Below are positions 1-64,000 of a stretch of DNA of 64,000 nt, piece after piece. The translations under genes were made by a program, and so were the position numbers. Within the stretch, counting starts at the first letter, position 1, and each line of letters starts with the position of its first letter. Location of the stretch: the IMG/VR virus record IMGVR_UViG_3300047462_000185, positions 32,001 to 96,000 of that record. The stretch is one strand, 5' to 3'. The notes beneath the pieces were generated by a model, which did not search any database, was not told the origin of the DNA, and saw only the letters and a list, made by a program, of their open reading frames with translations. This DNA is from a virus.

Positions 1-2
1 CC

Positions 3-3000
3 GGCACCACACTGGCCCTGACGGCGTCGGTCTCGGCCTCCTATGTCCATGTCGGTCCGACCGGCTCGGCCGGCGCGCCGACCTGGCGCATGCTCACCAC
101 GGCCGACGTGACGGGTGCCGAGAACACGGCCAACAAGGGCGCTCCCAGCGGCTATGCGCCGCTCGACAGCACCGGCAAGGTGCCGCTGGCCAATATCCCG
201 TCCTCCGTGATTGGATCGAGCTACTACCTGGGCGTCTGGAACGCTTCGACCAACACGCCGACCATCACCAGCAGCGCGGCGCCGACCGGCTACGGTGTCG
301 GCGCCTACTACGTCTGCGACGTGGCAGGAACGACCAGCATCAACGGCATCTCCACCTGGGGCATCGGCGACTGGATCATCTGGTCGGGCACGGTCTGGAA
401 CAAGATCGATGGCTCGGCCAACCCGGTGACCAGCGTGGCAGGCCGTCAGGGCGCCGTGACGCTGACCTATGCCGATATCTCGGGCCTGGGCGCTGCGGCC
501 CAGCTCAGCGTTGGCACCGGGCTCCAGAGCGTCAGCGGCTCGCTGGCGATCAACTTCGGCACGACCAGCGGCACCGCGGCGCAAGGCAATGACAGCCGCA
601 TCACGGGCGCGCTCCAGGCCGCCAATGCGTTGTCCGAGCTGACCGGCGCGGCTTCGATCGCGCGTGGCAACCTGGGCCTTGGCACCATCTCGACCCAGTC
701 GGCCGGCGCTGTGGCGCTGACCGGGGGCACCGCGGCGGCCCTGGCGATCAGCAGCGGCACGATCAATGGCACGCCGATCGGCGGCGTTACGCCAGCGGCG
801 GTGAGCGCGACCACCTTGACCGTTACGGGCTCGCTTGCCGCGTCCTACGCGCATATCGCGCCCACCGGATCCTCGGGTGCGCCGACCTGGCGCGCCATCA
901 CCACGGCTGACATCGCCAACGCCGAGAACACGACGAACAAGGGTGCGGCGGGCGGCTACGCGCCGCTGGACGGCAGCTCGCATGTCCCATTGACCAACCT
1001 GCCCGCCACCGTTTCGGGTGCGCTCCACTACCTCGGCACCTGGAACGCCTCGACCAACTCGCCGACGCTCGCCAGCAACACCGCGCCTGCGGGCGATAAC
1101 GCATCGGCGGGTGGCTTCTACATCGTCAGCACGGCGGGCACGACGCTGATCAACGGCGTGTCGGCATGGGGTGTGGGCGACTGGATCGTCTGGACCGGAT
1201 CGGCCTGGGCCAAGCAGGTCGGCGAAGCCAACCCGGTCGGCAGCGTTGCGGGCCGCACCGGCGCCGTCACGTTGAGCAACACGGACATTACGGGCCTGGG
1301 CGCGGCCGCGCTTCTCGGCGTGGGCACCGGTTTGACCAGTTCGGGCGGCTCCCTGGTGGTCAGCTATGGCACGACGAGTGGCACCGCGGCGCAGGGCAAC
1401 GACAGCCGCATCACGGGCGCGCTCCAGGCCAGCAACGCTCTGTCCGAGTTGAGCGGATCGGTTGCCACGGCGCGCACCAACCTGGGCCTTGGCACCATCT
1501 CGACCCAGTCGGCCGGCGCTGTGGCGCTGACCGGCGGCACGATGAACGGCGTGGTGATTGGCGGCTCGTCGCCCGCCGCGATGACTGGCACCACGCTCGC
1601 CCTGACCGCGTCGCAGACCGCATCCTACGTGCTGGCCGCGCCCACCTCGACCGCTGGCGCACCGACCTGGCGCATGCTCGCCGCGGCCGACATCAGCGGT
1701 CTTGGCGGGGCGGCCACGCTGAACGTGGGCACGGCGAGCGGCACTGTGGCGGCCGGCAATGACAGCCGCATCACGGGCGCGCTCCAGACCAGCGCCATTC
1801 CGACCGCATCCCTGCTTGGGGGTGCGAGCAACGCGCTGACCAGCATCAGCATCAACGGCACGCTGAGGTTGAGCAGCGGCGTGCTGTCGTTCCTGGCCGC
1901 GCCGACCGAAACCAGCGCGACGCGCTACGAGACGGCTGGCGGCGCGATCATCTACGAGTCGGACACCACCAAATTCGCCTTCTTCGACGGCACGGCATGG
2001 CACTACATGGTTCGCGCCGACGGTGACACGATGACGGGCGCACTTACTGTGACTGGCACCACCTCGCTTGCCACGTTGAGCGCTGCCAGCGGCACGATCA
2101 CCGGAGCTTTCGTGATCGAGGGCGCCGCCACGCTTGCAGCGCTGAGTGCGACGACAGGCTCGTTCAGCAGCACGTTGCACGTAACGGGGGTCGCAACACT
2201 CGCCACAGCGGCTAACATCAACGGTGTTGCATCGGGCTATGCCACGGCCGGCCTTACGGTGGGAACCGACTACGGTGGCACCAACGAAACCGACCTAATG
2301 GTGGGTGCGGCCGGCCTGAACGTTTATTCGATCAGCAGCGGCGGCATTCCTTCTTCGGTGCCACTACTGTCGATGAACAACAAGGGCCAGCTTGTCAGCA
2401 TTGCCGGCGGCCAATCCGGAGTTGCGGGCGAAAACATCGCGACGCTCGATCTGACCGCCGGTCGGGTCAACATGCTGAAGCAAATCAGCACAACACAGAC
2501 CAACTCGCCAACCGTCAACGTGCAACTTAGCAATAGTTGCGCGCTGACATTGAGTGCAGATGGTCTGTATCCCCAAATCGGCGCACTAGACGTCACCGCC
2601 TATGGACTGACAGGCGGTTCCGCTTGTCTCGATGCGCTGATCGCGACGATCAACGTCTATGGCAACAACGCGATTAGCGCCCAGGACGTGGCTGTGCAGG
2701 CCACGGTGAACCAATACGGTCACGACAGCACATGGGGTCTGGACGTATTCACGACGGACTGGTCCGGCGAGCCGCCCCAAGGCTTCGCGCAGGTCGGCGT
2801 CGAGATCGACATGGCGGGCAACGGTGCCGATGCGGCCACGTCGCAGTATGACAGTCTCCACAACTACCGCGCCGCCATAGTCATCTCGCCTGGCACCCAG
2901 GGATGGTCGGCCTGGACCCCCTCCACGGCCTATCATGCGAACGGCACGAATTCGGTTGGTTCCATCATTCAGATGACCAATTCGGCCGGCGTGCTGAGCA

Positions 3001-6000
3001 TCTACAAATGCACGACGGGGGGCACCAGTGGCGCCTCAGCGCCCGCTTCTTGGCCCACCTCAGGAACGGTTACGGATAACACAGTCGTCTGGACTTATCA
3101 GCAGGCCGCTGCCTACCAGGTCGGACGTGGCATCTTCCTGAATGGTTATGGCTCGGCCGGTGCGTATTTTGGAACGGGCTTCAGTTCGGATGCGGCCTAT
3201 TCCAATGCCGTCATAGATATCAGCGAAGCGACGCTCAGCACATCGATCAATGCGAATGCGGCTGCAATCAGAATCGCGGCAAACCAAGCTATAGACTTTT
3301 CGGGAAACGGCACATTGGCCGGTCAGAATCTGCATACCCTAAGTTATAGCAGCGTCTATTCTTCGCTTTACTACAACGTCAGTGGTCAGAACCGTTTCCA
3401 GATCAAGGATACGGGTGCGTTGCTTGCGTTCGGAACGTTCAACTGCGCATCGAACTCAACCATTTCATCGTTGCACAGCGTGACCAGCGGTTACCTAGGA
3501 GGTCTGACTGTTGGTGTGAACTACGCCGGAACCGGCGAGACCGACTTCATGGTCGACACGGCTGGCCTTCAGATATACGCGGTGCAGTCGGGTGGCACGC
3601 TCTCTTCGGTGCTGTTCAGCATGGACGGCAGCGGCGACACGGCGATTGCGGGCAGCTTGAGCAGCGGCGGGATCGCCCATCTGGCGACGCTGGCGGGCGG
3701 TATTGGTAGTCTGCATGGCGCAACCACGTTCAGCGCATCTGGCGGTCTCATCGTCGGCTCGGATTATAATGGCAGCGGCGAGCTCGATTTTCTGATCAAC
3801 ACCGGGGGCCTCGGCATCTACGCGGTGCAGTCGGGTGGCACGCTGTCGTCCGTGTTGTTCAACCTCGATGGCAGCGGCAACGCCACGATTGCGGGGAATC
3901 TGACTTGCGGCGGCGAGGCTCACTTCGGAACGTTGTCCGGGGGTTCTGGCAGTCTGCATGGCATGACGACGTTCAGCACCTCGGGTGGTCTGATCGTCGG
4001 TTCGGGCTATAGCGGAGTTGATGGTGAGACTGACTTTCTCGTCAACACGACGGGCCTTTCGATCTATGCGGTGCAGTCGAGTGGCACGCTGTCGTCAGCG
4101 CTTTTTACGATAGATGGAAGCGGCGATGTCGGAATCGCAGGAACTCTGAATGTCACCGGAGCAGCAAGCCTCGCGGCTCTGAGCGCGACGAATGCCACCT
4201 TTACCGGCACGATGTCGGTCTCGGGCAACGTCACGCTGGGGGGCGCCATCCTCGCCCAGGTCTCCGGCTCGACAACGGCGCAGAGCAGCGGCCTGCCGAG
4301 CCTGGACTTCCTCGGCTCGACCATAAATTTCCAGAGGAAGGTCTCGAGCGGCAATCCGACCTACGCCGGGACGCGCGTGTTCCTGGACAACTACAGCTCG
4401 GCCTACACGGTGCAGAGCTGGGGCGGCTACTCCAGCGTCCCCGCCTTCTCGGTCACCGCGACATCCCACCCGGGAGCCAACGGCTCGACGGTCGGCGTCG
4501 CCGCCATCCTCAACAGCAACGGCAGCGCCGGCTACGCCGCGCAGGAGTGCGCGATCACGGCCAACGTCACCAAGACGGGCACGAACGGGACCTGGGCCCT
4601 GGCGACGCAGAGCGTCGACAACACGGGGCTTACTCCGACCGCCTTCTCGCTGTGGGGCGTCGAGATCGACCTTCTCTCTAACGGTCCCGATAGCGCAGCG
4701 TCGGCCTATACCTACAGTGCGGCCGCTCGTCAGGGCATCCTGATCGCGGCCAAGCCCAACCCGGTCAACACCTACGCCGCCAACACGCCCTTCTCGGTCG
4801 GCCAGCTCATCGCCGAAACTCCGAGCGCCGGCGTCTCGACTGTCTTCATCTGCACGACGGCGGGCACAACGGGATCCACCGCGCCGACCTGGAACGGGAC
4901 CTACGGTGCGACGGTTACGGATGGCACCGTGGTGTGGACCACGGGTGTCGCCTATGCCACGACGATCGGCACCGGCATACAGATCGGGTCGGCCAGCGGG
5001 GCCACGATCAATACCGGCATGTGGTTCAACGGCCAGTTCAACAACGCCTTCCTGGACTTCTCGGGAGCGACGCTGGGTGGTTCGAATAGCGCCGCGATCC
5101 GGCTCGCGTCCGGCATGGTGATCGACTTCACCGGCAACGCGACCTCGGCCGGCCAAAACATCCGGACGCTTGGCTACTCGAATTACGCCTCGGCGCTCCA
5201 ATACGTCATCAGCGGAACGGTTTCCTGGGCAGCGAACAACGCCGGGAATTTCTTTGCGAATGGCCAGACAATCCTGGGTGGCGGCGCGGCCGCCAATCTC
5301 AGCGGTGTCACCACCGGCTTCTCAAATACAGCCCTCACAATTGGCCGCAACTCCTCGACCTATGGCGAGATCGATCTGATCACCGGGTCCGGTGGGATCG
5401 ACTTCATCGCGACGAATGGTTCTGGTGTGATCTCGTCGCCGTATCTGACGGCGTCTCCGACCGGCCTGACCGCCTACGGCAAGCTCTCAGTCAGTGGTAT
5501 CACCAACCTGGGCAACGGCTCTGGTGCCAACATCTACGGCGTGACGACCGGGTTCGGCTACACCGGCATTTCGTTCGGCTACAACGCCGCGGATCTCGGT
5601 GATACGGACATCCTGTTCAACAACGCGGGTCTCTACTTCTACCCGGTGTCGAGCAGCGGGACGATCTCGTCCCCTGCCGCGATCCTGACGGGCGCTGGTG
5701 CCCTGAGGACCTACGGCATCACCAACTTGGGCAACGGCTCGGGTGCCAACATTGGCAGCGTGACGACCGGCTTCTCCAATACCGGCATCACCTTCGCCTA
5801 CAACGCAGGACTGACCGGCGACACGGACGTCCTGTTCAACAACGCGGGTCTCTACTTCTACCCGGTGTCGAGCAGCGGGACGATCTCGAACGCGGCGGCG
5901 ACTCTGACGTCTTCGCTCCTGTCGATCGAGGGCCACCTGAACGCGCCCCTCGCCACCCCGGCCTCGTCCTCGGCCGCCGGCACGGCTGGCACGGTCCAGT

Positions 6001-6071
6001 GGGACGCCAACTATGTCTACGTCTGCACCGCGACTAACACCTGGAAACGGGCCGCGCTCAGCACATTCTGA
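3..6071 (+). CDS. Giant tail fibre / receptor-binding protein (5'-truncated by window edge)
   Basis: Frame is open from base 3; Gly/Ser/Thr/Ala-rich internal repeats (SVAGRxGAVTL, GNDSRITGALQ, CTTxGTxG..WP..GTVTDxTVVWT); typical fibre C-terminus WDANYVYVCTATNTWKRAALSTF. Confidence 0.85.
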   Translation, partial: GTTLALTASVSASYVHVGPTGSAGAPTWRMLTTADVTGAENTANKGAPSGYAPLDSTGKVPLANIPSSVIGSSYYLGVWNASTNTPTITSSAAPTGYGVGAYYVCDVAGTTSINGISTWGIGDWIIWSGTVWNKIDGSANPVTSVAGRQGAVTLTYADISGLGAAAQLSVGTGLQSVSGSLAINFGTTSGTAAQGNDSRITGALQAANALSELTGAASIARGNLGLGTISTQSAGAVALTGGTAAALAISSGTINGTPIGGVTPAAVSATTLTVTGSLAASYAHIAPTGSSGAPTWRAITTADIANAENTTNKGAAGGYAPLDGSSHVPLTNLPATVSGALHYLGTWNASTNSPTLASNTAPAGDNASAGGFYIVSTAGTTLINGVSAWGVGDWIVWTGSAWAKQVGEANPVGSVAGRTGAVTLSNTDITGLGAAALLGVGTGLTSSGGSLVVSYGTTSGTAAQGNDSRITGALQASNALSELSGSVATARTNLGLGTISTQSAGAVALTGGTMNGVVIGGSSPAAMTGTTLALTASQTASYVLAAPTSTAGAPTWRMLAAADISGLGGAATLNVGTASGTVAAGNDSRITGALQTSAIPTASLLGGASNALTSISINGTLRLSSGVLSFLAAPTETSATRYETAGGAIIYESDTTKFAFFDGTAWHYMVRADGDTMTGALTVTGTTSLATLSAASGTITGAFVIEGAATLAALSATTGSFSSTLHVTGVATLATAANINGVASGYATAGLTVGTDYGGTNETDLMVGAAGLNVYSISSGGIPSSVPLLSMNNKGQLVSIAGGQSGVAGENIATLDLTAGRVNMLKQISTTQTNSPTVNVQLSNSCALTLSADGLYPQIGALDVTAYGLTGGSACLDALIATINVYGNNAISAQDVAVQATVNQYGHDSTWGLDVFTTDWSGEPPQGFAQVGVEIDMAGNGADAATSQYDSLHNYRAAIVISPGTQGWSAWTPSTAYHANGTNSVGSIIQMTNSAGVLSIYKCTTGGTSGASAPASWPTSGTVTDNTVVWTYQQAAAYQVGRGIFLNGYGSAGAYFGTGFSSDAAYSNAVIDISEATLSTSINANAAAIRIAANQAIDFSGNGTLAGQNLHTLSYSSVYSSLYYNVSGQNRFQIKDTGALLAFGTFNCASNSTISSLHSVTSGYLGGLTVGVNYAGTGETDFMVDTAGLQIYAVQSGGTLSSVLFSMDGSGDTAIAGSLSSGGIAHLATLAGGIGSLHGATTFSASGGLIVGSDYNGSGELDFLINTGGLGIYAVQSGGTLSSVLFNLDGSGNATIAGNLTCGGEAHFGTLSGGSGSLHGMTTFSTSGGLIVGSGYSGVDGETDFLVNTTGLSIYAVQSSGTLSSALFTIDGSGDVGIAGTLNVTGAASLAALSATNATFTGTMSVSGNVTLGGAILAQVSGSTTAQSSGLPSLDFLGSTINFQRKVSSGNPTYAGTRVFLDNYSSAYTVQSWGGYSSVPAFSVTATSHPGANGSTVGVAAILNSNGSAGYAAQECAITANVTKTGTNGTWALATQSVDNTGLTPTAFSLWGVEIDLLSNGPDSAASAYTYSAAARQGILIAAKPNPVNTYAANTPFSVGQLIAETPSAGVSTVFICTTAGTTGSTAPTWNGTYGATVTDGTVVWTTGVAYATTIGTGIQIGSASGATINTGMWFNGQFNNAFLDFSGATLGGSNSAAIRLASGMVIDFTGNATSAGQNIRTLGYSNYASALQYVISGTVSWAANNAGNFFANGQTILGGGAAANLSGVTTGFSNTALTIGRNSSTYGEIDLITGSGGIDFIATNGSGVISSPYLTASPTGLTAYGKLSVSGITNLGNGSGANIYGVTTGFGYTGISFGYNAADLGDTDILFNNAGLYFYPVSSSGTISSPAAILTGAGALRTYGITNLGNGSGANIGSVTTGFSNTGITFAYNAGLTGDTDVLFNNAGLYFYPVSSSGTISNAAATLTSSLLSIEGHLNAPLATPASSSAAGTAGTVQWDANYVYVCTATNTWKRAALSTF

Positions 6072-6137
6072 TCTTGTCGGTCCTGGATCACCCTGCTAAG
6101 GAAACACATAGTTGTGTGTTTTAAGGCAGGGTGACAA

Positions 6138-6644
6138 ATGAAAATCGCCGAGATCGATCGTATCCTGAGCGGAATCGCGGCCATCCAGGGCGGCGGTGAG
6201 TCGGTCAACGTCAAGCTGGCCTATGCGCTGGCCAAGAACCGGCGCGCCCTCGCCCAGGCACGCGAGGAGTATGTCGAGACGGTGAAGGGGCCGTTCGATG
6301 AGGTGCTCCAGGCGTTCGACAAGGACAAGTTCGACCTGGTCCGCCAGCATGCGGTCAAGGACCAGTTCGGCAATCCGGTCAGCGAAGCCGGGCTGTTCAA
6401 GTTTCAGCCCGGGTTCGACATCGAGGCGGCGCTGACCCAGATCAAGGCAAAGCACCCCGCGTTCGACGATGCCATCGCCGAGCGTGACGCGCGCCTGAAG
6501 GATGCGGCGCAGATCGAGTTCGACGTCGCGCTCCACAAGATCGGGTGGGACGATCTGCCGACCCAGATCAATCCGGCCATTCTCGACGCGATCGTGCCGC
6601 TGATCTCGGATGACGGGGCGCCGGCGTCCGCTGCTGCGGCCTGA
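6138..6644 (+). CDS. Hypothetical protein (possible tail fibre-associated chaperone)
   Basis: Clean 168 aa helical ORF directly after the fibre; function inferred from position only. Confidence 0.6.
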   Translation: MKIAEIDRILSGIAAIQGGGESVNVKLAYALAKNRRALAQAREEYVETVKGPFDEVLQAFDKDKFDLVRQHAVKDQFGNPVSEAGLFKFQPGFDIEAALTQIKAKHPAFDDAIAERDARLKDAAQIEFDVALHKIGWDDLPTQINPAILDAIVPLISDDGAPASAAAA

Positions 6645-7027
6645 TGCCATTCGCTCTCCTTTCGCTGGTCTGGAACCATACCAGCGCGAAGGTAATCGAC
6701 TGCCTATTGGCGATCGCTGGCGTCGCGCTGCTCGGTTGGTATTTCCTCTCGATGCACGACGCGGCGCGCGACGCGGCACGGGAATTGACCGAGCAGAAGG
6801 TCATTGCCGCGGCGGCCGAGGCGCAGCACGCCAAGATTGAAGCAGGTCTGACGCAGCTCAACACAGCGACGCAAGCCGCCCTGGTGCAGGTCGCGAGCAT
6901 AAAGGCAGCGGCCCATGCGCTTCCTCCGACCACTGGCTGTATCACGAGTCCTGCTGTTGGCCTGCTTCGTCAGCGCCTGTCAGGCGCCCCCGGAATCAAT
7001 TCTGGCGCCCCGGCCACCCATCCCTGA
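6644..7027 (+). CDS. Inner-membrane spanin (Rz-like)
   Basis: N-terminal TM helix then Ala-rich coiled coil; overlaps a lipoprotein ORF; next to endolysin. Confidence 0.7.
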   Translation: MPFALLSLVWNHTSAKVIDCLLAIAGVALLGWYFLSMHDAARDAARELTEQKVIAAAAEAQHAKIEAGLTQLNTATQAALVQVASIKAAAHALPPTTGCITSPAVGLLRQRLSGAPGINSGAPATHP

Positions 7028-7187
7028 CACGCTGCTGACCTGCCCGCCGGCCGTCATGATTCCGGAGACGCTGAACAGCGACGCCGATTTCGTGGACTGG
7101 ATCATGGATGACCGCGCCGCCGGCGATGAGTGCCGCACCAAGCTTGGCATCGTGAAGGGCATCGAAGAGGAAGGACCGACACCATGA
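6915..7187 (+). CDS. Outer-membrane spanin lipoprotein (Rz1-like)
   Basis: Signal peptide with lipobox VSAC, Pro-rich, two further Cys, overlaps 3' end of i-spanin. Confidence 0.7.
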   Translation: MRFLRPLAVSRVLLLACFVSACQAPPESILAPRPPIPDTLLTCPPAVMIPETLNSDADFVDWIMDDRAAGDECRTKLGIVKGIEEEGPTP

Positions 7188-7843
7188 GCGATCTGGTAGA
7201 CTGGTTCCAGAAGGAGTTCGCCGCGCTGCCATCCGCGCCCGTGGTGCTTGCACCCCCTGTTCCGGTCACGGCGCCTCCCATCGCTGTCGCGCCCACGGCG
7301 CCCCTCACCACCTTTCCCGACAACTTCCCGGTCTGCGTGGCATGGATCCTGACCCGTGAAGGCGGCTTCGTCGATAATCCCAACGATGCGGGTAAAGCGA
7401 CGAACATGGGGATCACCGCGGCCGTGCTGGCCGCGTGGCGCGGCGCCCCCGTCACGACCGACGATGTGCGCGGCCTGACCGTGGCCGAGGCGACGCAGAT
7501 CTACCGGGCCAATTACTGGAACAAGATGCAGTGCGCCGCGCTGCCGGCCGGGGTGGACCTGTCGATCCTCGATCCGGGCGTGATGTCGGGCCCATCGCGC
7601 GGCATCAAGTTCCTCCAGGGCGCGCTCGGCGTGAAGCAGGACGGCGCGATCGGCAAAGTCACGCTGGGCGCCGTCGCCGCGTTCAGCGACGTGCGCGGCC
7701 TGATCCAGGCCATAGCGAACGAGCGGGACGCGTTCTACGCCGAGCTGGCCGCCACGATCCCGTCCGACGTGGTGTTCCTGACCGGCTGGCGAAACCGGGC
7801 CCAGCTGACCATGCAGCGCGCCCTGGACATGGTTCCGGCCTGA
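7184..7843 (+). CDS. Endolysin, glycoside hydrolase family 108 with C-terminal PG-binding domain
   Basis: EGGFVDNPNDAGKATNMGIT motif, DGAIG and FLTGWRNR; ATGA overlap with o-spanin stop. Confidence 0.9.
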   Translation: MSDLVDWFQKEFAALPSAPVVLAPPVPVTAPPIAVAPTAPLTTFPDNFPVCVAWILTREGGFVDNPNDAGKATNMGITAAVLAAWRGAPVTTDDVRGLTVAEATQIYRANYWNKMQCAALPAGVDLSILDPGVMSGPSRGIKFLQGALGVKQDGAIGKVTLGAVAAFSDVRGLIQAIANERDAFYAELAATIPSDVVFLTGWRNRAQLTMQRALDMVPA

Positions 7844-7871
7844 AAACAGGAGATCGCTACCCCAAAACGTA

Positions 7872-7906
7872 GCAAAGCCCCCAGGACCGTCCTGGGGGCT
7901 TTTTGC
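7872..7906 (+). terminator. Rho-independent terminator
   Basis: AAAGCCCCCAGGA-ccg-TCCTGGGGGCTTTTT. Confidence 0.75.
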
Positions 7907-7929
7907 ATGATCCATAGAAAGGGATCGAC

Positions 7930-8277
7930 ATGCCCCAGGACAACGACTCCAACATGGCGGATATCCGCGAAGAGCTTGGTCGTCTCGGGGCACGGATGGA
8001 TGCCGTGGTCGACGCGGTGAGCCGCCTCACAGCCCGAGACTCCGAGCATGAGCGTGGCCTCCAGATGCTGGGCGAGCGTGTCGCGCAATCTCTCAGTGAA
8101 ATCACGCTGCGCTTCACATCCTCGCTGACCGAGCAGCGCGAGGCGTTCCGGATCCAGATGGAAACTCTGAAGGCCAGCGCGTTGAAGCGGGAGGATTTCG
8201 CCTGGGTCAAGGGGGCGGGAATCGTGATCATCAGCGCGCTGGCGACGGCATTGGCCGAGACCTGGATCCATCACTGA
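7930..8277 (+). CDS. Coiled-coil protein with C-terminal TM helix (holin/antiholin candidate)
   Basis: Single C-terminal hydrophobic segment; next to endolysin. Confidence 0.5.
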   Translation: MPQDNDSNMADIREELGRLGARMDAVVDAVSRLTARDSEHERGLQMLGERVAQSLSEITLRFTSSLTEQREAFRIQMETLKASALKREDFAWVKGAGIVIISALATALAETWIHH

Positions 8278-8447
8278 TGTTTCGCGGTTGGCACGCCCTG
8301 CTATGGCAGGTTGGGGTCGGTATAGCGGTCGGCCTGGCCGTGGCGCTGGCCTACCCTTGGCTGAGCCGTTTCTTCCCGGCTCCAGCGCCGATTGAGCTCC
8401 ACATCCGGATCGAGTTGCCCGCCGCGCCCATGCCTCCGATCGATTGA
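8277..8447 (+). CDS. Small membrane protein, 56 aa (not in ORF track)
   Basis: TGATG coupling; MFRGWHALLWQVGVGIAVGLAVALAYPWLSRFF... Confidence 0.55.
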   Translation: MFRGWHALLWQVGVGIAVGLAVALAYPWLSRFFPAPAPIELHIRIELPAAPMPPID

Positions 8448-8487
8448 AGGTCGATCGTTAGACGCTGCGCATAGAGCCGAAAACGAC

Positions 8488-8520
8488 GAAGCCCCCCAGG
8501 TCAGACCTGGGGGGCTTTTT
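8488..8520. terminator. Terminator between converging late and early blocks
   Basis: AAGCCCCCCAGG-tcaga-CCTGGGGGGCTTTTT, near copy of the 7872 hairpin. Confidence 0.75.
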
Positions 8521-8956
8521 CTGCGTCTGGGGCGGTTCCGAGGCCCTTCTCGATCTCATGGATAATGGAACTGCGGAACGCCCTCATGTCCGCCTCGCCG
8601 GTGGCCGGCACGCTGGACGGCTGCACCATAGAAGCGGTGAATGTGGCGAACCTGATGGCTTGGTCCCAGCCGGCCCGGAAGCTCGCTTCGCAGGCAACCG
8701 GTCCATCGCCGCCGGTCAGGACGACAGGCTTGGGCCGCGCAGGCGGCTGCATGGCAAGGTGCAGCTCAATGGTCTTGAGCGTCTGACGATGCAGCCAGGT
8801 CGGCCCATGCGAGTTGCGCAGCCCTTGCAGAACTGCGTTTGTGCCGCCCCATTCCCATCGGTCGCGGAGTTGGGATTTCCAGGTGCGGCCCCAGTCCTTG
8901 GCGAAGCGCCACAAGGCGAGGGCTTGTTCGTCGGTGAGCGGTGGAAAATCAGCCAT
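8501..8956 (-). CDS. Hypothetical phage protein
   Basis: MADFPPLTDEQALAL..WGRTWKSQL..LRNSHGPTWL; coupled to upstream ORF. Confidence 0.65.
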   Translation of the reverse strand: MADFPPLTDEQALALWRFAKDWGRTWKSQLRDRWEWGGTNAVLQGLRNSHGPTWLHRQTLKTIELHLAMQPPARPKPVVLTGGDGPVACEASFRAGWDQAIRFATFTASMVQPSSVPATGEADMRAFRSSIIHEIEKGLGTAPDAEKAPQV

Positions 8957-9110
8957 CTTCGTCGTCCTCAGTGACGATGACACGGTCACCGGGATGGATG
9001 GCGCCGGTGTCGCGAAGCATCTGGACCATGAGGACGCAGGCTTCGGTCGGATCGCGTGCGACGCGACGATCCAATTCGCCTCCAGAATTCTGGAAGCTGA
9101 TGATGATCAT
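8949..9110 (-). CDS. Hypothetical protein, 53 aa (not in ORF track)
   Basis: AAGGAG RBS; MIIISFQNSGGELDRRVARD... Confidence 0.6.
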   Translation of the reverse strand: MIIISFQNSGGELDRRVARDPTEACVLMVQMLRDTGAIHPGDRVIVTEDDEDG

Positions 9111-9128
9111 ATGGTTCTCCTTTGCTGT

Positions 9129-9189
9129 GAACCGGCACGCCGGCTATGTGCCGACGGCTTCGCCCTCCTTCGGGGGCTCTTCGGGGTTC
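9129..9189 (-). ncRNA. Hammerhead-like element H1 (type I; core CCGAAGA; G15.1-C16.1)
   Basis: GAACC-CCGAAGA-GCCC..GGGC-GAA-GC..GC-C-GGUUC. Confidence 0.7.
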
Positions 9190-9398
9190 GGGCGTGGATC
9201 GTGGCACCAGCGCTGTGTGTAATCACAGAAGTGGCATATCCAGCCGTTGACGGTCGGGGCGAGGTATCCATCACCGCGGGCGTGCTTTCCATCGCCTCGC
9301 CTGGGACAGGTGTAGGGATGGTAGCTCCCGTCGGCCTGGTGATCAGCGAGCAACTGGACGACTTCGGGCGCCCAGGGCGCGTCGAGCCGTGCCATCAC
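9144..9398 (-). CDS. Small Cys/His Zn-finger protein
   Basis: HPYTC...WICHFCDYTQ; stop lies in loop III of H1. Confidence 0.65.
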   Translation of the reverse strand: MMARLDAPWAPEVVQLLADHQADGSYHPYTCPRRGDGKHARGDGYLAPTVNGWICHFCDYTQRWCHDPRPNPEEPPKEGEAVGT

Positions 9399-9886
9399 AT
9401 CCCGTCCGGGATGGGATAGCCGTTCTGGACCAGGAAGGTGCGCCAGGAGGTCTGGGCAATCACGGTGACGCTGCCGTCGCGGCCGATCTCGCTGATCCTG
9501 CTATGCGGACGGTCCATCGCGAGTAACCGCAGCACGGCTTCGTCGAGGGTGAGCCAAGTGATCTTGGCCGTGAGCTGTTCCAGCGTGATCTTCGGATCCA
9601 GCGTGGTGTAGCCGTCCGGGTATTCGTCACCTTCACGCTCCTCGCCGCACACGAAGGCGTTGCCGCCCAGCGGTTGCTTGTCGTGGCGATCTTCGAGCAC
9701 GAACCAATGCTTGTTGAGCGGCGGCAGCAGGCCATCCTCGTCGACCATGAGAGTGTCGCCGTTGGGCCAGCGGAACGCCGCTTCCATTGAGCTGATCCCG
9801 ACCGCGTGTTTGGCGTCGGGATAGATAGATTCGACCTCGACCTCGGTGATGAGCCGAAGCTCTGAGTCGATTTTGAAGATTTTCAC
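9395..9886 (-). CDS. Hypothetical protein (DUF3846-like)
   Basis: LMVDEDGL...PLGGNAFVCG pattern; GTG start after GAAAGG. Confidence 0.6.
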   Translation of the reverse strand: MKIFKIDSELRLITEVEVESIYPDAKHAVGISSMEAAFRWPNGDTLMVDEDGLLPPLNKHWFVLEDRHDKQPLGGNAFVCGEEREGDEYPDGYTTLDPKITLEQLTAKITWLTLDEAVLRLLAMDRPHSRISEIGRDGSVTVIAQTSWRTFLVQNGYPIPDGM

Positions 9887-9891
9887 GGGTT

Positions 9892-9944
9892 GCCTTTCTG
9901 CCGGGATGCGCCGGCTGATCGCGCCACGCTATGCGCGGCAAGGC
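9892..9944 (-). ncRNA. Hammerhead-like element H2 (type III; core GCGAUCA)
   Basis: GCC-UU-GCCGCGC/GCGUGGC-GCGAUCA-GCCGG/CCGGC-A-GAAA-GGC. Confidence 0.7.
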
Positions 9945-9951
9945 GCCTCCG

Positions 9952-10389
9952 TCAGGAGGCTGTATTCCGTGGGTTGACGAGGAATGGGTATTTGACCTCG
10001 CGGCCGAGCACTTGAGAGGCCCAGGCGAGCGGTTCCTTCCAGTCGCGCTCATCACCATCCGATGTGACTTTGATCGCGTCAGAGCAATGCTCCTTCGCTA
10101 TCGCCAGCACCGCGCAAACAACCGTGTCGTATGGCTTTGACGCCGTCTTGCAGAACGAGAAGCTGTCCGACGGGACACGCTCCAGGATGAAAGTCTCGTG
10201 GCCGTCCGGATCGGGGGTTCCGTTAAACCGGATCACGTAGCTGCCGACGTATGGCGGTTCCGGATCATCTTCCTCGTATGCCAGCTTGCAGGGGGCTGCG
10301 CTAATCAGTTTGAACGCATCGTCAGCGATTTTCTGCCAGCGGTCCGATGGGATGCTCTTGTTCTGACGCCAATAATGGGTGTAACCCAT
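9952..10389 (-). CDS. Hypothetical phage protein
   Basis: MGYTHYW...HETF...FCKTASKPYD..V..VL..SDG, a recurrent phage family pattern. Confidence 0.7.
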   Translation of the reverse strand: MGYTHYWRQNKSIPSDRWQKIADDAFKLISAAPCKLAYEEDDPEPPYVGSYVIRFNGTPDPDGHETFILERVPSDSFSFCKTASKPYDTVVCAVLAIAKEHCSDAIKVTSDGDERDWKEPLAWASQVLGREVKYPFLVNPRNTAS

Positions 10390-10396
10390 GTGGTTT

Positions 10397-10447
10397 CCTT
10401 TCTGCCGGTGAGCGCCGGCTGATCGCCCCGCACCTGGTGCGGGAAGG
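10397..10447 (-). ncRNA. Hammerhead-like element H3 (type III; core GCGAUCA)
   Basis: CC-UU-CCCGCAC/GUGCGGG-GCGAUCA-GCCGG/CCGGC-A-GAAA-GG. Confidence 0.7.
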
Positions 10448-10462
10448 CCCCGCGCTAGGCGG

Positions 10463-10729
10463 CTAGGAGGACGGCTCAACGATGGTTTCGAGAACGTCGA
10501 TGGTCTCAAACCGGATCACCTTGAGGCCCAGCCCGGCGTGCTCAGCAAGCACGATTGCAGCGCCGCGCATCTGTTCGAGAATGCCGCGATTGCCATGAAT
10601 CATCGGAAAGGTATCGAGCCCCAACGTGATAGAGGGGATTCCCTCTTTTCCCTTTCCGTCGAAAACGACGAAGGCGAAATACTCGGTGATCGGATCACGC
10701 AGAGGCATGTTTTTCAGAACGTCAGGCAT
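10463..10729 (-). CDS. Hypothetical protein
   Basis: GAGGAG RBS inside H4. Confidence 0.65.
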   Translation of the reverse strand: MPDVLKNMPLRDPITEYFAFVVFDGKGKEGIPSITLGLDTFPMIHGNRGILEQMRGAAIVLAEHAGLGLKVIRFETIDVLETIVEPSS

Positions 10730-10736
10730 TGGGTAT

Positions 10737-10783
10737 CTCCTCGGTCCGGCACTATTGCCGGGGAAGCCTATTCTGGCTTTTCG
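10737..10783 (-). ncRNA. Hammerhead-like element H4 (type II; core CCGAGGA; UUC triplet)
   Basis: C-GAAA-AGCC/GGCU-UC-C-CCGGCA/UGCCGG-A-CCGAGGA-G. Confidence 0.7.
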
Positions 10784-11543
10784 GATGAGCCCTGGACCGG
10801 CGCCGGCGGCGGCTCAGGCCCCGCGCCTTCCTTGTCGTCGGGCGGAGCGGCGGGCGGCTGGTTGATCTTCTGGATCAGGTCATGGGCCAGTTCGGCCGCA
10901 ATCTTGTAGTGCAACTCGCGATCGAGGGCCGGCATGTTGGTGCGCCGCATCGTCTCCTCGATGATCAGGAAAGCGGCAAAAAGCATGTCCTGCATGGGCC
11001 GCTCGTTCAGCAGCGCGACGAGGATATTGTATGTCGCCATCGTGGCGGGAAACCGCATCTGAAGCAGGGCGCGTAGCTGAACGTCGAGGAATTTGGTGCG
11101 CTCGTGCGCCACCACCTCATCGGGCGAAGGGACAATGTTGAACAGCCTCATCGCGTCTTTCTCGTCCATGACTTCCTCGGCCTGGTTGAACAGGTAGGCC
11201 GCGGCGCGGCCTTTCAATTGGGTTTGGTAAGCCCGGAGCCACGGCCGATCAATCGGGATTGCTCGGTTTCGGCGTAATCGATGAAGCTCTTGGCGAGGCT
11301 TTGCATAGCGGCCTCGGTGCGGTTCCGCTCCTCCGGGGTGAAATTGCCATTGCGATAGACAGCCTCCAGTTCGGCGTGGAGCACGAACAGGATGATGATC
11401 TTCGATAACGGTTCGGCCATCAGAACGCCGGCGATGCGCTGACCGAGCTGAGTGACCTTCGATCTGTTGAGATCGATCATCATCTTCAGCTGGGCGGCCA
11501 ATCTTTCCTCGGCAGACATCTGGGAAATTCTGTCGTCTGGCAT
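10768..11543 (-). CDS. Two coupled hypothetical proteins (10768-11217, 11214-11543)
   Basis: Clean ORFs with 4 nt overlap, bracketed by H5 and H4. Confidence 0.6.
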
Positions 11544-11550
11544 TGGGTAT

Positions 11551-11606
11551 CTCCTCAGTCCGGCACTATTGCCGGGGAGCCCGACGGGTGCGCCGTCAGG
11601 GTTTCG
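11551..11606 (-). ncRNA. Hammerhead-like element H5 (type II; core CUGAGGA; CUC triplet)
   Basis: C-GAAA-C-CCUGACGG/CCGUCGGG-CUC-C-CCGGCA/UGCCGG-A-CUGAGGA-G. Confidence 0.7.
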
Positions 11607-11838
11607 TCGCGCGATTTTGCGTCTTCAGTTCGCGGTCAATCTCATGCCGCTCGGTTGTTGTCGTTTCCGATTGGTATAATTCATCCAACAGCCACGCCGT
11701 GGCCCGGCATGACGCCGCGATGCCGTCGCGCTTGCCGCAATAGGACGCAACAACCCGCTGCGCTGCTTCAATCGCTACGACGGCTCGCCGAAGCTTGGTG
11801 AGGTCTTCCATCGTCAGGTTTGTGCCAGATTCTGGCAT
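11596..11838 (-). CDS. Hypothetical protein
   Basis: Lies between H6 and H5; stop inside H5 stem III. Confidence 0.55.
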   Translation of the reverse strand: MPESGTNLTMEDLTKLRRAVVAIEAAQRVVASYCGKRDGIAASCRATAWLLDELYQSETTTTERHEIDRELKTQNRATKP

Positions 11839-11844
11839 TGGGTC

Positions 11845-11922
11845 TAACCTTTTCAACCGACGCACGATTGCGTCGAAACGCATCGAGCCGCAGGGAATGC
11901 CTGCGGCTCGATGTTTCGGTCA
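11845..11922 (-). ncRNA. Hammerhead-like element H6 (type II; core UUGAAAA, U3-A8)
   Basis: UGACC-GAAA-14 bp hairpin-CG-UU-UCGACGCA/UGCGUCGG-UUGAAAA-GGUUA. Confidence 0.7.
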
Positions 11923-13378
11923 GATGCTCAGTCGCTTGCAGATCTTGTCGACCTGCCCGCCAACTGTGGCAAGCTTGCTCGCAAGGTCCTCGGTCGAAGC
12001 GTCAACCGCTTCGGCGACGATGTCTTGCAGGCTGGGGGCTGTCTTGGACGGCACCTTGGTCTCCAGCAGGTCGAGATGCTGCTGCATCCCGGCCGCCGCG
12101 TCGGCGATGTCCTGGTCGGTAATGACGAACTGGCCTCCTCCGGCCCGACCGATCGCATAGAGCTTGGCGCGCTCCACGGCTTCACGGATCACGGCAGGAA
12201 TCTGGCCGGCCAAGACGAGGCCCGCGCGCTCCAGGGTGTCGGCCGCATCGAGGCGGGTGCGCCCATACAGGCGCATCAGCTTGCGAGCCGCCGGCGCGTC
12301 CGGGGGCGTCACGTCGATCACCGCATCGAGCCGACCAGGGCGAAGCATCGCCTTGTTGATCTGCTCGACGTGGTTGGTGGTAAGCGCCACCATGATCTCG
12401 GTGTTCTTCGACTGCACGCCATCGATCGTGTTCAGAATGTCGTCGATCTTCACGGTGCGGTCAGCGCCGGACAAGACCCGGTCGATGTCCTCCGCGAAGA
12501 TGACGCAGGGCTGGTAGGCCTTGGCGAAATCCAAAAGCGTTCGCGAGACCCTTGACCCGCTTCAGCAGCAGGAAGGTCCAGCCGTGCTCGACGGCGATCT
12601 TGGCCGTGGCATGGGCGGTCAGCGTCTTGCCCGTGCCGTAGCGGCCCGAGAGCAGCACACCCCGCTTCAGCGGGATCTTCTGCTCGCGGCACGCCGCGGT
12701 GTGCTTGATCGGGGTCCAGAGCGACGTTTCGATCTGCCGCTCCGTCACCTCGCTGAACACCAGCTCGGTCGTGTCGATCTTGGTCGTGTCGAGGAAGTTC
12801 AGTTCGTCATAGTCCAGGTCACCGTCATCATCGGCTGTCATCGCGAAGGCTTTGCCCTTGTAGATGGACTGCTCCGCGATGAACTTCCGGGTCAGATGTG
12901 CCAGTTCCACGATGGTCTTGTGGAACCGGCGCTCCACCTCGCCACCGATCAGGAAATTCAGACCGGTCTTGCTGCGCCAGGTGTCGCAGGCGACATAGCC
13001 GACGATGCCGGGGATCTCGAAGCGACCCCACACCACCGACATACGCTTGCCGTTGGCACCGATGGTGACATCGAGCGTTTGGGGTGGGTTGTGGCCCCAG
13101 AATCCCGGCGTCGGGACGGCTTCCGCCCAGCCGAACATCGTCGCCATCGCACGGTAAAACGCGACGGCGCCGTCGAGATAATGAGCGTTGATCTTCTCAT
13201 TGATCGCGACCTTCTGGGTCTCCTCGCGCAGCTTGCGCTGCAACGTGTCGATCGCGGTGGGCAAGCCCATCTCGGCCGGCTGGGCCGGTAGCGTGATGTG
13301 CTCGCCAAAGTGGCGAACCGGAACGTCGATCCCTTTGAAGGGATCTTCGAGAACGGCTGGGGTAAACGAATCAGGCAT
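11920..13378 (-). pseudogene. AAA+ ATPase split by a +1 frameshift near 12533
   Basis: Walker A GRYGTGKT in 12461-13378; Walker B VIFAEDID and LRPGRLD in 11920-12534; removing one T from GCTTTTGGAT restores ...LANALDFAKAY. Confidence 0.8.
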
Positions 13379-13475
13379 TTGTTTGTCCTGTTGTTGTGTC
13401 GCGGGGAGCAGCGCGACGGGAAAACTCCCAGCGCTCGCCAACCGTCATGGGGAAGGACGGCGAGGCTTCTGCGGC

Positions 13476-14129
13476 TCAGTTGTTGGTCCGAGCCGTGTCT
13501 TCAGGGGAGTATTCAGGAAGATCGATGTCGCGAAGAAGGTTGGAAAAGCGGCCAGTGCAGTTCTCGCGAAGTTCGTCATCCTTGTCTGGCACCAAGGCAG
13601 CGATATTGCCTTCGGTGTCGCGAATGATATCGAACATCGTGAGTTTTCGGACTGTCTGCGTTTCGCAGGTCATCACGACCACCTCGCGCCGGTCTGGCTG
13701 CTCCGAGGGTAGAAAATTCGGATCAGCCTTTAAGGCCTCAGGTGTGGACGTCGCGGTCCACGCTTCCATGACAAGGTAGATCAGGTCGGTGTTGCTCATG
13801 GAGCCGGCAAGTATCAGAGCGCCGGCCAGGGCATCTTTGAGATACGCCGAATTCGGCATGTCGCCCACGACGACCGGCACGAACATGCCGGATGAAGAAA
13901 CAAAGAAAGCGGTGAACGGACAGCTAGTCTTGCCGCGCAAGCTTGCCTCGATCATGGGACGAATTACGTCTCGCATGTGGCCGATCGGATCGGCTAATTG
14001 CTTGGCCACAATGTCGCGGGTGCGCTGCTCATATTTGCGCTTGGATAGTTCCACGACGTGAAAGACCAGATCCTTCAAGCTGCCGAACCTGACCTCGTCA
14101 TACTGTGGCGCGTTATGCGCTTCGCTCAT
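13476..14129 (-). CDS. Hypothetical protein
   Basis: MSEAHN..; MEAW..PSEQPDRREVV motif; RBS inside H7. Confidence 0.65.
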   Translation of the reverse strand: MSEAHNAPQYDEVRFGSLKDLVFHVVELSKRKYEQRTRDIVAKQLADPIGHMRDVIRPMIEASLRGKTSCPFTAFFVSSSGMFVPVVVGDMPNSAYLKDALAGALILAGSMSNTDLIYLVMEAWTATSTPEALKADPNFLPSEQPDRREVVVMTCETQTVRKLTMFDIIRDTEGNIAALVPDKDDELRENCTGRFSNLLRDIDLPEYSPEDTARTNN

Positions 14130-14193
14130 GGGGTATCTCCTCAGTGCCGCGCAGAATTGCGTGGCGTATGCCTTGGGGCATTTCGCTGAGCGA
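14122..14193 (-). ncRNA. Hammerhead-like element H7 (type II; canonical CUGAGGA, GAAA, AUA triplet)
   Basis: UCGCUCA-G-C-GAAA-UGCC/GGCA-UA-C-GCCACGCA/UGCGCGGC-A-CUGAGGA-G..UGAGCGA. Confidence 0.8.
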
Positions 14194-14314
14194 GACGACG
14201 CGCCGAATGGCGTTGATCCGCTTGCATATATGGTGATTTCCCGTTGCCCAGGCAACATGAAATCACATGGTCATGTGTTTTTCAAGCGGTTTTCACATGG
14301 TCCTGTGCGAATTC

Positions 14315-14328
14315 GTTCCACGTGGAAC
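14315..14328. promoter_or_regulatory. parS-like palindrome
   Basis: GTTCCACGTGGAAC matches the bacterial chromosomal parS consensus; intergenic, 0.9 kb from a ParB-like gene. Confidence 0.65.
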
Positions 14329-14334
14329 ACGGCG

Positions 14335-14562
14335 TCACAGGAGGGGGTCGAACTTCTGCTGCGCTGCGATGAAGTCCTGCGCGGCGCGGGCGGCGGCGAG
14401 ATATTCGACCGAGGGCCGCTTGTCGATCTCCTGGCCGGGCCGGTAGGTGGCCCACACTGCATCCCTGAGCGGCTTGGGCAGGCTGAACCAGTGCTGCTTG
14501 CACATGAACATCCGGGGCGGCACGGCCCGCTGGCAGCCCGGCGCGTGGCAGGTGTGGGGCAT
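14335..14562 (-). CDS. Small Zn-finger protein
   Basis: MPHTCHAPGC..MCKQHWFSLP. Confidence 0.6.
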   Translation of the reverse strand: MPHTCHAPGCQRAVPPRMFMCKQHWFSLPKPLRDAVWATYRPGQEIDKRPSVEYLAAARAAQDFIAAQQKFDPLL

Positions 14563-14820
14563 TACTGGGGCAACTCCATGTCCCATTCGTGGCCGCAAAT
14601 GTCGCACCGCATCGTCACGATATCGCCGCCGGGATATCCGTCGCGGTCAGCGATCTCGTATGCGGCCGGATGAACAGCCGGCGTCGGACCGCCCTTATGC
14701 CAGGGATTCAGTTCCGTGCAGACGAAACGCACTTTCTGAGGCGCTCTCTCAGGATTTGTCATCGACCGCTGCCGTCGCACTCAGGCGCAGCTTTCGCGCG
14801 CTCGCGATACGACTGCGACA

Positions 14821-15213
14821 TCAGGCCATTTCCTCGGCGCGGGCCTGGTGACGCGCCAGGGTGTGCAGCCGACCCAGCACCGAGCTACCCGCACGGGGTG
14901 GAACCATCTGCTTGCCTGTCAGGTGCGCCGAGACGCCCTGAGCCGCGAGGCGCAGGATGAAAGCATCATCTTCGGCGGTGAAAACGCGCACCACCCGTCC
15001 GGCGCGGTAGTTGACCGGCTTACGGACGGGGATCGCAGTCTGGCGCCGCAGTTCGGTCGGCAGATCGACGCCGTGGGTCAGGCAATGCCAGGCGATGCAA
15101 CCGGGCGACACGCCGAACCGCCGGGCAATCTCTGGGAAACCCAGGCCCTCGACCTCACGCATCTGGAACGCTCGGTCGAGGTCGTCCTGGCTGAGCTTGG
15201 CGATGCGCCTCAT
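14821..15213 (-). CDS. HTH DNA-binding protein
   Basis: GLGFPEIARRFGVSPGCI; second Myb-like FTAEDDAFIL segment. Confidence 0.65.
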   Translation of the reverse strand: MRRIAKLSQDDLDRAFQMREVEGLGFPEIARRFGVSPGCIAWHCLTHGVDLPTELRRQTAIPVRKPVNYRAGRVVRVFTAEDDAFILRLAAQGVSAHLTGKQMVPPRAGSSVLGRLHTLARHQARAEEMA

Positions 15214-16862
15214 TCCGCGGCCTCCTGCTGCCCGGCCTCCTCGTCGGCCTCCGAATCACCCTCGCCGTCATCGTCATCACCGGGTCGCGCCACGATGGGC
15301 GCCCGGTCGTCGAACCAGCCCGGCGGCGTCCAACCCGGCAGCTTGCCGACCAGCTGTGCGCGCAGCTTCGCCCCGGTCTTGGCCGGGACCATCTCCTTGC
15401 CCTCGGCCAGCAGCGCCAGCACGTCCGCATTGACGTGCGCCAGGAATTCCTCGGTGTCGAACCGTGGCTGCTCGACGTGGAAAATCTGGCTGCCAATCCA
15501 CCCCACGGCAGGGCCGCTCCCGATGCCCTTGCCGTCCGAGACTTGGATGATGCGGGACAGCGCCTCGCCGGCCATGATCTTCAGATCATCGACGCTCGCG
15601 CTGTTGGTGGGCCACGCCAGGGCGCGCTCCGCAATGTCCTCCATATTTTCGGTGCGCCACGCCACGCCATCCCTGGTGATCCGCAGATTGCTGGCCGCCA
15701 GCGCGATCAGCAGAAGCCTGATCATATTGGCGTCGCTGAGCGCCCGGATTTCGTCGGAGAACGCCTCGGCGAAGAAGCCGCGCTTCATCTCGTTCAGCAG
15801 GATTGCGCCCTTCTTGTCGATCGGCGGCTTCACTGTGACCGGCTTAGGGTCATCCTGGATCGCCGCTCGGCCCGGCGCGCCCTTCTTTTTCGCGCCGGCT
15901 TCGCTGATTGCGGCCGCCGTGGCGCGACCCATGCCATAGCCCTCGGGCACGACGCCGATCAGTAGCTTGCGGTCCGGACCCGGGCTGCGGATCGGCTTGC
16001 GCGCGTCGAACTGGATGGTGTGTTCCATCTTCCAGCCGGCCGGCGCCACCAGCAGGCCGGTCGGCCCGACCTCGCCATAGACGGCATGCTTGCTCTTGGC
16101 GGCCAACGCCTTCACGGCCTGCACCTGGCAGGCCATGAACTTTTTCGTGTCCGACGTGGTGAACCGGTCGTCGGCGTCAGGCTCGGCGAACAGGTCCTCG
16201 TCCCAGACGATGCCGAATGCGTCAGGATCGAACAGGGCATCGACCTTGTTCAGTCGCATCACCTCGCAGTGCCGCGCGATGTAATGCCACCGCGGCTCCC
16301 GCGCGCCCTTCGGGCCAGCCCAGGAGTGGCGATGCGCGATAGCCGCCTTCTGCATATCGCGCGGAGCCGCGACGATCCGGCGCAGCTCGTGGGTATTCGG
16401 GATGCCGTGCTCGGCAATGGCGGCCAGAACGTCCGGATGCGCGCCCGCGAGCAGAGTCATGCGGCGCGCCGTGGTCTCGGGAATGCCCAGGGACTGGGCC
16501 GCCAGAGCGACCGACATTCCCCCGTCCTGCAGCGTCTTCATGGCGCGCCACTGGTCGACCGGGTTCATGCTGCTGCGAACCATGTTCTCAGCCGCTCCAG
16601 CGGCGACGATCTGATCGCCGGAGCCGGCATGGTCGATCGCCTCGATCTCGGTCCAGCCCAGCGCCTGAGCGGCCCGCCAGCGCCTCTCGCCAGCGACGAT
16701 GACGTAACGTCGACCACCTTCCGGATTGTCGCGCACCAGGATCGGCTGCAGCTGGCCCAGCGTGGACATGCTGATCCGCAGCGCCTCGTCCGCCTCCCTC
16801 GAAGGCTTGATCCGCCGCACATTGTCCGGATCCGGGGAGATGTGCGTGATATCGATTTTCAT
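15210..16862 (-). CDS. parB: ParB/RepB/Spo0J family protein
   Basis: GQLQPILVR..IVAGERRWRAA..ENMVR followed by HTH. Confidence 0.85.
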   Translation of the reverse strand: MKIDITHISPDPDNVRRIKPSREADEALRISMSTLGQLQPILVRDNPEGGRRYVIVAGERRWRAAQALGWTEIEAIDHAGSGDQIVAAGAAENMVRSSMNPVDQWRAMKTLQDGGMSVALAAQSLGIPETTARRMTLLAGAHPDVLAAIAEHGIPNTHELRRIVAAPRDMQKAAIAHRHSWAGPKGAREPRWHYIARHCEVMRLNKVDALFDPDAFGIVWDEDLFAEPDADDRFTTSDTKKFMACQVQAVKALAAKSKHAVYGEVGPTGLLVAPAGWKMEHTIQFDARKPIRSPGPDRKLLIGVVPEGYGMGRATAAAISEAGAKKKGAPGRAAIQDDPKPVTVKPPIDKKGAILLNEMKRGFFAEAFSDEIRALSDANMIRLLLIALAASNLRITRDGVAWRTENMEDIAERALAWPTNSASVDDLKIMAGEALSRIIQVSDGKGIGSGPAVGWIGSQIFHVEQPRFDTEEFLAHVNADVLALLAEGKEMVPAKTGAKLRAQLVGKLPGWTPPGWFDDRAPIVARPGDDDDGEGDSEADEEAGQQEAAE

Positions 16863-17320
16863 CTCGTGTTGCTCCGCTGATGACGTTCAAGGTGGCGCTG
16901 CACCGAGGCCGGCGGGTCGCGGGGCCGGTCGGCCAGCCCCTTGCAAATTTGCACGACCCTGTCGCACGTCTCGATGTCGAAATACCCGATGTGACAGGCC
17001 GACGGCGTCAGATCGAGCTGCATGGCGAGGTAGCCGTAGGCCGCGCTGCGCGACATCATGCCGCTGCGCCAGAGTGGGTCGAACGCGTTATGAACGCGTA
17101 TCTTCGCGGCACGCAGCGCCTTGTCGGCCAGGCGGCCCAGCGGTGTGACGGTGCCTTTGTGGCATCCCACCCAGGCACCGCACGGCACGCAGGCCCACAG
17201 CGGCCCGTAATCGCGCCCGTTGTAGAAGCGCTCCGAGGATTGGAAGAAGCGTGCCGGCTTCCCGCAATAAGGGCACGTCACCGTCACACCGGCCGTCGCC
17301 TCGGATGTCGTGCTGCTCAT
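16859..17320 (-). CDS. DUF3268-like Zn-finger protein
   Basis: CPYC..C..CGAWVGCH..PLGRLAD..AFDPLW..CHIG. Confidence 0.75.
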   Translation of the reverse strand: MSSTTSEATAGVTVTCPYCGKPARFFQSSERFYNGRDYGPLWACVPCGAWVGCHKGTVTPLGRLADKALRAAKIRVHNAFDPLWRSGMMSRSAAYGYLAMQLDLTPSACHIGYFDIETCDRVVQICKGLADRPRDPPASVQRHLERHQRSNTR

Positions 17321-17688
17321 CAGATGCCTCCACGTCGGTTGGCCGACATGGTCTGCCAGGCGTCACACAGCATCCGGGACGCCTCGCGCCTGGCGCGCAA
17401 CGTCTCGAACCGAGCTGTGGCGCTGGCGTGCTCCTTGACCGCGTTCTGGTATTGGGAGCTGGCGCGCGCCTCCCACTTCTTCGCGTCGGCGGACCGCTCC
17501 TCGGACATGCCGGCGGCCAGGGCCTCGATCGAGCCGATCATGAATTCGGTGCGCACCATCTCGCCGCGCGCCGCGCCGACCTCCTCGGCGGACAGGGCGA
17601 GGAAGTTGAGCGCTTCCTCGACCTGGTTCTCGGTGACGAAGGCGCGGCCCGGCGGTTCCCGCCGGCGCGCGTTGTTGTCGTGCGACAT
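17320..17688 (-). CDS. Hypothetical coiled-coil protein
   Basis: Clean ORF inside the recombination operon. Confidence 0.6.
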   Translation of the reverse strand: MSHDNNARRREPPGRAFVTENQVEEALNFLALSAEEVGAARGEMVRTEFMIGSIEALAAGMSEERSADAKKWEARASSQYQNAVKEHASATARFETLRARREASRMLCDAWQTMSANRRGGI

Positions 17689-17697
17689 GGGCGATCC

Positions 17698-18291
17698 CTA
17701 AAACGGTATCTCGTCGTCGAGATCGTTCGGCGGCGGCACGCCGCGGCCTCCATTGCCATTCCCGTTGCCTGGCGGAGCGCCCCGGTCATAGCCGCCGCGC
17801 CCGGCGTCACGCGCGTTCTGGCGATCGTCGCGGCGCCCGCCCCAGGCCCCATCCCCGCCACGCCCCGCGTCCCGGCCATTTCCGTTGCCCCGGTCGCCGC
17901 CATTGCCCTGGCTGCGGTCATAGCCGCCCCGGTCGCCGCCATTGCCCTGGCTGCGGCCTGAAGGCGATCCGCAGGGCACGACCTGACCGCCAGGACCGGC
18001 CACCACGACTTCCGAGACGTAGACCTTCTGGCCGTTCTTGTCGTAGCTGCGGTGCTGCAGCTGGCCCACGATGGTGATCAGGTCGCCCTTGCGCATGCTC
18101 TCGACGACTTTGCAGGCACCGCCATAAATCACCACCATGTGCCAGTCGGTGATCTCCTCGCCTTGCTGGTTCTTGTAGCGGGTCGTAGCGACGCTGAGGC
18201 GCGCCGCATCGTTGTCGCGGCCGATCTGCTTGATCTCGGGATCCTTGCCCAGCCGGCCGCACAGCGTGACGCTGTTGATCGAGGTTGCCAT
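17698..18291 (-). CDS. ssb: Single-stranded DNA-binding protein
   Basis: NSVTLCGRLGKDPE..TDWH..KGD; Gly-rich linker; C-terminal DLDDEIPF. Confidence 0.95.
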   Translation of the reverse strand: MATSINSVTLCGRLGKDPEIKQIGRDNDAARLSVATTRYKNQQGEEITDWHMVVIYGGACKVVESMRKGDLITIVGQLQHRSYDKNGQKVYVSEVVVAGPGGQVVPCGSPSGRSQGNGGDRGGYDRSQGNGGDRGNGNGRDAGRGGDGAWGGRRDDRQNARDAGRGGYDRGAPPGNGNGNGGRGVPPPNDLDDEIPF

Positions 18292-18297
18292 CTCCGG

Positions 18298-19113
18298 TTA
18301 CTCCGCCGCCGCTTGGTGTTCAGGCTGATCCGCGGGCGGCTCGCGATGCCACGTCTCGCGGTAGGTCGTGGTGACGAACGCCAGGGTCGCGGGCGACATC
18401 TTGCCGCGCAACTCGACATCATCGAGCCAGAACTTGTCCGCCTCGGCCGGGTCGGCCGCGTTCTTCAGCGCGGAGTTGAATGCGGCGACGAGCTTTCTGA
18501 ACGTCGCATCTTCCTTCGTTGCACTCGGCGGCGCAGAGGCCGGCGTGCGACCCGTGGGGCGGCGCGTCTCCTGCGGTGGCTCGGGCTGCTGCTGCTGCGC
18601 CATGTCGCGCTCGAGGGCGGCACGCTCGGCATCGTAGTCGCGGAAATGGTTGCCCTCGAAGATGTTGGCGTCGTCGTCCTCGTCACTGGCAAGGCAGAGG
18701 ATCGTGTTCACGCTGTAGCGGCGCATATAGGTCAGCTGCGAGCCAAACGCCTGCGGACCGCCACCCTCTTCCAGCGGCATTTCGCAGCTGATCCACTGGC
18801 CGCTCTTGTGAATGATGCGCGTGGTCAGCCACGGGCGCGGCTCGTAGGTGATGACCTGGATCACGGCCAGACCCGCATTCGCCATAGGGGCGCGGATCGT
18901 GTTCATGATGCTGCCGAGCGTGGCATACTTGAACTTGTAGGAGCCGCTCGACTTCGATCTGACCTCGACCTCGCGGTCGCGGGGCGGGTTCTGCACCTCT
19001 CCCTGGAACTGGACCAGGGCGGCATAGATTTCGACGATCTCTGCGCTCTCACGGCGGATCGGGGCAGGCACAACTTGCGCCGGCGGGGCCGACAGGATCG
19101 ATGCGTCGCTCAT
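18298..19113 (-). CDS. ERF family ssDNA-annealing protein
   Basis: KYATL..HKSGQWI..QAFGSQLTYMRRYS..EDDDAN. Confidence 0.9.
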   Translation of the reverse strand: MSDASILSAPPAQVVPAPIRRESAEIVEIYAALVQFQGEVQNPPRDREVEVRSKSSGSYKFKYATLGSIMNTIRAPMANAGLAVIQVITYEPRPWLTTRIIHKSGQWISCEMPLEEGGGPQAFGSQLTYMRRYSVNTILCLASDEDDDANIFEGNHFRDYDAERAALERDMAQQQQPEPPQETRRPTGRTPASAPPSATKEDATFRKLVAAFNSALKNAADPAEADKFWLDDVELRGKMSPATLAFVTTTYRETWHREPPADQPEHQAAAE

Positions 19114-20120
19114 TCTGCGGCCTCCTGGACCGGTTCTGCGGCCTGCTCGGCCGGTGCCTCATCGGGCATTTTGACGATGGTGACGGCGCCGTTCTTCGCC
19201 TTGCTGGCGCTGATGCCGTGGCCGAACGCGCGGCGCGCCTCCTTCGGGAAAAGCGCCTTGATGTCCTTCTTGGCGGCGTCGAGAATCTTCGCGGCCTCCT
19301 CGTGGTCGATGAACCGGTGTGCCGCATCGGCCCAGGCGTTGCTCGCCGTCATGTCGGTCTCGACCATGCTGCTTAGGTCGAGCACGGCGGGCGGCAGGTT
19401 CATCGCTTTTGGCTCGATGCCGCGCTCGACCGATTGCCAGAACCGCGCCTCGGCCTCGGCCAGTTCGGCCATATAGACCGGATCGAATTCGATGGGCTGG
19501 AGGATGTGCTTGTAGGTGCCCATCGTCATCGAGAGATAGGCGAACTCGGTGCCGGCGACCCACATGTTGTGCTGACATTGGGGCCAGAACTTTTCGATCA
19601 GCTCGGGCAGCTTCTGGAACCCCACCGCTGCCTTACACTCGACAATGCCTGTCATGCCGGCGATCGTGCTGAGCAGGAATCCGTCGAGCGAAGCGTGCCG
19701 GTGCGCCACCTTCGGATGTCGCGCCACCTCGCCGTGACGGGTGATGCGCGTCCCAGGCGCGCAGAAGCCCTGCGCCGCGGCCGCTTCCTCGGTGATGGCG
19801 AGGTTGAGACGTTCGAGCCAATGGCCGCAGCGCACCGTCAGGTCGCCCGAGATGTCATGGTGGGCGCGTTCGCCCCGCATGATCTCGGCCAGTTCGAGCA
19901 GCTTGCCCGGCTCGCCCTTGGCGATGATCCGGGCGTCCGAGCCGCCGATGCTGCGCTCGCGCTGGGCGCGCTGCTTGGGGGTGAGGCCGAGACTGGCCAG
20001 GTCGACGATACCGTCGGGCCGGAGCCCGTAATGGGGCGTCAGTGCTGCCATGACCGAGAGCAGCCGTTCGAGGGAAAGCTCCTCGCTGGCCGCGATGGCG
20101 GCCAATTCCTCATGATCCAT
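19110..20120 (-). CDS. YqaJ-like viral recombinase exonuclease
   Basis: IGGSD..ASLDG..VECK..QCQHNM. Confidence 0.85.
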   Translation of the reverse strand: MDHEELAAIAASEELSLERLLSVMAALTPHYGLRPDGIVDLASLGLTPKQRAQRERSIGGSDARIIAKGEPGKLLELAEIMRGERAHHDISGDLTVRCGHWLERLNLAITEEAAAAQGFCAPGTRITRHGEVARHPKVAHRHASLDGFLLSTIAGMTGIVECKAAVGFQKLPELIEKFWPQCQHNMWVAGTEFAYLSMTMGTYKHILQPIEFDPVYMAELAEAEARFWQSVERGIEPKAMNLPPAVLDLSSMVETDMTASNAWADAAHRFIDHEEAAKILDAAKKDIKALFPKEARRAFGHGISASKAKNGAVTIVKMPDEAPAEQAAEPVQEAAE

Positions 20121-20226
20121 TTCGCTGTCCTTGCTGGATTGGCGATAAGCTACATGGTAGTGTGTTTTCTCGTCAAGCCCGGGGGACGTGATCAAGATGC
20201 GACGCCGTCCAAACCCACTCAGCCAT

Positions 20227-20517
20227 GTGCCAGTCACGCGAGCACAGGCGATAGCGGCTCACACGGCGGGCCAGCATGCCTATGCTGCTGGCACCGAACA
20301 CGGTGCGTGCGACATCGCGAGTGTAGAGCTTAGGTGGCAATGGCAGGCCGGCTGGCGCGCCGCCGATGCAGCGTTCTGGCGCCGGCTACGCGATTGTGCT
20401 GAGCGCGGCCCGCTTCCAGGTGTTGGTCGCGGTGCGGACCTAGACATAGCTCGCGTCCCACGATCCGCCGTCGAGCCGACACACCGGATGGAGCTTCCAC
20501 CAAACTCACTTGGCTAG
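20227..20517 (+). CDS. Small protein with Rmf-like WxxGW motif
   Basis: GQHAYAAG..C..WQAGWRAA. Confidence 0.4.
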   Translation: MPVTRAQAIAAHTAGQHAYAAGTEHGACDIASVELRWQWQAGWRAADAAFWRRLRDCAERGPLPGVGRGADLDIARVPRSAVEPTHRMELPPNSLG

Positions 20518-20554
20518 AATGCGAAAAAGCCCCCCGAACAAACGGGCGGCTTTG

Positions 20555-21154
20555 TCACGCTGCGGCCGGTTCGGACTCCGCCGACACCAGGGCCGGCGGA
20601 TCGAATCTCCGCTTGCCGCGGGCCTCCGAGTGCCGGATCACCTTGCGCCGGATTTCATCGGTCAGGGCGACATATTCGTGGTGCATGCGGCCGCCGGCCA
20701 GCAGGAACGCCTCGTCGGTATAGTCCGGCTTGGGCAGGGACGAGACCCAGCCGGGTCCGCGTTCCTTGCCCCAGCGGGACACCGCAGCGGCAGTGCTGGC
20801 CCAGAGGTAGGTTTGCGCCAAGGTGTGCCCCATCGGGGACTCCATGGAGCGGCTGTGCATCACGATCATGATCTCGGTCGGGCCAACCCTGTGGCCGGGC
20901 ATTTGCCCGAACAGGATCTTGAGCCGCTCTTCGTAGATCATGGCCTTCCACTCGTTGATGAATTCGATATCGGTCCATTTGCCGAGATTGTGGAACACGA
21001 CCGGACCGAACGTGTAGCGCCGCTGATCGGCGGTGAGGATCGGCAGATCGGGACATAGGTCGTAGCTGAATTCCAGAACGCGCGGCGGCGAGCCCATGCG
21101 GGCCAGCAGCAGCAGCATCTTCTGGTTCTGGTTAGTTCCGGGTATCTCTGTCAT
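20555..21154 (-). CDS. Hypothetical protein (paralogue of 21873-22670)
   Basis: VGPTEIMIVMH..YLWAS..EIRRKVI. Confidence 0.65.
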   Translation of the reverse strand: MTEIPGTNQNQKMLLLLARMGSPPRVLEFSYDLCPDLPILTADQRRYTFGPVVFHNLGKWTDIEFINEWKAMIYEERLKILFGQMPGHRVGPTEIMIVMHSRSMESPMGHTLAQTYLWASTAAAVSRWGKERGPGWVSSLPKPDYTDEAFLLAGGRMHHEYVALTDEIRRKVIRHSEARGKRRFDPPALVSAESEPAAA

Positions 21155-21223
21155 CGGACAGGTCTCCTCAGTCCTGGCTCCATTGCCAGGGGACCGCCTA
21201 GTCGGCGGCTTCGACGTCCGATG
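21152..21223 (-). ncRNA. Hammerhead-like element H8 (type II; CUGAGGA; GUC triplet; 11 bp stem II covering the AUG)
   Basis: CAUCGGAC-GUC-GAAG-CCGCC/GGCGG-UC-C-CCUGGC/GCCAGG-A-CUGAGGA-GAC-CU-GUCCGAUG. Confidence 0.8.
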
Positions 21224-21488
21224 TGATGCGGCGCTCATCCACGGCGAGCGCGATTGCTTCCCACTCCTTGCGGAGCTGGTCGAGCTTTTCGCAGCGCCGA
21301 CGATGCTGGGCCACAGCAACTTGCATCGCGCCGGGATCCTGCACGTAATAGTCGCGGCCGTTCGGATGAACCTCCTGAAGCAATTTCTGAAGCCGATCGA
21401 TTGCGTCGAGCACTTTTATGATTGGCTCGACCAGGCCGTCGCGTGACGTGCCGTTCATGTGCAGGGTGGGGATGGCGAGCTTTGCCAT
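21198..21488 (-). CDS. Hypothetical phage protein
   Basis: PTLHMNGTS..PNGRDYY motif. Confidence 0.7.
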   Translation of the reverse strand: MAKLAIPTLHMNGTSRDGLVEPIIKVLDAIDRLQKLLQEVHPNGRDYYVQDPGAMQVAVAQHRRRCEKLDQLRKEWEAIALAVDERRITSDVEAAD

Positions 21489-21492
21489 TGCG

Positions 21493-21557
21493 GGTCTCCT
21501 CAGTCCTGGCCCAATTGCCAGGGGACCGCCGATCAAACGAGATCGGCGGGGTCGACC
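21493..21557 (-). ncRNA. Hammerhead-like element H9 (type II; GAAA changed to GACC)
   Basis: GGUC-GACC-CCGCCGAUC/GAUCGGCGG-UC-C-CCUGGC/GCCAGG-A-CUGAGGA-GACC. Confidence 0.65.
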
Positions 21558-21820
21558 TTCTGTTTCCAGGGCGCCAGCTGATAGAACAGCGGCTCCAAGC
21601 GTCGCGTTGGCTCGACAAACACGTAGGTCATGTCGAGCTTACGCTTGTCTTCGTCGATCGTGGTGCCCAGGAAATGCACCTTCCAGCGATGCGCCAGATC
21701 CTGGCCCATCGTGCTATAGCCGAACGGGTTGTCTTCGTCGGCCGTCGGTGCGTCCTTGTTGGCGCGAACCCGTTCCAGGGTGGCGCGCAGCTTCTTCGGG
21801 TATTGCTTCTTCTTTGCCAT
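21533..21820 (-). CDS. Hypothetical protein
   Basis: GGAG RBS; stop in H9 loop III. Confidence 0.6.
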   Translation of the reverse strand: MAKKKQYPKKLRATLERVRANKDAPTADEDNPFGYSTMGQDLAHRWKVHFLGTTIDEDKRKLDMTYVFVEPTRRLEPLFYQLAPWKQKVDPADLV

Positions 21821-21829
21821 AGTATCTCC

Positions 21830-21903
21830 AATGGCTTCATCGGGCCGCGGGATGCGGCGAGCCTGACCGCCCCTATGCGGGGACGGCCTGCTCTTCTGCC
21901 ATT
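21830..21903 (-). ncRNA. Hammerhead-like element H10 (type II; core CCGAUGA)
   Basis: AAUGGC-AGAAG-AGC..GCU-C-GCCGC/GCGGC-CCGAUGA-A-GCCAUU. Confidence 0.6.
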
Positions 21904-22670
21904 TGGTTCCTCACGAATTCCTGGTAGCTCATGATCGAGCGTTCGATCGTAGCGGCGAGCTGTTCCAGGTGGGCGGCCTCTTCGGCATTGTCACCTGGTG
22001 TCAGCTTCTTCTGCATGATCTGGATCGCTTCAAGCAGATTGAGTCCAGTGACCGCGGCGATTGCCTTGGCCGTCTTCGTGGGGTGAAGTGCTGCGACGGT
22101 TGTGCGCCGCAGGTTCTGTGCGATTTCCACGTAGGTGTTGTAGTATTGCCCACGCGGTTTAAGCACGGCATCGTCGGGGATCAGATCGCATTTCAGCTTG
22201 GTTGCGGCGTCGGCCAGGGTGAGGCCCTCAAGCTCGGCGCAAACGCGCACCGAGGCCCAGTCGAAAACCTTGCGATATCCTTCCGGCACTTCGTCCGTGA
22301 TGCAATTGTTCATGGCTACCACGATCTCGGCCGGCCCGACCATGACCCCTTTGGTCGCACCGAAGACGACCTCGGCGCGTTGCGACATGGCAAGCGACTC
22401 GATCTCAGGGGTGCGGTCATGGGTTGGCATGTCGGGGTGGCTACGCCACTGCATCAGGGGCGCGGCCAGGTAGGCGCTCTGGTTCGGGGGCAGCGGATCA
22501 TAGAGACCGAGCGTTGCTGCGAGCTCATCGAGCGCTGCTACCAGGTTCCCTGGCATTCCGAACCGTGCCGCTTCGAGCAGCACGAGCCGGGTGAATTCGC
22601 CGGGGTTTGCGATGATCTTGCGTCCCAACGCGGATGCCGTCATGACTTGTGCAACAGATGATGACATCAT
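21873..22670 (-). CDS. Hypothetical protein (paralogue of 20555-21154)
   Basis: VGPAEIVVAMN..FDWAS..NLRRTTV. Confidence 0.65.
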   Translation of the reverse strand: MMSSSVAQVMTASALGRKIIANPGEFTRLVLLEAARFGMPGNLVAALDELAATLGLYDPLPPNQSAYLAAPLMQWRSHPDMPTHDRTPEIESLAMSQRAEVVFGATKGVMVGPAEIVVAMNNCITDEVPEGYRKVFDWASVRVCAELEGLTLADAATKLKCDLIPDDAVLKPRGQYYNTYVEIAQNLRRTTVAALHPTKTAKAIAAVTGLNLLEAIQIMQKKLTPGDNAEEAAHLEQLAATIERSIMSYQEFVRNQMAEEQAVPA

Positions 22671-22673
22671 GTT

Positions 22674-22718
22674 CTCCTGGTCGGCACGCGGGATTGCGTG
22701 CCGGGCAACAGCTTTTCA
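22674..22718 (-). ncRNA. Decayed hammerhead-like element H11 (type II)
   Basis: GAAA..CGGCACGC/GCGUGCCG-A-CCAGGAG; core one nt short, stem III eroded. Confidence 0.45.
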
Positions 22719-22739
22719 ATGGCTATGCCACTCAGGCGA

Positions 22740-23813
22740 TCATCTCGGATCGCCTGGTTCGCTGTTGAGGATTTCCCATCCCTTCCCTTCCTGACCTGGG
22801 TGGACCGGTGCATACCGATGAACCTCCGGCTTGCCGATCGCCAGTCCTTGTTCGCGCTCGATATGCTCTACAAATCGCATGAAAAGCGCTCTTCTGAACT
22901 CGGGATTGGTTTGCAGCAGTCGTCGGAATTCGCCGTAGACCTCGTTGTTGCTACGGGCATTTATCAGGACACGGGTGGGGACAGGATCATAGTGCAGATC
23001 GAATCTGAGCTCGAATTTCACGAGTGGCAGTTCGATTGTGTCAGTCTCTTTCAGCCGTTTCAGATCAACGGTTGAAAGAGCCATGTCGAACAGACCCTCA
23101 AAGGTGAGGGCCTCGTCGTGGTCGGCGAGCGGCTTGATGATGATTTCATCGCCACCCTCGTCGCAGAGCAGGGTCGGTTTTTCGAACCTGACTGCCATAT
23201 TGATCAGATCGATTTCGTCTTCGGTCTGCATCACGTCCAGTAGTTGCGCCATCGAAAGTTCGAGGCGTTTCATGCCGGATTTGTAAACTGAGAATTGCAT
23301 TGGGTTCGCCTATGCTGGTGGAACAAGTGCGGGATAGCGTGACCGAGCCACGTCTGTGACGTCGATCTGCGCCACGCTTCCGAACGATCCTCTGGTTGTC
23401 ATGTCGTGGACCGCATCGCGGAGCGATTCGACCAGTTGGTGGACATCGACCGTGACGCGCTCATGCGCTTCGCGGCTGCCGCCCTGCCAGGCATCGATCA
23501 CTTCGCAAGCCTCCTCGCCGGACGTAACGCCGTCGATGAGAAGGTCTGTCGTTGCGGTCAACGTGACATCCACGCGCGCCGTGTATTGTTCTGGTCGCGG
23601 CGTGAACAGAGGCAGGTCGTCATCGTCCGCCCGATAGAGCGAGACGGTGGCGACGAGATTTCCAAGCATTCTCACTTGCACGTCCTTCTCGAACGAGAGC
23701 GCGACAAGCGTCTCGACCGGATCGGTGTGCGGGTGCAGCCGAGAGACAAAATCATCGAGGCCGAGGACACTGGTTGTGCCGTCGGCATGATGAATTCGGA
23801 ATGACGGTGGCAT
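22740..23813 (-). CDS. Two hypothetical proteins (22740-23300, 23310-23813)
   Basis: Clean acidic ORFs; the second has an AAGGAG RBS. Confidence 0.55.
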
Positions 23814-24209
23814 TCCTGTCTCCTTCGATTGTTTGGGGGTGTGACGAGTCCGAAACGGCAATCGTCACGGAATAGATATGGTGCGCAGATCGGCCAAAAT
23901 CAACGAGTTGGGGCCTGGCGACTCATTTGCATGTGTTTTTTTGTTCGGGCTTGCACGGGCGCCGGGTGCGGGATTAGGTTCTCGGCTTCGGTCCAAATGA
24001 AAACCCCCCGGCCTGGCGGGCCGAGGGGTCTGAAGGGATCGATCAATTCGCTTGGCTGTTACCGCAGCCTTGCGGCGATGCTGGGGGCGTCGGCCCCGGC
24101 CCGGACTGATCCCGAGTCGCTTAGGCTTGGGATATATGGGCTTTTCAGCCTCGTCGCAAGGCCTTCCGCAACGCGAAAGCACACATTGCTGTGTTTTCAT
24201 GGAGGGTCG

Positions 24210-25277
24210 ATGCATTCGTCGTTCAACGCCCCGGCCTGCTCTTGGGCATTTTCAATCACAGCGCCCTCGGCGCACGCAAAGCTGCTGTTGGTAGCGGTGG
24301 CTGCGCATGCGGATCAGGACGGGCTGTCGAAGGTCTCGATCACGCGGTTGGCCGAGATGACGGATATGAGCTTGCGGGGCGTTCACAACGTCCTGGCCCA
24401 ACTTGAGCGGGCACGCCTGATCGCCGGCGAGCGAGTGCCGGGCATCGTGACGGCCTACAGAATCAAATGGCGTGGCACCGCCAAGGAAATGGAGACCCCT
24501 GCACCGGATGCAGGGGTGGTTGTCGGAACTCCTGCACCGGATGCAGGGGTGGTTGTCGGAACCCCTGCACCGGATGCAGGGGTGGTTGTCGGAACCCCTG
24601 CACCGGATGCAGGGGTTCGCGCGCGCGTAGATTCTGAATCTCAGAGAGAGAAAGAAAGAAAGGAAGTAAGCAAGTCCTCAGATTCTTCTCCGCTTCGCTA
24701 CGAAGAATCTGAGACCCCCCTGCCCCCCACAGAAATTCCGACAGCGGCACAACTCGCCAAGGCTGAGATTGGCGGCAGGATGCGGGACATTTGGAACGCG
24801 GTGGTCAAGCCGTTCCCGCATTTTGCCCAGTCGAAGTGGCTCACCCCGAAGCTGCTCAATCTCGCGGTCGAGCGGTTCCAGCACGAGTTCAACCGCAGCT
24901 TCGAGCAGTGGGAAGCCTATTGCCGCAGGTTGACCAGGAACGCGTGGCTCCGCGGCGAACGTCCGGACGACAGGTCGTGGCGCCCCAGCATCGAGTGGGC
25001 CATCCAGGCCGACACGGTGCTGAAGGAGGCCGAGGGCCGCTACCCGCCCGACCCGGAGCCGAAGCCCCAGGTCGTGCAGCCGATGCACGACGTCGATCCC
25101 ACCCAGGACCCGATCTGGGGCAAGCCGAACAGGATCAAGCTCGAGATCGCGCTGGCGATGCAGCGCCCCGTGATCGACGACGCCAAGCTCCAGGAGCTGT
25201 CGCGCGACTACAAGGCGGCGCTGGTCGAGGCCAGAGCCGCCCAGGCCGCGCTGAGCGGGGCGGTGGCCCATGTCTGA
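24210..25277 (+). CDS. Replication initiator-like protein (N-terminal wHTH, internal iterons)
   Basis: AKLLLVAVAAHAD..SITRLAEMTDMSLRGV..LERARLI; GGAGG RBS; directly upstream of primase-helicase. Confidence 0.75.
   Translation: MHSSFNAPACSWAFSITAPSAHAKLLLVAVAAHADQDGLSKVSITRLAEMTDMSLRGVHNVLAQLERARLIAGERVPGIVTAYRIKWRGTAKEMETPAPDAGVVVGTPAPDAGVVVGTPAPDAGVVVGTPAPDAGVRARVDSESQREKERKEVSKSSDSSPLRYEESETPLPPTEIPTAAQLAKAEIGGRMRDIWNAVVKPFPHFAQSKWLTPKLLNLAVERFQHEFNRSFEQWEAYCRRLTRNAWLRGERPDDRSWRPSIEWAIQADTVLKEAEGRYPPDPEPKPQVVQPMHDVDPTQDPIWGKPNRIKLEIALAMQRPVIDDAKLQELSRDYKAALVEARAAQAALSGAVAHV
24495..24616. repeat. Four 33 bp iteron-like repeats (probable origin)
   Basis: ACCCCTGCACCGGATGCAGGGGTGGTTGTCGGA x3.7, each with an internal inverted repeat, followed by an A-rich tract. 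Confidence 0.75.
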
Positions 25278-27177
25278 CGCTCGGCCCGACGAGACCCTGG
25301 AAGATGCGCTGGGGCGGCACGGCATCCAGCTGCCCGGCGCGCCCAAGGCTGGGCACACCTACGGCGGCCCACGCGACCGGCGCCAGGTCATGTGCCCGCA
25401 TTGCAATGGCGGGAGGTCCCGCGAGGCCAACTTCTTCGTCACGATCGACGCGGACGGCCAGGGTGCGGTGTGGGTGTGCCATAGCGCCAAGCGCTGCGGG
25501 TGGACCGGGTCGGTGCGCCTGCAAAATGCACCCCATATCAAGCGCGCCAAGGCGCCTCGCCCGATCCGCCGGCCAGAGCCGGAGCGTGACCCGCAGCTGC
25601 CCGAGCAGACCATTGCCTACTTCGCGGCGTTCGGGGTGCCGCTCGAGACGCTTGAAGAGTTCGGCGTGTTCCGCACCGTGCGGCGCTTTCCGGTCATGGA
25701 CGCAGAGGGGCGCTTCACCGACGAGAAGCTGCCTCGCCCCTGTATCGCCTATCCGTATTACCGCGGCGGCGAGTTGGTGAACTGCAAATACAAGACGGTT
25801 TACCCCAGCGGGAAAAAGGCCTTCGCGCAGGAGTGGGGCGCCGAACGGACGATGTTCAACATCGATGCGTTCGAGTCGGATGACATCGGTTACATCGTCG
25901 AGGGCGAGGACGACGTCCTGGCGATGCGACAGTGCTACCGCCAGGTCACCACGCTGCCCGACGGCAGTCCTTCGGCCAAGAAGCACGAGGAACCGGAGCA
26001 GCCCTACGACCCTGACCAGGACGACGATGATCGCTACGAGGCGCTGCGCAACGAGCCGAAGATCTTGAACCTAAAGAAGGTCGTGCTGTGCGGCGACGCC
26101 GATGAGGCCGGGGCGCGGCACATGGAGCAGATCGCGCGGCGCATCGGCAAGGAGAAATGCTGGATCGTGCGCTGGCCCACCAACTGCAAGGACGCCAAGG
26201 ACACGTTGAGGCTATATGGGCCAGAGGCATTGTTCGCCACGGTCGAGGCTGCGGTGCCCTACCCGATCGACGGGTTGGCCGATGTCGATGACGAGGAGAT
26301 CGCCAGCTATAGAGCCGGCCTCGACGAGAAGCGCATCACGTGCGGCATTTCGCAGATCGACCGCTACCTATCGCTCGCCGATTCGGGTCGCAACTTCATC
26401 GCCTGCACCGGGATACCGGGTCACGGCAAGACCGCGTTCTGGGTCGCGTTATCCGTGCTCTATGCTGAGACCAACACCGACTTCCACACCGTCATGTTCT
26501 CGGGCGAGATGGAGGTGAAGGAGATCGTCGCGGCGATCGCCTCGGCGCATACCCAGAAGCCATTCTTCGATGGGCCGGCCGGCGAGGGCATCAGCACCGA
26601 CGAGCTGGTCGATCATGTGCTGCCCTGGATGCGGCAGCACTACACCTTCATCGAGCCGGAGGACAGCAGGGGCGACAGCCCTCCGGTCGACTGGGTCGTC
26701 GAGAAGGGCCGCATCGCGATCCGGCGCACCAAGGCTAAGCTGTTCATCGTCGATCCGTGGCAGGAGATGGACATGTGCTACCCGGAACGGTGCAGCAAAT
26801 CCATGTCGGCCTGGATCGGCGATCAGCTGCGCAAGTTCCGCTACTTGGGCCGGACCGAGCGGTGCAACGTGGTCTGTGTGGCGCACCCGTCGAAGTTGAG
26901 GCGCGACAAGGACGGCAAGCTGCCGATCCCTGAGGGCTACGATATCATGGACAGCCAGCAGTGGTTCTCGGTGAGCCGCACCGGCATGACGATTTACAGG
27001 CCGGGCGATGACAGCAGCCCCGAAATGAAGGTGCGGGTCTGGAAGGCGCGCTACAGCCAGTTCGCGATGAGGGGCGACACCTCGGTGCGGTTCAACAAGA
27101 CGACGAAGCGGCTCTACCCCCCTCTGACCCAGGCCGACATCGATTCGGGGCGCGCCTGGGGCAGCGACGCGGCTTAG
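25270..27177 (+). CDS. Primase-helicase (T7 gp4/Twinkle-like)
   Basis: CPHC Zn finger, TOPRIM IVEGEDD and DAD, SF4 helicase GIPGHGKT, IVDP, VAHP. Confidence 0.9.
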   Translation: MSDARPDETLEDALGRHGIQLPGAPKAGHTYGGPRDRRQVMCPHCNGGRSREANFFVTIDADGQGAVWVCHSAKRCGWTGSVRLQNAPHIKRAKAPRPIRRPEPERDPQLPEQTIAYFAAFGVPLETLEEFGVFRTVRRFPVMDAEGRFTDEKLPRPCIAYPYYRGGELVNCKYKTVYPSGKKAFAQEWGAERTMFNIDAFESDDIGYIVEGEDDVLAMRQCYRQVTTLPDGSPSAKKHEEPEQPYDPDQDDDDRYEALRNEPKILNLKKVVLCGDADEAGARHMEQIARRIGKEKCWIVRWPTNCKDAKDTLRLYGPEALFATVEAAVPYPIDGLADVDDEEIASYRAGLDEKRITCGISQIDRYLSLADSGRNFIACTGIPGHGKTAFWVALSVLYAETNTDFHTVMFSGEMEVKEIVAAIASAHTQKPFFDGPAGEGISTDELVDHVLPWMRQHYTFIEPEDSRGDSPPVDWVVEKGRIAIRRTKAKLFIVDPWQEMDMCYPERCSKSMSAWIGDQLRKFRYLGRTERCNVVCVAHPSKLRRDKDGKLPIPEGYDIMDSQQWFSVSRTGMTIYRPGDDSSPEMKVRVWKARYSQFAMRGDTSVRFNKTTKRLYPPLTQADIDSGRAWGSDAA

Positions 27178-27237
27178 CGGGCTTGCGAAACACATAACCG
27201 TGTGGTTTGTTGCGAGTCCCTTCATCCAGGAGCGATC

Positions 27238-27603
27238 ATGAGCGAGACCCAGACGCCACAGCCGGTCGACCCATCAGCGGCGGCGCCGGCGACGTTGTCC
27301 AACGATGACCTCGCTTCGGCCCTCCACGCGGCGCTGAGTCTGCCGGAAGGCCATCCCGCTGAAGGGCTTCTAATGGAGGTCGTGGCCCGGCTGCGTGCCT
27401 CGGGTGAGCTGGATACCGAAGACAAGGCCGTCGCCGTTAATCAAACCTCAGTCGGCACGGCTTACGGCGCCACCTTTCTGGATGGCATCGAACATGCCGC
27501 GAAGTTCGTCGAGGCCGGCGCGCTGGGCTGGCTTACCGGTCGCGCCCAGCAGGTCGCAGCGCTGATCCGGGACAGCGGAAAGGCCGCGGCTTCCAAACAG
27601 TGA
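27238..27603 (+). CDS. Hypothetical protein
   Basis: AGGAG RBS, clean ORF. Confidence 0.55.
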   Translation: MSETQTPQPVDPSAAAPATLSNDDLASALHAALSLPEGHPAEGLLMEVVARLRASGELDTEDKAVAVNQTSVGTAYGATFLDGIEHAAKFVEAGALGWLTGRAQQVAALIRDSGKAAASKQ

Positions 27604-28352
27604 AGCCAAAGCCCTTCCCGATCGCGCAGCGCCTGCTACCCCTGTTCCAGAAGGGGATGAAGTCGCAATGGCGCGTGCCGATCTCAACCCACGTCGCGGA
27701 GTTCACCACGGCGTCGCGCGAGTTCTGGCAGCATGGCGATTTCGGGCTGGCGCGGCCTGATCCCGGTGATGCGGACCGGATGGGCGAACATTTGCGCGTG
27801 CCGTGCAAGCACGAGCACGGCCGCTGCAAGGTCTGCGACGAGAAAGGCTGGCCCGAGACGACGCACCGGCTCTACCCACGCATGATGGTCGGCCAGATTC
27901 TTTGGATTCAGGAGGCCTGGGGTTACTGGAAAGGCGCACCGCTGGCGCCCGGCAAATTCGTCGCCAACCCCAAGACCGGCGAGGCTGCGGTCTGGTCTGT
28001 CGACCATAACGGGATTCGCAGCCAGGCCGTGCCGAAATGGCGTCCCGGCCCGCAGATGCCGCGCTGGGCCAGCCGCTACACCATGAAGGTGGTCAGCGTT
28101 CGCATCGAGCGCTTGCACCACATCACTGAGCAGGATGCGAGAGCGGAGGGGATGATCCCCTACCAGGGCGGCTGGGTCTGCGGCTTGCCTTGGGATGGTA
28201 TGCCGCTCGGCAGCGCGGTCGAGGCGTTCCGCTGGCAATGGGACTCTTCCAAATCTCCAGGTTTCCGATCGGACCCCTGGGTCGTCAGGATCGAGTGCGA
28301 CGTTTATCCGGGCAACATCGACAGGATCAAAATACCGGGCCACACCCCATGA
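27600..28352 (+). CDS. Conserved phage protein (ASCH/PUA-like)
   Basis: LWIQEAW..WRP..MPRWASR..VRIERLHHITEQDARAEG..PWV. Confidence 0.7.
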   Translation: MKPKPFPIAQRLLPLFQKGMKSQWRVPISTHVAEFTTASREFWQHGDFGLARPDPGDADRMGEHLRVPCKHEHGRCKVCDEKGWPETTHRLYPRMMVGQILWIQEAWGYWKGAPLAPGKFVANPKTGEAAVWSVDHNGIRSQAVPKWRPGPQMPRWASRYTMKVVSVRIERLHHITEQDARAEGMIPYQGGWVCGLPWDGMPLGSAVEAFRWQWDSSKSPGFRSDPWVVRIECDVYPGNIDRIKIPGHTP

Positions 28353-28550
28353 GCGCATCGTTGGGGCGCATGATGACGGGCGGCAGCAACCCGGCCTCGC
28401 AGAAGGCCCGCAAAGAGTGTGACTTCTTCCCGACCCCGCTGGACGTGACACTTGCGCTGCTGCGCGCCGATCTAGGCCCGAAGTTTTTCAGCACCCTGAT
28501 CTGGGAACCGTTCGCTGGCGACGGTGCGATCGCCAGCGTGTTGCGTGCGA
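28349..28550 (+). pseudogene. N-terminal fragment of a SAM-dependent DNA methyltransferase
   Basis: DFFPTP..IWEPFAGDGAI, then the frame runs into unrelated sequence with no NPPF/Y motif. Confidence 0.65.
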
Positions 28551-29081
28551 GTTGCCATCTGGTGCGCTGCTCTGGCGTCCTGATTTCCTCAGCCTCGGTC
28601 GTCCCACAATGGAGGCGCAATGGTGCGTCTGGGACTGCGACTATTCCGGCCCGACCCGATACGAACCGCTGCGGCGTCCGAGCCGCGCCATAGGAGAGTG
28701 AGATGGACGAAGACGCTGAATTCTTCGATCGCTTGGGCACTTCGACCGGCCCGAAAATGCATGGGGCGCGGGTCAGCGGCATCGAGTGTGCCCAGCCAAG
28801 CGGACAGCCACCCTCCACCATGCAGTTGAGCGGCCATGATGGCATCCAGCGCTGGGCCAGATCAGGAGACCTGTTCTGGCGGGCCTCGGAAAGTTGCGAA
28901 AGTCTGATGCCGGCGTTCTATCGCTTCGACGCTCTGCCCAACATCGGCCTGGTGGTGAAGCGCACCGCCACGGTATTATGTAGCAACGGGCACCAACTTG
29001 CCGATGCGCGAAGGGCGGCCGATCTGCGAAAATCCGGAGGGAACGTGACGTAGGAGGCGCGCCATGTGGGCGCAGTCCATC

Positions 29082-29837
29082 TTAATCGCCGTATTCGTAG
29101 TTGGGATCATCCACGACCTCGAAGCGGCGCGTCTGCCTGTTATAGCGGCGGCAGAATGCCATATACCTCCGCACGCCAATCCCATCAGCGTATTGAATGT
29201 AACCGATGAAATAGACGAATGCTTGCCCAGCGGCGTGGGCATCGTCCTGCCACTCGCGCAGGCTTTCGGAGTCGAATTGGGCCAATGGAACTCCAGTCCC
29301 CGGTTCGACCGTGAGGCTGCCCATAGACGTCTTTTCGTCGCTGTATTCTGGAATCGGTTCAAGGATTTTGGGGCCAGAGAGTTTGACGGTTGCATTGCTC
29401 TCGGTGATCGTTCCTGGAGTTCCGCCTATGTTGGCGACGATCCATTCTATTTTGAGCGGCCGTCCTGGGCGGGGTTCTTCCAAGCTGATGCGTTTGACAA
29501 CGAGCTTTGGTCGAAAGGTTGCGACAAGGGCCTTCTCGGCCGTGTCGGCCGATTTGAGAGCGGCATTAGCCGCACTGGCGGCGTCTTTCGCGCCAGCCTG
29601 GATCAAACTCAACTGCCAGACGAACAGCGCAGCCTGCCCGATCGCAACGAGGACGAGCGCCAGTGTCAGGGTGGTGATCGGCTCATACGTCGAAGGAGCC
29701 CAGAGGGATTCCCCTATCTTCTTGTCGCGATCTACCTCATTGGGATTTCCGGCGTGTTCACCGTTCGTTGGATAATGAACGGTTCGGACGGCAAAAACAG
29801 CCATGACCAAGATACAGACAACGAGGAGCGCGACTAG
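29082..29837 (-). CDS. Membrane-anchored hypothetical protein (likely IS passenger)
   Basis: Two TM segments, lower GC, next to an IS1595 transposase; start uncertain. Confidence 0.55.
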   Translation of the reverse strand, partial: LVALLVVCILVMAVFAVRTVHYPTNGEHAGNPNEVDRDKKIGESLWAPSTYEPITTLTLALVLVAIGQAALFVWQLSLIQAGAKDAASAANAALKSADTAEKALVATFRPKLVVKRISLEEPRPGRPLKIEWIVANIGGTPGTITESNATVKLSGPKILEPIPEYSDEKTSMGSLTVEPGTGVPLAQFDSESLREWQDDAHAAGQAFVYFIGYIQYADGIGVRRYMAFCRRYNRQTRRFEVVDDPNYEYGD

Positions 29838-29859
29838 CGCGGTCTGCGTCCGTTCGATC

Positions 29860-30099
29860 TTAGAGGTCTTCAAGCCTAACCCCGTCCATCCCCAACGCAG
29901 CAAGCGTAGCCAGCAAGAAAGTCGCGGTCAGCGTGCCACGACTTAGCTTGTTGGTGATCGACGCTTCTGTCTCCTTCAAGCCGTGCTGATCCAGCCGGCG
30001 CGCCAGTTCGGCGTAGGTGACGCCCGCCCGCTTCAACTCGGCCTTCAAGAACCGGGTGGCCTTATCAGCCAGCTCCTTCTCGGTCGCGGCCAGTCCCAT
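29860..30099 (-). CDS. Small HTH protein (DUF6471-like) divergent from the transposase
   Basis: LKAELKRAGVTYAELA..ETEASITNKLSRG. Confidence 0.75.
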   Translation of the reverse strand: MGLAATEKELADKATRFLKAELKRAGVTYAELARRLDQHGLKETEASITNKLSRGTLTATFLLATLAALGMDGVRLEDL

Positions 30100-30203
30100 A
30101 GCTACCTCTCAAAATCAGCGGCAGCCCATCATATCCGATATTTTCCTGTAGACAAAGGCTGCTTGTCCTCTCACTATCGGTCGGTACCAACCGATAGTGA
30201 TAG

Positions 30204-31275
30204 ATGCCTCAGCACTTCCTCCTGTCAGCAAAGGCCCGGACGCTCTCGCTAGCGTCGGTGCTGCGCATGACGGACGAACAGGCTGAGACGGCCTTCATCC
30301 GCATCCGCTGGGCGGCGACCGAAGGCAAGCCGGTGTGCGTCCATTGCGAGTGCCCGACCGTGTGGGACTGCCGCAAGGCGAATGGCTTGCCCCGCTGGCG
30401 CTGCAAGGCGTGCCGCAAGAGCTTCTCAATCACCAGCGGCACGATCTTCGCTTCCCGTAAGATGCCGCTGCGCAACTACCTCGCGGCCATCGCGATCTTC
30501 GTCAACGAGGTCAAGGGCAAGTCGGCGCTGGCGCTGTCCCGCGATCTCGGGTGCCAATACAAGTCGGCCTACGTCCTTGCGCACAAGCTGCGCGAGGCGA
30601 TGGCGTCCGAGTTGAAAGGGCTGCGGCTGGGCGGTCCCGGCCGCGTGGCCGAAGTCGATGGCGGCTACTTCGGCGGCTACGTAAAGCCGTCCAACCGCGT
30701 CGAGAACCGCCGTGATCGCCGACTTGCCAAAAACCAGAACGGCAAGCGCCAGGTGGTCGTCGTGGTCCGCGAGCGCGAAGGCCGCACCCTTCCCGCAGTG
30801 TTCAAGTCGGAAAGCGCCGCACTCGGCTTCATCGCCCGCAGCGTCGCCAAGGACACCCAGATGATGGCCGATGAAGCCCCGTCATGGAACGGGCTGCATG
30901 CGCGGTTCGCCATGCAGCGGATCGACCATCAGGCGATGTATTCGGACCGGGCCGGGGTCTACACGAACGGAGCCGATCGCCAGGGCGAGACCGAACCGGA
31001 GCAGGACAAGGTCTCAGACATCATCGCCGGGCGCGCGCTGGCCTGTCTCGAACACGTCCGGAAGGTGCGGTTCGGCGAGGCGTCGGCAAATTTCCAGATC
31101 TCGGATAGCGACAATCTTCCCCTCATCGTGAATATCACGGTCAGCCTCGACCGCAACAAATGGACGCGGCACACCTGATGTCGTTCTGGGTGGTAAGCGT
31201 CATCGTCGCGCCGCTCGCGGCCGAAGTCGCCGCCGCCTATCTCGACTGCCGACACTGAGTAGTCACTAAACCCCG
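30204..31275 (+). mobile_element. IS1595-family element, transposase truncated at C-terminus
   Basis: Zn ribbon CVHC..CKAC, FSITSGTIF, EVDGGYFGG, MADE, IDH..YTNGA then unrelated tail; candidate right end AGTCACTAAACCCC near 31261-31274. Confidence 0.8.
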
Positions 31276-31783
31276 GACAGGAACATCACATTCTCGTCGC
31301 CCCCATCCAGCACTTAGCAGCGATTGAACTGACGGAGGCGAATGCCGCACTCGTTCGGTGGGGGCATCGCATGGGCGCATGCAGCCGGCCCAACGCCGTC
31401 ATCTGGCCGCATGGCATGTTCCAGCATGGGGAGTTGGTGGCCGTGACGATTGGGTCGTCGCTGATCAGAGAGCGGGTGGTTGGAGGCATGACGCGGGAGA
31501 ACGCGATGGAGTTGGCGAGGCTCTGCGCGGCTCGGACCGATCTGTGCCGCGTGATGCTTCGGCTTTGGCGCGAAATGATCTTTCCGGCCTATGGCTACGA
31601 GTGGGCAATCAGCTATCAGGACGAGGCGCTGCACTCGGGCGATACCGCTTTGACGGCTGGGTTGCACTCGGAAGGTCGCGGTCCGGCACCGATAGCCGGA
31701 GCGGCCGGAAAGGGCGCAACAAGACGATCTGGGGATGGCACCCCGACCCTGCCGTGCGGGCCGCGCGGCGATCGACCACCTAA
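31276..31783 (+). pseudogene. Mom-like / GNAT-fold DNA-modification gene remnant
   Basis: ELARLC..ISYQD..HSGD then frameshift to YRFDGW..KTIWGW; no start codon after the IS end. Confidence 0.5.
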
Positions 31784-31874
31784 CCCCGATCTGATCCTGG
31801 AGTTCCGCGCCGGTCAGGGGCGCCGCCGATAGCCGCGATTTGACAGCGCTGGCCGGCCCGTTCCAGCGTGGCGC

Positions 31875-32387
31875 ATGCCGTCGTTCCTCGACACGTTCTT
31901 CCCGACCAGGCCGGCCCAGGAGCGGCTCGAGCTGCTCGCCGCGCTCTATGAACCGCTGGGCCGGGAACTGGCCCTGGCCTACGAGAAGCTGGAGGACCAG
32001 GCCGCCCTGGAGCGCTCGCTGAGGGCCGCGGCCGACGCCAGCTTCGCTATTCCGGGCGCTGACATGGAGCGGATCGCCTCGATCAAGATGGCGCGGGTCG
32101 AGGCGCGCCTGATGACCCGGCTCGCGGTTCGGAACGTCCTGATGCGGCGCCTCTGTGCCGCGCTACAGGAGGTTCAGGACTGGCTGGCCGCCAATGTCAC
32201 GCCCGAGGGCCTGGAGGCCTGGGAGGCGCGCCACGGCCCGCTGCTCAGCGAAGAAGAGCTAATGGCTCGTTTGGGCGTGCTGCTGGCCGAGGCAGACCAG
32301 CGGGACGGATCCGATGCGGCACCCCGTAGTGATCTACCACGGCCCATAGATCGGCAAGGCTCCGAATCACATAGACCGGGTGATTGA
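31875..32387 (+). CDS. Hypothetical protein
   Basis: Helical ORF with phage-like codon usage. Confidence 0.55.
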   Translation: MPSFLDTFFPTRPAQERLELLAALYEPLGRELALAYEKLEDQAALERSLRAAADASFAIPGADMERIASIKMARVEARLMTRLAVRNVLMRRLCAALQEVQDWLAANVTPEGLEAWEARHGPLLSEEELMARLGVLLAEADQRDGSDAAPRSDLPRPIDRQGSESHRPGD

Positions 32388-32862
32388 GGGCCCGGATCTC
32401 GGTGTGGACCTCGCGCTGCCGGGGCTTGAGGTAGGTCTTCTCTTGGCCCGGGCCGTCGTCGATCTTCACCTCGAGCCAGACGGTGCGGCCGTCGCGTAGC
32501 AGCAGCATGAGATCGGGCCAGCCGGCCAGCATGCCCTCGGCGACGAGAATTCCGATGACGCCTTTACGAGGACCGCCGTTTGGCACCGCGACCAGGAGGG
32601 CGTCCCTCTTCGAGACGGCCCGGCGGAAAAAGTCCACCATCGCTTGCTGTAGGTTGGATTCGAGGTGCCGGTGCGGCGCGGCCGGCGCCGTCAGTTGAAA
32701 CTTTAAGTTGTCCTGGGCGAGCCGTTTCTTCGGCTTGGTGGGCCGCTTCGATATGGGCGGTGCAGAACCACCGGGTCCGTTCGATGTAGTAGGCGGCAGG
32801 CTGTCCCAGGCCTGGCGGGCAGAGCCCGAACCAGGCGTCTCCGCCACAGGTCTCACAAGCAT
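32245..32862 (-). CDS. VRR-NUC domain nuclease
   Basis: ESNLQ..AVPNGG..GMLAGWPDL..WLEVK..Q. Confidence 0.8.
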   Translation of the reverse strand: MLVRPVAETPGSGSARQAWDSLPPTTSNGPGGSAPPISKRPTKPKKRLAQDNLKFQLTAPAAPHRHLESNLQQAMVDFFRRAVSKRDALLVAVPNGGPRKGVIGILVAEGMLAGWPDLMLLLRDGRTVWLEVKIDDGPGQEKTYLKPRQREVHTEIRALNHPVYVIRSLADLWAVVDHYGVPHRIRPAGLPRPAARPNEPLALLR

Positions 32863-32936
32863 GTGTCGGTTTGTATCGTGATGTGGAACGCGCTTCGATC
32901 TTTTGGACCTATGAAAACCCACGAGTGTGTGCTAAT

Positions 32937-33227
32937 TTATTTTCGTTGGGTGGCGGCCGTTTCGGGTTTGGGTGCCAGAACGGTGCGCCGCGGGCGTCCC
33001 CCGCGTCGTTTGCGAGGCGCGGGGTCAGAGGATGTGGTTGGAGTGTGCCTTAGGATTCTCTCGAGCTGGGCGATTGTCTCGGGGCGAGGCTTCCAGTCGG
33101 GATCGAAAAGGCGGGCGATCGTGTTCTTGTGGAGACCGGTGATGCCGGCGAGATCGGCGTTTGTTGCTACAAGGCGAGCCGCCGCTGCCCGAATCTGGCT
33201 CATCAGCTGATCGATCTGCGATTCCAT
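32937..33227 (-). CDS. Cro-like HTH regulator
   Basis: NADLAGITGLHKNTIARL..WKPRPETI; divergent from the cI-like gene. Confidence 0.75.
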   Translation of the reverse strand: MESQIDQLMSQIRAAAARLVATNADLAGITGLHKNTIARLFDPDWKPRPETIAQLERILRHTPTTSSDPAPRKRRGGRPRRTVLAPKPETAATQRK

Positions 33228-33241
33228 GCCAACCAAAAAAA

Positions 33242-33255
33242 CACATTCTAATGTG
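33242..33255. promoter_or_regulatory. Operator-like palindrome CACAT-N4-ATGTG (about 18 copies in the window)
   Basis: CACATTCTAATGTG between cro and cI; other copies listed in findings. Confidence 0.7.
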
Positions 33256-33291
33256 AATATCAAGAAGTCGAGAAAGAGAGGCTCAGCGCAA

Positions 33292-34029
33292 GTGAGTGCG
33301 GCAAAAGACCGGAATCCCATACCATCAGACGGAGAACGTCAGCGCGAAGCGCTGCGCCGGATCATGGCTATGAAAAATGTGTCAGCAGCGGAATGGGCCA
33401 GGTTGGCTGGCCTGTCGAACGCCAACGCGATCTATAACCTCCAGGCGGGCCGGTCCGAGCACCTCTCGGTGCCCGTGCTGCAGAAGCTGGCCAAGGTATT
33501 CGAAGATATCGATCTATCCACTGTAACTGGCGAAATTTCATCCACTCAGCGTAAGATTCGACGCATGACAGTGAAGATGGTTGCGGTCCAAGGGGTGTGG
33601 CGTGACCAGGCCGATGCGCCGCTCGACGAGCAATACGACATCTCGGTGCCAGACAATGTGGATGGCAGCTTTGCGGTCCGCGTGGTGGGCCAGCACGCCG
33701 ACGAAATGCTGCCCGACGACAGCCACGTCATCATCGAGGAAGTGGGTCGCTTCCTGGGCGCGTTCTACTCGGGGATCTGGGTGCTGGTCCGGCGCAACCG
33801 GGGCCGCCAGGTCGAGGTGACGTTGCGCACCCTCACCTCGGACCGAGAGGGCAAGTGGTGGCTCATGGCGCGCAGCAAGTCGCCCGACCAGACCATGCCC
33901 AGCGTTCCGGTGCCGTGGCCCTACGAGGGGCAGGTCTGGTCGGTGGGCAACGAGCGCTACCAGATCATCGGTGTGGCGACGGATGCCGTTCTCTCCCTAA
34001 TCACGCGCCCGGTCCATATCGTCCGTTAA
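33292..34029 (+). CDS. CI/LexA-like repressor (HTH plus S24-like domain)
   Basis: SAAEWARLAGLSNANAIYNL HTH; C-terminal FAVRVVG..EVTLR..IIGV with the usual Ser/Lys dyad not evident; start uncertain. Confidence 0.7.
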   Translation: MSAAKDRNPIPSDGERQREALRRIMAMKNVSAAEWARLAGLSNANAIYNLQAGRSEHLSVPVLQKLAKVFEDIDLSTVTGEISSTQRKIRRMTVKMVAVQGVWRDQADAPLDEQYDISVPDNVDGSFAVRVVGQHADEMLPDDSHVIIEEVGRFLGAFYSGIWVLVRRNRGRQVEVTLRTLTSDREGKWWLMARSKSPDQTMPSVPVPWPYEGQVWSVGNERYQIIGVATDAVLSLITRPVHIVR

Positions 34030-34171
34030 GGCTACGCGACACACCGGAATATTTTCGGAATATTTTCGCCGGAATCGGGCGACCGGTTCCCTGCGTTGAC
34101 AACGGTTTGACCGTTCAATAAACCTCGATCCCTGGGCCACACAATCGTGTGGTATTTCGGTCGAGATTGCA

Positions 34172-34711
34172 TTGCCCTCGAAACGCAAGCGTCGATATCA
34201 CCGGGCCACAGCGCGTCACGTGACGCTGAGCCGCGACGCGGCCGGCACCCTCTCCCTGTCTCGAGTCGTTCACCCGCCGAAGGAGCGGCGCCAGCACGAC
34301 GTCGTGGTGCGCCAGGAGCGCATCGGAGAGGGTGGGCAGCGCCTCATAGCCTCCGCGATCGACAGGCCCACCGCGCTTGACCAGTTGGCCGCGGCCGGCG
34401 CGCTGGGCGAGGCAGAGGCAAAGCGGCGCCTTCTGGATGCGTCGGATTGGTTCAAGGAGCGGCTCGAGCTGCTCCAGCTGCGCGCCGTCGTCACGGCCGC
34501 GTTCGAGCGGCAGGCCAAGGGCGAGCGTGGCATGACGCCGCGGCAGGTCAGGGCGGACGCCGAGATGAAGCGCCTCGCCAAGGCGATCGGCGCCGAGCCG
34601 TTCAACCGGCTGTTCGACCTGCTGGTCTGGGACGTGCTGCCCCTGGTCGAGCCGCGCCGGCGCGAGACGGTGGAGGCGTTGGACGCAGCGGCGCGCCACC
34701 TTAAGCTGTGA
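34172..34711 (+). CDS. Hypothetical protein (antiterminator/late regulator candidate)
   Basis: Basic helical ORF ending ALDAAARHL after cI, with an operator upstream. Confidence 0.45.
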   Translation: MPSKRKRRYHRATARHVTLSRDAAGTLSLSRVVHPPKERRQHDVVVRQERIGEGGQRLIASAIDRPTALDQLAAAGALGEAEAKRRLLDASDWFKERLELLQLRAVVTAAFERQAKGERGMTPRQVRADAEMKRLAKAIGAEPFNRLFDLLVWDVLPLVEPRRRETVEALDAAARHLKL

Positions 34712-34835
34712 AACGGCTTGACCTGACCCGGCGCTTTGCTTGACATTGGGGTCTGCCAGAAAAGCGTCTTTGAGGGGTTCGAGGGCGGCCCTCGCCGGTG
34801 CAAGCCGGCAGGGTGGACGGAGCGGCGGAAACGAC

Positions 34836-34870
34836 GAAACCCCCGCAGGATTGCTCCTGCGGGGGTTTTT
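34836..34870. terminator. Bidirectional terminator
   Basis: AAACCCCCGCAGGA-ttgc-TCCTGCGGGGGTTTTT between converging genes. Confidence 0.8.
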
Positions 34871-34873
34871 GTC

Positions 34874-35065
34874 TCAGTCGGCAGCGCTGCCGAGCCGGTC
34901 GCCCAGGTCGATCACCTCGCCGGCGAGCGGCTCGGGCGACGGGGACTTGGTGGGCCAGAGCGACATGGCGCCCTTCACCAGCGTATAGGCCGGCGGTGCC
35001 AACACGGCACACGCCAGCTCGACGCGGTTGCGGGGCCGCAACGTGCTCATCATTGAGGTCAGCAT
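34874..35065 (-). CDS. Hypothetical protein
   Basis: AGGAG RBS after H12. Confidence 0.55.
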   Translation of the reverse strand: MLTSMMSTLRPRNRVELACAVLAPPAYTLVKGAMSLWPTKSPSPEPLAGEVIDLGDRLGSAAD

Positions 35066-35080
35066 GGTCGTCTCCTATAG

Positions 35081-35134
35081 GGATTGAGACTTGGCTGGGT
35101 CTCGTCAGCCTACGCGCGAGGGCGCGCAGATACC
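35081..35134 (-). ncRNA. Decayed hammerhead-like element H12 (type III; CUGACGA; GAAA changed to UCAA)
   Basis: GG-UA-UCUGCGCGC/GCGCGUAGG-CUGACGA-GAC/GUC-UCAA-UC. Confidence 0.55.
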
Positions 35135-35790
35135 GGGTCGCATGGGGTGGTTCGGGCGACCACCACACCCCCATGCCTCGCAAATGTGGGCCGAGCATGA
35201 TCCGGCTCGACGCGGCAGCGCATCATTCGTGCGCACTTCCTGGTCGCCCAAAGGGTGAAGTCCCGGTTTCAGTGTGTCGGCCGGTCCCGGGGGAACGGGT
35301 GGAACCGGCCGACCTGGTCACGCCACCGTCAGGGTCTCTTGGGCGGTGGCTACCGGGACGTGATCAGCTCCAGCAGGCCAAGGGCTGGGCGGGCGAGCGA
35401 TTGTGTTGGTTCGACACGTGTTGTCCGAACCGTGGCTTCGCGGCTGATCACGATCCACGCGCCGGCGCTTTCCGTCGTCATGGGCAAGCCCATCACCGGT
35501 GCGTTTCGGTGCGTTGGCCCGATCTGGTGACGTCCGCGCTGCCTCGGGTGACGCGGGTCGGAATCGGCTCTTGGCGGTATCTTGAGAATTGTCGAGAGAG
35601 TTGCCTGAGGTGCCGATACGTCTTCGATCGGTATCATCCTCTGATCCTGGCGTCCTTCGCCTGGACCGCTCGGTCGACGCGCCAGTGATTGGCAGCGTGT
35701 AGCACCGCTGAAGGGAGTGCGAGCGTCCTGTGGGATGATCGGCTGCTGCGCCAATGGCGCGCTGCCTGAGTGATAGATGGGGAGGCGTAT
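35135..35790. ncRNA. Candidate large structured non-coding RNA
   Basis: No credible ORF; many nested helices; G-U pairs favour the + strand. Confidence 0.5.
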
Positions 35791-35794
35791 CATT

Positions 35795-35841
35795 CCTTTC
35801 AAGGGGTGAACCCTTTCATCGGCCTGCATCGAGCAGGAAGG
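35795..35841 (-). ncRNA. Hammerhead-like element H13 (type III; core CCGAUGA; canonical C3-G8 and GAAA)
   Basis: CC-UU-CCUGC/GCAGG-CCGAUGA-AAGGG/CCCUU-GAAA-GG. Confidence 0.8.
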
Positions 35842-35855
35842 CCCGCCGGAGCGGG

Positions 35856-36213
35856 TTAGTCGGTGGGAGGCCGGTCGACGAAGACCGAGCCAACCTGCGT
35901 GTATGAGAATTTCCCGATATGCACGCTGGTGATGAAATTCACGCGCAGGCCAGCTTCATGAGCGGCTTGGATGGCTTTGTTGAGCTGATCAGACCTTTGG
36001 CGAATCAGCACTTCGTGTTCCTCGTCTGTCACGTCAGCCGTCCTTCGCGGTGATTTTCAGCTTCCAGTCGCCAACGGTGTTGCCGTTGATGTCGACGGCG
36101 TTGCCCTCCATGAGTCCGTTTTGAATCTGGTGGGAAACCTCGCGCAGTATGCGGGTCATTTCGCTTGCGCCATAGCCGTCGTTGAACGCGGCGTTGCCTG
36201 TGTCGATCTTCAT
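35856..36213 (-). CDS. Two small hypothetical proteins (35856-36032, 36034-36213; not in ORF track)
   Basis: MTDEEHEVLIRQRSDQLNKAIQAAHEAGLRV..; MKIDTGNAAF..DINGNTVG. Confidence 0.6.
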
Positions 36214-36228
36214 TCTGAATATGTGGTT

Positions 36229-36273
36229 CTCCTCAGTCCGGCGGGATGCCGGGCACCGGGTCAGCCGGTTTCG
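36229..36273 (-). ncRNA. Hammerhead-like element H14 (type II; CUGAGGA; G17)
   Basis: C-GAAA-CCGG/CCGG-UG-C-CCGGC/GCCGG-A-CUGAGGA-G. Confidence 0.7.
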
Positions 36274-36677
36274 ATTGCGTTTACGTCGGCGATACGCGCT
36301 ACGGTCTGGCGCTTGCCGTCAAGAGTCACACCTACGACGGAAGGGATAAACCCTGCCGCATCGTAGAAACGCACCACGCGGAAAATCAAAGTGGGATATC
36401 CGATCAAGGTGAAGTGGCTCATCTTTCGTCTCCTCAGTCCGGCGGGATCGCCGGGCACCGGCTAGGCCGGTTTCGTCTCAGGCCATTCGATGCCTTCCGC
36501 GACGCCTGCGAGATGATAGATGTCGCGGGGCGATACGTCAGTAGGAGCCGAAAGACGGCAAGCGTTCTGCGCGAAGGCGACCTTTGCCGCAGGCATTCCG
36601 GCTGCTGCGTTCCGGGCGAGATGCCGCAGATGTGGGTAGCGCCGCACGTAGGCGTCGAGAACTGATTGTGGGATCAT
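36261..36677 (-). CDS. Two small hypothetical proteins (36261-36422, 36462-36677)
   Basis: Each has its RBS in a type II element and its stop in the next element. Confidence 0.6.
36430..36475 (-). ncRNA. Hammerhead-like element H15 (type II; CUGAGGA; G17)
   Basis: C-GAAA-CCGGC/GCCGG-UG-C-CCGGCG/CGCCGG-A-CUGAGGA-G. Confidence 0.7.
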
Positions 36678-36683
36678 TATTTT

Positions 36684-36740
36684 CTCCTCAGTCCGGCGGG
36701 ATGCCGGGCATCCGGCCAGGTCGATCCTGGCCGGGTTTCG
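36684..36740 (-). ncRNA. Hammerhead-like element H16 (type II; CUGAGGA; G17)
   Basis: C-GAAA-C-CCGGCCAGG/CCUGGCCGG-AUG-C-CCGGC/GCCGG-A-CUGAGGA-G. Confidence 0.7.
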
Positions 36741-37421
36741 CTAAAAGGTGAAGGCGCGAATCACGGGCGCGCTGCCGTCAAGCGGCGCGTAGCACGTCCG
36801 GACCGAGGGCCGGTCGATCTGCACGGTTAGCGTCCCTGTGGGATGCGCGTTCTCCGCCTCGATCATCACCCGGGCCAGCCGGTAGATTGTCGAGCAGTTC
36901 AGCTCGTGGGCGCGCGCTTCGGTGATGGTGCCCTCCGTGGTGAAGAGCGAGACCTCGCCGCTGAGCCATCGCGTCGCTCCCTCCATAGTCAGCCCGGATG
37001 GACTGTAGTCCAGCGACCCGTAGGGGCGAGGCTGGATGGAGATGTGGGACACATGGCTCCGCTCCACCCGGGCAACGTATTGCCTGATCGGCGTGGGAGA
37101 AGCGGCGTCGGCCTGGAAGGCGCTGATACGCTCGAGCTGCAGGCAGAGCAGCTTGATGGCTGTCTGATATTCGCTGTCCTTCGGCCTTTTCTTGCCGAGA
37201 TAGCGCCAGAACGCCGGCAGGGAGCTGGTGCGCATGACGTGGTCATGGGCATACCAGAGCCCGTGGCTGATGTTCCGGGGGTCGGGTTCCTCGTTGGCGC
37301 GGCCGTCCATCTGCTGGATGAAGGTCCGCAGATGGGGGTGGGTCGGGGCCGTGGTGCCGATCGCACCGGCGCCGGCCAGGCCGCGCACGAAGTCCGACGT
37401 CATGTCGTAGAGCAAGGTCAT
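36741..37421 (-). CDS. Hypothetical protein
   Basis: Start MTLLYDM follows the GAAAGG of H17. Confidence 0.6.
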   Translation of the reverse strand: MTLLYDMTSDFVRGLAGAGAIGTTAPTHPHLRTFIQQMDGRANEEPDPRNISHGLWYAHDHVMRTSSLPAFWRYLGKKRPKDSEYQTAIKLLCLQLERISAFQADAASPTPIRQYVARVERSHVSHISIQPRPYGSLDYSPSGLTMEGATRWLSGEVSLFTTEGTITEARAHELNCSTIYRLARVMIEAENAHPTGTLTVQIDRPSVRTCYAPLDGSAPVIRAFTF

Positions 37422-37427
37422 TAGTGT

Positions 37428-37481
37428 GCCTTTCTGCCGGGAAGCGCCGGCTGATCGCGCTGGATGGGGGTCCAGCAAGGC
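37428..37481 (-). ncRNA. Hammerhead-like element H17 (type III; GCGAUCA)
   Basis: GCC-UU-GCUGGA/UCCAGC-GCGAUCA-GCCGG/CCGGC-A-GAAA-GGC. Confidence 0.7.
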
Positions 37482-37491
37482 CCCTGGTTGG

Positions 37492-37689
37492 CTAGGGGTC
37501 TTCGAGCGTCGGGCCGTCATTGTGGCTCGCCAGGATCGGCGCGCCGGTGCGATGAGCCTCTGCCATGCGGCGAGCTTGGTCGCGCGTGTAGCCCGCGCGC
37601 TCGAGCGCGAGAATGAGCGACATTTCGCTATTGTGGTCGTTCGACCATTTGTCGTTGTGCCGTCGCTCGAAGAAGTTTTCTTTGCTCAC
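37492..37689 (-). CDS. Hypothetical protein
   Basis: GTG start overlapping the upstream stop. Confidence 0.5.
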   Translation of the reverse strand: MSKENFFERRHNDKWSNDHNSEMSLILALERAGYTRDQARRMAEAHRTGAPILASHNDGPTLEDP

Positions 37690-38049
37690 GGCAGTTCGCC
37701 GGTCGGGCGGCCGAGCTTGCGCCGCAGCCGGTTGATCTGCGGCTCGTAGAGGGCGCGCGCCGCCGGCGTCGCAGCGGCTAGCTGCTCGGCGATGAACTGG
37801 CGGTCTCTTGGGCATTTGGCGAGCCTGGATGGGGCGAACCGGGTCGACATCGACCACTCACCGGGTCGACATCGACCACTCGCCCCCGATCCGCTTGCAG
37901 GCCGCCTCCGCGGCGTTCCTGGCACGATTGGCGGCCAGGTCTTCAAGGTGTGCGATCTCGGCGCGGATGCGCTGGATCACCTCGTCACGGGTCGGACCGG
38001 GCGTGGTGAGTGCAGGACCGCCGTTGTGGCCGATTTTCGATAGTGGCAT
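37686..38049 (-). pseudogene. Small gene frameshifted by a 22 bp tandem duplication
   Basis: ACCGGGTCGACATCGACCACTC twice at 37838-37881; EWSMSTR appears in both frames. Confidence 0.65.
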
Positions 38050-38051
38050 GG

Positions 38052-38112
38052 GAGGCCTTTCTGCCGGCGAAGCGGCCGGCTGGACGCGCTGCACGGTGTG
38101 CAGCAAGGCCCC
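38052..38112 (-). ncRNA. Hammerhead-like element H18 (type III; GCGUCCA)
   Basis: GGGGCC-UU-GCUGCAC/GUGCAGC-GCGUCCA-GCCGG/CCGGC-A-GAAA-GGCCUC. Confidence 0.7.
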
Positions 38113-38113
38113 G

Positions 38114-38532
38114 CTAGGCGGGGGTAGCAGGCCCCTCAGGGCGCATGGAGTTGGGATGGGTGGGCAGCTGGCACCGCTTCGTCGTGAAGCGCGCCAGGCG
38201 CCGGTTTTCGCGTCGGATGAACCGAACCGCACTGGCCAGCGCCGCGACCTGGTCGGTCGCGAAGCAGTCGAGCGTCACGTAGTTGTGGTAGCTCGGGTGC
38301 CAGAAGCGATAGGTGAACATCTGCACGGCTACGCCGTCATGATCAGCAGCTGCTCGGCGCCATAGACTGCCGCCTCGCCGCACATCTCGCACTCGCCGCC
38401 TTCCATGTCGGGCTCGCATTCCTCGGCCTCTGCGCCGCATGCGGTGCAGAAGCCGGGGCTGTCGAGACTGGTTAGGTGCCGTTCGACCGCTTTCATGATG
38501 CGGTCCGTCGTGATGGACTCATGGATCTTCAT
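38114..38532 (-). CDS. Two small hypothetical proteins (38114-38320; Zn-ribbon 38329-38532)
   Basis: Second has GFCTACG..EPD..CEMCG..VYGAE. Confidence 0.6.
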
Positions 38533-38538
38533 GGGTAT

Positions 38539-38591
38539 GCCTTTCTGCCGGTAAGCGCCGGCTGATCGCGCTGCACGGTGTGCAGCAAGGC
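38539..38591 (-). ncRNA. Hammerhead-like element H19 (type III; GCGAUCA)
   Basis: GCC-UU-GCUGCAC/GUGCAGC-GCGAUCA-GCCGG/CCGGC-A-GAAA-GGC. Confidence 0.7.
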
Positions 38592-38597
38592 GCCCGG

Positions 38598-39050
38598 TCA
38601 CGCCGGGCTTTCGGCAATCGTTTTCGGCTTGAACATGACCAGCGAGATCGCGTCGGCCGTGAGGTCGATGATCAGTTCGGTCATGTTCGGCGGATAGGTC
38701 GCGAGTGCGGCATTCAGCTCGGTGAGCAGGATATGCTCCGAGCCATCGTCGCCGCCGAACAATCTGTTCTTCGCCTCCCACCAGTCGTCGAAGTCCATCT
38801 TGGTCGGATCGCACTCGCGTGCGTAGACCACGAAGCTCTTCGTCTTTGACTGGTTCGGATCAGCGGGATCGGGCGGCACGAGCAGGCCCGGATCGCCGTT
38901 GCTCATCAGGTAGACACCAACATCGCCGACCAGCATCAAGGCAGGCTTCGGTTTGCCTTTCTTGCCGTATTGGCGGTGATGCTTCGGGGCTGCGGCGCAA
39001 TGTTCGATCAAACGTCGCACGCCTATCAGGTCGAAGTGTATCCGAGACAT
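38598..39050 (-). CDS. DUF3085-like protein
   Basis: LVGDVGVYLMSNG..VYARECDP..FGGDD. Confidence 0.75.
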   Translation of the reverse strand: MSRIHFDLIGVRRLIEHCAAAPKHHRQYGKKGKPKPALMLVGDVGVYLMSNGDPGLLVPPDPADPNQSKTKSFVVYARECDPTKMDFDDWWEAKNRLFGGDDGSEHILLTELNAALATYPPNMTELIIDLTADAISLVMFKPKTIAESPA

Positions 39051-39057
39051 GGGTTGG

Positions 39058-39110
39058 TCCTTTCTGCCGGTGAGCGCCGGCTGGACGCGCTGGACGAGGT
39101 CCAGCAAGGA
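39058..39110 (-). ncRNA. Hammerhead-like element H20 (type III; GCGUCCA)
   Basis: UCC-UU-GCUGGAC/GUCCAGC-GCGUCCA-GCCGG/CCGGC-A-GAAA-GGA (stem III covariation). Confidence 0.7.
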
Positions 39111-39113
39111 GCT

Positions 39114-39245
39114 TCACCCCTCTGCATCTGGATCAGATTGGCGAGGCGTGAAGCAAAGCACTCCGATCAGCAGGCCAGCACCTAGCCCGATTAGGCCAAG
39201 GCTGCCCCATCTGAGCAACGTGCTGATGAGGAACAAAAGAGTCAT
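39114..39245 (-). CDS. 43 aa membrane peptide
   Basis: MTLLFLISTLLRWGSLGLIGLGAGLLIGVLCF..; between H21 and H20. Confidence 0.55.
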   Translation of the reverse strand: MTLLFLISTLLRWGSLGLIGLGAGLLIGVLCFTPRQSDPDAEG

Positions 39246-39251
39246 GGGTGT

Positions 39252-39304
39252 GCCTTTCTGCCGGATAGCGCCGGCTGATCGCCCCGCATCGGATGCGGGA
39301 AGGC
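39252..39304 (-). ncRNA. Hammerhead-like element H21 (type III; GCGAUCA)
   Basis: GCC-UU-CCCGCAU/AUGCGGG-GCGAUCA-GCCGG/CCGGC-A-GAAA-GGC. Confidence 0.7.
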
Positions 39305-39310
39305 CCGCCG

Positions 39311-39790
39311 TTAGGCGGGGATAGGCTTCTCCGGCGCCAGCGGTGCATCGATCCGCAGGAACTCGTTGATGGGGTTGTGGTCCGCCTGTTCGTAGGCGCT
39401 CGTGTCGATCTCGCGCAGCTCGATGGTCTGGCTGTAGGCGACATGCCAGCACACGTGATCCTTGGAGGTCACGTGCGCGACCAGGCAGTCGAACCTGTCG
39501 CCCGGAGCCTTCGAAATGGCGGTCTCGGCGTTCATTCGGTCCACCGGATTTTCCATGTTGAGATAGCGCCAGAACATCCAGACGTGGCTGGTGCGCGAGT
39601 CGATCATTGGCCATTCCAGGCCTTCCTTGTGCTGGATGATGTCGCCGCGCTTGAAGGTCGGGACGGCCTTGTTGAACTGGGCCAGCCTGGCGCGCAGCTC
39701 GACCACCTGAGCCTCGGGAATGTCCCGATGCGTTTTCTGGTCGACCGTGCCGCGGGCCGCGCCCATCAGGTCTGAAAGTGAAAGAAGCAT
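39311..39790 (-). CDS. Hypothetical protein
   Basis: Start MLLSLSD after H22. Confidence 0.6.
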   Translation of the reverse strand: MLLSLSDLMGAARGTVDQKTHRDIPEAQVVELRARLAQFNKAVPTFKRGDIIQHKEGLEWPMIDSRTSHVWMFWRYLNMENPVDRMNAETAISKAPGDRFDCLVAHVTSKDHVCWHVAYSQTIELREIDTSAYEQADHNPINEFLRIDAPLAPEKPIPA

Positions 39791-39798
39791 GGATGTTA

Positions 39799-39851
39799 TC
39801 CTTTCTGCCGGGACGCGCCGGCTGATCGCTCCGCGGGGATCGCGGAAAGGA
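39799..39851 (-). ncRNA. Hammerhead-like element H22 (type III; GCGAUCA)
   Basis: UCC-UU-UCCGCG/CGCGGA-GCGAUCA-GCCGG/CCGGC-A-GAAA-GGA. Confidence 0.7.
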
Positions 39852-39891
39852 ATGAGCCGCCCCACCCGATTTGGGCAGGGCGGCTCGTTGG

Positions 39892-40699
39892 TCAGATACT
39901 CGGCTCGGGCCGCTCCTCGATCACGACATTGCCGAGATCGATGGCGGGGCTGGGAGCCTCGCGGGTGAACATCGCCTTGGCACGGCGCATGCCGGCCTGG
40001 CTGGCGGTGCTCAGCTTGCTCATCCCGGTCGTGGCGCAGCGGTGGGCCTGGTAGGCGCCATATGCGGCGACACCGATCGTGCCGCAGATCACCACCACGG
40101 CGGCGAGAGCCTGGACGCCTTGAAGGGCCCCTTCACGGAGCATGGGAGCGGCGGCGCGGCCCACGTTGACCATGACGGGAACGGCGGGACGGATGATGGA
40201 CTGGAGCATGGGGTGTTCTCCTTGGGATTTCGCCGGAAGCGCCGGCTGAACGCCCTCAGCTGAGCTGAGGGATCCCGGACCGCGCCACTTGTGGCGCAGC
40301 CCTCGCGCGGGGGCGTTCGCATCGCTGCGGCCCGCACGACCTAGGGATTGATCAGGCATTGACGACTTGTTGCAGCACGCCGCGCAGCTGGTCGCGATGA
40401 GGGGTCAGCAGTTCGGCAGTCGCCAGAATCTGCAGCCCCGTCGCGAAGCAGTTGCGTGACCGTGTGATCGTGTCGAGATGATCAGGGGGGAAGTCTGTCC
40501 CGACCAGGGCCAGGATGATCATCTCGTTGCGGCGCCGGCGCCGGGCCATGCCGATCCGGATCCGCTGTATCAGGTCTTTGCCTTCGTCGTAGAGCAGCTG
40601 GTATCCGGCCGAGAGGGTAATGCCGCCGACCAGGGCGCCGAGCGCAACCGCGCCGCGCCTCAGGAAGGGCCGGGCCAATGCTGTGGACATGGGGGTCAT
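39892..40699 (-). CDS. Two hypothetical proteins with single TM segments (39892-40209, 40352-40699)
   Basis: Each has an AAGGAG RBS immediately after H23 or H24. Confidence 0.6.
40224..40276 (-). ncRNA. Hammerhead-like element H23 (type III; GCGUUCA; AUC triplet, exact canonical spacing)
   Basis: GGGA-UC-CCUCAGC/GCUGAGG-GCGUUCA-GCCGG/CCGGC-GAAA-UCCC. Confidence 0.75.
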
Positions 40700-40710
40700 G
40701 CGTCTCTCCT

Positions 40711-40767
40711 TGGTGTTTCGACCGGTCGGACCGGCCCTTATCGAGGGTCAAACGTGACCCGAAACCA
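40711..40767 (-). ncRNA. Hammerhead-like element H24 (type III; UCGAUAA, U3-A8)
   Basis: UGGU-U-UC-GGGUCA/UGACCC-UCGAUAA-GG-GCCGGU/ACCGGU-C-GAAA-C-ACCA. Confidence 0.7.
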
Positions 40768-40871
40768 CAGCGAGACTCATGTTTACACAGATATATGTGG
40801 TTTGAAAAAGAAGAATTTCAAGACCCGAAACGATTTCCGCCCCGACTGCCGAGGTTCGCCTGTGGGGTTGG

Positions 40872-40916
40872 TCCCACCCGCGTCGCGGGTTCGCGCCTGA
40901 AGCGCTCGTCGGGGGA
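40872..40916 (-). ncRNA. Hammerhead-like element H25 (type I; CCGACGA; C15.1-G16.1)
   Basis: UCCC-CCGACGA-GCGC/GCGC-GAA-CCCGC/GCGGG-U-GGGA. Confidence 0.75.
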
Positions 40917-40931
40917 TCTGGGTGGCGGCCC

Positions 40932-41159
40932 TCAATGGATCTCGTATCGCTCGATCATGAGCCAGCCGCCGCATCTCTGGGGCTTGCAGGTGCAGGCGCC
41001 AGGGACGGCGATCATTTCGACCGAGCCGTCTGGGCAGGACAGGATGCAGCCACGTGGCGTGGTGTGGACGTGGTAGCCGCACCCCTCGTAGTGGCGGGCC
41101 GACATGTTGATGAACTGGTCGAGCGAGACGACCTTCTTGGGTCTCTGGCGCGCAGCCAT
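40932..41159 (-). CDS. Small Cys-rich protein
   Basis: GGAG RBS; several Cys. Confidence 0.55.
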   Translation of the reverse strand: MAARQRPKKVVSLDQFINMSARHYEGCGYHVHTTPRGCILSCPDGSVEMIAVPGACTCKPQRCGGWLMIERYEIH

Positions 41160-41199
41160 TGATGCTTCTCCGTGTCGTGAGGCGCGGGGATCCACGCCT

Positions 41200-41243
41200 T
41201 CCCGCCCGGCTCAGCCGGGTTCGCCTTGCGGCTCATCAGGGGA
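41200..41243 (-). ncRNA. Hammerhead-like element H26 (type I; canonical CUGAUGA; C15.1-G16.1)
   Basis: UCCC-CUGAUGA-GCC-GCAA-GGC-GAA-CCCGGC/GCCGGG-C-GGGA. Confidence 0.8.
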
Positions 41244-41856
41244 TTTTTTCGGCACGAAAGATTTCATGCCGCCGTCGTTTTCGATCTGATGGTGATTTTT
41301 CAGCGTATCGGACAGCAATCTGGCGACGCTGCCTGAACTGAGAAAGCCGATGATTTGCTTCTGATCGACGCCTAACTTGGCGACGCACTCGTTGTAGATT
41401 TCCATCGGCGAGAAGTTGCGATAATCCTGCGTGAGTTCGACGCGCACCAGCGCATAGATGACGTTGGTCCCGTCGCTCAGCAGGGTTTTGATCGTATTGG
41501 GCATATCTGACATGGGGATCTCCTTATGTTGGTCCCGCCCGGCCTAGCCGGGTTCGCCCTTGGCGGGCTCGTCTGGGGATTTGGGACGGCTAACGAACAT
41601 CGCGGTGCTCAGCTTGCTCGGTCATTGGCATGTTGCGCATAATGCCGAGCAGGATATTACGAGCTGCGGATGAGTTCATCGTCGTGATAACGGTCTCGGT
41701 CGACAACCTAGCGTGGCGCACCACGTCGGACTTTATCTCATCCGGCGCGTAGTTCTTGAGCGAATAGGGAAGCTCGAACCGCACCAGGGCATAGCCCACC
41801 TTCGGTCCGTCTAGCTCGGCCATCTGCTTGATTATTGCCATCGGGTGCATTGGCAT
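41211..41856 (-). CDS. Two paralogous small proteins (41211-41513, 41590-41856)
   Basis: IYALVRVEL..NFSPMEI vs GYALVRFEL..NYAPDEI. Confidence 0.6.
41533..41579 (-). ncRNA. Hammerhead-like element H27 (type I; CAGACGA)
   Basis: UCCC-CAGACGA-GCCC/GGGC-GAA-CCCGGC/GCCGGG-C-GGGA. Confidence 0.75.
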
Positions 41857-41893
41857 GGGGATTTCCTTCTGCTGAAGCACATATTGATGTGCT

Positions 41894-41945
41894 TTCCCGC
41901 CCGCACACAAGCGGGTTCGCGCCTATGCGGCGCTCGTCTGGGGAA
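41894..41945 (-). ncRNA. Hammerhead-like element H28 (type I; CAGACGA)
   Basis: UUCCC-CAGACGA-GCGCC/GGCGC-GAA-CCCGC/GCGGG-C-GGGAA. Confidence 0.75.
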
Positions 41946-43000
41946 GCTCGGCCAGCATCTGGGGTGAAAGGCGCAGGTTGGCGTGGGGACGCCGCGCCGC
42001 CTCTTGGCAGGCCATGTAGCCGATTGCCTGGCGAATCTTCTGCGCCGCGGCGTGAACCGTGCCGTCATAGGCCGGTTTCGTCACCACGGGCACAGACCAA
42101 CCGGCCACCTTGTGCAGGCCGCATTGGAGAGCGCCGCCGGCATGCAAGCTCTGAATCGCCGTCTCGAAGGCTTTCACCTCGTGGGGCTGGACCACGGCGC
42201 AGAACCGTAGCTCGGCCGTGGTGTAGGTCTGGCGCTGGTTGATCGCCATAGCAAGCAGGACGCGCCGCTCCATTGGATCGGTGAACATGGGAATCTCCTA
42301 TTTGGTTGGTCCCACCCGCCGCAGCGGGTTCGCGCCGTCAGGCGCTCGTCTGGGGAAGGAACTGGTCGGCCGGCGCCGCGCTGTCGCGGATCGCCTCGGC
42401 GATCGCGGCCGTCACCTCGTCTCGATCGGGCCGGAACGGCCGGTGATCGAGGGTCAGGTCGGCCGAGACGCGGATCACGGCGGCGCGCCGAACAGAGCAG
42501 GGCCAGCTGGACAGTGTCATGCGGAACATGGGGATATGCCTTTCTGCCGGGAAGCGCCGGCTGATCGCGCTGGATGGGGGTCCAGCAAGGCGCCCGCGCT
42601 AGGCGGGCTCCAGGACATGCTCCTGGGCAGGAACGGTTGGCCTGGTGGTGAGAGGCGTGCCATCGGGGTGCTCGCCCCACGCCTTCAGGCGCTCGATCGC
42701 GAGATCGAACATCTTCAGCACGGCCGGGTGGCCATACACGTCGTTCAGGTGAATGACGCTTAAGGCTCCTGGCTCAACCGCTCTCACGACCGAGGTCAGG
42801 GTCGGTGTGCCGCGCTCACCGTCGAGCTCGGCATTTTGGCTGACGAAGCGACAGGCCCCGATGGCGCACCACCGGACCGCGTTCGCCTGCAAAGCGAACG
42901 CGGATTCGCCCGAAGCATCGCGTGCCGCGGCAAACCGGCAATACCGATTTGGATCGCTGATCAGCGCCCGCGCCGCGACATACATCTCGAATTCGGTCAT
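41923..43000 (-). CDS. Three hypothetical proteins (41923-42288, 42338-42529, 42599-43000)
   Basis: Each is bounded by hammerhead-like elements; last has an RWCAIGA..ND motif. Confidence 0.6.
42310..42356 (-). ncRNA. Hammerhead-like element H29 (type I; CAGACGA)
   Basis: UCCC-CAGACGA-GCGCC/GGCGC-GAA-CCCGC/GCGGG-U-GGGA. Confidence 0.75.
42538..42591 (-). ncRNA. Hammerhead-like element H30 (type III; GCGAUCA; identical to H17)
   Basis: Same 54 nt sequence as 37428-37481. Confidence 0.7.
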
Positions 43001-43043
43001 GGAATCCTCCGTGTGGCCCGGAGCAGGGGCCGGTTGATCAAGC

Positions 43044-43103
43044 TCCTCCCCCGTGCCACATCGGCATGGGATTCGCGGTCCGATCAGAACCGCTCGTCAG
43101 GGA
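43044..43103 (-). ncRNA. Hammerhead-like element H31 (type I; CUGACGA; irregular cleavage-site region)
   Basis: UCC-CUGACGA-GCGGU/ACCGC-GAA-UCCCAUGCC/GGCACGGGG-GA-GGA. Confidence 0.6.
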
Positions 43104-43262
43104 CAAAAAGAGGCGCCCTCCCTATGGAGCAGAGAGAGCGCCTGAGTTTAGGTCTAGGAAAGCAACCAAGGGGGGAACGATCCCTTGGCCTATCAGAAAT
43201 GGTTACGAAACCGGCCAAGATCAAGGCTTTGTGAGCCATAAAACACATGATAATGTGAGTCA

Positions 43263-44246
43263 ATGCCGGTCCCCACGACTCTCACCCCTGAGCAGGAACT
43301 GCTGCTCGAACAGGACTACAGCAACCCATCCCTCTCGCTGCGCGCCCTCGCCGCCAAATACGGGGTCGACAAAAAAACCATCCAGCGCGCCGCCGTCCGG
43401 AACCGATGGGTCCGAGACTATGGCAAGCGCGCCAGAGAGGTGGCGAATGCCATTCTCTCGCAACATGCCAACCAGATCGTCGAGCAGATCGCTGACGACG
43501 CGCCACAGCCGCCACAAAGTCCCCAGCCTCCCACAGGACCAAAAGCCGTTGTGGTCGACCACCCGAAACGCCATGCGCCCCGCAAAAGCGCCCCACCGCG
43601 CCTGACCGTGGTCAGCGATCAGCCCCAGAATACCGCCCAACCACACCGACCCACCGCAAACCCCAGCGAAACAGCGCCGCTCGGGGATGCCGCCCCACCA
43701 CACGCCCCATCGTCCCAAAATACGTCGCTAGATGAAATGATGCAGCGCTTCGAGGAGGACGTGCGCGCCGAGGTCGCCGTGAATATCGGCCGCATCCAGG
43801 CCGCCGTCACGCTCCGCCAGCTCTACGAGACGCGCCAGTTCCACGCGACCTTCACTATCATGCAGCAACTGGTGCTGGACTGGCTCGGCGATGACCCGGA
43901 GAAACGTGAGCGGGCCGCCCATAAGCTGTTCGGCGGTGGCGCCAGGACCTCGATCGGCCACGTCATCAAGCAGCTGGCCGACGCGATGGGCATGAACGCG
44001 GCGCTCGAGCGCAAGATCGTGGGGATCGTCGATCAGCCCGATCAGCCGGCCGGCCAGCCTGGCGCGCCGGTCGAGGTGAACGTGACCCAGGTCATTGGCG
44101 AAATGCCCACCGAGAAGCTTCGGGTGCTCAACGAGGCGCTGGCTGAGATCCAAGGGAAGCGGCGCGACGCGAGGTCCCTCCCCGTCCCGCCTGGCTATGA
44201 GCCGCCGCCAGGGTCCACATCCGGTCCAGAGGAGGCGCCACGATGA
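43263..44246 (+). CDS. Probable terminase small subunit
   Basis: N-terminal HTH SLRALAAKYGVDKKTIQRAAVRNRWVRD; upstream of terL. Confidence 0.65.
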   Translation: MPVPTTLTPEQELLLEQDYSNPSLSLRALAAKYGVDKKTIQRAAVRNRWVRDYGKRAREVANAILSQHANQIVEQIADDAPQPPQSPQPPTGPKAVVVDHPKRHAPRKSAPPRLTVVSDQPQNTAQPHRPTANPSETAPLGDAAPPHAPSSQNTSLDEMMQRFEEDVRAEVAVNIGRIQAAVTLRQLYETRQFHATFTIMQQLVLDWLGDDPEKRERAAHKLFGGGARTSIGHVIKQLADAMGMNAALERKIVGIVDQPDQPAGQPGAPVEVNVTQVIGEMPTEKLRVLNEALAEIQGKRRDARSLPVPPGYEPPPGSTSGPEEAPR

Positions 44247-44458
44247 TCTGGTTCATCCTGGTCGCCCTGCTCGCCCCGCAGGTCGGACTGATCGTCTTCG
44301 TGTTCTATGCGAACCGCGCCACGCTGCGCGCCCTGCGCGGTCCGACCGAGCAGGTGCGGATCGACGCCTATCTGGCGGTGCTGGACCGTCGTGTCGCTGT
44401 GCATAAGACTGGGGACCGACCACATGGACGTGTGTAAGTTCAGCACGATACGCTGGGG

Positions 44459-47035
44459 ATGAACCTGCCGGATGGTGTGGCCGAGATCAGGGACACGCTG
44501 CTCGCCAACGAGATCGCGATCCAGCGCGAGCTGGGCCGGCGCTCGTTCTACGACTTCTACAAGATGGCGTGGCCCGAGCTCGATCCGGCCCCGTTCGTCG
44601 ACAATTGGCACATCGGGCTGATCTGCGACGAGTTACAGGCCGCGGCGCGCCGCGAGGTGCTGAACCTGTGTATTGCAATTCCGCCAAGGCACAGCAAGCC
44701 TGTGCATGAGGATGAGCCGGTTCTCACTGCCCGAGGACGTATTTCATTGCGCGAAGTGGTGGTGGGCGATTTCGTTCTGACCCACATGGGACGCTTTCGG
44801 CGAGTCGAGGCGGTTCACATCCAGGGCGAGTTGCCTACGCTCACGGTGCGCGCCTGGTCAGGTCGCGCTGCCCGTATGGCACCTGACCATCCTCTGCTGA
44901 CGGCGCGTGGGTGGGTGCAAGCCCAGCATTTGGTTGCGGGTGACAGGGCAGCGGTCGCACGCATCGATGAGCAATGTGGGCAGGATACCGTCTCGGCCGA
45001 GGAGGCGCGACTTCTGGGCTATCTGGTGGGTGATGGATCATGCACTCACTCGGCAATCAACATCACAGCTCTAGATGAGACTGAAATTGCCGATATCCAG
45101 GCATGCGCCAACACCCTCGGGATCGGGACGTCCATCACACGCAAAACAAAGACCGCAGCGGTCAAAGTCGGATTACTCAATGACAGACTGAAAAACCGAT
45201 GCGGTGCTGCGCATCAGCTTATCGATCGTGCTGGCCTCACGGGCAAGAATAGCTACACGAAGCGAGCTCCGCCTTCGATTATGGCCGCAACGCAGCGCAT
45301 CATCGCCGAATTCCTGGCCGCCTACTGGGCCTGCGATGGGTATATCGCGAAACGGGGCTTCCTAAAGGACGGTAGAATTCGAACTGATGTCTGTGTCGGT
45401 TGCGACACGGTCAGCCGAGAGTTGGCGCTCGATGTCCAGCATTTGCTTTATCGGCTGGGCGTAAACTCTCGCGTCAGGACGAAGGTAGCGAAGATCAAGA
45501 CTAGGAAACAGGGTAGCGACACTTACACATCGTATTCCGTCTCGATGACGTCAGCTGATGATGTCGCGCGTTTTGCGTCGGCGGTCACAATTCCGCACGC
45601 CAAGCAAGCTCTCCTTGACCGACATAAGGGGCGCACAGACTTCGATAGGCCGCTCTGGCGCGATGAGATTGTGGCAATCGAGCAGAGTGAACCCGCGCCA
45701 TGTCGATGCCTGACGGTTGATGAGGATCAAAGCTTCACCGCAGGCGACCTGGTGGTCCACAACAGCCTGCTCTGCTCCGTGGCGTTCCCGGCCTGGGTGT
45801 GGACCTGGTGGCCCGCGGCCCGCTTCATCACGTCGAGCTACGATGTGGTGAAGCTCGCGATGCGGGACGCGCTGGCGGCGCGCCGGCTGGTGACCAGCGA
45901 CTGGTATCAGACGCGCTTCCCCGAAGTGAAGCTGGCGGCCGATCAGAACGTCAAGAGCTTCTACCAGACCACGGCGGGCGGGGCGCGGTTCGCCTGTAGC
46001 CCGACGGCCGGCCTCACCGGTCATGGCGCCGATTTCGCGATGTTCGACGACCCGCACAACGTCACGAAGGGTGAGTCCGAGAAGGATAGGGACAGGGCCA
46101 GGACGTTCTGGTTCGAGGCCATGTCGCCCCGGTTCAACAACCCGTCTCACGGGGTGCGGATCGTGGTCCAGCAGCGCGTCAACGAAGCTGACGTCGCGGG
46201 CGAGTGCATCCGGCGCGGCTATCATACAGTAGTTTTGCCGGCCCGGTTCGAGCGCGACCATCCGCAGCGCTCGCCTCGGGATCCGCGCCAGGTCGAGGGT
46301 GAGTTGCTTTGGCCCGACAAGTTCTCCGATGCGGATGTCACCAAGCTCGAAAAGGACATGGGGCAGTTTGCCGCGGCGGGCCAGCTGCAGCAGCGTCCCG
46401 TGCCGCGCGAGGGTGGGCTGTTCAAGCGCCACTGGTTCGAGATCGTGGACGCGGCGCCGGCGACGCAGCGCAGGGTCAGGTCGTGGGACCTGGCCGCATC
46501 CGAGAAGAAGGTCACGTCGAGCGATCCGGACTACACCGTGGGTCTGCTCATGTCGCTGTGCGACGGCGTCTACTACATCGAGGATGTGAGGCGTGACAGG
46601 CTCTCGCCGCACGGCGTCGAGCTGATGATCACGAACACGGCCAAGCAGGACGGCAAAGGGGTGAGGATCAGGTTCCCGCAGGACCCGGCCCAGGCCGGCA
46701 AGTTCCAGGTCCGCTATTACGTGACGCAGTTGGCCGGGTGGATGCTGCACATCGAGCAGGAGACCGGAGACAAGGTGACGCGTGCCGATCCGTTCTCGAG
46801 CCAGGCCGAGGTTGGGAATGTGAAGCTGGTCAAGGGCGCATGGAACGAGGATTTCCTGTCGGAGATCGCGATATTTCCTGGGGGTGCGCACGACGACCAG
46901 GTCGATGCGGCGACGGGCGCGTTTCGGGCCCTGACGAGCGGCACGACGGGGATCATCGACTTCTACCGGCAGCAGATCGCGGCGCGTGACGCGGCGCGTG
47001 ACGCGGCACGGGGTCCGGGCGACGGCACACGATAG
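44459..47035 (+). CDS. terL: Terminase large subunit with intein
   Basis: PPRHSK|S Walker A, FDDPH Walker B, WDLA, HDDQVDA nuclease motifs. Confidence 0.92.
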   Translation: MNLPDGVAEIRDTLLANEIAIQRELGRRSFYDFYKMAWPELDPAPFVDNWHIGLICDELQAAARREVLNLCIAIPPRHSKPVHEDEPVLTARGRISLREVVVGDFVLTHMGRFRRVEAVHIQGELPTLTVRAWSGRAARMAPDHPLLTARGWVQAQHLVAGDRAAVARIDEQCGQDTVSAEEARLLGYLVGDGSCTHSAINITALDETEIADIQACANTLGIGTSITRKTKTAAVKVGLLNDRLKNRCGAAHQLIDRAGLTGKNSYTKRAPPSIMAATQRIIAEFLAAYWACDGYIAKRGFLKDGRIRTDVCVGCDTVSRELALDVQHLLYRLGVNSRVRTKVAKIKTRKQGSDTYTSYSVSMTSADDVARFASAVTIPHAKQALLDRHKGRTDFDRPLWRDEIVAIEQSEPAPCRCLTVDEDQSFTAGDLVVHNSLLCSVAFPAWVWTWWPAARFITSSYDVVKLAMRDALAARRLVTSDWYQTRFPEVKLAADQNVKSFYQTTAGGARFACSPTAGLTGHGADFAMFDDPHNVTKGESEKDRDRARTFWFEAMSPRFNNPSHGVRIVVQQRVNEADVAGECIRRGYHTVVLPARFERDHPQRSPRDPRQVEGELLWPDKFSDADVTKLEKDMGQFAAAGQLQQRPVPREGGLFKRHWFEIVDAAPATQRRVRSWDLAASEKKVTSSDPDYTVGLLMSLCDGVYYIEDVRRDRLSPHGVELMITNTAKQDGKGVRIRFPQDPAQAGKFQVRYYVTQLAGWMLHIEQETGDKVTRADPFSSQAEVGNVKLVKGAWNEDFLSEIAIFPGGAHDDQVDAATGAFRALTSGTTGIIDFYRQQIAARDAARDAARGPGDGTR
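44699..45763 (+). mobile_element. Intein (355 aa) with LAGLIDADG homing endonuclease, starting with Pro
   Basis: PVHEDEPVLT..DHPLLTARGW..LLGYLVGDGS..FLAAYWACDGYI..CRCLTV..VVHN|S; lower GC than exteins. Confidence 0.9.
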
Positions 47036-47304
47036 TATTCCCCATCAAAGACTCATCCCATGATCCGCGCGTCATGGCATGAGTCCGTGTATCTTTTGAT
47101 AAATAAACGTGAATTAAAGTTTTGGCCCGAGTCGGGCTGTCGACACTATTATATGTATGATTTCATACGATTAGCGATAATCCCTTGTGATTGCTTATGA
47201 AACCACAGGTTTCGGTGCAAAACACTCTATGCAACCCTTCACGTTTGTGTAACCATGTGGCTCCGGTGGATCATTTTTCGTCAAGCGCCCGAGGGAAGGG
47301 AAAC

Positions 47305-48040
47305 AATGCAAACCCGAAACGCTACACCCGATCGGCCGCCCCTCATCCTGATCCTCGATCATCCAAACGGACCAGCGCTGGCCCGGGTCAGCTACGCCGA
47401 GGGCGACAAAATCGTGGCCCGGCTCAACGGTCGCGTGTCGACATACCACACGAGCATGGTATTTGTTGTCCCGAATGGGGCCGAGGCGCATCTGTCACAG
47501 ATCGTCGGACACGCCTGACCCCTCCGGGGGACACCAATGCTGCGAAACCTGCTGAACCGCCTCGCCAAGCCGCACGAACTGGTAGGGCCGGCCCAAGACC
47601 CGCTGATGCGGCGCTGGTTCCTGTTTCCCAAGAACCGCTGGTTCGGCATCTACCTGCACCACATCCGGTGCAGCGATGAGGACCGGGCGCTCCACGACCA
47701 CCCGAAGCCCAACATCAGCATCGTGCTGCGCGGCTCCTATCGCGAATGGATGTTCCTCCAAGACGCGCCGCGCCGGCGCGAGACCTGGGACGGTGTCAAA
47801 CTCTTCGCCTGGGATGGCCTCGCCGTTGACGAAAGCGGCCGCATCACAGCCGCCCTGATCCGACGCGCGGGCCAGATCGTCTGGCGTCGCGCCTCTCTGG
47901 CCCATCGCATCGAGCTGATCGACGACAAGCCGTGCTGGACCCTGTTCATCACAGGCCCGAAGCACCGCCAGTGGGGCTTTCACTGTGTCCGGGGCTGGGT
48001 CCCGCATTACGTGTTCCACGACAGGAACGGATGCGGCTGA
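47305..48040 (+). CDS. Two hypothetical proteins (about 47305-47518; cupin-like 47537-48040)
   Basis: Second has YLHH..SD.DR.LHDHP..GSYRE..HRIEL..WTLFITGP..WGF. Confidence 0.6.
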
Positions 48041-48091
48041 ACGCTTAACCGAGCCGCCTCATGAGGGCGGCTTTTTTCATGGAGAAACGTC

Positions 48092-48376
48092 ATGGCGACC
48101 GGCGTGAATGCAACACCCTATGACCCCTGGTATGGCGCTGTGGGCGAGATCGGCCTCACGATGCAGAACGCGATCGCCATCACCCCGTCCGACGCCGCAC
48201 CACTGCCCTTCGTGACGCGCCAGATCCGCGTCGTCGGGGGGGGCAATCTCAACGTCATGTTCGAGAAGGCCACAGCCGCCATCACCATCGCGGTGAGCGC
48301 CGGCGAGACGCTGAACTGGCGCGTCAAGCAGGTCTTCGCGACAGGCACCACCGCGACAGCCATCGCGTTCCAGTAA
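48092..48376 (+). CDS. Head decoration / spike-base protein (Rcc01079-like)
   Basis: AITPSD..TRQIRV..GG..VKQVFATGTTAT. Confidence 0.6.
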   Translation: MATGVNATPYDPWYGAVGEIGLTMQNAIAITPSDAAPLPFVTRQIRVVGGGNLNVMFEKATAAITIAVSAGETLNWRVKQVFATGTTATAIAFQ

Positions 48377-48387
48377 GGAGCACGCCC

Positions 48388-50181
48388 ATGAGCGATCGTC
48401 CTTCACCGTCGAACCGCGAGGCGATGCCGTTCAAACTGCTCGACAGCGCTATGGTGCAACGCGTCGTGCAGGGCGCCAAGCAGATGATGGGGCTGCGTCC
48501 CATAAACGCGGGCCAGTCCCTCGCGCCGGGCCACAAGCCAAGGGTCGAGCCGACCTTCTTCCCACCCGGCGAGGCCATGATGCCGGCCGCGCCCGACGCG
48601 GCGGGCCGCAGGCTCGACTATCCGACCAACTACAACATCACCTACACGCCGCGTAGCTTCGAGAACGTCAGCTTCGAGACGTTGCGCGGCCTGGCCGAAT
48701 ACTGGGACCTGCTTAGGCTCGCCATCGAAACGCGCAAGGACCAGATGGCGAAGCTCGAATTCTCGATCATGATGAAGAAGCGGCCCGGCCAGGAGATGAG
48801 GCCTAAGGCCGACCAGCGCTGCGTCGAGGTCGAGCAGTTCCTGCAAAGCCCGGACAAGAACCTGCCCTGGGCCGACTGGGTCCGGATGCTGCTCGAGGAA
48901 CACCTCGTCATCGACGCGCCGGCCGTCTACTGCAAGAAGACGGTGGGCGGAAAGCCTTATGCGTTCCAGATTGTCGCCGGCGACACGATCAGCCCCAAGC
49001 TCGACTACTACGGCCGTCGCCCTGCACCGCCCAACGTCGCCTATCAGCAGGTCCTGAAGGGTCTGCCCGCGGTCGATTACACGGCGGACGAGATGATCTA
49101 TGCGCCGCGCAACCCGCGCGCCAACCGGGTCTACGGCATGTCGCCGGTGCAGCAGATCCTGATGACGATCAACATCGGGCTGCGCCGCCAGGTCGGCCAG
49201 TTGAACTATTTCACTGATGGCAACGTGCCCGACGCCCTGGCCCAGGTCCCGCCCGACTGGTCGCCCGACGTGATCATGCAGTTCCAGCAGATCTGGGACA
49301 GCATGATGTCGGACTTCAGCCAGCGCCGGAAAATGAAATTCATCCCGGGCGGGGTGAACTTCATCCCGACCCGGCTCGACAACTCGCTGATGGACCAGTT
49401 CGACGAGTGGCTGGCCCGCGTGGTGTGCTACTGCTTCAGCCTGCCGCCCCTGCCCTTCGTCAAGGTGCAGAACCGCAGCACGGCCGAAACAGCCTATGAG
49501 ACCTCGATCAGCGAGGGGCTCGAGCCCCTGATGATGTGGGTCAAGAACTTGATCGACCTCGCCATCACCAATTGGTTCGGCTACTCGGACCTGGAGATGG
49601 TGTGGGACGACGTCCGCAAGGTCGACCCGGCCGAAAAGGAGGAGCGCGACCTCGCCAAGGTGAAGGCCGGCGTCATCTCGATCGACGACATGCGGCTCGA
49701 CGAGGGCAAGGATCCGCTGGGCGTGCCGCCCATCGTGTTCGGCATCGGTCCGATGGGCTTCATGGCGGTGTCGGACATCGTCAAGGCGATCAAGATGGGC
49801 TACACGCTCCAGGGCGTGCCGCAGCCGATGGCCGCGCCGGGGATGGGCATGCCGGGACAGCCTGGCATGCCTGGTGCGGCGCCCCCTGGCGTGGCCCAGT
49901 CCGTCATGGGGCAAGACCCTTCGGACCCGCTGGCCGGCCTGCCACCGGCGCTGCTGCAAGCCTTTGGCCTGGTGCCGGGGTCCAAGGTCGAGCCGGCGGT
50001 GCAGCTGACCCACGAGGACCTGGAGGACGCCTACCAGGACGGCCACGACGACGCCATGCTGCTGGCCGGGACGGACCGCAGCAACGTGGTGCCGATCCAC
50101 AAGCACCCCGCCGTGCAGGCCGCGCTGCGCGACGGCACCAGGCTGGCCCAGCGTCACGCGCGTCACCTCGGCGGCCGATGA
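48388..50181 (+). CDS. Portal protein
   Basis: LVIDA..AYQQV..YGMSPV..YFTDGNVP..NRSTAE..GVISIDDMR; downstream of terL. Confidence 0.85.
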   Translation: MSDRPSPSNREAMPFKLLDSAMVQRVVQGAKQMMGLRPINAGQSLAPGHKPRVEPTFFPPGEAMMPAAPDAAGRRLDYPTNYNITYTPRSFENVSFETLRGLAEYWDLLRLAIETRKDQMAKLEFSIMMKKRPGQEMRPKADQRCVEVEQFLQSPDKNLPWADWVRMLLEEHLVIDAPAVYCKKTVGGKPYAFQIVAGDTISPKLDYYGRRPAPPNVAYQQVLKGLPAVDYTADEMIYAPRNPRANRVYGMSPVQQILMTINIGLRRQVGQLNYFTDGNVPDALAQVPPDWSPDVIMQFQQIWDSMMSDFSQRRKMKFIPGGVNFIPTRLDNSLMDQFDEWLARVVCYCFSLPPLPFVKVQNRSTAETAYETSISEGLEPLMMWVKNLIDLAITNWFGYSDLEMVWDDVRKVDPAEKEERDLAKVKAGVISIDDMRLDEGKDPLGVPPIVFGIGPMGFMAVSDIVKAIKMGYTLQGVPQPMAAPGMGMPGQPGMPGAAPPGVAQSVMGQDPSDPLAGLPPALLQAFGLVPGSKVEPAVQLTHEDLEDAYQDGHDDAMLLAGTDRSNVVPIHKHPAVQAALRDGTRLAQRHARHLGGR

Positions 50182-51197
50182 GACTGTCATGGTGGCGCTG
50201 GGGGCGCCGGCGCCGGCGCCGGCCGTTCGTGAAGCCGCTTGACATCATGGCGGGCGGCTACACCGGCCCAATGATTGCGGCGGCGCTGCTCAGTGGTCCG
50301 CAGCGTGAGCCGGGTGCTGTAATCCTGATCGGGCGCGCCATGAACATGGAGAATAAGCTGTTCGTCAGGGTCAGGCACGAATTACTGCCCAGTGAAGCGG
50401 ATGACTTGGCCAATCAACTCAGGGCGATGGCCGCGTCGGCGCGCCAGAAACGGCTATAGCCCGGTCGCGTCCATCGTTTCCGGCTTCTCGTAGAATGCGC
50501 GCGTCGTCTGCTCGAGCGTTTCCCTCGCCAGTTTGATGCCGTAATCAAGGTGCTCGGCGCTGCGGGCCATGCGTGCCAGCCGTGCCGACAGGCCGACGGT
50601 AAGGACGCCCATTGCGAGTGTTTCGTCGCTGAACACCTCGTCGAGAAATATTCTGATCTCACGCGCTCTGGCTAAAACGGCGTCGTATTGTTCTGGCGTT
50701 CGTTGCTTTATCGACATGCCGGTGGATCCTTGTCGAGCTGGCGCCCCATATGGCGCTGGAAGATGGCGCGCAGATCGTTCTCCCAGCCGCCGCCCGAGCG
50801 ATATTCGGCATAGTGTTTGATGCGGCGCAGATCGTCGCGCTCGAGCAGAAGATCGGTGCTCGCCACGACGCGGTCGGCGAGCTTGCGCATCAGGCCCTGA
50901 AAGCCGCCGGGTTGCTTGCATGGTCGATCGATGTGCGACAGCAGGGTGCGGCGCTCGAATTCGCTGAGCGTGATGGTCCAGCGGTCCGGTTCGCCGAACA
51001 GGTCGGTCACAGCTTCAGGGCTTCGAGTTCGGCCTCGGCTTGAGCGGCCCAGCGGTCATAACGCTGCGCGTCGGCGATATGATTGGCCCGGTCCTTCGAC
51101 GCAAGACAGAGTTCCGCGTAATCGCGCTCACGCTTGGCTTTCTCGCGGCAGCGCGCCGCGTATTCGCGCAGCTGGGTGGGGTCGGACTTCCAGTCGG

Positions 51198-51407
51198 TCA
51201 CTGCCTGATCTCCCGGTAGGTCACCACCCTGATGATGCTGAGCGCGGCCAGGATGCGGTCCGACGGGGCGCGCTTACCAGAAAGCACATCGGAAACATAG
51301 CTATCCGATAGATCATGCTGCTTGGCCCATTGCCTCGCGCTGCCCGCTTCCCGGCAGGCCCGAGCCAGAAAAAGCCTTACGCTCTCGACGTCCATGTCAG
51401 ATGTCAT
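51198..51407 (-). CDS. Small XRE-type HTH protein
   Basis: SARQWAKQHDLSDSYVSDVLSGKRAPS. Confidence 0.7.
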   Translation of the reverse strand: MTSDMDVESVRLFLARACREAGSARQWAKQHDLSDSYVSDVLSGKRAPSDRILAALSIIRVVTYREIRQ

Positions 51408-52041
51408 GTTTTCGCTTTTAAGCGAAATCGCTTGCGAGGGTCAAGGCGCTGGTCTATGAGTCGTGCGCCATTCCACATGTTTGTGTGTTGGCGCTGGGCG
51501 CGGCGGCTCACCGCGCGTCTCCCGGCCATTGAGGCCAAGGAAGCTCGCGTCGCCTGATCGGGACCGCGAGCATCTGCACGACGGATGCTTGCGGACGGAC
51601 GCCGTGTGGCCCCGAGCGGTCCGATGGATCGGGGCATCGTTTCAGGCCAGGAGATCGTCATGTTCGGAGTCGAACTGCTGATATTCGGCTATGCGCTGGA
51701 CCGGCTGCGCGGCTTCGTCAAGAAAGCGCCTCGGTGGCTGCCGTGACGCCGCACACGAGCCAAAGAACGAGTCATCTGATGGCATGGGTCTATTACTGGC
51801 TCTTCCAGCACGAAGGGCCTCTACCCAAACTGGCCGATATCGCCAAGCAATATCCGCGGCAGCGCATCGAGGCCTACAACATCCATCAAGCGCTTGCCTC
51901 TCTCAATCGTTCGAAGCGTATCAGGTGGCGCAGCGGGACGCGAAGCCTGCATCGCGGCCATCAGGCGATCTGCATCGTGAGCAGTGGCAAAGTGCTGAAG
52001 ACCATCGATTGCCCGTTCGATCCGCCTGGAGAGGAATCATC

Positions 52042-52308
52042 GTGAACATCGCGATCGACTACGACAACACCTTCACGCTCGACCCGCCGTTCTGGCGCGG
52101 ATTCATCATGCGTGCTGTTATGGCGGGCCACAAAGTGCTGTGTGTCACGATGCGTCACGATAGCATGCCGGTCGAACACGAGATGTCTGTTCCGGTCCAC
52201 TACACCGGTCACAAGGCGAAGCGGCCGTTCATGGAGGCGCAGGGCATCCATATCGACGTGTGGATCGACGACATGCCCGAGTTTGTCTGCGTCGATGCTG
52301 CGGCATGA
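52042..52308 (+). CDS. Small HAD-superfamily protein
   Basis: IAIDYDNTFT..VT.R..K..WIDD. Confidence 0.7.
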   Translation: MNIAIDYDNTFTLDPPFWRGFIMRAVMAGHKVLCVTMRHDSMPVEHEMSVPVHYTGHKAKRPFMEAQGIHIDVWIDDMPEFVCVDAAA

Positions 52309-52758
52309 AGCTGACCATCACCCAGACCGAGCAGATCATCGACTACTGCGGCGTGCCGTGCCGCATGTGGCGCGGCACGACCGAGAAGGGCACTCAGATC
52401 TACGCCTTCATTCCGTTCATCGGCATCCTGGCCGGCCAGGACATGAGCGAGATGGACGAGTTGATGGAGGTTCCGGCGCCGCCCCAGGCCGACGCGCTGT
52501 TGCAGAAGACCGAGCAATGACCAAGCGAAACCCATATCGCGGGGCGTGCTGGGACTTCCAGGTCAAGCCGGATTACACCGGCAAGAGCGAGATCGTTCGC
52601 GAGCCGGGCAAGCCGTATCAGATCAGCCCGATGGATCGGTCGCAGTTCAACTGCCAGGACTGCCTCGACAGCGGAACAGTGCTGGGTCCGGAGCGCCATC
52701 CGGTGTGGCCTAACTATGTGCCGTGCCCCACGTGCCAACCTGTCGAGCAGACCTCCCG

Positions 52759-53097
52759 ATGACCGACCTCGCCGGCGCCATCGAAGCACTGGATCCTGCG
52801 CATCACGCGCATGTCGCGGCGTTGCTGGTCGACATTGTGGCGGCGCGGGAGTTGCTCGCGAAGCTCACGCCGCGCGAAGCAGATGTTCTCGACTGCATGA
52901 CGCGTGGAATGCCGAACAAGGAAATCGCGCGGACCCTGGGCATTTCGCCGCGGACTGTGGAGATACACCGCGTGCGGGCGGCCAGGACGCTTGGTGTGCG
53001 GAGGTCGGCCGAGGTAATACGCATTGCCGTGCTGGGAGGTCGCATAGCACCCCCGTTCGACGGAACCGCATCGGAGAACCACCGTCGTGCCGGATGA
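52759..53097 (+). CDS. LuxR-type HTH regulator
   Basis: LTPREADVL..GMPNKEIARTLGISPRTVEIHR. Confidence 0.85.
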   Translation: MTDLAGAIEALDPAHHAHVAALLVDIVAARELLAKLTPREADVLDCMTRGMPNKEIARTLGISPRTVEIHRVRAARTLGVRRSAEVIRIAVLGGRIAPPFDGTASENHRRAG

Positions 53098-53752
53098 TGC
53101 ACCTTCTTTTTTCGAGCGGGCCGTCTATTGGCCGACTTGCTTCAAGTGCCGCAAGCGCGTCGATCAGATCACGGCCAACTATGATCATGAGCATGGCGTG
53201 CTGCGGCTCGAAGCCGAGTGTCACGGCGAGCGCGACACGGAGGTCGTTTCCATTCCTAAAGGCGCAACGCCGACGATCTTGCTGCGCTGGCAGATGAACG
53301 AGGGCTTCGCGTTCACCTGGATTTCCCCTTCATATCGAGGAGCTTTTCTCAATGACTGAGGAAATCGAGAAGATACAGGAAAAGACTGGCGAAACTCCCG
53401 AGAAGCGGATGCCTGCCCTTAGCGCTACGCCGGAGTTGCGTTGGTATAGTCGACCATTCAAGAGGTTAGGTAGCTCGACGGTCGACTACACGAAGCCAGA
53501 GTTGGAGCAGTGCTACATCGATTACGAGACAGGCGACACATTTTGGAAGGCAGTTCATCTTTTCATAGACACGATAACAGTAATGGTGAGCAACCCGCAG
53601 CCTCCTGCGCAGGATAGCGGTGATGCGTGATCTGTTGGAAACTCTCGCGGTTATATTGATCATCCTGATTTTTTGGGTGCTTAGAAGAGGACCTGAGGGC
53701 GTGGGCACCGATATTGGCGTTGCCATCGCCGCGTTCAGAAAGGCGGTCGGCC

Positions 53753-54778
53753 GTGGGTGAGATTACGGGCATCGAATGGACCGATCACACTTGGAATCCC
53801 TGGATAGGATGCCAGGCTGTCTCATGCGCATGTGATTTCTGCTACGCCGAGGCGACAGTTAAGCGTTTCGGTGGCGACTTCGCCGAACGGCGCCGCACCA
53901 GTGAGCAAAACTGGAACCAGCCGTTCCGGTGGAACCGGCAGGCCGAAGCCGAGGGTCGGCGCCATCGGGTGTTCACCTGCTCGTTTGCCGATTTCTTCGA
54001 CAACAAAGTGCCGCTCGAATGGCGCCTCGACGCATGGGCCGTGATTCACGACACGCCCTGGCTCGACTGGCAGATCCTGACCAAGCGGCCGCAGAACATC
54101 GTCGCCATGCTGCCGTCTGACTGGGGCGACGGCTGGTCGAACGTGTGGCTCGGCACCACGGTGGAGAACCAGAAAGAGGCCGATCGGCGCATCCCAGTGC
54201 TGTTGGATGTGCCCGCCGCGAAGCGCTTCCTGTCGTGCGAGCCATTGCTCGGTCCAGTCGACCTGGATGACGTCGGCCTGACGAAGGTGGATTGGGTGAT
54301 TGCCGGCGGCGAGTCAGGACTGCATGCGCGGCCAACCCACCCCGATTGGTTTCGCGACTTGCGCGACCAGTGCGTCGAGGCTGGTGTGCCGTTCTTCATG
54401 AAGCAGCATGGCGAGTGGATCGGGGTTCCTGATCTGCGCAACTTACCCGGCGGTAATGGGCCCGGCTTCGGTGCCTTCGATCATCATCCCTACGACCAAG
54501 AACATGAGGCGATTCGGGTCGGCAAGAAGCTGGCCGGCAAAACGCTGGATGGCCGCGAGTGGCAGGAGTTCCCAGAATCTTGGGATTTCCCTGCCAGCCC
54601 ATCGAACAAGAACTCGATCCCTCTGGATCATGCGGGGCCATGCATGTGCTTCGGCAAACCAATCAACCCCGTCTGGCGCTCTGCTACCGACAAGACATTG
54701 ATTGGCTATCGATGCGGCGAGTGTGGGTCTGCGTGGCCGATTTCTCCCAGGATGTTGGATTTGTCCAATGACAGCTAA
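53753..54778 (+). CDS. DUF5131 / phage Gp37-Gp68 family protein
   Basis: IEWTDHTWNPWIGC..CDFCYA..LTKRP..SCEPLLG..WVIAGGESG..PFFMKQ. Confidence 0.9.
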   Translation: MGEITGIEWTDHTWNPWIGCQAVSCACDFCYAEATVKRFGGDFAERRRTSEQNWNQPFRWNRQAEAEGRRHRVFTCSFADFFDNKVPLEWRLDAWAVIHDTPWLDWQILTKRPQNIVAMLPSDWGDGWSNVWLGTTVENQKEADRRIPVLLDVPAAKRFLSCEPLLGPVDLDDVGLTKVDWVIAGGESGLHARPTHPDWFRDLRDQCVEAGVPFFMKQHGEWIGVPDLRNLPGGNGPGFGAFDHHPYDQEHEAIRVGKKLAGKTLDGREWQEFPESWDFPASPSNKNSIPLDHAGPCMCFGKPINPVWRSATDKTLIGYRCGECGSAWPISPRMLDLSNDS

Positions 54779-55010
54779 AGCAAAGTGTGACTTCCGGCGC
54801 GACAAAAAGTCCAGGTCCGTCTACCCGACCGCCAGCGACGCCGAGCTGGCGCAATGCTTCAGGGAAGGCTCGGCCGATTGGGACAAAGGTGGGCCTTGTC
54901 CTTACCCGACCGGCGAACGCAGGTGGTGGTGGCAGCAAGGCTGCATCTTCGGGGAGAACGCATTCTGGCGGCAGAGGCGCGTCCCTGCCGCGGTGCGGGG
55001 TGCAGCATGA
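54768..55010 (+). CDS. Small Rmf-like protein
   Basis: EG..CPY..WQQG pattern. Confidence 0.4.
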   Translation: MTAKAKCDFRRDKKSRSVYPTASDAELAQCFREGSADWDKGGPCPYPTGERRWWWQQGCIFGENAFWRQRRVPAAVRGAA

Positions 55011-55243
55011 CTGACCGCAACCTGCGCCTGCCGGCCGTCATGGAGCGCACCGGCTTGAGCAAGAGCACAATCTATGATCACGTCCGCCTCGGCATCTTCC
55101 CGGCGCCGCGCAAGATCGGCCCGCGCATCTCTGCCTGGCGTGAGGACGAGATCACAGCGTGGATGGAAAATCTGCCCGAGAAGCCGCACGTCCCGCTCGA
55201 ACCCAAGCGAAATGGGACACAAAGCGGGACACGCCCCTCGTAA
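55007..55243 (+). CDS. AlpA-family excisionase/regulator
   Basis: LRLPAVMERTGLSKSTIY..FPAPRKIG..AWREDEI. Confidence 0.88.
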   Translation: MTDRNLRLPAVMERTGLSKSTIYDHVRLGIFPAPRKIGPRISAWREDEITAWMENLPEKPHVPLEPKRNGTQSGTRPS

Positions 55244-55459
55244 CGCACTGATTCCGCATCAGTCCCGTCTCCTACTCCGGGAGCCATGTGACCACCAAAA
55301 CTTCCTGCGTTATCAACAGCTTAATAGCGGAAAACCGCCGCGCCACGCATTTCGTGGTCGTCCGGCAAGAGCCGTAGAAAACCGCCAAAAACCCGTTGAA
55401 GCCGGGCCGAGTCATGTGACACGGATGGGACACCGTGTCCCATGCCCTGGTGTCCCATG
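55212..55459. other. attP region: core TCCTACTCCGGGAGCCA (55270-55286) with ATGGGACAC arm-type repeats
   Basis: tRNA 3'-end-like core between xis and int; GGGACAC / GTGTCCCAT repeats on both sides. Confidence 0.7.
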
Positions 55460-56662
55460 CCCCTCACCGACGTTCAGGTCCGCAAGGCCAAGCCGCGCGA
55501 CAAGCGCTACCGCCTGGCCGACGGTGATTGCCTCTCCCTCCTGGTGCTGCCCAGCGGGGTGAAATCGTGGCGCTTCCGTCGAGTCAGGGGTGGCGTCGAG
55601 CAGGTCCAGACCCTCGGCCAATACCCGGACATGAGCCTGATCGCGGCCCGCCGGCGGCGCGACGAGCTGCTCGACGCGCCGATCGCCGGCTCGGCCGTCT
55701 CACCCCCGCTGCGCGACGTGGCGCGGGCATGGCACACCGCCCAGGCGCCAATCTGGAAGCCGGGCCACGCCCGCGACGTCTGGACCGACCTGGAGCGGGA
55801 GATCTGGCCCAAGCTGGGCGACAAGCCGCTCTCGACGATCACCAGGCCCGAAATCCTGGCCGTGTTGCAGCCTATCCAGGACAGGGGCGCGGTCGACCTG
55901 GCGCACCGGCTGCGCCAGCGACTGACCGACATCTGGGGCTTCGCGATCCAGGGCGGCGCGCCGGTGAGCAACCCGCTGGTCGGCATGGAGCGCGCCATGA
56001 CGAAGCTGATCCAGCGCGGCCGCCGGCCCGCCGCGCTGACGCTCGAGGGCGCGCGGCAGGTGCTGGGCCGGGTCGACCGAATCCCGGCGCACCCGATCAC
56101 GCGGTTCGCGGTGCGCCTGCTCGCCCTGACCGCGTTGCGCCCTGGCGAGTTGCGCCTGGGCCGCTGGGAGGACCTGACCGACCTGGATGGCGACGAGCCG
56201 ATCTGGCGCGTCCCGCCGCTGCGCATGAAGCACAAGCTGGTCGACCAGCTCGACCAGCACGAGCACTTGGTGCCGCTGTCCCGGCAGACCGTGGCGCACC
56301 TGCGGGCGCTGCACCGGCTGACCGGCAAGACCCCGCTGATGTTCCATTCCTGGCTGGCGCGCGGCAATCCGCTGACCGAGGACGGCCTGATCCGGATCCA
56401 CCAGCGCGCCGGGCTGTCAGGGGTGCAGGTGCCACACGGCTGGCGCGCCACGTTCAGCACGATCATGAACGAGCGCTACGGGGCGGATTACAGCGTGATA
56501 GAGCTGATGCTGGCCCACAAGCCGAAGGACCAGGTCGCGGCGGCCTACAACCGGGCGCAGCACATGGCGCGCCGCCGCGAGTTGGCGCAGCGCTGGGCCG
56601 ACCTCCTCATGATCGGGTTGCTGGAGCCGGAGCAGCTGGTGGAACTGCCTCGACGGGGTTGA
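55457..56662 (+). CDS. int: Tyrosine integrase (P4-like, N-terminal arm-binding domain)
   Basis: LTDVQVRKAKP..DG..L; R (LRPGE), HGWR, LAH, AAYNR. Confidence 0.92.
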   Translation: MPLTDVQVRKAKPRDKRYRLADGDCLSLLVLPSGVKSWRFRRVRGGVEQVQTLGQYPDMSLIAARRRRDELLDAPIAGSAVSPPLRDVARAWHTAQAPIWKPGHARDVWTDLEREIWPKLGDKPLSTITRPEILAVLQPIQDRGAVDLAHRLRQRLTDIWGFAIQGGAPVSNPLVGMERAMTKLIQRGRRPAALTLEGARQVLGRVDRIPAHPITRFAVRLLALTALRPGELRLGRWEDLTDLDGDEPIWRVPPLRMKHKLVDQLDQHEHLVPLSRQTVAHLRALHRLTGKTPLMFHSWLARGNPLTEDGLIRIHQRAGLSGVQVPHGWRATFSTIMNERYGADYSVIELMLAHKPKDQVAAAYNRAQHMARRRELAQRWADLLMIGLLEPEQLVELPRRG

Positions 56663-57556
56663 TTGGCTCCCAAGTCTCGCATCGGCGCCCGTCCGTTGCC
56701 CGTGTCCAGTTCGCGTGATCGTGACCGCTGTCGATCGAGGCCCAGAACGGCAGCTCGGGCGGCAGCCAATCGCACAGCTTTGAGCCATCGATTTCTTCGC
56801 CATGCCACCGGCGGCAGGTGCCGCAGCTCTTGATCATGGTTGGTCCACACTCCTGGAGCTGACACGAACGCTCTTGCGATCAACCAGAAACGACGGCTCG
56901 AAATCGACCCACATCTCGAACGTGGCGCCGCAGCCGCAGGTGAACTCGACCTTGCCTTCAGCGTTTGGACCGCCATCGAGCACGTCGGGATTGCTGGCGT
57001 ATCGGTGCTCGGTCCCGCAGTAGGGGCAGAACCATCTGCTCATGCGAATGCCTCGATCCAGGCGCGCATGTCGCCCATCGTGCCGTGCATCGCGATCTTC
57101 AGCCCGAGATTGCGAACTTCGCTCCTGATCATGCGCGTCTCAGTATGCTTTTCCAGATCGGATAGCATCGAGGTCAGCGCATTCGGCAGGTCGCCGGCGT
57201 CGACGAATTCGAGCGCGCGGCGCTTGCAGAACGCCAAATGCTCGGCGCGGGACCAGTCCATCATGGCTCGACACGCGTGTAGCCGTCCTCGAACGCCGCC
57301 CTGGGCGATATGGACCGAAACCCATCGTCATAGCGCACCGCATAGTCGCCCACTTCGGCGCGCTCGGCCATCGCCGGCACACTCGGGAAAAACGACCGCC
57401 GCCCCTTATCGTCCGGCTCGACGAACAGCAGGCGCGTCATGCCGTGGCCGGATGGCAACGGCTCTTCCTCGATTGCCACGATGGGGAGCGCCTCGACGAT
57501 CTTGTGCGAGCGGTATTTCGGCCAGTCCGTCATATCGAGCTTCCTTTGTCGTTCTC

Positions 57557-57676
57557 GGCGCACCAGACTTCACAGTCATCAAGACCTGGAAGGCGACCGA
57601 GGACGAGCGGACCCGCGAGACGCACCGCGAGCTCGACGGGCGCCAGGTCCTGGGGATCGACACGCCGTTCCTGACC
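57557..57676 (+). pseudogene. Orphan fragment of a phage minor head (gpF-like) gene
   Basis: VIKTWKATEDERTRETHRELDG..IDTPF with no start, embedded among minus-strand genes. Confidence 0.6.
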
Positions 57677-59304
57677 GGCACATCGAAGCGGCCAGACTTC
57701 CATTCGTAGATCAGGCCGTGCTCGAGCAGTTCTAGAGCGGTCTCGTCGCTCATCTCGGGCTGTATGCCGATAGCCAGCGTCTCGAACGCGGTGCCCGCTT
57801 CCTTCGACAGCCCTTTACAAGGGTGCTCGGTCACAGCGTTTCGTCCTGAAGGATCGAGACGGCGTGCTGCATGCCGCTCAGGTAGATCGCGGCCAACGCC
57901 TCGCGGAACGAGAAAGACGCGTTGCTCATGTCGGTGAAAATGCTCAGCGCGATCTGCTGCGCCGCCTCGTTCTGGTCAGCGGTCACGTTGCATCGATCCA
58001 TGTTGTAGGGGACCATTCGAAACCGCCCGCCCGGCCTGGACGGCCTCAGCGGCTCGGGTTGCACTGGACTCTTCATGTCGGGCGCGCCTGCTCGCGTTTG
58101 AGCTCACTCTGGCGGCGCTGGTCTTCGGCCGCTTTGCCATGCTCGACCCAATACCGTGTAACCCTAGCCAAAGCTTCCAGCGCAATCTTGCGTTCGGGAT
58201 TTGTCGCAGCGGTTCCCAGCGCTGCGACACAGCCATAGGACAACGCCTGAATCACCTGGTTGGGGGAATGTCCATCCATGATCGCGTGTCTGAGCAATTC
58301 GCCAACTCCGACGCTGAACCGTTCGCCGAGTTCGACGTTTAACTTCTCGCCCATGCCGATTTGCTATCAGCAAGAACGGTTGCAACGATATGCTGAACAG
58401 ACTCAATCGTGACCTGCATATTGGCCAAGCGTTTTTCGGCGTCCACTAAGCACAGACGTATCGCCTCCCCGCCGTCCTGGATTTTGGATTCTTTAGTCAT
58501 GTCCCGAACGCCCCTCAAGATACGAAAACAAGGCTATTGCGAGTTCGCGCTCATCGTGGTCGGCCAACACTAAGTCGCCTCGGGGCGCGACCCTTGTCAT
58601 GCGTCTGATAATTCCGCACATGCCGGAAAGCAGCTGCTCTCGGGTTGATCGTTGAATAGGAAGATCGACGGCGCGCACCCCCACAACAGCCTCCACGAAC
58701 GCCGCGCCTTCGCGCTTTGCTTCGGACGCCGCGCCGGATAGGGCTGGGGATTGGCGCTGGGCGTGTGAGTTGTTGCGGTTAGCGTCTTCGCAGATAGTCA
58801 ATATGCGAGAGCAAGCAAGTAAGGCGGCTCCATGCCTTTCTGCATCGAAGGAGTGATAGGCCGTTTGCGGGATGCGTCCCGTGCCATCGCACCGGTCGCA
58901 CGCGAGCGAAAGCGCGCCACCGTTGCATTCCGGCTCAGCTACGGGAAGGGCGCCCCTGCCGCCGCAGCGCGGGCACAGGGCCGTTTGGAGTTGGTCAGCG
59001 GGCATTTTCATCCTCCAAACTGAGAACCGCGCGGATGGCATCTTCGGCTGTAAGGTAAGGGCCGCCGCGCCCTATGGTGCTGCGCTCATTCCATCTGGCT
59101 TGCCAGTGCTGGCCGCCCGCGCGATCTCCCCATGAGAGGCCGCAACGCTGCTGCGGCGTCAGGGATGCGAGCAGGTCGCTCAAGCCGGTCATGACAGCAC
59201 CATTGGCGTGAAGTCCGGGTTGCGGATGCTTTCATCCTTGTCGCCGCGCAATCTTCGTGCTTGCCGCCGTGCTCGGCGGGGCATGAGCCTAGGTCGGCCA
59301 TTTA

Positions 59305-59496
59305 TCATAGGTAGACCCCTTCCCTGATCTGGGTGGCGAGCCGGATCACCTCGTCGAGCTGGCCCGTCGAGATCAACGCCTGAGGCGACCGTCCGCCCAG
59401 CAGCTTGTGCGGCTCGTCCAGCCAGTCGTCGAACTCCTCCAGGGTGAACAGGTCGCTCAGCAGTTCGTAGACCTGGGTCGCGTCGATGCAGTCCAT
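59305..59496 (-). CDS. Xre/MbcA/ParS antitoxin C-terminal-like protein (DUF2384)
   Basis: WLDEPHKLLGGRSP..L..G..EV..L..I.EG. Confidence 0.7.
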   Translation of the reverse strand: MDCIDATQVYELLSDLFTLEEFDDWLDEPHKLLGGRSPQALISTGQLDEVIRLATQIREGVYL

Positions 59497-60010
59497 CCTG
59501 GATGTCCTCCTGCTCGCGTGAATCGTAGCGCGGCGAGATTGACACATCAATATGTGTTTTGTAGCGTGCCGTGCAGCAGCATGAGGCGGCCCGGATCATG
59601 AGGATGATCTCAATCTCTGTGATGGTCTTCATCGGCATTGCGGCCTGGAAGGCCCTCGACATGATCAAACTTCTTTGCGGAACGGAAACCGCGATCTGGA
59701 TCGCTCTGATCGTCATCGTCGTTGTGCTCTGCATCCTGGACAGCACGAACTATGGGTGACGTCGATCTCGATCAGGTCAGATGCATTACCCTGATTGGCT
59801 ATCGCACGGCCGAACCGCCCGAATGGAACAACGATGCCGAAGCCCTGGCTGAGCAACAGCGTATCGAATACCTGGATGGCCTGCCGTGCTGGCTGGAGTA
59901 TCGAAAGAAATGCGCCGGGGCGTAGGCCGTCCAGCCGCCACGGGAGCGGCTGGAAACGGGCTGTCAACCTTTACGACCCCGGCGCACCTGACCACGAGAG
60001 GATGTAGTAG

Positions 60011-61090
60011 ATGCCGGACGATCTGAACAAGCTGTTCGGACTCGACAAGCTGCCACCGCCGGTCGACCAAGACGAGCGCACCCTCCTCGATGGATCGCCC
60101 GTCACACCGGATCATCTCGAAATCCAGCCCGACGGCATGCAGAAGAGCTATATGGTGCTCAGCGAGGCCGAACGCGCCAAGGGCTTCGTGCGCCCCGTCA
60201 GGCACTCCTACAGGCATTTGACCTGCGGCACGGTCACCACGATGGGAAGTGCGCTGGCCGAGACTTATGCGCGCTCGCCCACGTTCTATTCGGGCACGTT
60301 CTGCGTCGGTTGCCGCAAGCACCTTCCGGTCGGTGAGGATGGTGAGTTCGTGTGGGATGGCACTGACGAGAAGGTCGGCACATGACCACGCGCGCCGCTG
60401 ACGATGTCACCGAGATCGCGAAGCGCACCAAGCAGCTTCGGGACGAGCGCGAGATGGCGACTGATATCGACAAGGCCACAGGCGAGTGGCTGGACCTGCA
60501 CGGCCGCCGTGCCGGTGTGACGCGGGTCGCTCATGAGTCCGATTATGCCTATCGCAACCGCATCAAAGCGGCGACAGGACAGTGACAGCCAATGCGAAAA
60601 CCTCGATCCGGATGCGTCGGCCTGGCGGCGGCGATCTCGACGGCTATATTTTCACTGATGAGGCCCATGCGCGCCGGTGGTTGCAGCAGGGATTCGTGGC
60701 CGACTGGGATATCAGACTTGAGCGCGTTGAGCTGAAAAACGACGGCATATGTCCGCATTGCCGCGGTTCGGGCACCAGTGAACGCCACGCCAAGGTAATC
60801 CAGCGGCTGAGTGTGGCCGAATTCCTGGGGAAATCATGACCGCATACATCGACGCCGCCAGTCTGAACGAAAACGACCGGATCATAATGATCGGGTCGTC
60901 GGTGATGAAGGCGCCGGCGTCGTCGGCCGACAAGCCGCTGGTCGCCGGCTTCATCGTCGAGACGGACGAGAAGGCCGATCGCTACATCGCCAAGCTGCAG
61001 AAGCGCTTCCCCGGCATTCGTGTCATCGACCGCAACCCTGGCCCAGTGGCTGACACGGTCCTGGTGCGGGTCGGGCCGCCCCTACGGTGA
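60011..61090 (+). CDS. Four coupled small hypothetical genes (60011-60385, 60382-60585, 60582-60839, 60836-61090)
   Basis: 4 nt overlaps; first has FVRPVR.SY.H..CG..TFC..C. Confidence 0.6.
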
Positions 61091-61267
61091 TCACGAAAAT
61101 TCCGCTTGCGCGACCACATCAAGATGGGATAGCGCTTCCGGTCATGAGCATGAAGCCATCACATCGCGTCACGAATACATTCCGGCTCGGGCAAGAAAAG
61201 CCCGCGTCGCAGGGTATTTGCGCGCGTGGAGGGTTCTGGCGGGGGTAACGCCCCGGATCGGCGAAAG

Positions 61268-61308
61268 CCACCAGAAGCCTCCGCGGGTCAGCCCTCGGAG
61301 GCTTTTTT
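61268..61308 (+). terminator. Terminator-like hairpin ending a structured leader ahead of the tRNA array
   Basis: AAGCCTCCG..CGGAGGCTTTTTT. Confidence 0.6.
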
Positions 61309-61394
61309 GTTGCTCGCGAGATGTCAGTCCTGTGCAAGTCCAGGGCCAAGCGCCGACTACGTGGCCTGGTAGAGCTTTTTGTTCTTTGACTTGT

Positions 61395-61469
61395 GGGGGC
61401 GTAGCTCAGCGGGAGAGCACTGGTCCTGCAAACCGGGTGTCGTCGGTTCGAGTCCGACCGCTTCCACCA
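61395..61469 (+). tRNA. tRNA-Ala(TGC)
   Basis: Cloverleaf, G3-U70, CCA. Confidence 0.85.
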
Positions 61470-61473
61470 CTAT

Positions 61474-61548
61474 GCGGCTGTAGCTCAGAGGTAGAGCACC
61501 TGCTTGCCAAGCAGGATGTCGAGGGTTCGATTCCCTCTGGCCGCTCCA
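61474..61548 (+). tRNA. tRNA-Gly(GCC)
   Basis: Cloverleaf, CCA. Confidence 0.9.
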
Positions 61549-61577
61549 TATTGCGTGTCCCGATTGGGACGATAGTT

Positions 61578-61652
61578 GCGCTTGTAGCTTAATGGTAGAG
61601 CCGGCTGCTCATAACAGCCTCGGTGCCCGTTCGACCCGGGCCGGGCGCACCA
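61578..61652 (+). tRNA. tRNA-Met/Ile2(CAT)
   Basis: Cloverleaf, CTCATAA loop. Confidence 0.85.
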
Positions 61653-61671
61653 TTTGGCTCGCGCAGGAGAT

Positions 61672-61747
61672 AGCGGGGTAGACTGGAGGCGGTTCCAGCT
61701 AGGTCTCATAAGCCTAAGAGGGTGGTTCGATTCCACCCCCGCTACCA
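61672..61747 (+). tRNA. tRNA-Met(CAT), initiator-like acceptor stem
   Basis: AGCGGGG/CCCCGCT, CTCATAA loop. Confidence 0.8.
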
Positions 61748-61751
61748 AATT

Positions 61752-61826
61752 GCCGATGTAGCTCAGTGGTAGAGCGCCGCTTTGAAGAAGCGGGCGTGGG
61801 TGGTTCAATTCCATCCGTCGGCACCA
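61752..61826 (+). tRNA. tRNA-Phe(GAA)
   Basis: Cloverleaf, CCA. Confidence 0.88.
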
Positions 61827-61830
61827 CGAT

Positions 61831-61906
61831 GCGGCGCTAACACTCTGGGGAGTGTGTCTGCCTTCCAAGCAGTTCCAGACGGGTTCGATCCCCGTGCGCC
61901 GCTCCA
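61831..61906 (+). tRNA. tRNA-Gly(TCC)
   Basis: Cloverleaf, CCA. Confidence 0.8.
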
Positions 61907-61968
61907 TCTAGCCGGGAGTGCTCCATTTTGCACGTCCGCGCCACGGTGCGGTCCGGCGGCCATTTCGA

Positions 61969-62045
61969 TCCGGTCGGTCCATAATGGCAATGGAACGAGA
62001 CTGTTAATCTCGACGCTGCTGGTTCGAATCCAGCGACCGGAGCCA
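61969..62045 (+). tRNA. tRNA-Asn(GTT)
   Basis: Cloverleaf, G73, CCA. Confidence 0.85.
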
Positions 62046-62049
62046 GTTT

Positions 62050-62123
62050 GGGAGTCAAGTGTTACGGTAGCACGACCGGCTCCAACCCGGTTAGCGTGGG
62101 TTCAACTCCTACGACTCCTGCCA
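62050..62123 (+). tRNA. tRNA-Trp(CCA)
   Basis: Cloverleaf, CCA. Confidence 0.85.
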
Positions 62124-62127
62124 AATT

Positions 62128-62203
62128 GCGTCGCGAGCCAGACGGCAGAGGCGTTCCGCTGCAAACGGAAAAACACCGTGTTCAATTCACGGGCGGCGCT
62201 CCA
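62128..62203 (+). tRNA. tRNA-Cys(GCA)
   Basis: Cloverleaf, U73, CCA. Confidence 0.82.
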
Positions 62204-62210
62204 ACTCGAT

Positions 62211-62286
62211 GGTGACGTGAGTCAGCCGGCGTGGACGGCCCGCTGTGACCGGGTCTAGATGGGTTCAACTCCCATACGTCACCCCA
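62211..62286 (+). tRNA. tRNA-His(GTG)
   Basis: Cloverleaf with G-1/C73. Confidence 0.82.
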
Positions 62287-62290
62287 ATTT

Positions 62291-62365
62291 GCCGGATTAG
62301 CACAGCGGAAGTGCAGTGGTTTTGTAAACCGAAGGTCAGGAGTTCGAATCTCCTATCCGGCTCCA
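62291..62365 (+). tRNA. tRNA-Thr(TGT)
   Basis: Cloverleaf, imperfect anticodon stem. Confidence 0.8.
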
Positions 62366-62374
62366 GTTTCATGA

Positions 62375-62447
62375 TCCCCGGTCGTCTAATGGCAGGACAT
62401 CGGATTCTGGATCCGAGGGTTGTGGTTCGAGTCCATGCCGGGGAGCC
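62375..62447 (+). tRNA. tRNA-Gln(CTG)
   Basis: Cloverleaf; acceptor stem one base short on the 3' side. Confidence 0.78.
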
Positions 62448-62484
62448 ATTGAAACACACACTTCGATGTGTTATTGCCGTTTTA

Positions 62485-62796
62485 ATGAAGATGCGCACCG
62501 ATCGCAGTCAGATCAAGGAAATGCTTCGAAGAGGCGTTTCATATTCGAAGATCACTGCTAAGACGGGCGCAACAAAAGGCACGCTCAGCTACATAGCAAA
62601 GAGCAGTGGAAAACCTCTAACGCTTCGTCTTGATCATTTCGATGGTGATGGAGGAAATCACGACATTGAAAACCTACGGTTCATATGTCCCAATTGCGAT
62701 AGCCAATCTCCAACTTACGGACACAGAAACCGCGGGCGTTACGCTCGGCTTGGGGTTAAGCTTTCAAGTGTGCAGGGTAGCCACACCGCGTTTTGA
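62485..62796 (+). CDS. HNH endonuclease (short, probably internally deleted)
   Basis: LDHFDGDGGNHDIENLRFICPNC.SQ..TY; N-terminal HTH; low GC; reads into the next tRNA. Confidence 0.7.
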   Translation: MKMRTDRSQIKEMLRRGVSYSKITAKTGATKGTLSYIAKSSGKPLTLRLDHFDGDGGNHDIENLRFICPNCDSQSPTYGHRNRGRYARLGVKLSSVQGSHTAF

Positions 62797-62835
62797 GCGC
62801 GGAAGCAAGGGGTTCGACTCCTCGGCCCCAAACCA
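62751..62835 (+). tRNA. Atypical tRNA-Gln(TTG) with enlarged D region
   Basis: TGGGG acceptor, CCGCG-TTTTGAG-CGCGG, TTCGA T-loop. Confidence 0.6.
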
Positions 62836-62839
62836 GTTT

Positions 62840-62914
62840 CGCCCATTCGTTCAATGGCAGGACAACCGATTCTCGATCGGTCAACGCGGGTTCGATTCTC
62901 CGCATGGGCGACCA
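62840..62914 (+). tRNA. tRNA-Glu(CTC)
   Basis: Cloverleaf, CCA. Confidence 0.8.
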
Positions 62915-62917
62915 GTT

Positions 62918-62999
62918 GCGCGTGTGGCGGAACGGTAGACGCGGCCCCCTTAAAGCGGGCTGTCTCGGCGTGCAGGTTCGATTCCTGTCGCGCGCACCA
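62918..62999 (+). tRNA. tRNA-Leu(TAA)
   Basis: Cloverleaf with variable arm. Confidence 0.8.
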
Positions 63000-63172
63000 A
63001 TCAGGAGCAGCACATGAGTGATCGCGATGTCCCGCTGCACACCTACGAGCTGATCTATCGAGACGCCAATGTGAAGCGACAGCGCATGCGCGTCGCCGGC
63101 GGCTGGATCTACTCGTGCTCGCTGCTTAGCTCGACCGGCAGCGTGGCAATTTCGGAAGTTTTGGTTCCAGAT

Positions 63173-63249
63173 GCTCGCGTGGGCCAACAGGTAGAGTCAG
63201 CACGTTGAGAGCGTGTCCAGTGCCGGTTCGAGTCCGGCCGCGAGCACCA
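63173..63249 (+). tRNA. tRNA-Leu(GAG), short variable loop
   Basis: Cloverleaf, A73, variable region CCAGT. Confidence 0.8.
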
Positions 63250-63253
63250 GATT

Positions 63254-63330
63254 GCGGGGATGGGCAAATCGGTAAAGTCGCTGCGTTCAGACCGCAAGGT
63301 GTGGGCTTCGAATGCACCCGCTCTCCGCCA
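63254..63330 (+). tRNA. Degenerate tRNA-Leu(CAG)
   Basis: D-loop and anticodon arm recognisable; T arm and 3' end irregular. Confidence 0.5.
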
Positions 63331-63333
63331 AAT

Positions 63334-63422
63334 GGAAGGTGAAGTCGGCAGGAGCCGGCCGCCCGTTCGAAACGGGAGGAGACCCGCGAGGGTCAGGGGA
63401 TCAAGACCTCCGCCTTCCGCCA
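63334..63422 (+). tRNA. tRNA-Ser(CGA)
   Basis: Long variable arm, G73; T-loop ATCAAGA. Confidence 0.75.
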
Positions 63423-63426
63423 GCTT

Positions 63427-63515
63427 GGATCGTGCCGGGGGTTGGCTCCCCCAGCGGGTTGCTAACCCGTGGCTCCCCTCCGGGGATGAGGGTTCGATGC
63501 CTTCACGATCCGCCA
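63427..63515 (+). tRNA. tRNA-Ser(GCT)
   Basis: Long variable arm, G73. Confidence 0.8.
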
Positions 63516-63516
63516 T

Positions 63517-63592
63517 GCCCCGTTAGCAGAGTGGCTAATGCGCGTCCTTGGTAAGGACGAGATCGCCGGTTCGATTCCGGCACGGGGCTCCA
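63517..63592 (+). tRNA. tRNA-Thr(GGT)
   Basis: Cloverleaf, CCA. Confidence 0.88.
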
Positions 63593-63678
63593 TACGACCA
63601 GCCGTTTGCACCACGCCTGAGCCGGCCGCGGCCTGATGGGGCCGGACGCTTTCGCGAACGGGTGTGGCAGGCTGTGCT

Positions 63679-63763
63679 GGGCAGGGACAGCCGGTGGCTC
63701 CGGCGAGCGGCCTGTAAAGCCGTGCCCTTCGGGGGAGAGGATCGAAACCTCACCTGCCCACCA
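63679..63763 (+). tRNA. tRNA-Tyr(GTA)
   Basis: Variable arm, CTGTAAA loop. Confidence 0.78.
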
Positions 63764-63765
63764 TT

Positions 63766-63840
63766 GCTCGCGTAGCTCAATGGCAGAGCAGTCGGTTGAT
63801 AACCGACCGACGATGGGTTCGATTCCCACCGCAAGCACCA
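63766..63840 (+). tRNA. tRNA-Ile(GAT)
   Basis: Cloverleaf, CCA. Confidence 0.85.
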
Positions 63841-63851
63841 GATCACGAGAA

Positions 63852-63927
63852 ACACCGGTAACTCAGAGGCCAGAGTGCTGTCCTTTTAAGTCAGAGGTCG
63901 CGGGTTCGAATCCCGTCCGGTGTTCCA
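63852..63927 (+). tRNA. tRNA-Lys(TTT)
   Basis: Cloverleaf, CTTTTAA loop. Confidence 0.82.
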
Positions 63928-64000
63928 TGAATTCCTCGCGGACGCGCGGGGCGCTGCATTCCGCGATAGGTCCAAAGAGCACGCGGGTGCAGCTGGATTT

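Follow-up and report, generated by a model that had tools for sequence, protein, structure and literature searches.

Three families of hammerhead-like RNA repeats lie between small leftward genes of a temperate phage

Introduction

Clusters of hammerhead ribozymes of mixed type flank single prophage genes in Agrobacterium tumefaciens, Azorhizobium caulinodans and Clostridium scindens, and these clusters have been proposed to process long phage transcripts (Perreault et al., 2011; PMC3088659). Natural core variants, namely U15.1-A16.1, U3-A8, U4C and a U13a insertion, are rare, occur singly and have each been assayed. They show some tolerance of core change; loss of the A15.1-U16.1 pair costs at least 10-fold in activity (PMC3088659).

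Here we describe a temperate phage from moss metagenomes that carries 26 solid copies of structured RNA repeats between its small leftward genes, within a window of 64,000 nucleotides (positions 32,001 to 96,000 of IMG/VR record IMGVR_UViG_3300047462_000185). Like the prophage clusters, the repeats are intergenic among small phage genes, bring arrangements of types I, II and III together, and have had the same role proposed for them; the hosts, there as here, are likely alphaproteobacterial. The original prediction considered the copy number and mix of permutations unfamiliar, and while mixed-type prophage clusters were published in 2011, those hold 2–3 canonical, fast-cleaving ribozymes, as against 26 elements here, none of them canonical. 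A further difference is that the Shine-Dalgarno sequence here is fused to the element or paired within it. The suggested role, cutting long phage RNA into single-gene mRNAs, is not new and is already found in Perreault et al. (2011).

Results

About 25 of the 32 spacer-bearing leftward junctions, in the intervals 9.1–14.2, 21.1–22.7 and 35.1–43.1 kb, carry repeats on the minus (coding) strand, as had been predicted. They are real, strand-specific and located at gene junctions, but instead of one class of about 31 equivalent hammerheads they form three distinct families, A (n = 7, type I-like), B (n = 11, type III-like) and C (n = 8, type II-like), with a few doubtful copies besides. The seven predicted type I copies were recovered exactly, while the 11 of type II and 13 of type III are reduced to eight and 11 solid copies, respectively. 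Positions 9129 and 43103, the ends of the predicted array, both fall within genuine family A members.

Helices are retained in 26/26 copies, and none has a fully standard hammerhead core, making self-cleavage plausible for some copies and proven for none. The families deviate systematically, each in its own way, and every copy departs from consensus at a position important in the literature (PMC3088659), which counts against a hammerhead reading. The positions affected are those hit in natural variants: 15.1-16.1 in family A, 3-8 (swapped) and the GAAA strand (with an insertion) in family B and, in every family, position 4. Unlike the rare natural variants, the changes here are family-wide, namely C15.1-G16.1, the combination of G3-C8, C4 and an extra A, and C1.1·A2.1. 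Changes expected to abolish catalysis occur in seven copies (G17 in three, A6U in three, A14C in one). Although all three permutations are present, the junction strands are hammerhead-like and published variants tolerate some core change (PMC3088659), these presumably lethal changes, the non-consensus family B core with its insertion, the lack of a stem II or pseudoknot in family C, and Rfam scores that nowhere approach the gathering threshold make it very improbable that all of the roughly 26–31 elements are active type I–III hammerheads dividing the early RNA into mRNAs of one or two cistrons.

Searches of the whole region with Rfam hammerhead models gave no match at the gathering score or at E ≤ 10, the best scores being 18.5 against 37 bits and 17.4 against 52. 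Out of 4227 Rfam families, those that align are hammerhead models (HH9 type I and Hammerhead_II), with the core correctly placed, at 14–18 bits. A strictly canonical hammerhead descriptor had zero matches in the genome. The topological signature first proposed as a marker (a 7-nt linker, a GAA linker and one unpaired base), in any permutation, matched 82 times on the minus strand, 100 on the plus strand, 51–85 in shuffles and about 107 per 64 kb of natural control DNA; a junction topology of this generic kind is common by chance. Most copies of families B and C do not carry it, owing to the extra A in B and, in C, to the C·A mispair together with a stem II that is nearly missing. A core-aware version of the relaxed descriptor was minus-enriched (15–16 matches, as against 0–1 on the plus strand, 3–11 in shuffles and 5.6 per 64 kb of control DNA), with the excess made up by family A and a match at 35822 alone.

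Family A and the element at 35788–35843 do resemble hammerheads, as does family C in its core letters only; this much of the predicted identity stands, while the lack of any canonical copy, the ill-fitting variation of family B and the presumably lethal changes in seven copies weigh against it. In family A, C3, G5, A6, G8, A9, G10.1-C11.1, G12-A14 and a non-G at position 17 are invariant (7/7). The 7-nt strand varies at positions 4 and 7 only, where hammerheads are least constrained, and stems II and III vary in sequence and length. Pairing is 95.5%, as against 36–54% in slid controls; 7 of 14 pairs show compensatory changes, and minimum free energy (MFE) folds give the exact junction for all seven copies. 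The claim that stems differ yet keep pairing is thus borne out here, as it is by 95.9% pairing in family B (27–44% in controls, with covariation) and by six different stem III sequences in family C. Nine catalytic letters are kept over three lineages with unrelated stems, and as the elements lie in different phases of upstream reading frames or outside them, this conservation is at the RNA level. Counting against activity, A15.1-U16.1 is found in 0/7 copies, stem I is 4 bp, and metatranscriptome contigs span two predicted cuts; no stem I/II tertiary contact is visible in the family. The Shine-Dalgarno sequence is unpaired and lies 10–12 nt past the element.

All seven are on the minus strand. 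The copy at 9125–9190 (CCGAAGA, GAA, G-C at 15.1-16.1, C17, stem I GAACC/GGUUC; model R1 16.9 bits, E 0.034) folds by MFE as a three-way junction and has the upstream UAG stop inside its stem III loop. That at 40867–40918 (CCGACGA, C15.1-G16.1, U17) is 3' of the last gene of its block. The copy at 41195–41245 (H26; CUGAUGA, stem II GCC-GCAA-GGC, GAA, C15.1-G16.1, C17; Rfam HH9 14.3 bits) overlaps the final nine codons of the upstream ORF, with the UGA stop inside the stem III loop, and the predicted string CUGAUGAGCCGCAAGGCGAA is present at 41220–41239. CAGACGA is found in three copies: 41528–41581 (C15.1-G16.1, C17; Rfam HH9 17.4 bits), with a predicted cut at 41537/41536 that is spanned by RNA contig 41361–41605; 41892–41946, with the upstream UAG stop inside its stem II loop; and 42305–42358 (U17; upstream UGA stop inside the stem II loop), with a predicted cut at 42314/42313 that is spanned by RNA contig 42280–42507. 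The loosest copy, 43042–43106 (CUGACGA, U15.1·G16.1, A17, stem II of 7 bp, stem I of 3 bp; R1 13 bits, E 0.34), sits in the leftward operon's 5' leader.

In family B, GCGAUCA stands where hammerheads have CUGANGA, giving G3, C4 and C8, with an extra A before G12 in 9/11 copies and U at position 6 in 3/11, and the downstream Shine-Dalgarno sequence, AAGG, is paired with CCUU, as is also seen in MFE folds. Ten minus-strand copies were scored with the family B model, R3: 9886–9945 (75.6 bits), 10390–10449 (76.3 bits), 37422–37482 (79.4 bits), 38049–38110 (J12 GCGUCCA, 6-bp stem II; 69.8 bits), 38533–38592 (85.5 bits), 39052–39111 (J12 GCGUCCA with U at position 6, 5' of a DUF3085 gene; 76.2 bits), 39246–39305 (5' of a small hydrophobic ORF; 80.6 bits), 39793–39852 (U-A as outer stem III pair; 75 bits), the variant 40219–40276 (J12 GCGUUCA, GAAA without the extra A, stem III GGGAU/AUCCC; 37.7 bits) and 42532–42592 (80.2 bits). 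The last of these reads GCCUU, stem I hairpin, GCGAUCA, GCCGG..CCGGC, AGAAAGGC, AUG; it has 55 identical nt in common with 37422–37482, and a chimeric RNA contig connects 37426 with 42537 in these two copies. M23 (RF03006) likewise has a hairpin followed by GAAAGG, but at 17.7 bits (gathering 41.2) this is a likeness only.

Stem II, the loop start (CGC) and both junction strands of family B are invariant over nine copies, in contrast to the freely varying stem I and upstream hairpin, a pattern better matched by a protein-binding site, or by a GCG/CGC pseudoknot, than by a hammerhead. T4 RegA and RegB offer analogues for a phage translational repressor or endoribonuclease regulon, and the junction strands might be recognition sites for such a protein acting over about 10 early genes, the clearest case being the invariant 32-nt GCGAUCA-hairpin-AGAAAGG of family B, which overlaps the Shine-Dalgarno sequence. 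We consider this unlikely, as we have no candidate protein and the invariance could equally come from recent duplication or from the pseudoknot.

The divergent, type III-like family B member at 35788–35843 (minus strand; CCGAUGA, GAAA, A15.1-U16.1, U17; R3 16.9 bits, E 0.008) has the most canonical core among the type III-like copies, with U4C as the sole core-strand change, and no Rfam match. As the family B model picks it up, the scaffold accommodates both C3/G8 and G3/C8. An RNA contig with its upper edge at 35824, 10–40 times as abundant as its neighbours, starts about 14 nt or less from the predicted cut at 35838/35837, and no sigma-70-type promoter was found near its start, both of which speak for cleavage at this element.

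In family C the strands are CGAAA and CUGAGGA-G, the core itself serving as Shine-Dalgarno sequence. CUG ahead of AGGAGA is exclusive to family C elements (7 of 18 AGGAGA-type sites), and CGAAA is conserved both outside coding sequence and in either of two reading frames. Cleavage is argued against by C·A at 1.1-2.1 in 8/8 copies, G17 in three and GAC in one; stem II is 1–4 bp, mostly 1–2 bp, and no consistent pseudoknot was found across the family. Among the textbook cores claimed originally, that of 14133–14188 (H7) does hold all 13 core letters (CUGAGGA, GAAA, A-U, A17), with C·A at 1.1-2.1 and a 1-bp stem II, while H26 has C15.1-G16.1. The remaining copies, also on the minus strand, are 10733–10786 (core CCGAGGA); 11547–11609, in which CUCC 5' of stem I pairs with the Shine-Dalgarno GGAG; 21160–21216 (H8; GAA, G15.1·U16.1, C17, stem II GUC/GAC; Rfam Hammerhead_II 18.5 bits, gathering 37); 21492–21557 (GAC for GAA, stem II GGUC/GACC, UCC paired with the Shine-Dalgarno GGA); 36225–36276 and 36426–36478 (both A15.1-U16.1 and G17; R2 12.0 and 11.3 bits), with upstream UGA and UAG stops, respectively, inside the stem III loop; and 36680–36743 (C-GAAA, stem III of 9 bp, U, G17, C·A-flanked stem I, CUGAGGA-G as Shine-Dalgarno sequence). 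At 36679–36739, GAAAC, a GGCAUyCCGCC hairpin and GAGGAGAAA are shared with RAGATH-10 (RF03147; 19.1 bits, gathering 41.2), whose outer helix is missing here, so that this too is a likeness only. A doubtful type II-like match at 11165–11224 (minus strand), which shares the frame of a TTG start and has 88% GC at third codon positions, may lie within coding sequence.

None of families A, B and C is carried by relatives of the phage, but two related viral contigs have putative canonical type II hammerheads, L051 at 3801–3882 and L063 at 3205–3280 and 3561–3636, between the stop codon and the next Shine-Dalgarno sequence and with a loop I/3' tail pseudoknot. Their layout (stop, GUC-GAA-A, stem III, U-C, stem I, CUGAnGA-GAC, Shine-Dalgarno, AUG) is that of family C, their 3-bp stem II GUC/GAC is the same as in 21160–21216, and a DUF3085 gene is common to L051, L063 and this phage. 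They differ from family C in three ways: their 1.1-2.1 pair is Watson-Crick where family C has a C·A mispair, their GAGC/GCUC pseudoknot is conserved where family C shows none consistently, and their Shine-Dalgarno sequence stands apart, downstream, where that of family C overlaps the core. The R2 model, built from these canonical ribozymes, gave family C 8–12 bits only, which counts against the hammerhead reading.

Discussion

We take the elements, tentatively and at slightly less than even confidence, to be hammerhead-derived intercistronic RNAs. They might instead be structured cassettes that link the translation of adjacent genes and do not self-cleave, in which a terminating ribosome melts the stop-codon hairpin and so frees a masked Shine-Dalgarno sequence, and whose hairpins may in addition protect the mRNA; the hammerhead likeness would then be a relic of ancestral ribozymes or reflect purine-rich ribosome-binding sites beside hairpins. 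In nearly all copies the stop codon is in a loop or 5' arm, or 3–11 nt ahead of the CCUU anti-Shine-Dalgarno, and CCUU/AAGG (B) and YUCC/GGAG (4/8 C) are paired in MFE folds. Such cassettes would also account for helices that persist where seven copies have lost catalytic letters, for the want of canonical copies, for RNA contigs bridging two family A sites and for a generic topology frequent by chance. They do not explain why family A, with its Shine-Dalgarno sequence unpaired, still keeps its nine catalytic letters over three lineages, why family C has CUG and CGAAA, which are unnecessary for masking or as Shine-Dalgarno sequence, or why apparently true hammerheads occupy the same junction position in related phages. 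Taken as a whole, we give this alternative substantial but minority weight.

As hammerhead-derived RNAs, the three families would punctuate two leftward early operons on a hammerhead three-way-junction plan. Self-cleavage is plausible in family A, 35788–35843 and some family C copies, and doubtful in family B. Family A, 35788–35843 and those members of family C that lack G17 probably cleave themselves as weak hammerhead variants, which would cut polycistronic RNA at gene boundaries. We infer a further link to translation in each of the three families: the upstream stop codon is in a loop or 5' arm of the element, and the downstream Shine-Dalgarno sequence either belongs to the core itself (C), is held in pairing within the element (B, and half of the C copies) or follows 10–12 nt later (A). 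Given this placement, upstream termination, or cleavage, would free the next ribosome-binding site. The majority of family B copies have probably lost cleavage and would now act as ribosome-binding-site masks.

The phage and its leftward gene arrays

The window comes from one contig of 106,637 bp with a G+C content of about 63% and belongs to a temperate phage, whose gene products include an integrase, a ParB-like protein, ERF and YqaJ recombination proteins, a primase-helicase, a portal protein and a terminase with an intein. The terminase large-subunit gene (44459–47035, plus strand) is split by this intein, which bears a LAGLIDADG homing-endonuclease domain; the genome also carries an IS1595-family transposase gene (30204–31178, plus) and an array of 14 tRNA genes (61395–63924, plus). 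Neither megablast nor blastn found nucleotide relatives in the phage collection, and searches of metagenome contigs with the ERF protein found no relative. The public runs that contain the phage are moss and plant metagenomes and metatranscriptomes, and the named homologues of its DUF3085 protein come from Alphaproteobacteria.

A gene map based on codon bias places two leftward arrays of small genes at 8.5–23.8 kb and 34.9–43.0 kb. When all leftward junctions with a spacer were listed, about 25 of 32 were found to carry coding-strand repeats of three families, here called A (seven copies, type I-like), B (11 copies, type III-like) and C (eight copies, type II-like). A small ORF of roughly 47 codons for a hydrophobic peptide, absent from the gene map, lies between two family B elements (39130–39275, minus), and a 121-aa protein encoded between two family A copies is an ORFan that matched only itself. 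The first family A element is adjoined on its upstream side, in the leader of the leftward operon, by a GC-rich hairpin followed by CUUUUU (43107–43145, minus), which resembles an intrinsic terminator, aligns to the Rfam suhB/mmgR model at 23 bits, and might represent an attenuator or a small-RNA end.

Searches for hammerhead ribozymes

The original prediction held that about 31 hammerhead-fold elements, in all three permutations, punctuate these arrays. We judged candidates by junction strands of 7, 3 and 1 nt, the C3–A9 core, GAA, an A15.1-U16.1 pair, a position 17 other than G, Watson-Crick pairs flanking the core and, for activity at physiological Mg2+, a tertiary loop-loop or pseudoknot contact linking stem I to stem II. 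The Rfam search that had been proposed as a check gave no hammerhead at gathering score in the whole window, and none at E≤10 over 8000–44500. On short stretches the best hammerhead matches were 18.5 bits to Hammerhead_II (gathering score 37), where the family C copy at 21160–21216 is aligned without stem II, and 17.4 and 14.3 bits to the type I model HH9 (gathering score 52), which, in a 2.4-kb stretch, aligns to two family A copies with the core correctly placed. All three families thus score below the gathering threshold that is the criterion for the Rfam hammerhead clan CL00010.

A descriptor of our own, spanning the three permutations, found no site on either strand in its strictly canonical form (CUGANGA, GAA, A15.1-U16.1, H17). 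With one mismatch permitted in the 7-mer and any pair accepted at 15.1-16.1, it matched 15–16 sites on the minus strand versus 0–1 on the plus strand and 3–11 in dinucleotide shuffles. In 535 kb of related phage DNA the same descriptor matched 5.6 times per 64-kb strand, and on the shuffle and control rates about half of the minus-strand matches are coding-sequence background, the excess consisting of the type I junction cluster and one type III junction. The looser topology on which the prediction had drawn (any 7-nt linker, a GAA linker and one unpaired base) does not discriminate, occurring 82 times on the minus strand, 100 times on the plus strand, 51–85 times in shuffles and about 107 times per 64 kb of control DNA; by the prediction's own refuting condition, a similar rate on the opposite strand or in shuffled sequence, topology alone is not evidence. 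Within the families themselves, GAA (G12 A13 A14) is present in 25 of the 26 copies, the exception being the family C copy at 21492–21557, with GAC.

Three families of intercistronic RNA elements

Family A comprises five tight copies at 40.8–42.4 kb and two divergent ones at 9125–9190 and 43042–43106, all built as UCCC, C-N-G-A-N-G-A, a stem II that opens with G-C, GAA, stem III, a pyrimidine and GGGA, followed by AGGAGAUCCCC-AUG. Minimum free energy (MFE) folds give the exact 7/3/1 three-helix junction in all seven copies. Helix cells are paired in 95.5% of cases versus 36–54% in slid controls, a comparison favoured by the fitting of the alignment to the model, and compensatory changes occur at 7 of 14 pairs. 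Some elements extend into the 3' ends of their upstream genes, in differing phases and with the stop codon in the loop of stem II or III, and others lie wholly in spacers, so that it is the RNA that is conserved. The 7-mer core varies solely at positions 4 and 7, with U4 in only two copies; all nine catalytic letters are retained throughout, and position 17 is never G. The 15.1-16.1 pair is C-G in five copies, G-C in one and U·G in one, and A-U in none. Watson-Crick pairs flank the core (1.1-2.1 and 10.1-11.1), as they also do in family B; stem I has 3–5 bp, and inspection found no consistent contact between stems I and II. K-turns and k-junctions have a bulged strand of 5 nt; the strand of family A has 7 nt and conserves C3, G5 and A6, and a reading as either motif was rejected on these grounds.

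Family B begins with a hairpin that contains the stop codon, followed by GCCUU, a variable stem I hairpin and GCGAUCA, and continues with GCCGG-CGCnnnC-CCGGC, AGAAAGGC, 5–8 nt and AUG. Covariation is seen at four of six stem I pairs and the outer pair of stem III changes from G-C to U-A in two copies, while the 32-nt segment from GCG to AAAGG does not vary. The core reads GCGAUCA in seven copies, GCGUCCA in two, GCGUUCA in one and CCGAUGA in one. Read as a hammerhead, the family would have G3, C4 and C8, so that the consensus core could be reached only by a 3-8 swap, except in the CCGAUGA copy; an extra A precedes G12 of GAA in nine of the 11 copies, and position 6 is U in three. Position 17 is never G, and A15.1-U16.1 occurs in all 11, where it coincides with the pairing of CCUU with the Shine-Dalgarno AAGG that the MFE fold also contains. 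An H-type pseudoknot could arise from the pairing of two invariant triplets, GCG in the junction and CGC where loop II begins. The only Rfam match of the family, a weak one to M23, was rejected as a mere hairpin followed by GAAAGG.

The covariance model of family B also matches 40219–40276 (37.7 bits) and a divergent, type III-like scaffold member at 35788–35843 on the minus strand (16.9 bits, E 0.008), which has the most canonical core in the genome, with CCGAUGA, GAAA, A15.1-U16.1 and U17. No Rfam hammerhead model matched this element or the family B copies.

In family C, C-GAAA is followed by a stem III hairpin whose loop often contains the stop codon, then by U, N, C-[stem I]-A, CUGAGGA-G-A, 5–15 nt and AUG. 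Six distinct stem III and three distinct stem I sequences occur around a core of CUGAGGA (seven copies) or CCGAGGA (one copy). The Shine-Dalgarno sequence is AGGAGA, and in four copies its GGAG pairs with YUCC in the MFE fold. A15.1-U16.1 is present in six copies, with another pair in two; position 17 is non-G in five and G in three near 36.2–36.7 kb, where it is able to pair with C3. G10.1-C11.1 is present, yet C1.1·A2.1 is found in all eight copies, and the three-helix junction, with a stem II of 1–4 bp, is obtained only if this C·A mispair is accepted as a pair. Inspection revealed no consistent pseudoknot or complementarity between stems I and II, a 4-bp candidate being confined to two copies near 21.2–21.5 kb. 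The C·A mispair, G17, the single GAC, the two pairs other than A-U, the short stem II and the lack of a consistent pseudoknot all speak against hammerhead membership of this family. RAGATH-10 (RF03147) aligns to 36679–36739 at 19.1 bits, below its gathering score of 41.2 and with the pairs of its outer P1 helix unformed, and membership was rejected on both grounds; a literature search on RAGATH returned no RAGATH-10 content.

As all three families are tied to the ribosome-binding site of the next gene and to the stop codon of the previous one, translational coupling is the main rival to self-cleavage and is likely to be a second function of the elements. In family C, the CUG that precedes the Shine-Dalgarno sequence is exclusive to these elements and CGAAA is kept in two reading frames as well as in non-coding context, and the ribosome-binding site alone therefore does not explain the hammerhead letters.

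Related phages and published hammerheads

Pattern scans and protein searches found none of the three families in other phages; the DNA scans, run on viral and genome collections, matched nothing but coding look-alikes or a generic GC hairpin with a Shine-Dalgarno sequence behind it. Alignment of DUF3085 homologues yielded 43 related viral loci, in which the models of families A and B had no significant match. The ten closest of the DUF3085 loci contain no hammerhead at Rfam gathering score, the search returning only two tRNAs. Three canonical type II hammerheads were found in two related viral contigs that have a DUF3085 gene in common with this phage, L051 (3801–3882) and L063 (3205–3280 and 3561–3636), all of the pattern GUC-GAA-A[stem III]U-C-[stem I]-CUGAnGA-(U)GAC. 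In each of them loop I and the 3' tail form a GAGC/GCUC pseudoknot, after which come AAGGA and AUG. They immediately precede the ribosome-binding sites of small genes, and in L063 one stands ahead of each of two consecutive small genes. Their layout is that of family C and their arrangement is as described by Perreault et al. (2011), but the GAGC/GCUC contact has no consistent counterpart in families A and C. When a model built from these hammerheads was run on the window, four family C copies were among the top matches, yet at 8–12 bits, no better than the chance matches with which they were mixed. Unrelated phages (viral contigs L007 and L009–L011) have an AGAAAGG Shine-Dalgarno sequence, 8–14 nt before AUG, to which a CAGCCGGC-loop-GCCGGCAG hairpin is fused. 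This unit equals the 3' half of family B, and such fusions of a hairpin with the ribosome-binding site may be more widespread among phages.

Prophage clusters of type I, II and III hammerheads that flank single genes have been described, three of which cleaved in vitro, with processing of long phage transcripts as the proposed role (Perreault et al., 2011; PMC3088659). In that survey nearly all cores fit the consensus; natural variants that remain active include U3-A8, the slower U15.1-A16.1, and U4C, which is active in vivo, and mispairs adjacent to the core, the class to which C1.1·A2.1 of family C belongs, were a reason for rejection. The changes seen here, C15.1-G16.1, G3-C8 with an inserted A, and C1.1·A2.1, are family-wide and are not known to be active.

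Transcripts from the arrays

The RNA data are assembled metatranscriptome contigs from four samples, which cannot define RNA ends. The leftward array is covered at a depth of 1–10 in the four samples and the rightward genes at 24.8–34.7 kb show almost no expression, a contrast that points to RNA and not to contaminating DNA. Contigs run across two predicted family A cut sites (41537/41536 and 42314/42313) as well as one family B element, and some molecules are therefore uncut. An abundant non-coding RNA at about 35353–35824 (depth 41–132, with genes just upstream at 3–8) lies directly downstream of the element at 35788–35843 and has no Rfam match; the fold of 35345–35837 is unremarkable (z = −1.68), and a scan of 35150–36050 found no sigma-70-type promoter or terminator. 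The upper edge of this RNA falls 13 nt short of 35837, the predicted 5' end of the 3' cleavage product (cut at 35838/35837), which is a weak hint of cleavage, since contigs cannot define ends and assemblies break at repeats. For the latter reason, contigs that stop at repeated elements were rejected as evidence of RNA ends. One RNA contig joins 37426 to 42537 through 55 nt identical in two family B copies; the joint is most likely an assembly chimera, but repeats this long might also promote recombination between gene cassettes.

Origin and significance of the elements

We conclude that the elements are genuine and probably hammerhead-derived. Self-cleavage is a tentative but reasonable prediction for family A, the element at 35788–35843 and those family C copies whose position 17 is not G, and is unlikely for most family B copies. 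It seems improbable that the full set, some two dozen hammerhead-derived ribozymes in three permutations, still cleaves despite C15.1-G16.1, G3-C8 with an inserted A, and C1.1·A2.1, with a core that doubles as or masks the Shine-Dalgarno sequence, so that folding and cleavage would gate translation of each early gene. The concept itself is already published; new would be the family-wide core deviations, the copy number and the overlap with the Shine-Dalgarno sequence.

If none of the elements cleaves, they would provide an example of hammerhead folds decaying into, or reused as, structures for translational coupling, and would illustrate how readily ribozymes are over-called by relaxed descriptors in GC-rich DNA. 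If some of them do cleave, they would widen the sequence space of natural hammerheads at the 15.1-16.1, 3-8 and 1.1-2.1 pairs, which are regarded as near-invariant, and would form the densest ribozyme array in one phage genome. Through the overlap of the core with the ribosome-binding site, or its masking of that site, RNA self-cleavage would be tied directly to the initiation of translation.

Follow-up and report, generated by a model that had tools for sequence, protein, structure and literature searches.

Nine short RNA modules resembling type II hammerhead ribozymes lie between small early genes of an uncultured moss/peat phage (IMG/VR record IMGVR_UViG_3300047462_000185), all on the minus strand of the 64,000-nt stretch of this record that was analyzed (the window). 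Each module has the order C-GAA-A, hairpin, U-N, hairpin, and C(U/C)GAGGA-GA, followed by a spacer of 4 to 15 nt and an AUG; residue by residue, this corresponds to C11.1-G12-A13-A14-A15.1, stem III, U16.1-N17, stem I, and C3-U4-G5-A6-G7-G8-A9-G10.1-A10.2. The nucleotides from N7 to 10.2 read GGAGA, which is the usual Shine-Dalgarno sequence (SD) of the phage, whose typical pattern is GGAGA-N5-8-AUG. The overlap of core and SD is real and nonrandom, since N7 is G in 9/9 modules and in none of 18 other elements, namely, four type I-like copies in the same genome and 14 hammerheads of a distant relative (L122) whose own SD lies apart. Judged from their sequences, the modules are somewhat likely to be hammerhead-derived cistron separators (type II permutation) in early operons, with the 3' core strand recruited as the ribosome-binding site (RBS).

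The copies are named here by the position of C3. Spacers from GAGGAG to AUG are 6, 7, 15, 7, 9, 7, 7, and 7 nt in copies 36691, 36437, 36236, 21503, 21171, 14144, 11558, and 10744, respectively, and 4 nt in 11180, a ninth copy that is apparently absent from the list of the preliminary description; 7/9 spacers are thus 6 to 9 nt long. That description had placed the core C(U/C)GAGGA-G 6 to 9 nt before the next AUG. All of the strings it quoted are present, on the minus strand, and the core was found in the eight copies listed; the spacing holds in seven of these and fails at 36236.

Three copies lie within 36.2 to 36.7 kb. Copy 36691 (H16-like; 36675 to 36740) has C-GAAA, a 9-bp stem III, U-G17 (36709), stem I (CCGGC/GCCGG), and A-CUGAGGA-GA before the AUG at 36677, and the upstream stop codon UAG is immediately 5' of GAAA. 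Copy 36437 (36420 to 36475) carries G17 at 36456, the upstream stop UAG in the stem III loop, the SD GGAGA at 36433 to 36429, and the AUG at 36422. Copy 36236 (36211 to 36273) combines G17 at 36254 with a 2-bp stem II; its stem III loop holds the stop UGA, and its AUG is at 36213. In copy 21503 (H9; 21486 to 21554), GAC-C replaces GAA-A, the stop UGA falls within the 9-bp stem III, U-C17 is at 21524, stem II has 4 bp (GGUC/GACC), and the AUG is at 21488. Copy 21171 (H8; 21152 to 21223) has GAA-G, with G15.1 opposite U16.1; its stem III loop includes the stop UAG, C17 is at 21192, and the SD GGAGA is at 21167 to 21163. The core of copy 14144 (H7; 14122 to 14193) is fully canonical, with GAAA, an A15.1-U16.1 pair, and A17 at 14167; this copy is located in a 5' leader and has no upstream open reading frame (ORF). 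Copy 11558 (11541 to 11606) has canonical core residues, a bulged C before U16.1, C17 at 11577, a 1-bp stem II, and its AUG at 11543. Copy 11180 (11167 to 11216) has the UGA of the upstream gene overlapping GAAA, a 7-bp stem III, U-A17 at 11195, a stem I (CCUG/CAGG) without the extra A, and its AUG at 11169. In copy 10744 (10727 to 10783), the stem III loop contains the stop UAG; C17 is at 10763 and the AUG at 10729.

By our own tabulation, each copy keeps 11 to 13 of 13 hammerhead-defining features. Stems I and III are present in 9/9 copies; stem III is different in every copy, and stem I occurs in five co-varying versions. GAAA is found with U16.1 in seven copies, in two of which a mismatched or bulged nucleotide adjoins the pair, the exceptions being G15.1 in H8 and GAC-C in H9. 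The core is CUGAGGA-G in seven copies, CCGAGGA-G at 10744, and CCGAGGA-A at 11180, so that C4 is found in two. N17 is C or A in six copies and G in the other three, and 8/9 have either a mismatched C1.1/A2.1 or an additional A preceding C3. Positions 10.1 and 11.1 form G-C in eight copies and A-U in 11180, a compensatory change between paralogous copies within this one genome. The stop codon of the upstream gene is in or beside stem III, mostly in its loop. C-GAAA occupies varying codon positions in unrelated upstream genes or lies immediately after their stop codons, which argues for conservation at the RNA level. The proteins encoded downstream are unrelated to one another; therefore, the modules were not simply copied along with genes, and paralogy of the downstream genes was rejected as the origin of the repeated leaders. 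The hairpins were also considered as terminators, which was rejected because no T-tract follows them.

These features bear on whether ordinary SDs after GC-rich hairpins have been over-read as ribozymes. GGAGA is the generic SD of the phage, and GC-rich DNA gives many hairpins, but a strict GAA/hairpin/hairpin/CYGANGA descriptor matched 6 genomic sites, whereas 30 shuffles gave 0.2 on average, and GAA, U-N, and CYGA occur in the correct permuted order in nine copies. Chance is scarcely a credible explanation of the array.

The 3' core strand is the sole SD-like sequence before each start codon of the family. Judged by complementarity to the 16S 3' end and by a position 5 to 10 nt before the start of a real ORF, which the spacers of 15 and 4 nt depart from, it is an SD element; pairing of GGAGA with the anti-SD was scored in two family copies at about -9.2 kcal/mol, among the strongest values in the window, with a generic anti-SD that may not be that of the host. 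The downstream ORFs encode 53 to 217 amino acids and have raised GC3. An SD does not need CUGA, as other genes of this phage have A/U-rich letters before GGAGA, and N7, normally a free position, is fixed to G only in the type II-like modules. We found no paper describing a hammerhead core that doubles as an SD in this layout.

In the mechanism that we propose, RNAs with intact cores (14144, 11558, and perhaps others) would cut themselves after N17. The upstream message would then end in a protective hairpin, and the downstream message would have the stem I hairpin at its start and, right after it, a single-stranded SD. Because stem II is only 1 to 4 bp in most copies, the cleavage products would separate at once in most cases. 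The same five nucleotides could not serve the catalytic fold and the 30S subunit simultaneously, so folding or cleavage and initiation would be successive or competing events. Copies with G17, C4, or a lost GAA would survive because the SD and hairpin functions remain. The preliminary description had offered a translational switch as a possible reason that the copies with G17 (H14 to H16) are retained. Since the 3' halves of these three copies are near-identical, they count as one event rather than three; that the 3' core strand is retained for its role as an SD is a reasonable reading. G17 variants of tertiary-stabilized hammerheads are described as staying active (PMC3884650).

Alternatively, two hairpins and ACUGAGGAGA may constitute a standard recombining translation-initiation module, a noncatalytic leader cassette in which the stop-in-loop hairpin stabilizes the 3' side, the second hairpin insulates or stabilizes the 5' side, and a strong SD comes next. 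No copy would cleave, and the likeness to hammerheads would be an ancestral relic. At least one core deviation is present in all copies except two, and stem II is mostly absent, as such a cassette would allow. Near-identical 3' halves also stand before unrelated genes, both in the 36.2- to 36.7-kb trio and in the pair 11558/10744, which have about 45 nt in common, including the first codons; this fits homogenization or cassette exchange. However, C-GAAA, U16.1, and CUGA are kept despite complete turnover of the stems and differing upstream reading frames, and a hairpin-plus-SD module has no need of these letters. The compensatory 10.1/11.1 change in 11180 likewise speaks against the cassette, which we regard as possible but doubtful.

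Database and model searches gave the cassette some further support, as scores with Rfam and with our own model were inseparable from noise. No hammerhead was detected with Rfam at the gathering score over the window, at an E value of ≤10 over positions 9500 to 38000, or with RF02276 on the whole genome. Searches of small loci returned only subthreshold matches, to Hammerhead_II (18.5 bits), RAGATH-10 (19.1 bits), HH9 (17.4 bits), and M23 (about 17 bits). The best Hammerhead_II match was H8, at 18.5 bits versus a gathering score of 37, and no copy reached the threshold; canonical type I hammerheads of L122 likewise score below the Rfam threshold (20 to 25 bits versus 34). With a covariance model (R1) built from the three canonical type II hammerheads of L122, the copies scored 10 to 14.6 bits (E values, 0.16 to 2.4) and were mixed with noise. 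When the copies were aligned with MAFFT, GAAA was misplaced. Among viral contigs, the pattern GAAA..YNCC..GGACTGAGGAG matched 118 stretches that, after hairpin filtering, look like chance hits.

RNA-library contigs are also in keeping with a noncatalytic module but decide nothing about cleavage or expression. Contigs from four moss/plant metatranscriptome runs, which are of low depth and show neither ends nor strand, span the predicted cleavage sites of H8 (21139 to 21366) and H7 (13457 to 14197) uncut. This is compatible with little or no cleavage, and DNA carry-over is possible.

According to the preliminary description, the folded element hides the initiation site, and cleavage or unfolding by an upstream ribosome releases it. 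Both helices named in its support are present. In H8, stem II consists of 3 bp, a CU bulge, and then 8 bp formed by CAUCGGAC (21223 to 21216) and GUCCGAUG (21159 to 21152), the latter covering the AUG at 21154 to 21152. In H7, 1 bp beside the core is followed by an internal loop and then by 7 bp, in which UCGCUCA (14193 to 14187) pairs with UGAGCGA (14128 to 14122), overlapping the AUG at 14129 to 14127; this helix extends outwards (to 16). With the 5' part removed, the AUG of H8 has a predicted unpaired probability of 0.67 instead of 0.02, and that of H7 has one of 0.66 instead of 0.23. A helix over the AUG is found only in these two copies; in the minimum-free-energy fold of 36437, the SD and AUG are likewise masked, by a distal helix with upstream sequence (CAUCU..UCUC).

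As a general rule, masking did not hold. The mean duplex energy of cognate flanks is -11.1 kcal/mol, versus -11.5 kcal/mol for 56 noncognate pairs, and H7 alone stands out (z, -2.9; H8, -1.05). In the family, the SD has a predicted unpaired probability of 0.40 and the AUG one of 0.30, compared with 0.38 for each in 19 control genes, and stem II adjoining the core is 1 bp in 5/9 copies (the remaining four have 2, 3, 3 [+8], and 4 bp). By these predictions, masking by a long stem II is confined to H8 and H7 and is not a family trait. Release by cleavage is inconsistent with this anatomy: where the AUG is masked, the products are predicted to stay paired (-8.5 kcal/mol in H8 and -11.7 kcal/mol in H7), and in copies whose products would part, no AUG is masked. 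For H8, an upstream ribosome could plausibly bring about release, as the upstream ORF contains the 5' strand of its stem II, 4 to 7 codons before the stop; H7 has no upstream ORF. In H8, ribosomes that finish the upstream gene, rather than cleavage, would then lift the masking (translational coupling).

A switch in which folding of the ribozyme conceals the SD and start codon until self-cleavage or an upstream ribosome frees them, gating each gene, is therefore decidedly improbable as an account of the family. Beyond the H7 and H8 helices, it can draw on the pairing of CCUU with the AAGG of the SD in type III-like copies (SD unpaired probability rising from 0.29 to 0.51) and on engineered hammerheads that mask an RBS and free it by cleavage in Escherichia coli (PMC3664830). 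Set against it, in addition to the pairing and accessibility results, are the G15.1 of H8 and the fact that catalysis is only putative in every copy. A bolder reading, in which the hammerhead fold and the 30S subunit compete for N7 to 10.2 and cotranscriptional folding and cleavage, or their prevention by a ribosome terminating in the stem III loop, determine for each cistron if and when translation occurs, is unlikely; if true, it would be a natural, array-wide system of ribozyme-gated translation and processing in a phage early operon.

The modules share the permuted order GAAA, stem III, UH, stem I, and CUGANGA, open at stem II, with the clustered type II (and types I and III) hammerheads known from phage and prophage genomes (Perreault et al. 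2011, PMC3088659; RF02276). In both cases, the elements lie between small phage genes, in many copies per operon and in a GC-rich context of alphaproteobacterial type, and several hammerheads flanking single prophage genes have been documented (PMC3088659). Unlike those hammerheads, the modules have an N7-to-10.2 segment that is itself the SD, without a separate leader; their 5' third falls within the upstream ORF, whose stop codon is in the stem III loop; and they show the C1.1/A2.1 mismatch, often a 1-bp stem II, three G17 copies, and uniformly subthreshold Rfam scores. There is no mention of an SD or RBS in PMC3088659. The role of many phage and prophage hammerheads has been open since their discovery in 2011. 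A catalytic strand that is also the RBS, with the upstream stop inside a ribozyme stem, would tie RNA cutting directly to translation, and modules of this kind would illustrate how a ribozyme motif may degenerate into a translation signal or be retained as one. This is relevant to annotating such motifs and to judging noncanonical cores.

In an engineered switch built on the Schistosoma hammerhead, an extended stem I sequesters the RBS by base pairing, and the ribozyme is proven to be fast (PMC3664830). As in that switch, the hammerhead stands directly before a bacterial start codon, ribozyme structure opposes 30S binding, and cleavage can free the RBS. The SD of the modules is instead in the unpaired core or junction, stem II is mostly too short to mask, and activity is only putative; an SD or start codon paired in a ribozyme stem and released on cleavage was not found.

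Pairing of an initiation region with upstream coding sequence is a general principle of translational coupling in bacteria and phages. The AUG of H8 pairs in this way with codons close to the 3' end of the upstream ORF, so terminating ribosomes would open it, but the arrangement is confined to this one copy, or to two if the distal helix of 36437 is counted. The RAGATH-10 motif (RF03147) also starts with GAAACC, and its 3' hairpin (CNGGC-AUYCC-GCCNG) followed by GAGGAGAAA resembles copy 36691, whereas its defining outer helix (CCUCAUC/GAUGAGG), in which CCUC after GAAA pairs with the GAGG of the 3' GAGGAG, is absent here, its columns being mismatched. Copy 36691 is the only match in the genome, a weak one at 19.1 bits versus a gathering score of 41.2, which leaves it outside that family.

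A single-protein search of viral contigs for relatives of the phage found nothing, and a search for a close cultured phage found none. Alignment-based scans returned relatives at 31 to 40% identity only, and among them, our scans detected hammerhead-like elements in L122 (IMGVR_UViG_3300036780_000230) alone. In L122, gene junctions carry at least 11 type I and 3 type II hammerheads, all of them canonical. The two arrays are alike in this position, in having type I and type II permutations side by side, and in one early protein family (36% identity); the L122 copies differ in having C or U at N7, a 4-bp stem II, pairing of 1.1 with 2.1, and GGAGA in a separate leader of about 20 nt. The gene at 20555 to 21154 has relatives at 92% and 47% identity.

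Hammerhead-like elements of other types occur in the same genome. Type I-like copies have CUGAUGA or CUGACGA cores. For type III-like copies, the preliminary description had GAAA-GG as the RBS, and GAAAGG is indeed 6 to 9 nt upstream of an AUG or GUG in nine of them (9898, 10402, 37434, 38061, 38545, 39064, 39258, 39805, and 42544), all outside positions 10737 to 36740. The copy at 10387 to 10470 (minus strand) consists of a stop-codon hairpin, GCCUU, a hairpin, GCGAUCA, a hairpin, and A-GAAAGG (10402 to 10397), followed after 7 nt by an AUG; its CCUU is able to pair with the AAGG of the putative SD. A second copy, at 9884 to 9965 (minus strand), has GAAAGG at 9898 to 9893 and a GUG start codon at 9886.

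Nine copies of one module, a type II hammerhead-like spacer between small early genes, lie on the minus strand of the window, which covers bases 32001-96000 of a 106.6-kb IMG/VR virus record. A regular-expression listing combined with folds identified eight copies (C3 at 36691, 36437, 36236, 21503, 21171, 14144, 11558, and 10744), and a descriptor search added a ninth (C3 at 11180). The copies share the plan C-GAA-A, hairpin, U-N, C, hairpin, A, C(U/C)GAGGA-GA, spacer, and AUG. A minus-strand early operon at 9 to 23.8 kb contains genes for ParB-N, YqaJ exonuclease, ERF, and SSB, and small minus-strand genes are also found at 35 to 43 kb. The DNA runs containing the sequence come from moss metagenomes, and one early gene has its nearest genomic relatives in Rhodopila (Acetobacteraceae) and other proteobacterial MAGs; no close cultured phage was found in the collection searched. 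An array of 14 tRNA genes is located on the plus strand at 61395-63924.

The preliminary description proposed that the ribozyme core doubles as the Shine-Dalgarno (SD) sequence, and the sequence supports this proposal. Genes of the phage that lack a module typically have GGAGA 5 to 8 nt before the AUG, with A/U-rich sequence ahead of it. The modules supply this GGAGA from core positions N7-G8-A9-G10.1-A10.2 (hammerhead numbering), and no other SD-like sequence precedes the module AUGs. N7, the only free position of the core, is G in nine of nine module copies versus 0 of 18 hammerheads elsewhere, comprising the four type I-like copies of the phage and 14 hammerheads of L122 (IMGVR_UViG_3300036780_000230), a distantly related viral contig; all 18 have a separate SD. 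The restriction of this G to the modules is the strongest support for the apparent dual use of the core. The sequence observation is sound, and the overlap between core and SD is non-random. Since the SD fixes A10.2, stem II is possible only with U at 11.2, which is present in just three module copies, and stem II is therefore poor. In prophages, multiple hammerheads flank single genes, and processing of long transcripts has been proposed (Perreault et al. 2011). That paper does not mention an SD. A full-text literature search turned up no paper in which the core of a natural hammerhead acts as an SD. A variant element at 21820-21900 (minus strand) has CCGAUGA at 21843, no GAAA, a GGCU/AGCC helix around its second hairpin and core, and its own SD (GGAGAUACU-AUG), which shows core and SD uncoupled inside the same operon.

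Several lines of evidence argue that the module is more than an SD behind hairpins. A strict descriptor that requires GAA, a pair of perfect hairpins, and CYGANGA matched 6 sites in the whole genome versus 0.2 per shuffle. Stem III differs in every one of the nine copies and stem I has five co-varying forms; despite this turnover, C11.1-GAA-A, U16.1, and C-U-G-A persist, and each copy retains 11 to 13 of 13 tabulated hammerhead-defining features. Because the upstream ORFs are unrelated and GAAA falls at their codon position 1 or 3 or just past their stop, the motif is conserved at the RNA level. Copy 11180 carries an A10.1-U11.1 pair where the other eight have G-C, and the proteins downstream of the modules are unrelated to one another. 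No T-tracts follow the module hairpins. The best reading of the modules is as cistron separators that derive from hammerheads and whose 3' core strand is the ribosome-binding site.

Placement of the upstream stop codon is also regular. Of the eight copies with an upstream ORF, seven have it 26 to 40 nt before C3, mostly in the stem III loop; in copy 36691 it is 52 nt before C3, immediately 5' of GAAA. The same placement holds in the type III-like and type I-like element families. With the stop codon within or beside the module, a terminating ribosome would keep the module unfolded. In the ninth module (11167-11217, minus strand), the upstream UGA overlaps the GAAA, and the gene whose mechanical annotation begins at TTG 11217 is implied to start at AUG 11169. 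The modules at 10727-10770 and 11541-11584 (minus strand) are near-identical over ~45 nt. The match takes in the three initial codons (Met-Pro-Asp), although the encoded proteins are otherwise unrelated, and points to gene conversion or cassette exchange at the modules.

The best module copy scored 18.5 bits against an Rfam gathering score of 37. L122, a 46-kb contig reached via one shared early protein (36% identity), has canonical hammerheads at one gene junction after another (250-12870), at least 11 of type I and 3 of type II. All of them stay below the Rfam gathering thresholds, the type I copies with 20 to 25 bits against 34. Since Rfam misses even these textbook hammerheads, the low scores of the present copies are weak evidence against them, yet by this membership criterion they fall outside the family. 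With a model from the three L122 type II copies, the present copies were inseparable from noise. Any catalysis is doubtful for several of the module copies. Hammerhead G17 variants can be active when tertiary contacts stabilise them (PMC3884650). The type I-like copies of the phage itself have CUGAUGA or CUGACGA cores (41159 and 43000) or CAGACGA cores (41513 and 42288), and all four have stem II and GAA. In this family (41159-43110, minus strand), C15.1-G16.1 replaces A-U in at least three copies, upstream of starts 41159, 41513, and 42288, where a stem III or stem II loop contains the upstream stop; the separate SD (AGGAGA) is 10 to 15 nt downstream. In the L122 type I hammerheads, GCGG-AAGUCA-CCGC past the cleavage site can refold as a small 5' hairpin before a conserved leader ending in GGAGA.

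The folded element had also been proposed to mask the start codon until cleavage or an upstream ribosome releases it, and engineered RBS-masking hammerheads are a functional precedent (PMC3664830). The AUG-covering helices described for H8 (copy 21171; 21223-21216 with 21159-21152) and H7 (copy 14144; 14193-14187 with 14128-14122), both on the minus strand, are exact. For pairing of the 35 nt ahead of GAA with the 30 nt that follow the core, the mean duplex energy was -11.1 kcal/mol with cognate flanks versus -11.5 in 56 non-cognate pairs, and cognate pairing was exceptional only in H7 (z -2.9; H8, z -1.05). Predicted unpaired probabilities of 0.40 (SD) and 0.30 (AUG) in modules match the 0.38 and 0.38 of 19 control genes. 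Predicted pairing of the cleavage products is -11.7 kcal/mol in H7 and -8.5 in H8 (-3.7 to -6.4 in other copies), so that the H7 and H8 products would stay paired and cleavage would not free a masked AUG where one exists. A general start-codon switch across modules is therefore not supported. Translational coupling through terminating ribosomes is plausible for H8, as its masking strand lies inside the upstream ORF, whereas H7 has no upstream ORF.

The type III-like elements form a second, larger family of at least nine copies (9884-10470 and 37420-42620, minus strand). The reported GAAAGG 6 to 9 nt before the start codon is real in nine copies, all outside the originally given range of 10737-36740. 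The order is stop-in-loop hairpin, GCCUU, hairpin, GCG(A/U)(U/C)CA, hairpin GCCGG..CCGGC, A-GAAAGG, N6-9, and start codon. The topology is that of a type III hammerhead, but with G3, C4, and C8, and matches to Rfam M23 are weak and sub-threshold (about 17 bits). A CCUU/AAGG helix pairs with the putative SD, for which the predicted unpaired probability rises from 0.29 to 0.51, a modest predicted effect.

Four metatranscriptome runs yielded low-depth contigs over parts of the operon that span the H8 and H7 sites. Because such contigs do not resolve strand or RNA ends and may include carried-over DNA, they were counted neither for nor against cleavage. Upstream of H7, at 14200-14300 (minus strand), the sequence is richer in AT and contains inverted CACATG/CATGTG repeats; because the deepest contig from the RNA libraries stops near 14197, this region may be a promoter or operator with a transcript start.

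Follow-up and report, generated by a model that had tools for sequence, protein, structure and literature searches.

An uncultured, moss-associated phage carries hammerhead-shaped RNA folds ahead of many of its small genes. For those with type III shape, we establish here the fold, its position within the ribosome-binding site, and two covariations, one between core positions 3 and 8, the other between core positions 3 to 5 and loop II. In the explanation we favor, to which we assign somewhat less than an even chance, these are hammerhead-derived elements in ribosome-binding sites, each toggling between a pseudoknot and a core resembling that of the hammerhead, with self-cleavage slow, conditional or lost. 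From these observations we infer the switch itself, as well as any cleavage and any influence on translation.

Hammerhead-Like Elements in the Phage Genome

The window, a stretch of 64,000 nucleotides of phage DNA, contains 18 hammerhead-like elements (H13–H30) within positions 35795–42591, all on the minus strand and placed as in the first-pass annotation. Each genome carries about 30 elements, which comprise all three hammerhead topologies and mostly have deviant cores. A strict structural descriptor for compact three-way junctions, run on both strands of the window, yielded nine matches on the minus strand versus none on the plus strand; a looser descriptor added H13 and one more copy at 10397.

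Family A comprises ten minus-strand copies in the window, with the core GCG(A/U)(U/C)CA. The core GCGAUCA is found in seven: H2 (9892–9944, 77 bits under model R1) and H3 (10397–10447, 76 bits), both outside 35795–42591, and H17 (37428–37481), H19 (38539–38591, 83 bits), H21 (39252–39304, with a 37-codon hydrophobic ORF downstream), H22 (39799–39851) and H30 (42538–42591, 79 bits). H18 (38052–38112, with a 6-bp stem II) and H20 (39058–39110) have GCGUCCA, while H23 (40224–40276) is a variant with the core GCGUUCA, C17 and loop II starting with CGC. H23 scores 37.6 bits under model R1, and the other nine copies score 69–83 bits. H17 and H30 have an identical stretch of 55 bases in common. The annotated peculiarities of this family hold, as position 4 is C in 10/10 copies and never U, position 6 is U in 3/10, and all copies except H23 have an extra A ahead of G12 (before GAAA), yielding a J2/3 of four bases. 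In H30, stem III is GCCU/AGGC, U17 is at 42587, hairpin I occupies 42569–42586, the core 42562–42568, and hairpin II, with the loop CGCUUC, 42546–42561; the extra A and GAA follow, and the ATG is at 42529.

The remaining elements, likewise on the minus strand, are more diverse. H13 (35795–35841, 20.8 bits under model R1) indeed combines the family A architecture with C3-G8; its core, CCGAUGA, matches the published CYGANGA descriptor (PMC13481778) and has no complement in loop II. H24 (40704–40776) has the core UCGAUAA (U3-A8), C17, a U·C mismatch in stem III and no usable pseudoknot. The three type-II-like elements H14–H16 (36228–36745) have the core CUGAGGA, which is also a Shine-Dalgarno sequence, G at position 17 and a very weak stem II. 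The five type-I-like elements H25–H29 (40870–42356) have the cores CCGACGA, CUGAUGA and, in three cases, CAGACGA; all five carry C15.1-G16.1 and overlap the 3′ ends of upstream ORFs. In the same genomes, hammerhead-like elements of types I and II, a few of them with the canonical CUGAUGA, are found at equivalent sites between genes.

Fold and Gene Context of the Relatives

To this we add a set of 64 type-III-shaped copies from seven genomes of phages, prophages or MAGs. The three-way junction is the minimum-energy fold (z-scores from −1.6 to −3.6), and pairing is kept in all copies, with 57 distinct sequences for hairpin I and 58 for hairpin II. The junction strands are 6–7 bases (J1/2), three bases (J2/3, GAA) and one base (J3/1), with J1/2 shortened to six bases by the absence of N7 in about 37 relatives. 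GAA in J2/3 is constant apart from one degenerate copy (GCA, G004_7608), an A15.1-U16.1 pair closes stem III in every parsed copy, and N17 is U in 49, A in seven, C in six and G in none of the 62 parsed copies. Core positions 4, 6, 7 and 8 are relaxed. We found neither complementarity nor length coupling between the two hairpins, loop contacts of this kind being idiosyncratic and easily missed in sequence data; as the lengths of stems I and II vary independently, docking of their loops is doubtful.

Of the 64 elements, 60 have a start codon downstream, most often 5–8 bases beyond stem III, which has 3–7 bp. In every copy, the 3′ strand of stem III together with J2/3 forms the Shine-Dalgarno sequence (A)GAAAGG, and the conservation of GAAAGG is confounded, since it doubles as the ribosome-binding site. 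Most elements are preceded by a GC-rich hairpin at or just past the upstream stop codon. This stop is 0–9 bases from stem III in about 24 of 60 copies with an upstream ORF, and the hairpin is retained even when the stop codon is 25–45 bases away. Because the elements overlap the ends of upstream genes, the upstream C-termini are constrained, many of them reading PA-stop.

This location would suit a hammerhead relic without catalysis that acts as an operator or coupling device in translation, or else is recognized by an RNase of the host or phage. Stem III would then mask the ribosome-binding site until opened by a terminating ribosome or a protein. The Shine-Dalgarno sequence inside the fold, stop codons within the ribosome footprint, the relaxed core with its frequent loss of N7, and RNA contigs bridging the predicted cut sites (see below) are all in line with this. 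Left unexplained are the tracking of N3 by N8 through G-C and U-A changes, the absence of G at N17, and the upstream hairpins kept far from a stop codon; the conservation of GAAA decides neither way. We consider this possible, but rather unlikely.

Covariation of Core Positions 3 and 8

The first-pass annotation had claimed that positions 3 and 8 are complementary in the elements of the window and that G5 and A9 are invariant. Within 35795–42591, the 3/8 pair is Watson-Crick in 18/18 elements (nine C-G, eight G-C and one U-A), and G5 and A9 are constant in all of them. The statistics for the window are weak (roughly p 0.04–0.09), because the copies represent about three or four independent lineages. 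The U3/A8 pair had been reported for two elements, and it stands for H24; H6 (about 11850–11920, core UUGAAAA) lies outside 35795–42591 and is a poor hammerhead with a J3/1 of four bases.

Among the relatives, positions 3 and 8 are Watson-Crick in 56/64 copies and 14 of 18 distinct cores, with C-G, G-C and U-A pairs all present. Only one of 20,000 shuffles reaches 56/64, in a test that ignores relatedness, and about three or four independent events underlie the covariation. The eight exceptions are seven copies with CUGANAA (C·A; genomes G056 and G005) and one with GAGACAU. Covariation is present in the homologues, but so, in part, are the non-complementary homologues that had been named as evidence against it. 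The relatives contain a G3-C8 lineage (GUGAUCA, GAGAUCA, GCGAUCA), and UAGAAA adds the U-A pair; a hammerhead lineage with natural G3-C8 did not turn up in our literature search. Folding of family A also permits C8-G12 and U7-A13 pairs that lengthen stem II, a possible alternative reason for C8.

A Pseudoknot Between the Core and Loop II

In 53 of the 64 copies, from seven genomes, N3-N4-G5 exactly complements, in reverse, the three bases with which loop II begins, in six core:loop combinations (CAG:CUG, GCG:CGC, GUG:CAC, GAG:CUC, CUG:CAG, and UAG:CUA). Shuffled sets had on average 20 and at most 32 such copies, with none of 20,000 reaching 53, and in a class-level permutation the observed match was attained in 6 of 40,320 cases. 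Compensation at position 4 is clean, G[U/A/C]GAUCA being accompanied by the loops CAC, CUC and CGC, respectively; the variability of this position follows from the pairing of N3-N4-G5 with loop II. The arrangement is that of an H-type pseudoknot, with a-b-a′-b′ order, covariation, and loops L1 of 3–4, L2 of 0 and L3 of 2–6 bases, although it is only 3 bp long.

The pairing of the core with loop II is a stronger covariation signal than the 3-8 pair, and N3 has in loop II a better-supported partner than N8. As the pseudoknot uses the bases of the U-turn, it cannot coexist with an active hammerhead core, and this pairing of core bases suggests a ribozyme that is switchable or disabled. The earlier conclusion that selection preserves the active fold is thus half the story at best: the 3-8 covariation and the hammerhead geometry agree with it, while the more convincing covariation with loop II, U6, position 4 and the bridging contigs do not.

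Transcripts Across the Elements

The transcript evidence comes from assembled contigs of RNA libraries (metatranscriptome). Contigs of low depth span the predicted cut sites 42587, 39300 and 40271 of family A, and type-I-like sites are spanned too, so that any cleavage at the predicted sites may be inefficient. Other contigs end at 39835 (in two runs), 40251 and 40255, that is, 11–19 bases inside the predicted 5′ ends, and RNA depth changes 10-fold or more at H13.

One contig joins 37426 to 42537, across the H17 and H30 copies. Together with the identical stretch shared by these copies and the constrained ends of upstream genes, it would fit repeats that act in DNA, as sites of recombination and cassette shuffling or of protein binding, with the RNA fold incidental. 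We regard this as highly improbable, as compensatory changes preserve three helices and the pseudoknot in 57–58 different sequences, all copies are on the transcribed strand just ahead of start codons, and the plus-strand scan gave zero.

A Possible Switch at the Ribosome-Binding Site

In the toggle that we favor, family A would belong to a phage-restricted RNA family descended from the type III hammerhead and residing within ribosome-binding sites. Its module would consist of the GC-rich hairpin at the upstream stop, stem III with the Shine-Dalgarno sequence, hairpins I and II, and the start codon, and its junction would have two mutually exclusive tertiary states. In one, N3-N4-G5 and the first three bases of loop II would form the H-type pseudoknot stacked on stem II, with A6–A9 as the crossing loop; in the other, N3 and N8 would pair in a hammerhead-like core. 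The pseudoknot would keep the core inactive, so that cleavage after N17 may be slow, conditional or, in some copies, lost. The ribosome-binding site could be freed by cleavage or by melting of the short stem III, and the flanking hairpins would cap both RNA ends. Against this reading we count C4 in all of family A, U6 in three copies and the extra A in nine, as well as the contigs across cut sites, the few independent 3-8 events with eight exceptions, and the shortness of the pseudoknot.

A more specific version, which we consider doubtful, is a conditional ribozyme, a natural G3-C8 lineage with a pseudoknot lock on the positions of C3-U4-G5 that fires when the lock opens. Firing or melting of stem III would unmask the ribosome-binding site, making the element a switch for translation and mRNA punctuation at about 30 genes per phage genome.

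If active, these elements would be without precedent among natural hammerheads in their G3-C8 core, would tolerate any base at position 4 given compensation elsewhere, and would represent a natural ribozyme that is wired to a ribosome-binding site and has an internal pseudoknot as its gate. Inactive elements would instead be a case of a ribozyme scaffold reused as a translational leader. Either way, whole hammerhead-derived families escape covariance-model and descriptor searches, and the natural variants G[U/A/C]GAUCA, CAGAGA, UAGAAA and CUGANAA are a compact resource on the rules of the 3-8 pair and the U-turn.

Comparison With Known Hammerheads and Phage Leaders

In the window, Rfam gave no hammerhead match at the gathering score, and the sole match at E ≤ 10 was HH9, with 17 bits, to a type-I-like copy of the H25–H29 group. 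No type-III-like copy was matched at this cutoff by any model of clan CL00010. The prediction that standard searches would miss family A is thereby borne out. Its core also departs from C3 U4 G5 A6 N7 G8 A9, relaxed to CYGANGA. With the type III hammerhead (RF00008) these elements share a stem III that is open and hairpins I and II that are closed, junction strands with 7, 3 and 1 bases, G5, mostly A6, A9, G12-A13-A14, A15.1-U16.1, a base other than G at 17 and, in the 56 of 64 copies noted above, complementary positions 3 and 8. Family A differs in having G3-C8 and C4 instead of C3-G8 and U4, and in U6, the extra A before G12, and the complement of N3–G5 in loop II.

Clustered hammerheads flank prophage genes in Agrobacterium tumefaciens, Azorhizobium caulinodans and Clostridium scindens; these have consensus cores, and cleavage of polycistronic RNA has been demonstrated (Perreault et al., 2011, PMC3088659). 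As there, several elements here lie between the small genes of a single polycistronic phage transcript and punctuate it, and here, too, the hosts are Alphaproteobacteria, judging from MAG matches. Unlike in those clusters, the elements here number about 30 in a genome, span all three topologies and have mostly deviant cores, and the ribosome-binding site lies within the fold. Known natural core variants include U3-A8 covariation, a viroid U4C that is functional in vivo, U15.1-A16.1, A6C and core insertions (PMC3088659). The U3-A8 pair is repeated here by H24 and UAGAAA, and C4 has the viroid precedent; the loss of N7 and position 4 variation compensated in loop II go beyond what has been described.

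Compensatory swapping of the 3-8 pair, which the first-pass annotation describes as rescuing engineered ribozymes, is documented: the C3G/G8C double mutant restores activity (Roberts et al., 2023, PMC9901934; also Przybilski and Hammann, 2007, as cited in PMC3884650). In the data set of PMC9901934, other single and double mutants of the CUGA turn all have low activity, and hammerheads studied so far are only weakly active when U4 is substituted or A6 is changed (PMC9901934, PMC3088659). The swap is the same as in GUGAUCA, GAGAUCA and GCGAUCA, but it was made in laboratory constructs whose core is otherwise consensus, unlike that of family A.

The active engineered swap and the viroid variant would also accord with family A being a constitutively self-cleaving hammerhead with G3-C8, C4 and the extra A, in which the 3-8 pair owes its persistence to selection for the active fold, the loop II complement being incidental or just an aid to folding. 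So would the topology with its conserved G5, A9, GAA, A15.1-U16.1 and non-G position 17, the 3/8 complementarity, the contig ends and the depth step at H13, and the hairpins around the cut site, which are what processed mRNAs would need. We think this unlikely, given that the pseudoknot covariation engages the U-turn bases themselves, that position 6 is U in three of the ten copies, that seven relatives have C·A at 3/8, that low-depth contigs span three family A sites, and that no Rfam hammerhead model scores the type-III-like copies.

Pseudoknot and hairpin leaders control the translation of phage mRNAs, the operator of T4 gene 32 being an example. The elements described here resemble such leaders in being small pseudoknotted folds just upstream of many ribosome-binding sites of early or accessory genes, and differ from them in that the pseudoknot lies inside a hammerhead-shaped junction.

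Hammerhead-Like Elements in the Window

We searched both strands of the window with a structural descriptor that ran from stem III through a single base, a compact hairpin, a seven-base junction, a second compact hairpin, and an optional base to the GAAA that closes stem III. All nine of its matches lay on the minus strand. A relaxed descriptor added H13 (H-numbers are the element labels of the first-pass annotation) and a second copy near 10.4 kb, with noise in shuffled sequences climbing to about 20 matches. A covariance model built from nine family A copies (R1) scored these copies at 69-83 bits, the copy at 40224 at 37.6 bits, and H13 at 20.8 bits.

The labels H13 to H30 map exactly one-to-one onto 18 minus-strand elements at 35795-42591. 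H13 is of type III with the core CCGAUGA, as is H24 with the core UCGAUAA. H14-H16 are type II-like (CUGAGGA), H25-H29 are type I-like (CCGACGA, CUGAUGA, and three copies of CAGACGA), and H17-H23 and H30 belong to family A, with the cores GCGAUCA (five copies), GCGUCCA (two), and GCGUUCA (one). The sequence observation of the first-pass annotation is confirmed: core positions 3 and 8 are complementary and G5 and A9 invariant in all 18 elements, and of the ten family A copies of the window, nine have an extra A before G12. H6, cited there as a further U3/A8 copy, lies outside 35795-42591 and has a J3/1 of four bases. The expectation that standard searches miss family A also held, as Rfam gave no hammerhead match at the gathering score. 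At both the gathering and E-value thresholds, no type III-like copy in the window or its relatives was matched as a hammerhead, and the sole hammerhead match in the window at E<=10 was HH9 (17 bits) to one type I-like copy. Since the 18 elements represent only about three or four lineages, statistics from the window alone are weak.

In the type II-like copies (36228-36745 and 10737-21510), CUGAGGA-G is at once the core and a Shine-Dalgarno sequence. Their ribozyme status is doubtful, as position 17 is G and stem II is nearly absent; tertiary-stabilised ribozymes tolerate G17 (PMC3884650). The type I-like copies (40870-42356) extend over the final codons of the gene before each of them and so give its product a C-terminus of ...PQTSA or similar; the stop codon lies in the loop of hairpin II or of stem III depending on the copy. 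All of them have C15.1-G16.1, against the NUH/NHH rule.

Relatives in Other Genomes

Megablast with a 10 kb query found nothing among phage records. Two exact family A patterns did not recover the sequence from other IMG/VR contigs: the first gave at least 118 chance matches, with no true copy among 80 loci scored by R1, and the second gave zero. With positions 3 and 8 left free, true copies were found only in three already known relatives. A pattern scan of genome contigs produced 102 matches, mostly by chance, with a real copy in one metagenome-assembled genome (MAG) only, and the metagenome-contig loci reached through the terminase, mostly too short or too distant, contained no element. Terminase relatives of 54-57% identity (records G001-G005) contain numerous elements built in the same way around different cores. 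A later covariance model (R2) was applied to about 300 genomes from the order and family of the MAG; among the 36 candidates scored per genome, it matched only in G006 and G056. It added two hosts: an alphaproteobacterial MAG and, in G056, a prophage.

The comparison set comprised 64 type III-shaped elements from seven genomes, including the window's phage. As MAFFT brings the cores of family A and CAGAGA into a wrong alignment, structures were parsed by script instead. The commonest core among relatives is CAGAGA (about 33 copies; G001, G002, G004, and one MAG). The others are UAGAAA (two copies), CAGAGU, GAGAUCA, GAGUCCA, GAGACAU, CAGAUGA, CAGACGA, CUGUUGA, and CUGACAA, and G056 contributes two copies of GUGAUCA and six of CUGANAA. 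Hairpin I has 57 and hairpin II 58 distinct sequences, with pairing kept in all copies. GAA is constant save for one degenerate copy (GCA), A15.1-U16.1 is constant, and N17, after which the cut is predicted, is U in 49 copies, A in seven, C in six, and G in none. Minimum-energy folds are three-way junctions with z-scores of -1.6 to -3.6. We regard the elements as very probably derived from hammerheads. It is most improbable that family A is simply a repeat at the DNA level, as the hairpins across the set differ in sequence while keeping their pairing; a 55-base stretch identical between two of its copies speaks for such a repeat.

Near-canonical type II hammerheads (CUGAUGA, GAAAC) were seen at L184:19717-19783 (G002; 25.8 bits) and L415:106-169 (G056; 22.8 bits), both below 37, the Rfam threshold; the one in G002 lies directly 5' of a start codon.

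Covariation of Positions 3 and 8

The 3-8 pair is Watson-Crick in 56 of the 64 copies (C-G in 39, G-C in 14, U-A in three). The first-pass annotation took complementarity at these positions as a sign of selection for the active fold; it extends to most relatives and fails in eight copies, seven with CUGANAA (C·A; G056 and G005) and one with GAGACAU. Fourteen of the 18 distinct cores are complementary, a result equalled by one in 20000 shuffles, although this figure is inflated by related cores. Independent 3-8 double changes number about three or four, and at least one lineage breaks the rule. Frequent non-complementary homologues were named in the first-pass annotation as evidence that would overturn its reading, and these exceptions go part of the way towards that.

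The G3-C8 lineage is present in at least four genomes and includes GUGAUCA, the consensus core but for the swap. We found no report of a natural lineage of this kind in the literature, where the known natural variants include U3-A8 covariation, U4C in a viroid, and U15.1-A16.1 (PMC3088659). The C3G/G8C swap brings activity back, and every other single or double mutant of the CUGA turn is poor (PMC9901934). A constitutive variant ribozyme, in line with the swap, is an improbable description of family A.

Pairing between the Core and Loop II

Complementarity between N3-N4-G5 and loop II is a stronger signal than the 3-8 pair. In 53 copies, loop II opens with three bases that exactly match the reverse complement of N3-N4-G5, in the core:loop combinations CAG:CUG, GCG:CGC, GUG:CAC, GAG:CUC, CUG:CAG, and UAG:CUA. 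When loops were shuffled among copies, matches averaged 20 with a maximum of 32, and only 6 of 40320 permutations of the triplet classes match equally well. Across the G3 lineage, U, A, or C at position 4 goes with A, U, or G, respectively, in the middle of the loop triplet; position 4 appears free to vary because the loop II pairing compensates.

Judged from these sequences, the pairing forms an H-type pseudoknot stacked on stem II, its crossing loop made of the three or four leftover junction bases from A6 to A9. We consider this pseudoknot real with much the same high confidence as the hammerhead origin. The pseudoknot and the hammerhead U-turn exclude each other, since U4 and G5 form no Watson-Crick pairs in the turn. 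Eleven copies lack the loop II complement, and most of these have the seven-base cores that come closest to a hammerhead (H13, H24, CAGAUGA, CAGACGA, and CUGUUGA).

In most copies, N8 is identical to the loop base pairing with N3, and N3 therefore has two alternative partners. We read the 3-8 and loop II pairings as alternative states. A base triple between N8 and the N3:loop pair was rejected because the pseudoknot places N8 at the opposite end of stem II.

Putative self-cleavage of family A at biologically useful rates is judged rather less likely than not. Inactive hammerhead look-alikes are known (PMC3088659). Family A could be a non-catalytic relic; with 3-8 complementarity so widely kept, we think this unlikely, if well worth considering.

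Ribosome-Binding Site and Transcription

Of the 64 elements, 60 have a start codon on their 3' side, most often 5-8 bases past stem III, and the ribosome-binding site, (A)GAAAGG, is partly paired within stem III. Most elements have a GC-rich hairpin on the 5' side; the stop codon of the preceding gene is in or next to this hairpin, 0-9 bases from stem III, in about 24 copies. This layout fits RNA processing, with hairpins capping both new ends, and it also fits a terminating ribosome unmasking the ribosome-binding site. Hammerhead clusters of prophages cleave polycistronic RNA (PMC3088659); we found no report of ribosome-binding sites built into prophage hammerheads. Our best overall reading, held tentatively at somewhat below even chances, is an element with two states, set within the ribosome-binding site.

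Two other candidates were rejected: a sigma-70 promoter within the element, as the -10 box is absent, and an integron attC-like site, which does not agree with a strand-specific three-way junction that contains the ribosome-binding site.

Expression was assessed from assembled contigs only, from four RNA libraries (moss/plant metatranscriptomes) of one study. Cover is uneven, with zero in some bins and 30-130x over the gene at 35350-35793, the next one downstream of H13, versus 2-7x over the genes upstream of H13, and the signal is therefore RNA rather than carried-over DNA. The depth step falls within about 40 bases of H13 (35350-35841), which suggests that a promoter or a stable processed 5' end lies there. 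Contigs span predicted family A cut sites at 42538 (two runs), 39252, and 40224 (two runs), as well as predicted type I-like sites at about 41537 and 42314; others stop 11-19 bases inside predicted 5' ends. Cover gaps over elements and nearby contig ends were excluded as evidence because of the low depth and the use of contigs only. The spanning contigs show, at low depth, that some molecules are uncut; they are no measure of cleavage. In one RNA contig, 37426 is connected to 42537 across the 55-base stretch common to two family A copies; this joint is either a repeat assembly artefact or a recombinant or deleted phage form.

The Source Phage and Gene Setting

The source of the window is a 106.6 kb IMG/VR phage record, 93% complete, which encodes a portal protein, an integrase, a tRNA array, and an intein-bearing large terminase. 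Its DNA is present in moss metagenomes, and parts of it also occur in RNA libraries from moss/plant samples. On the minus strand at 35.3-43.0 kb, about twenty small genes without assigned functions are set apart by the repeated intergenic elements. The gene junction at 37838-37881 carries an exact 22-base tandem duplication (ACCGGGTCGACATCGACCACTC twice), which may shift or split an ORF. The intergenic region at 40700-40931 is unusually long (232 bases) and contains, between a type I-like element and H24, an A/T-rich stretch that is the only low-GC spot of the gene array and may be an internal promoter.

The large terminase gene (44459-47035) is split by an intein with a LAGLIDADG homing endonuclease, while relatives of 54-57% identity have no intein. 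About 20 tRNA genes form a plus-strand array at 61395-63924. Finally, at 24498-24620 (minus-strand reading) there are at least three tandem 33-base units, each with the perfect hairpin CCCCUGCAUCCGGUGCAGGGG followed by UUCCGACAACCA, which look like putative iterons or binding sites.

Follow-up and report, generated by a model that had tools for sequence, protein, structure and literature searches.

Among small ribozymes the hammerhead has been studied the most, and the sites that it can cut are defined by its A15.1-U16.1 pair. No other pair of this RNA is as conserved, and substitutions in it lower activity (PMC3088659, PMC4075628). A preliminary description of the virus record IMGVR_UViG_3300047462_000185 held that a family of type I hammerheads breaks this rule with C-G, G-C and wobble pairs, and offered three readings: a class with new cleavage rules, slow ribozymes, or a non-catalytic reuse of the fold, for example as a protein-binding site. 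The question raised by this locus is which of these applies. The window that we analyzed is the 64,000-nucleotide stretch (64 kb) from position 32,001 to 96,000 of the record, and all coordinates below refer to it. On its minus strand, between 40872 and 42356, are five small hammerhead-shaped RNAs located at successive gene junctions between small genes of an uncultured phage.

The five copies share one architecture in which three helices surround a single junction and stem I is open-ended (5/5), as in type I hammerheads. Their consensus is UCCC / C-N-G-A-Y-G-A / stem II / GAA / C15.1...G16.1 / Y17 / GGGA. Stem I (UCCC/GGGA) has 4 bp, or 5 bp in one copy, while stem II has 3-5 bp and stem III has 5-6 bp in all five, as seen both with a structural descriptor and by folding, and stem III begins with C15.1-C-C-G and ends with C-G-G-G16.1. 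Position 4 is C, U, A, A, and A in copies 1-5, respectively, so U4 is kept in one of the five, and position 17 is U, C, C, C, and U, which is never G and gives GGU or GGC triplets. All five have C15.1-G16.1, and none has the A15.1-U16.1 pair with its NUH triplet that is expected of a type I hammerhead. The architecture, the C-G pair, the GGC/GGU triplets and the variation at position 4 (U, C, A) in the preliminary description (its H25-H29) were exact for these copies, and the coordinates of two of them were verified base by base. The descriptor (minimum lengths of 4, 3, and 4 bp for stems I, II, and III, respectively, and H17) gave five matches on the minus strand and none on the plus strand, compared with a mean of 0.55 and a maximum of three in 100 dinucleotide shuffles searched on both strands, and the count of five is far above chance. 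A model built from the five copies scored its own members at 62-76 bits, and the next best match in the 64 kb had a score of 15.6 bits.

Copy 1 (40872-40916, 69.3 bits) is the last of the operon and lies 3' of the stop of gene 40932-41162. Its C3 is at 40912, position 4 is C, C15.1 is at 40889, G16.1 is at 40877, and U17 is at 40876, with a predicted cut between 40876 and 40875. Copy 2 (41200-41243, 62.2 bits) contains the canonical core CUGAUGA, a 3-bp stem II with a GCAA loop, C15.1 at 41219, G16.1 at 41205 and C17 at 41204. Its minimum-free-energy fold is the three-way junction, and the upstream gene terminates within loop III (stop codon 41211-41213). Copies 3, 4, and 5 have the core CAGACGA. 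Copy 3 (41533-41579, 76.5 bits), with C15.1-G16.1 and C17 at 41537, is found 23 nt upstream of the ATG of gene 41211-41513. Copy 4 (41894-41945, 65.2 bits), with C15.1-G16.1 and C17 at 41899, is the one with a 5-bp stem I, and its loop II contains the stop codon of the upstream gene (41923-41925). In copy 5 (42310-42356, 72.2 bits), C15.1, G16.1, and U17 are at 42328, 42315, and 42314, respectively, the predicted cut is between 42314 and 42313, the upstream gene terminates within loop II (stop codon 42338-42340), and the next gene starts with an ATG at 42288.

The elements separate six small minus-strand ORFs (40932-43000) that encode proteins of 133, 63, 121, about 89-106, 100, and about 76-87 amino acids. 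None of the six matches a family, and a search for homologues of the 121-residue protein returned only the protein itself. Two of the ORFs (g106 and g100) are paralogues, and two unrelated proteins end in LPQTSA(A). The five copies, together with one doubtful copy, occupy six of the seven boundaries of this six-gene block, and a different repeat is present at the seventh. Several close copies on the gene strand that flank single small ORFs constitute a hammerhead cluster (Perreault 2011), and this is the arrangement found here.

The doubtful copy, which would be the first of the series (43044-43103, minus strand), has the core CUGACGA, a 7-bp stem II, and A17, and it can indeed be read with the U-G wobble claimed for it (as H31) at 15.1-16.1. 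It is degenerate, as stem I has just 3 bp, the 5' strand of which is the U-tract of a terminator at 43111-43143, a structure other than a hammerhead has the minimum free energy, and model scores of just 13.3 and 20.3 bits were obtained. A diverged type I copy is located far from the block at 9129-9189, also on the minus strand and directly upstream of a ribosome-binding site (RBS) and ATG. Its core is CCGAAGA plus GAA, with G15.1-C16.1 and C17 at 9134, which agrees with the G-C pair assigned to it previously (as H1). This copy retains the same core on different stems (stem I is GAACC/GGUUC), it folds with minimum free energy into the type I three-way junction (z -2.6), and its model scores are 15.6 and 17.9 bits. 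C3, G5, A6, G8, A9, G12, A13, and A14 are invariant in this copy and in the five. The type I copy said to have a G-U pair (H8) was not located in the window. A degenerate type-I-like junction at 13424-13510 aligns with G-C at 15.1-16.1, and G-U at these positions is seen in a type-II-like copy near 21.2 kb. Several repeat families occupy gene junctions across the phage genome.

With Rfam at the gathering threshold the search yielded tRNAs and no hammerhead, and no hammerhead match was obtained in the whole window at E values up to 10. A search of a 2.4-kb slice gave matches to Hammerhead_HH9 of 17.4 bits (copy 3) and 14.3 bits, compared to a threshold of 52. The Rfam threshold is a weak test for short type I forms, however, since a canonical relative also fails RF00163 (20.2 bits vs 34). 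Relatives came from a pattern scan of public metagenomes, virus records and genomes in which stem I, the first two pairs of stem II and pairs 15.2 and 15.3 were fixed and positions 4, 7, 15.1, 16.1, and 17 were free. This gave 29 distinct well-formed relatives, and all 29 have A15.1-U16.1 and U4 even though both were left free, in agreement with the earlier statement that this pair is nearly invariant in hammerheads. The other half of that statement, that its substitution is harmful, agrees with the published work cited above. The relatives read CUGAYGA...GAAA...U-H with UCCC/GGGA as stem I. Many of them are directly upstream of a Shine-Dalgarno-like motif, many have an equally short stem I and tetraloops, and three contigs contain two copies each, 390-570 nt apart. 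In an alignment of 36 sequences that includes the relatives, 97.6% of the cells pair and eight pairs show double changes. The phage elements are clearly kin to canonical A-U hammerheads.

The C-G form, on the other hand, appears confined to this phage in the collections searched. No well-formed example was found in the metagenome or genome scans, and when virus records were scanned for C-G forms with any stem I, none of the 64 pattern matches had three helices. A search with the small terminase did not reveal close phage relatives, and a 597-residue ORF (likely the portal, although unannotated) led to one relative, at 37% identity, with no convincing elements (13 bits). Nothing was found in a scan with the core conserved in the second repeat family of the phage, and when one element was compared with GenBank phages by blastn, the only matches were in coding DNA and due to chance.

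What has been conserved within the family is informative. Eight of the 11 unpaired junction bases are invariant in the five copies and the three that vary are N4, N7, and N17, of which N7 and H17 are positions where hammerheads tolerate change (PMC4075628, PMC7092961), while almost no position is alike among the copies in the loops of stems II and III. Invariant unpaired core bases next to wholly different loops indicate that selection still acts on the hammerhead junction. The sequences of stems I and III do not vary among the five, and within-family covariation is thin, with one double change. No consistent loop-flank complementarity was seen by eye for a tertiary contact between stem I and loop II. 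The elements are a lineage-specific derivative of the widespread phage type I hammerhead rather than members by strict definition.

The type I hammerheads of phages and prophages (RF00163, RF02275, clan CL00010; PMC3088659) resemble these elements in topology, with an open stem I, in the junction C-N-G-A-N-G-A plus G-A-A with H17 and short GC-rich stems II and III, and in placement, being clustered around single small ORFs and directly 5' of an RBS and ATG. They differ in that the five copies have C-G (and the outliers G-C and U-G) rather than A-U, lack U4 in four of five cases, and fall below the Rfam thresholds. Known phage clusters likewise flank small unknown ORFs, and slow phage core variants have been reported, including a natural U15.1-A16.1 form that still cleaves (PMC3088659, PMC6155905). 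Core rules derived from minimal hammerheads have in fact been relaxed several times in natural scaffolds, as with G17 (PMC3884650), U15.1-A16.1 and U3-A8 (PMC3088659), and C4 (PMC4075628). Like the present elements, the natural variants that have been tested (U15.1-A16.1, A6C of phage Bcep176, and U3-A8, PMC3088659; G17, PMC3884650) deviate at supposedly invariant positions and are often in phage intergenic regions, and they cleave slowly but detectably where the change removes a core contact. They are, however, single instances, whereas here one change is fixed across five tandem copies, and no counterpart of G at 16.1, natural or active, was found in the hammerhead papers searched.

Published mutagenesis predicts strongly reduced cleavage for the five copies, as changes at 15.1 and 16.1 slow the reaction by at least 10-fold to more than 100-fold, those at 15.1 by more than 100-fold, and U4, which most copies lack, contacts the A6-N7 phosphate (PMC3088659, PMC4075628). 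We tentatively favor attenuated self-cleavage, slow or partial, as the best reading of the elements, which would then serve as hammerhead-derived punctuation in a polycistronic phage message. Each junction RNA folds as a type I three-way junction that keeps C3, G5, A6, G8, A9, G12, A13, A14, and a pyrimidine at 17, and the C15.1-G16.1 swap (G-C in one diverged copy) together with the loss of U4 would most likely attenuate the ribozyme, such that cutting after Y17 would not be fast and complete but slow and partial, or else conditional. A cut would not damage the upstream gene, the stop codon of which either precedes the element or is inside one of its loops (II or III). The upstream transcript would then end in two GC-rich hairpins, and that of the next gene would start with a 5'-OH leader some 20-45 nt before the start codon. 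Against attenuated cleavage are the stem I of just 4 bp, for which no contact with loop II was seen, the invariant stems I and III with their thin covariation, and the expected unfolding of the element by ribosomes that terminate within its loops II or III. G at 16.1 is also in the class that is excluded by the NHH rule. The 1990 work of Ruffner and the 1998 work of Kore reportedly found C-G and G-C at 15.1-16.1 to be nearly dead in minimal hammerheads. Together these suggest that the rate may be too low to matter within the lifetime of an mRNA.

The phage is present in metatranscriptomes from moss and plants, and moss DNA runs contain related strains with 42-92% of the sampled words in common. 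The RNA-library data touch on two of the predicted sites. One metatranscriptome contig, covering 42280-42507, runs across the cut predicted in copy 5, and a second RNA-library contig (43008-43158) runs across the one in the doubtful copy at 43044-43103, but DNA carry-over in RNA libraries is possible and the spanning contigs are therefore weak evidence. The RNA runs are represented by low-depth assembled contigs, which cannot show RNA ends, and uncovered stretches between 40978 and 42147 are uninformative. In one run, three contigs stop at core positions 3-5 of three elements, for which loss of coverage at GC-rich hairpins is a likelier explanation than RNA ends, and a join of 37426 to 42537, which crosses a 55-nt repeat, was probably introduced during assembly.

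Almost as likely as attenuated self-cleavage is a non-cleaving structural role, in which a catalytically dead fold has been exapted, perhaps as a module that protects 3' ends or insulates one cistron from the next, or as a site where a phage or host protein recognizes the conserved junction. The strong biochemical prior against G16.1 and the mutant rates at 15.1 cited above point this way, as do the drift of U4 to A or C in four of five copies (vs U in 29/29 relatives), the uncleaved form in the RNA library, and the short stem I with no tertiary contact seen. Moreover, a pair that may be C-G, G-C, or U-G within one phage behaves like an ordinary helix pair. Yet a purely structural role gives no reason for C3, G5, and A6 to be invariant amid randomized loops or for position 17 never to be G. 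Nor is a candidate binding protein known, the neighboring ORFs matching no family, and the protein-binding site suggested in the preliminary description has no direct support.

It is improbable that the family is instead a fully competent natural class with an altered rule that cuts after G-G-Y and in which C-G is tolerated by the scaffold. The core is otherwise intact, rules of the minimal core have been relaxed before in nature as noted above, and the same change in all five copies suggests that the family persisted and that its loops diversified after the change arose, but none of the other collections searched contains the variant, and the natural U-A variant is already slow. The relaxed position 4, the G at 16.1 and the RNA-library contig over a predicted cut site tilt the evidence away from a fast new-rule variant. 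Least probable of all is that these are DNA-level cassette boundaries, that is, short homologies for small-gene shuffling, or decaying relics. The gene-plus-element arrangement, the ORF ends encoded by the elements, the shared LPQTSA(A) termini, and the presence of several repeat families at junctions would all fit, yet strand and position relative to the RBS and stop codons are strictly kept, and conservation tracks RNA pairing and the hammerhead core rather than a block of DNA. Relics would not keep eight unpaired core bases in five to six copies with differing loops.

The locus is of interest because the least tolerated substitution is fixed in a family of five while the rest of the catalytic core is under selection. 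We regard it as unlikely that this is a natural lineage that self-cleaves at a useful rate after G-G-Y with C15.1-G16.1 (and G-C), which if true would be the first natural exception to the rule of no G at 16.1 and would make the A-U pair dispensable in the right scaffold. If the copies still cut, the rule for cleavage sites would have to be revised along with its structural explanation, and engineered hammerheads would gain new target triplets. If they do not, they provide a clear example of a ribozyme fold that has been retained for a non-catalytic function. Either outcome bears on the purpose of the many hammerheads at phage gene junctions (PMC6765202, PMC6155905).

Several other explanations for individual features were considered and rejected. 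Intrinsic terminators would require a U-tract, which is lacking 3' of the elements, and a tRNA-like RNase P substrate is at odds with the presence of ACCA after stem I in only three of the five copies and none of the relatives. Pairing of N4 with loop III fits four of the five copies and is sterically implausible, and an alternative pairing of GGGA with UCCC before the ATG is not general. GC pressure does not account for the C-G pair, as GC-rich relatives and the other two families in the phage keep A-U.

Six small ORFs form a minus-strand block (40932-43000) in which five consecutive boundaries carry a 44-52 nt element on that same strand, with copies 1-5 at 40872-40916, 41200-41243, 41533-41579, 41894-41945 and 42310-42356. 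Each reads, from 5' to 3', UCCC, C-N-G-A-Y-G-A, a hairpin of 3-5 bp, G-A-A, a second hairpin of 5-6 bp that begins with a C-G pair in all five copies, one pyrimidine and GGGA, which in hammerhead numbering corresponds to stem I, C3-A9, stem II, G12-A14, stem III (C15.1-G16.1), Y17 and stem I. As element order, core and pair all read as described, the preliminary description of these copies as type I junctions with C-G at 15.1-16.1 and a GGC or GGU triplet is correct, and so is its variable position 4, which is C, U, A, A and A in copies 1-5; in the same order, the bases are C, U, C, C and C at position 7 and U, C, C, C and U at position 17 (two copies were checked base by base against the sequence). 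A covariance model of the five copies gives 62-76 bits to its own members and 15.6 bits to the next best site in the 64 kb. A descriptor specifying the core pattern, at least 4, 3 and 4 bp in stems I, II and III, and a non-G at position 17 finds five sites, all of them on the minus strand, and the mean over 100 dinucleotide shuffles (both strands) is 0.55 sites. Minimum-free-energy folding recovers the hammerhead three-way junction, with stem I next to the core, in three of the five; in one further copy an upstream GUCCC takes the place of the adjacent stem I strand, and in the fifth the predicted fold lacks the 4-bp stem I.

Loops II (UCA, GCAA, GCCAA, GCAUA, UGAC) and III (GAC, UGA, UAG, UUGUGU, UGCG) have almost nothing in common among the five copies, while eight of the 11 unpaired junction bases are invariant (C3, G5, A6, G8, A9, G12, A13 and A14). 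The variable ones are 4, 7 and 17, and hammerheads tolerate variation at the latter two (PMC4075628, PMC7092961). Such fixity of unpaired bases amid randomised loops would not be seen in a plain spacer or in a relic undergoing decay, and it points to the junction itself as the target of selection. The helices of the five copies hardly covary (one double change), and hence structural support comes mainly from relatives elsewhere and from a diverged copy at 9129-9189 (minus), which folds as a type I junction on different helices (stem I GAACC/GGUUC), keeps the same eight core bases (core CCGAAGA and GAA, with C17) and adjoins a downstream RBS and ATG. Its pair is G15.1-C16.1, as first reported. 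The U-G copy of the preliminary description (43044-43103, minus) holds up weakly: U15.1.G16.1 can be read, with A17, but stem I is just 3 bp, with the U-tract of a terminator at 43111-43143 serving as its 5' strand, and the best fold is not a hammerhead. The type I copy said to carry G-U could not be located in the window; a degenerate junction at 13424-13510 reads G-C, and A15.1-U16.1 is absent from every type-I-like copy found within the window. The family is real, hammerhead-derived and under selection.

The elements have no Rfam match at the gathering threshold, and on a short slice Hammerhead_HH9, a type I family, scores 17.4 and 14.3 bits (threshold 52). This failure says little because one canonical relative also falls below threshold (20.2 bits against 34 for RF00163). 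Virus, metagenome and genome collections were scanned for relatives with stem I, the first two stem II pairs and stem III pairs 15.2/15.3 fixed and positions 4, 7, 15.1, 16.1 and 17 left free. Of 35 distinct sequences, six lack stem III or have hardly any stem II and are chance matches, and the 29 with proper helices all have U4, A15.1-U16.1 and a GUC, GUU or GUA triplet; a Shine-Dalgarno-like motif lies within about 30 nt downstream of many relatives. Three unrelated public metagenome and provirus contigs (L006, L011 and L028) each carry two canonical type I hammerheads 390-570 nt apart, with the same stem I UCCC/GGGA and scores below the RF00163 threshold. When 36 sequences are aligned jointly, 97.6% of cells pair, double changes occur in 8 of 13 pairs, and the 15.1-16.1 column holds 31 AU and five CG, all of the latter from this window. 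A second scan, which sought C-G forms in virus records whatever their stem I, produced 64 matches, none with three helices. Since the relatives keep A-U and C-G is confined to the copies in this window, the elements are, by this comparison, a lineage-specific derivative of a widespread phage type I hammerhead family. GC pressure was ruled out as the cause of C-G, as GC-rich relatives keep A-U and A-U is also found in the two other hammerhead-shaped families of this phage. With A15.1-U16.1 replaced and U4 not kept, the family as sequenced is not a hammerhead by the strict type I definition.

The upstream ORFs extend into the elements, with stop codons in loop II at 42338 and 41923 and in loop III at 41211, and the genes ending at 41590 and 40932 stop a few bases ahead of stem I. 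Two unrelated ORFs of 63 and 121 aa (41923-42529, minus) therefore share an element-encoded tail, LPQTSA and LPQTSAA, which arises because their reading frames cross stem I and the core, along with half of stem II. The final copy comes after the block's last gene and precedes an AT-rich spacer. Clustered prophage hammerheads have the same layout, flanking single genes of varying identity (PMC3088659) that are usually small non-conserved ORFs (PMC6155905), and the role of these clusters is unsettled (PMC6765202). Cleavage after position 17 would in every case keep the upstream ORF whole, with two GC-rich hairpins at its end, and would start the next message 22-45 nt ahead of its ATG.

The NHH rule of Kore 1998 reportedly excludes G at 16.1. 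The rule is named in PMC3884650. Minimal-ribozyme rules have, however, been softened in natural scaffolds, for example for G17 (PMC3884650). Activity falls at least 10-fold in mutants at 15.1 and 16.1, and more than 100-fold for A15.1; U16.1 to G turned up among the changes under selection against a ribozyme placed in phage MS2, a U15.1-A16.1 variant found in nature cuts slowly and is still active, and U4 contacts the A6-N7 phosphate (PMC3088659, PMC4075628). We tentatively favor, as the best reading, an attenuated hammerhead predicted to process the operon slowly or partially. Because the C-G pair and the loss of U4 in four copies would both lower activity, and stem I is short with no visible tertiary partner, a fast ribozyme is argued against. 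A putative class that is fully active under a new cleavage rule is possible but of low probability, and would be the most interesting case if true. Almost as likely as the attenuated hammerhead is a non-cleaving fold retained for a putative structural or protein-binding role. DNA-level cassette boundaries or relics are the least likely of the four readings.

RNA data came from three plant and moss metatranscriptome runs holding this phage, as assembled contigs, which cannot show RNA ends. One contig (42280-42507) crosses the cut predicted for copy 5 and extends more than 31 nt to either side of it, and another (43008-43158) crosses that of the doubtful copy at 43044-43103. An uncut form is therefore present, unless the contigs stem from carried-over DNA, which is possible.

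A second hammerhead-shaped family has nine minus-strand three-way junctions (9891-9948, 10395-10452, 37427-37484, 38056-38131, 38538-38595, 39057-39114, 39251-39308, 39798-39855 and 42537-42594) in a type III layout: CCUU, a covarying hairpin, GCGAUCA, an almost invariant hairpin and A-GAAAGG. The core pair is swapped (G at position 3 and C at 8, versus C and G), an additional A precedes GAAA, two copies have GCGUCCA and thus lose A6, and the Shine-Dalgarno sequence of the following gene is covered by the closing helix CCUU/AAGG. A 5.1-kb stretch is skipped in one metatranscriptome contig, which connects 37426 with 42537 via two 98%-identical repeats of this family; this is probably an assembly artefact, with a real deletion between repeats also possible. 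The third family (36227-36272, 36428-36474, 36682-36735, 10720-10790, 11534-11610 and about 21170-21215, minus) has a type II layout and no Rfam match: GAA, stem III, a single base (three copies with G, the rest with C), a stem I hairpin that has a basal C.A mismatch, then CUGAGGAG, which contains a Shine-Dalgarno sequence. Its stem III pair is A-U, or G.U in the 21-kb copy. A near-canonical type III hammerhead motif at 35795-35841 (minus) has core CCGAUGA (C at position 4), A15.1-U16.1, U17 and stems I, II and III of 5, 6 and 3 bp.

The parent record is an uncultured virus of 106,637 bp, from which the window takes bases 32001-96000. The small-ORF block, none of whose ORFs matches Pfam or PHROGs, diverges from the genes for the terminase small subunit (43263-44246) and large subunit (44459-47035, +), the latter with an intein bearing a LAGLIDADG homing endonuclease domain. 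A 14-bp stem at 43111-43143 (minus), followed by a U-tract, forms a strong intrinsic terminator directly upstream of the block, and expression of the block may depend on read-through. The 86 nt ending in this terminator (43097-43182, minus) weakly match the alphaproteobacterial sRNA family suhB/mmgR (23 bits; threshold 41) and may be a phage sRNA. Elsewhere, a tRNA array at 61395-63924 (+) has about 17-20 genes, 14 exceeding the Rfam threshold, and a 33-nt unit is repeated in three to four tandem copies at 24495-24616 (+), each with a perfect hairpin (CCCCTGCA...TGCAGGGG).
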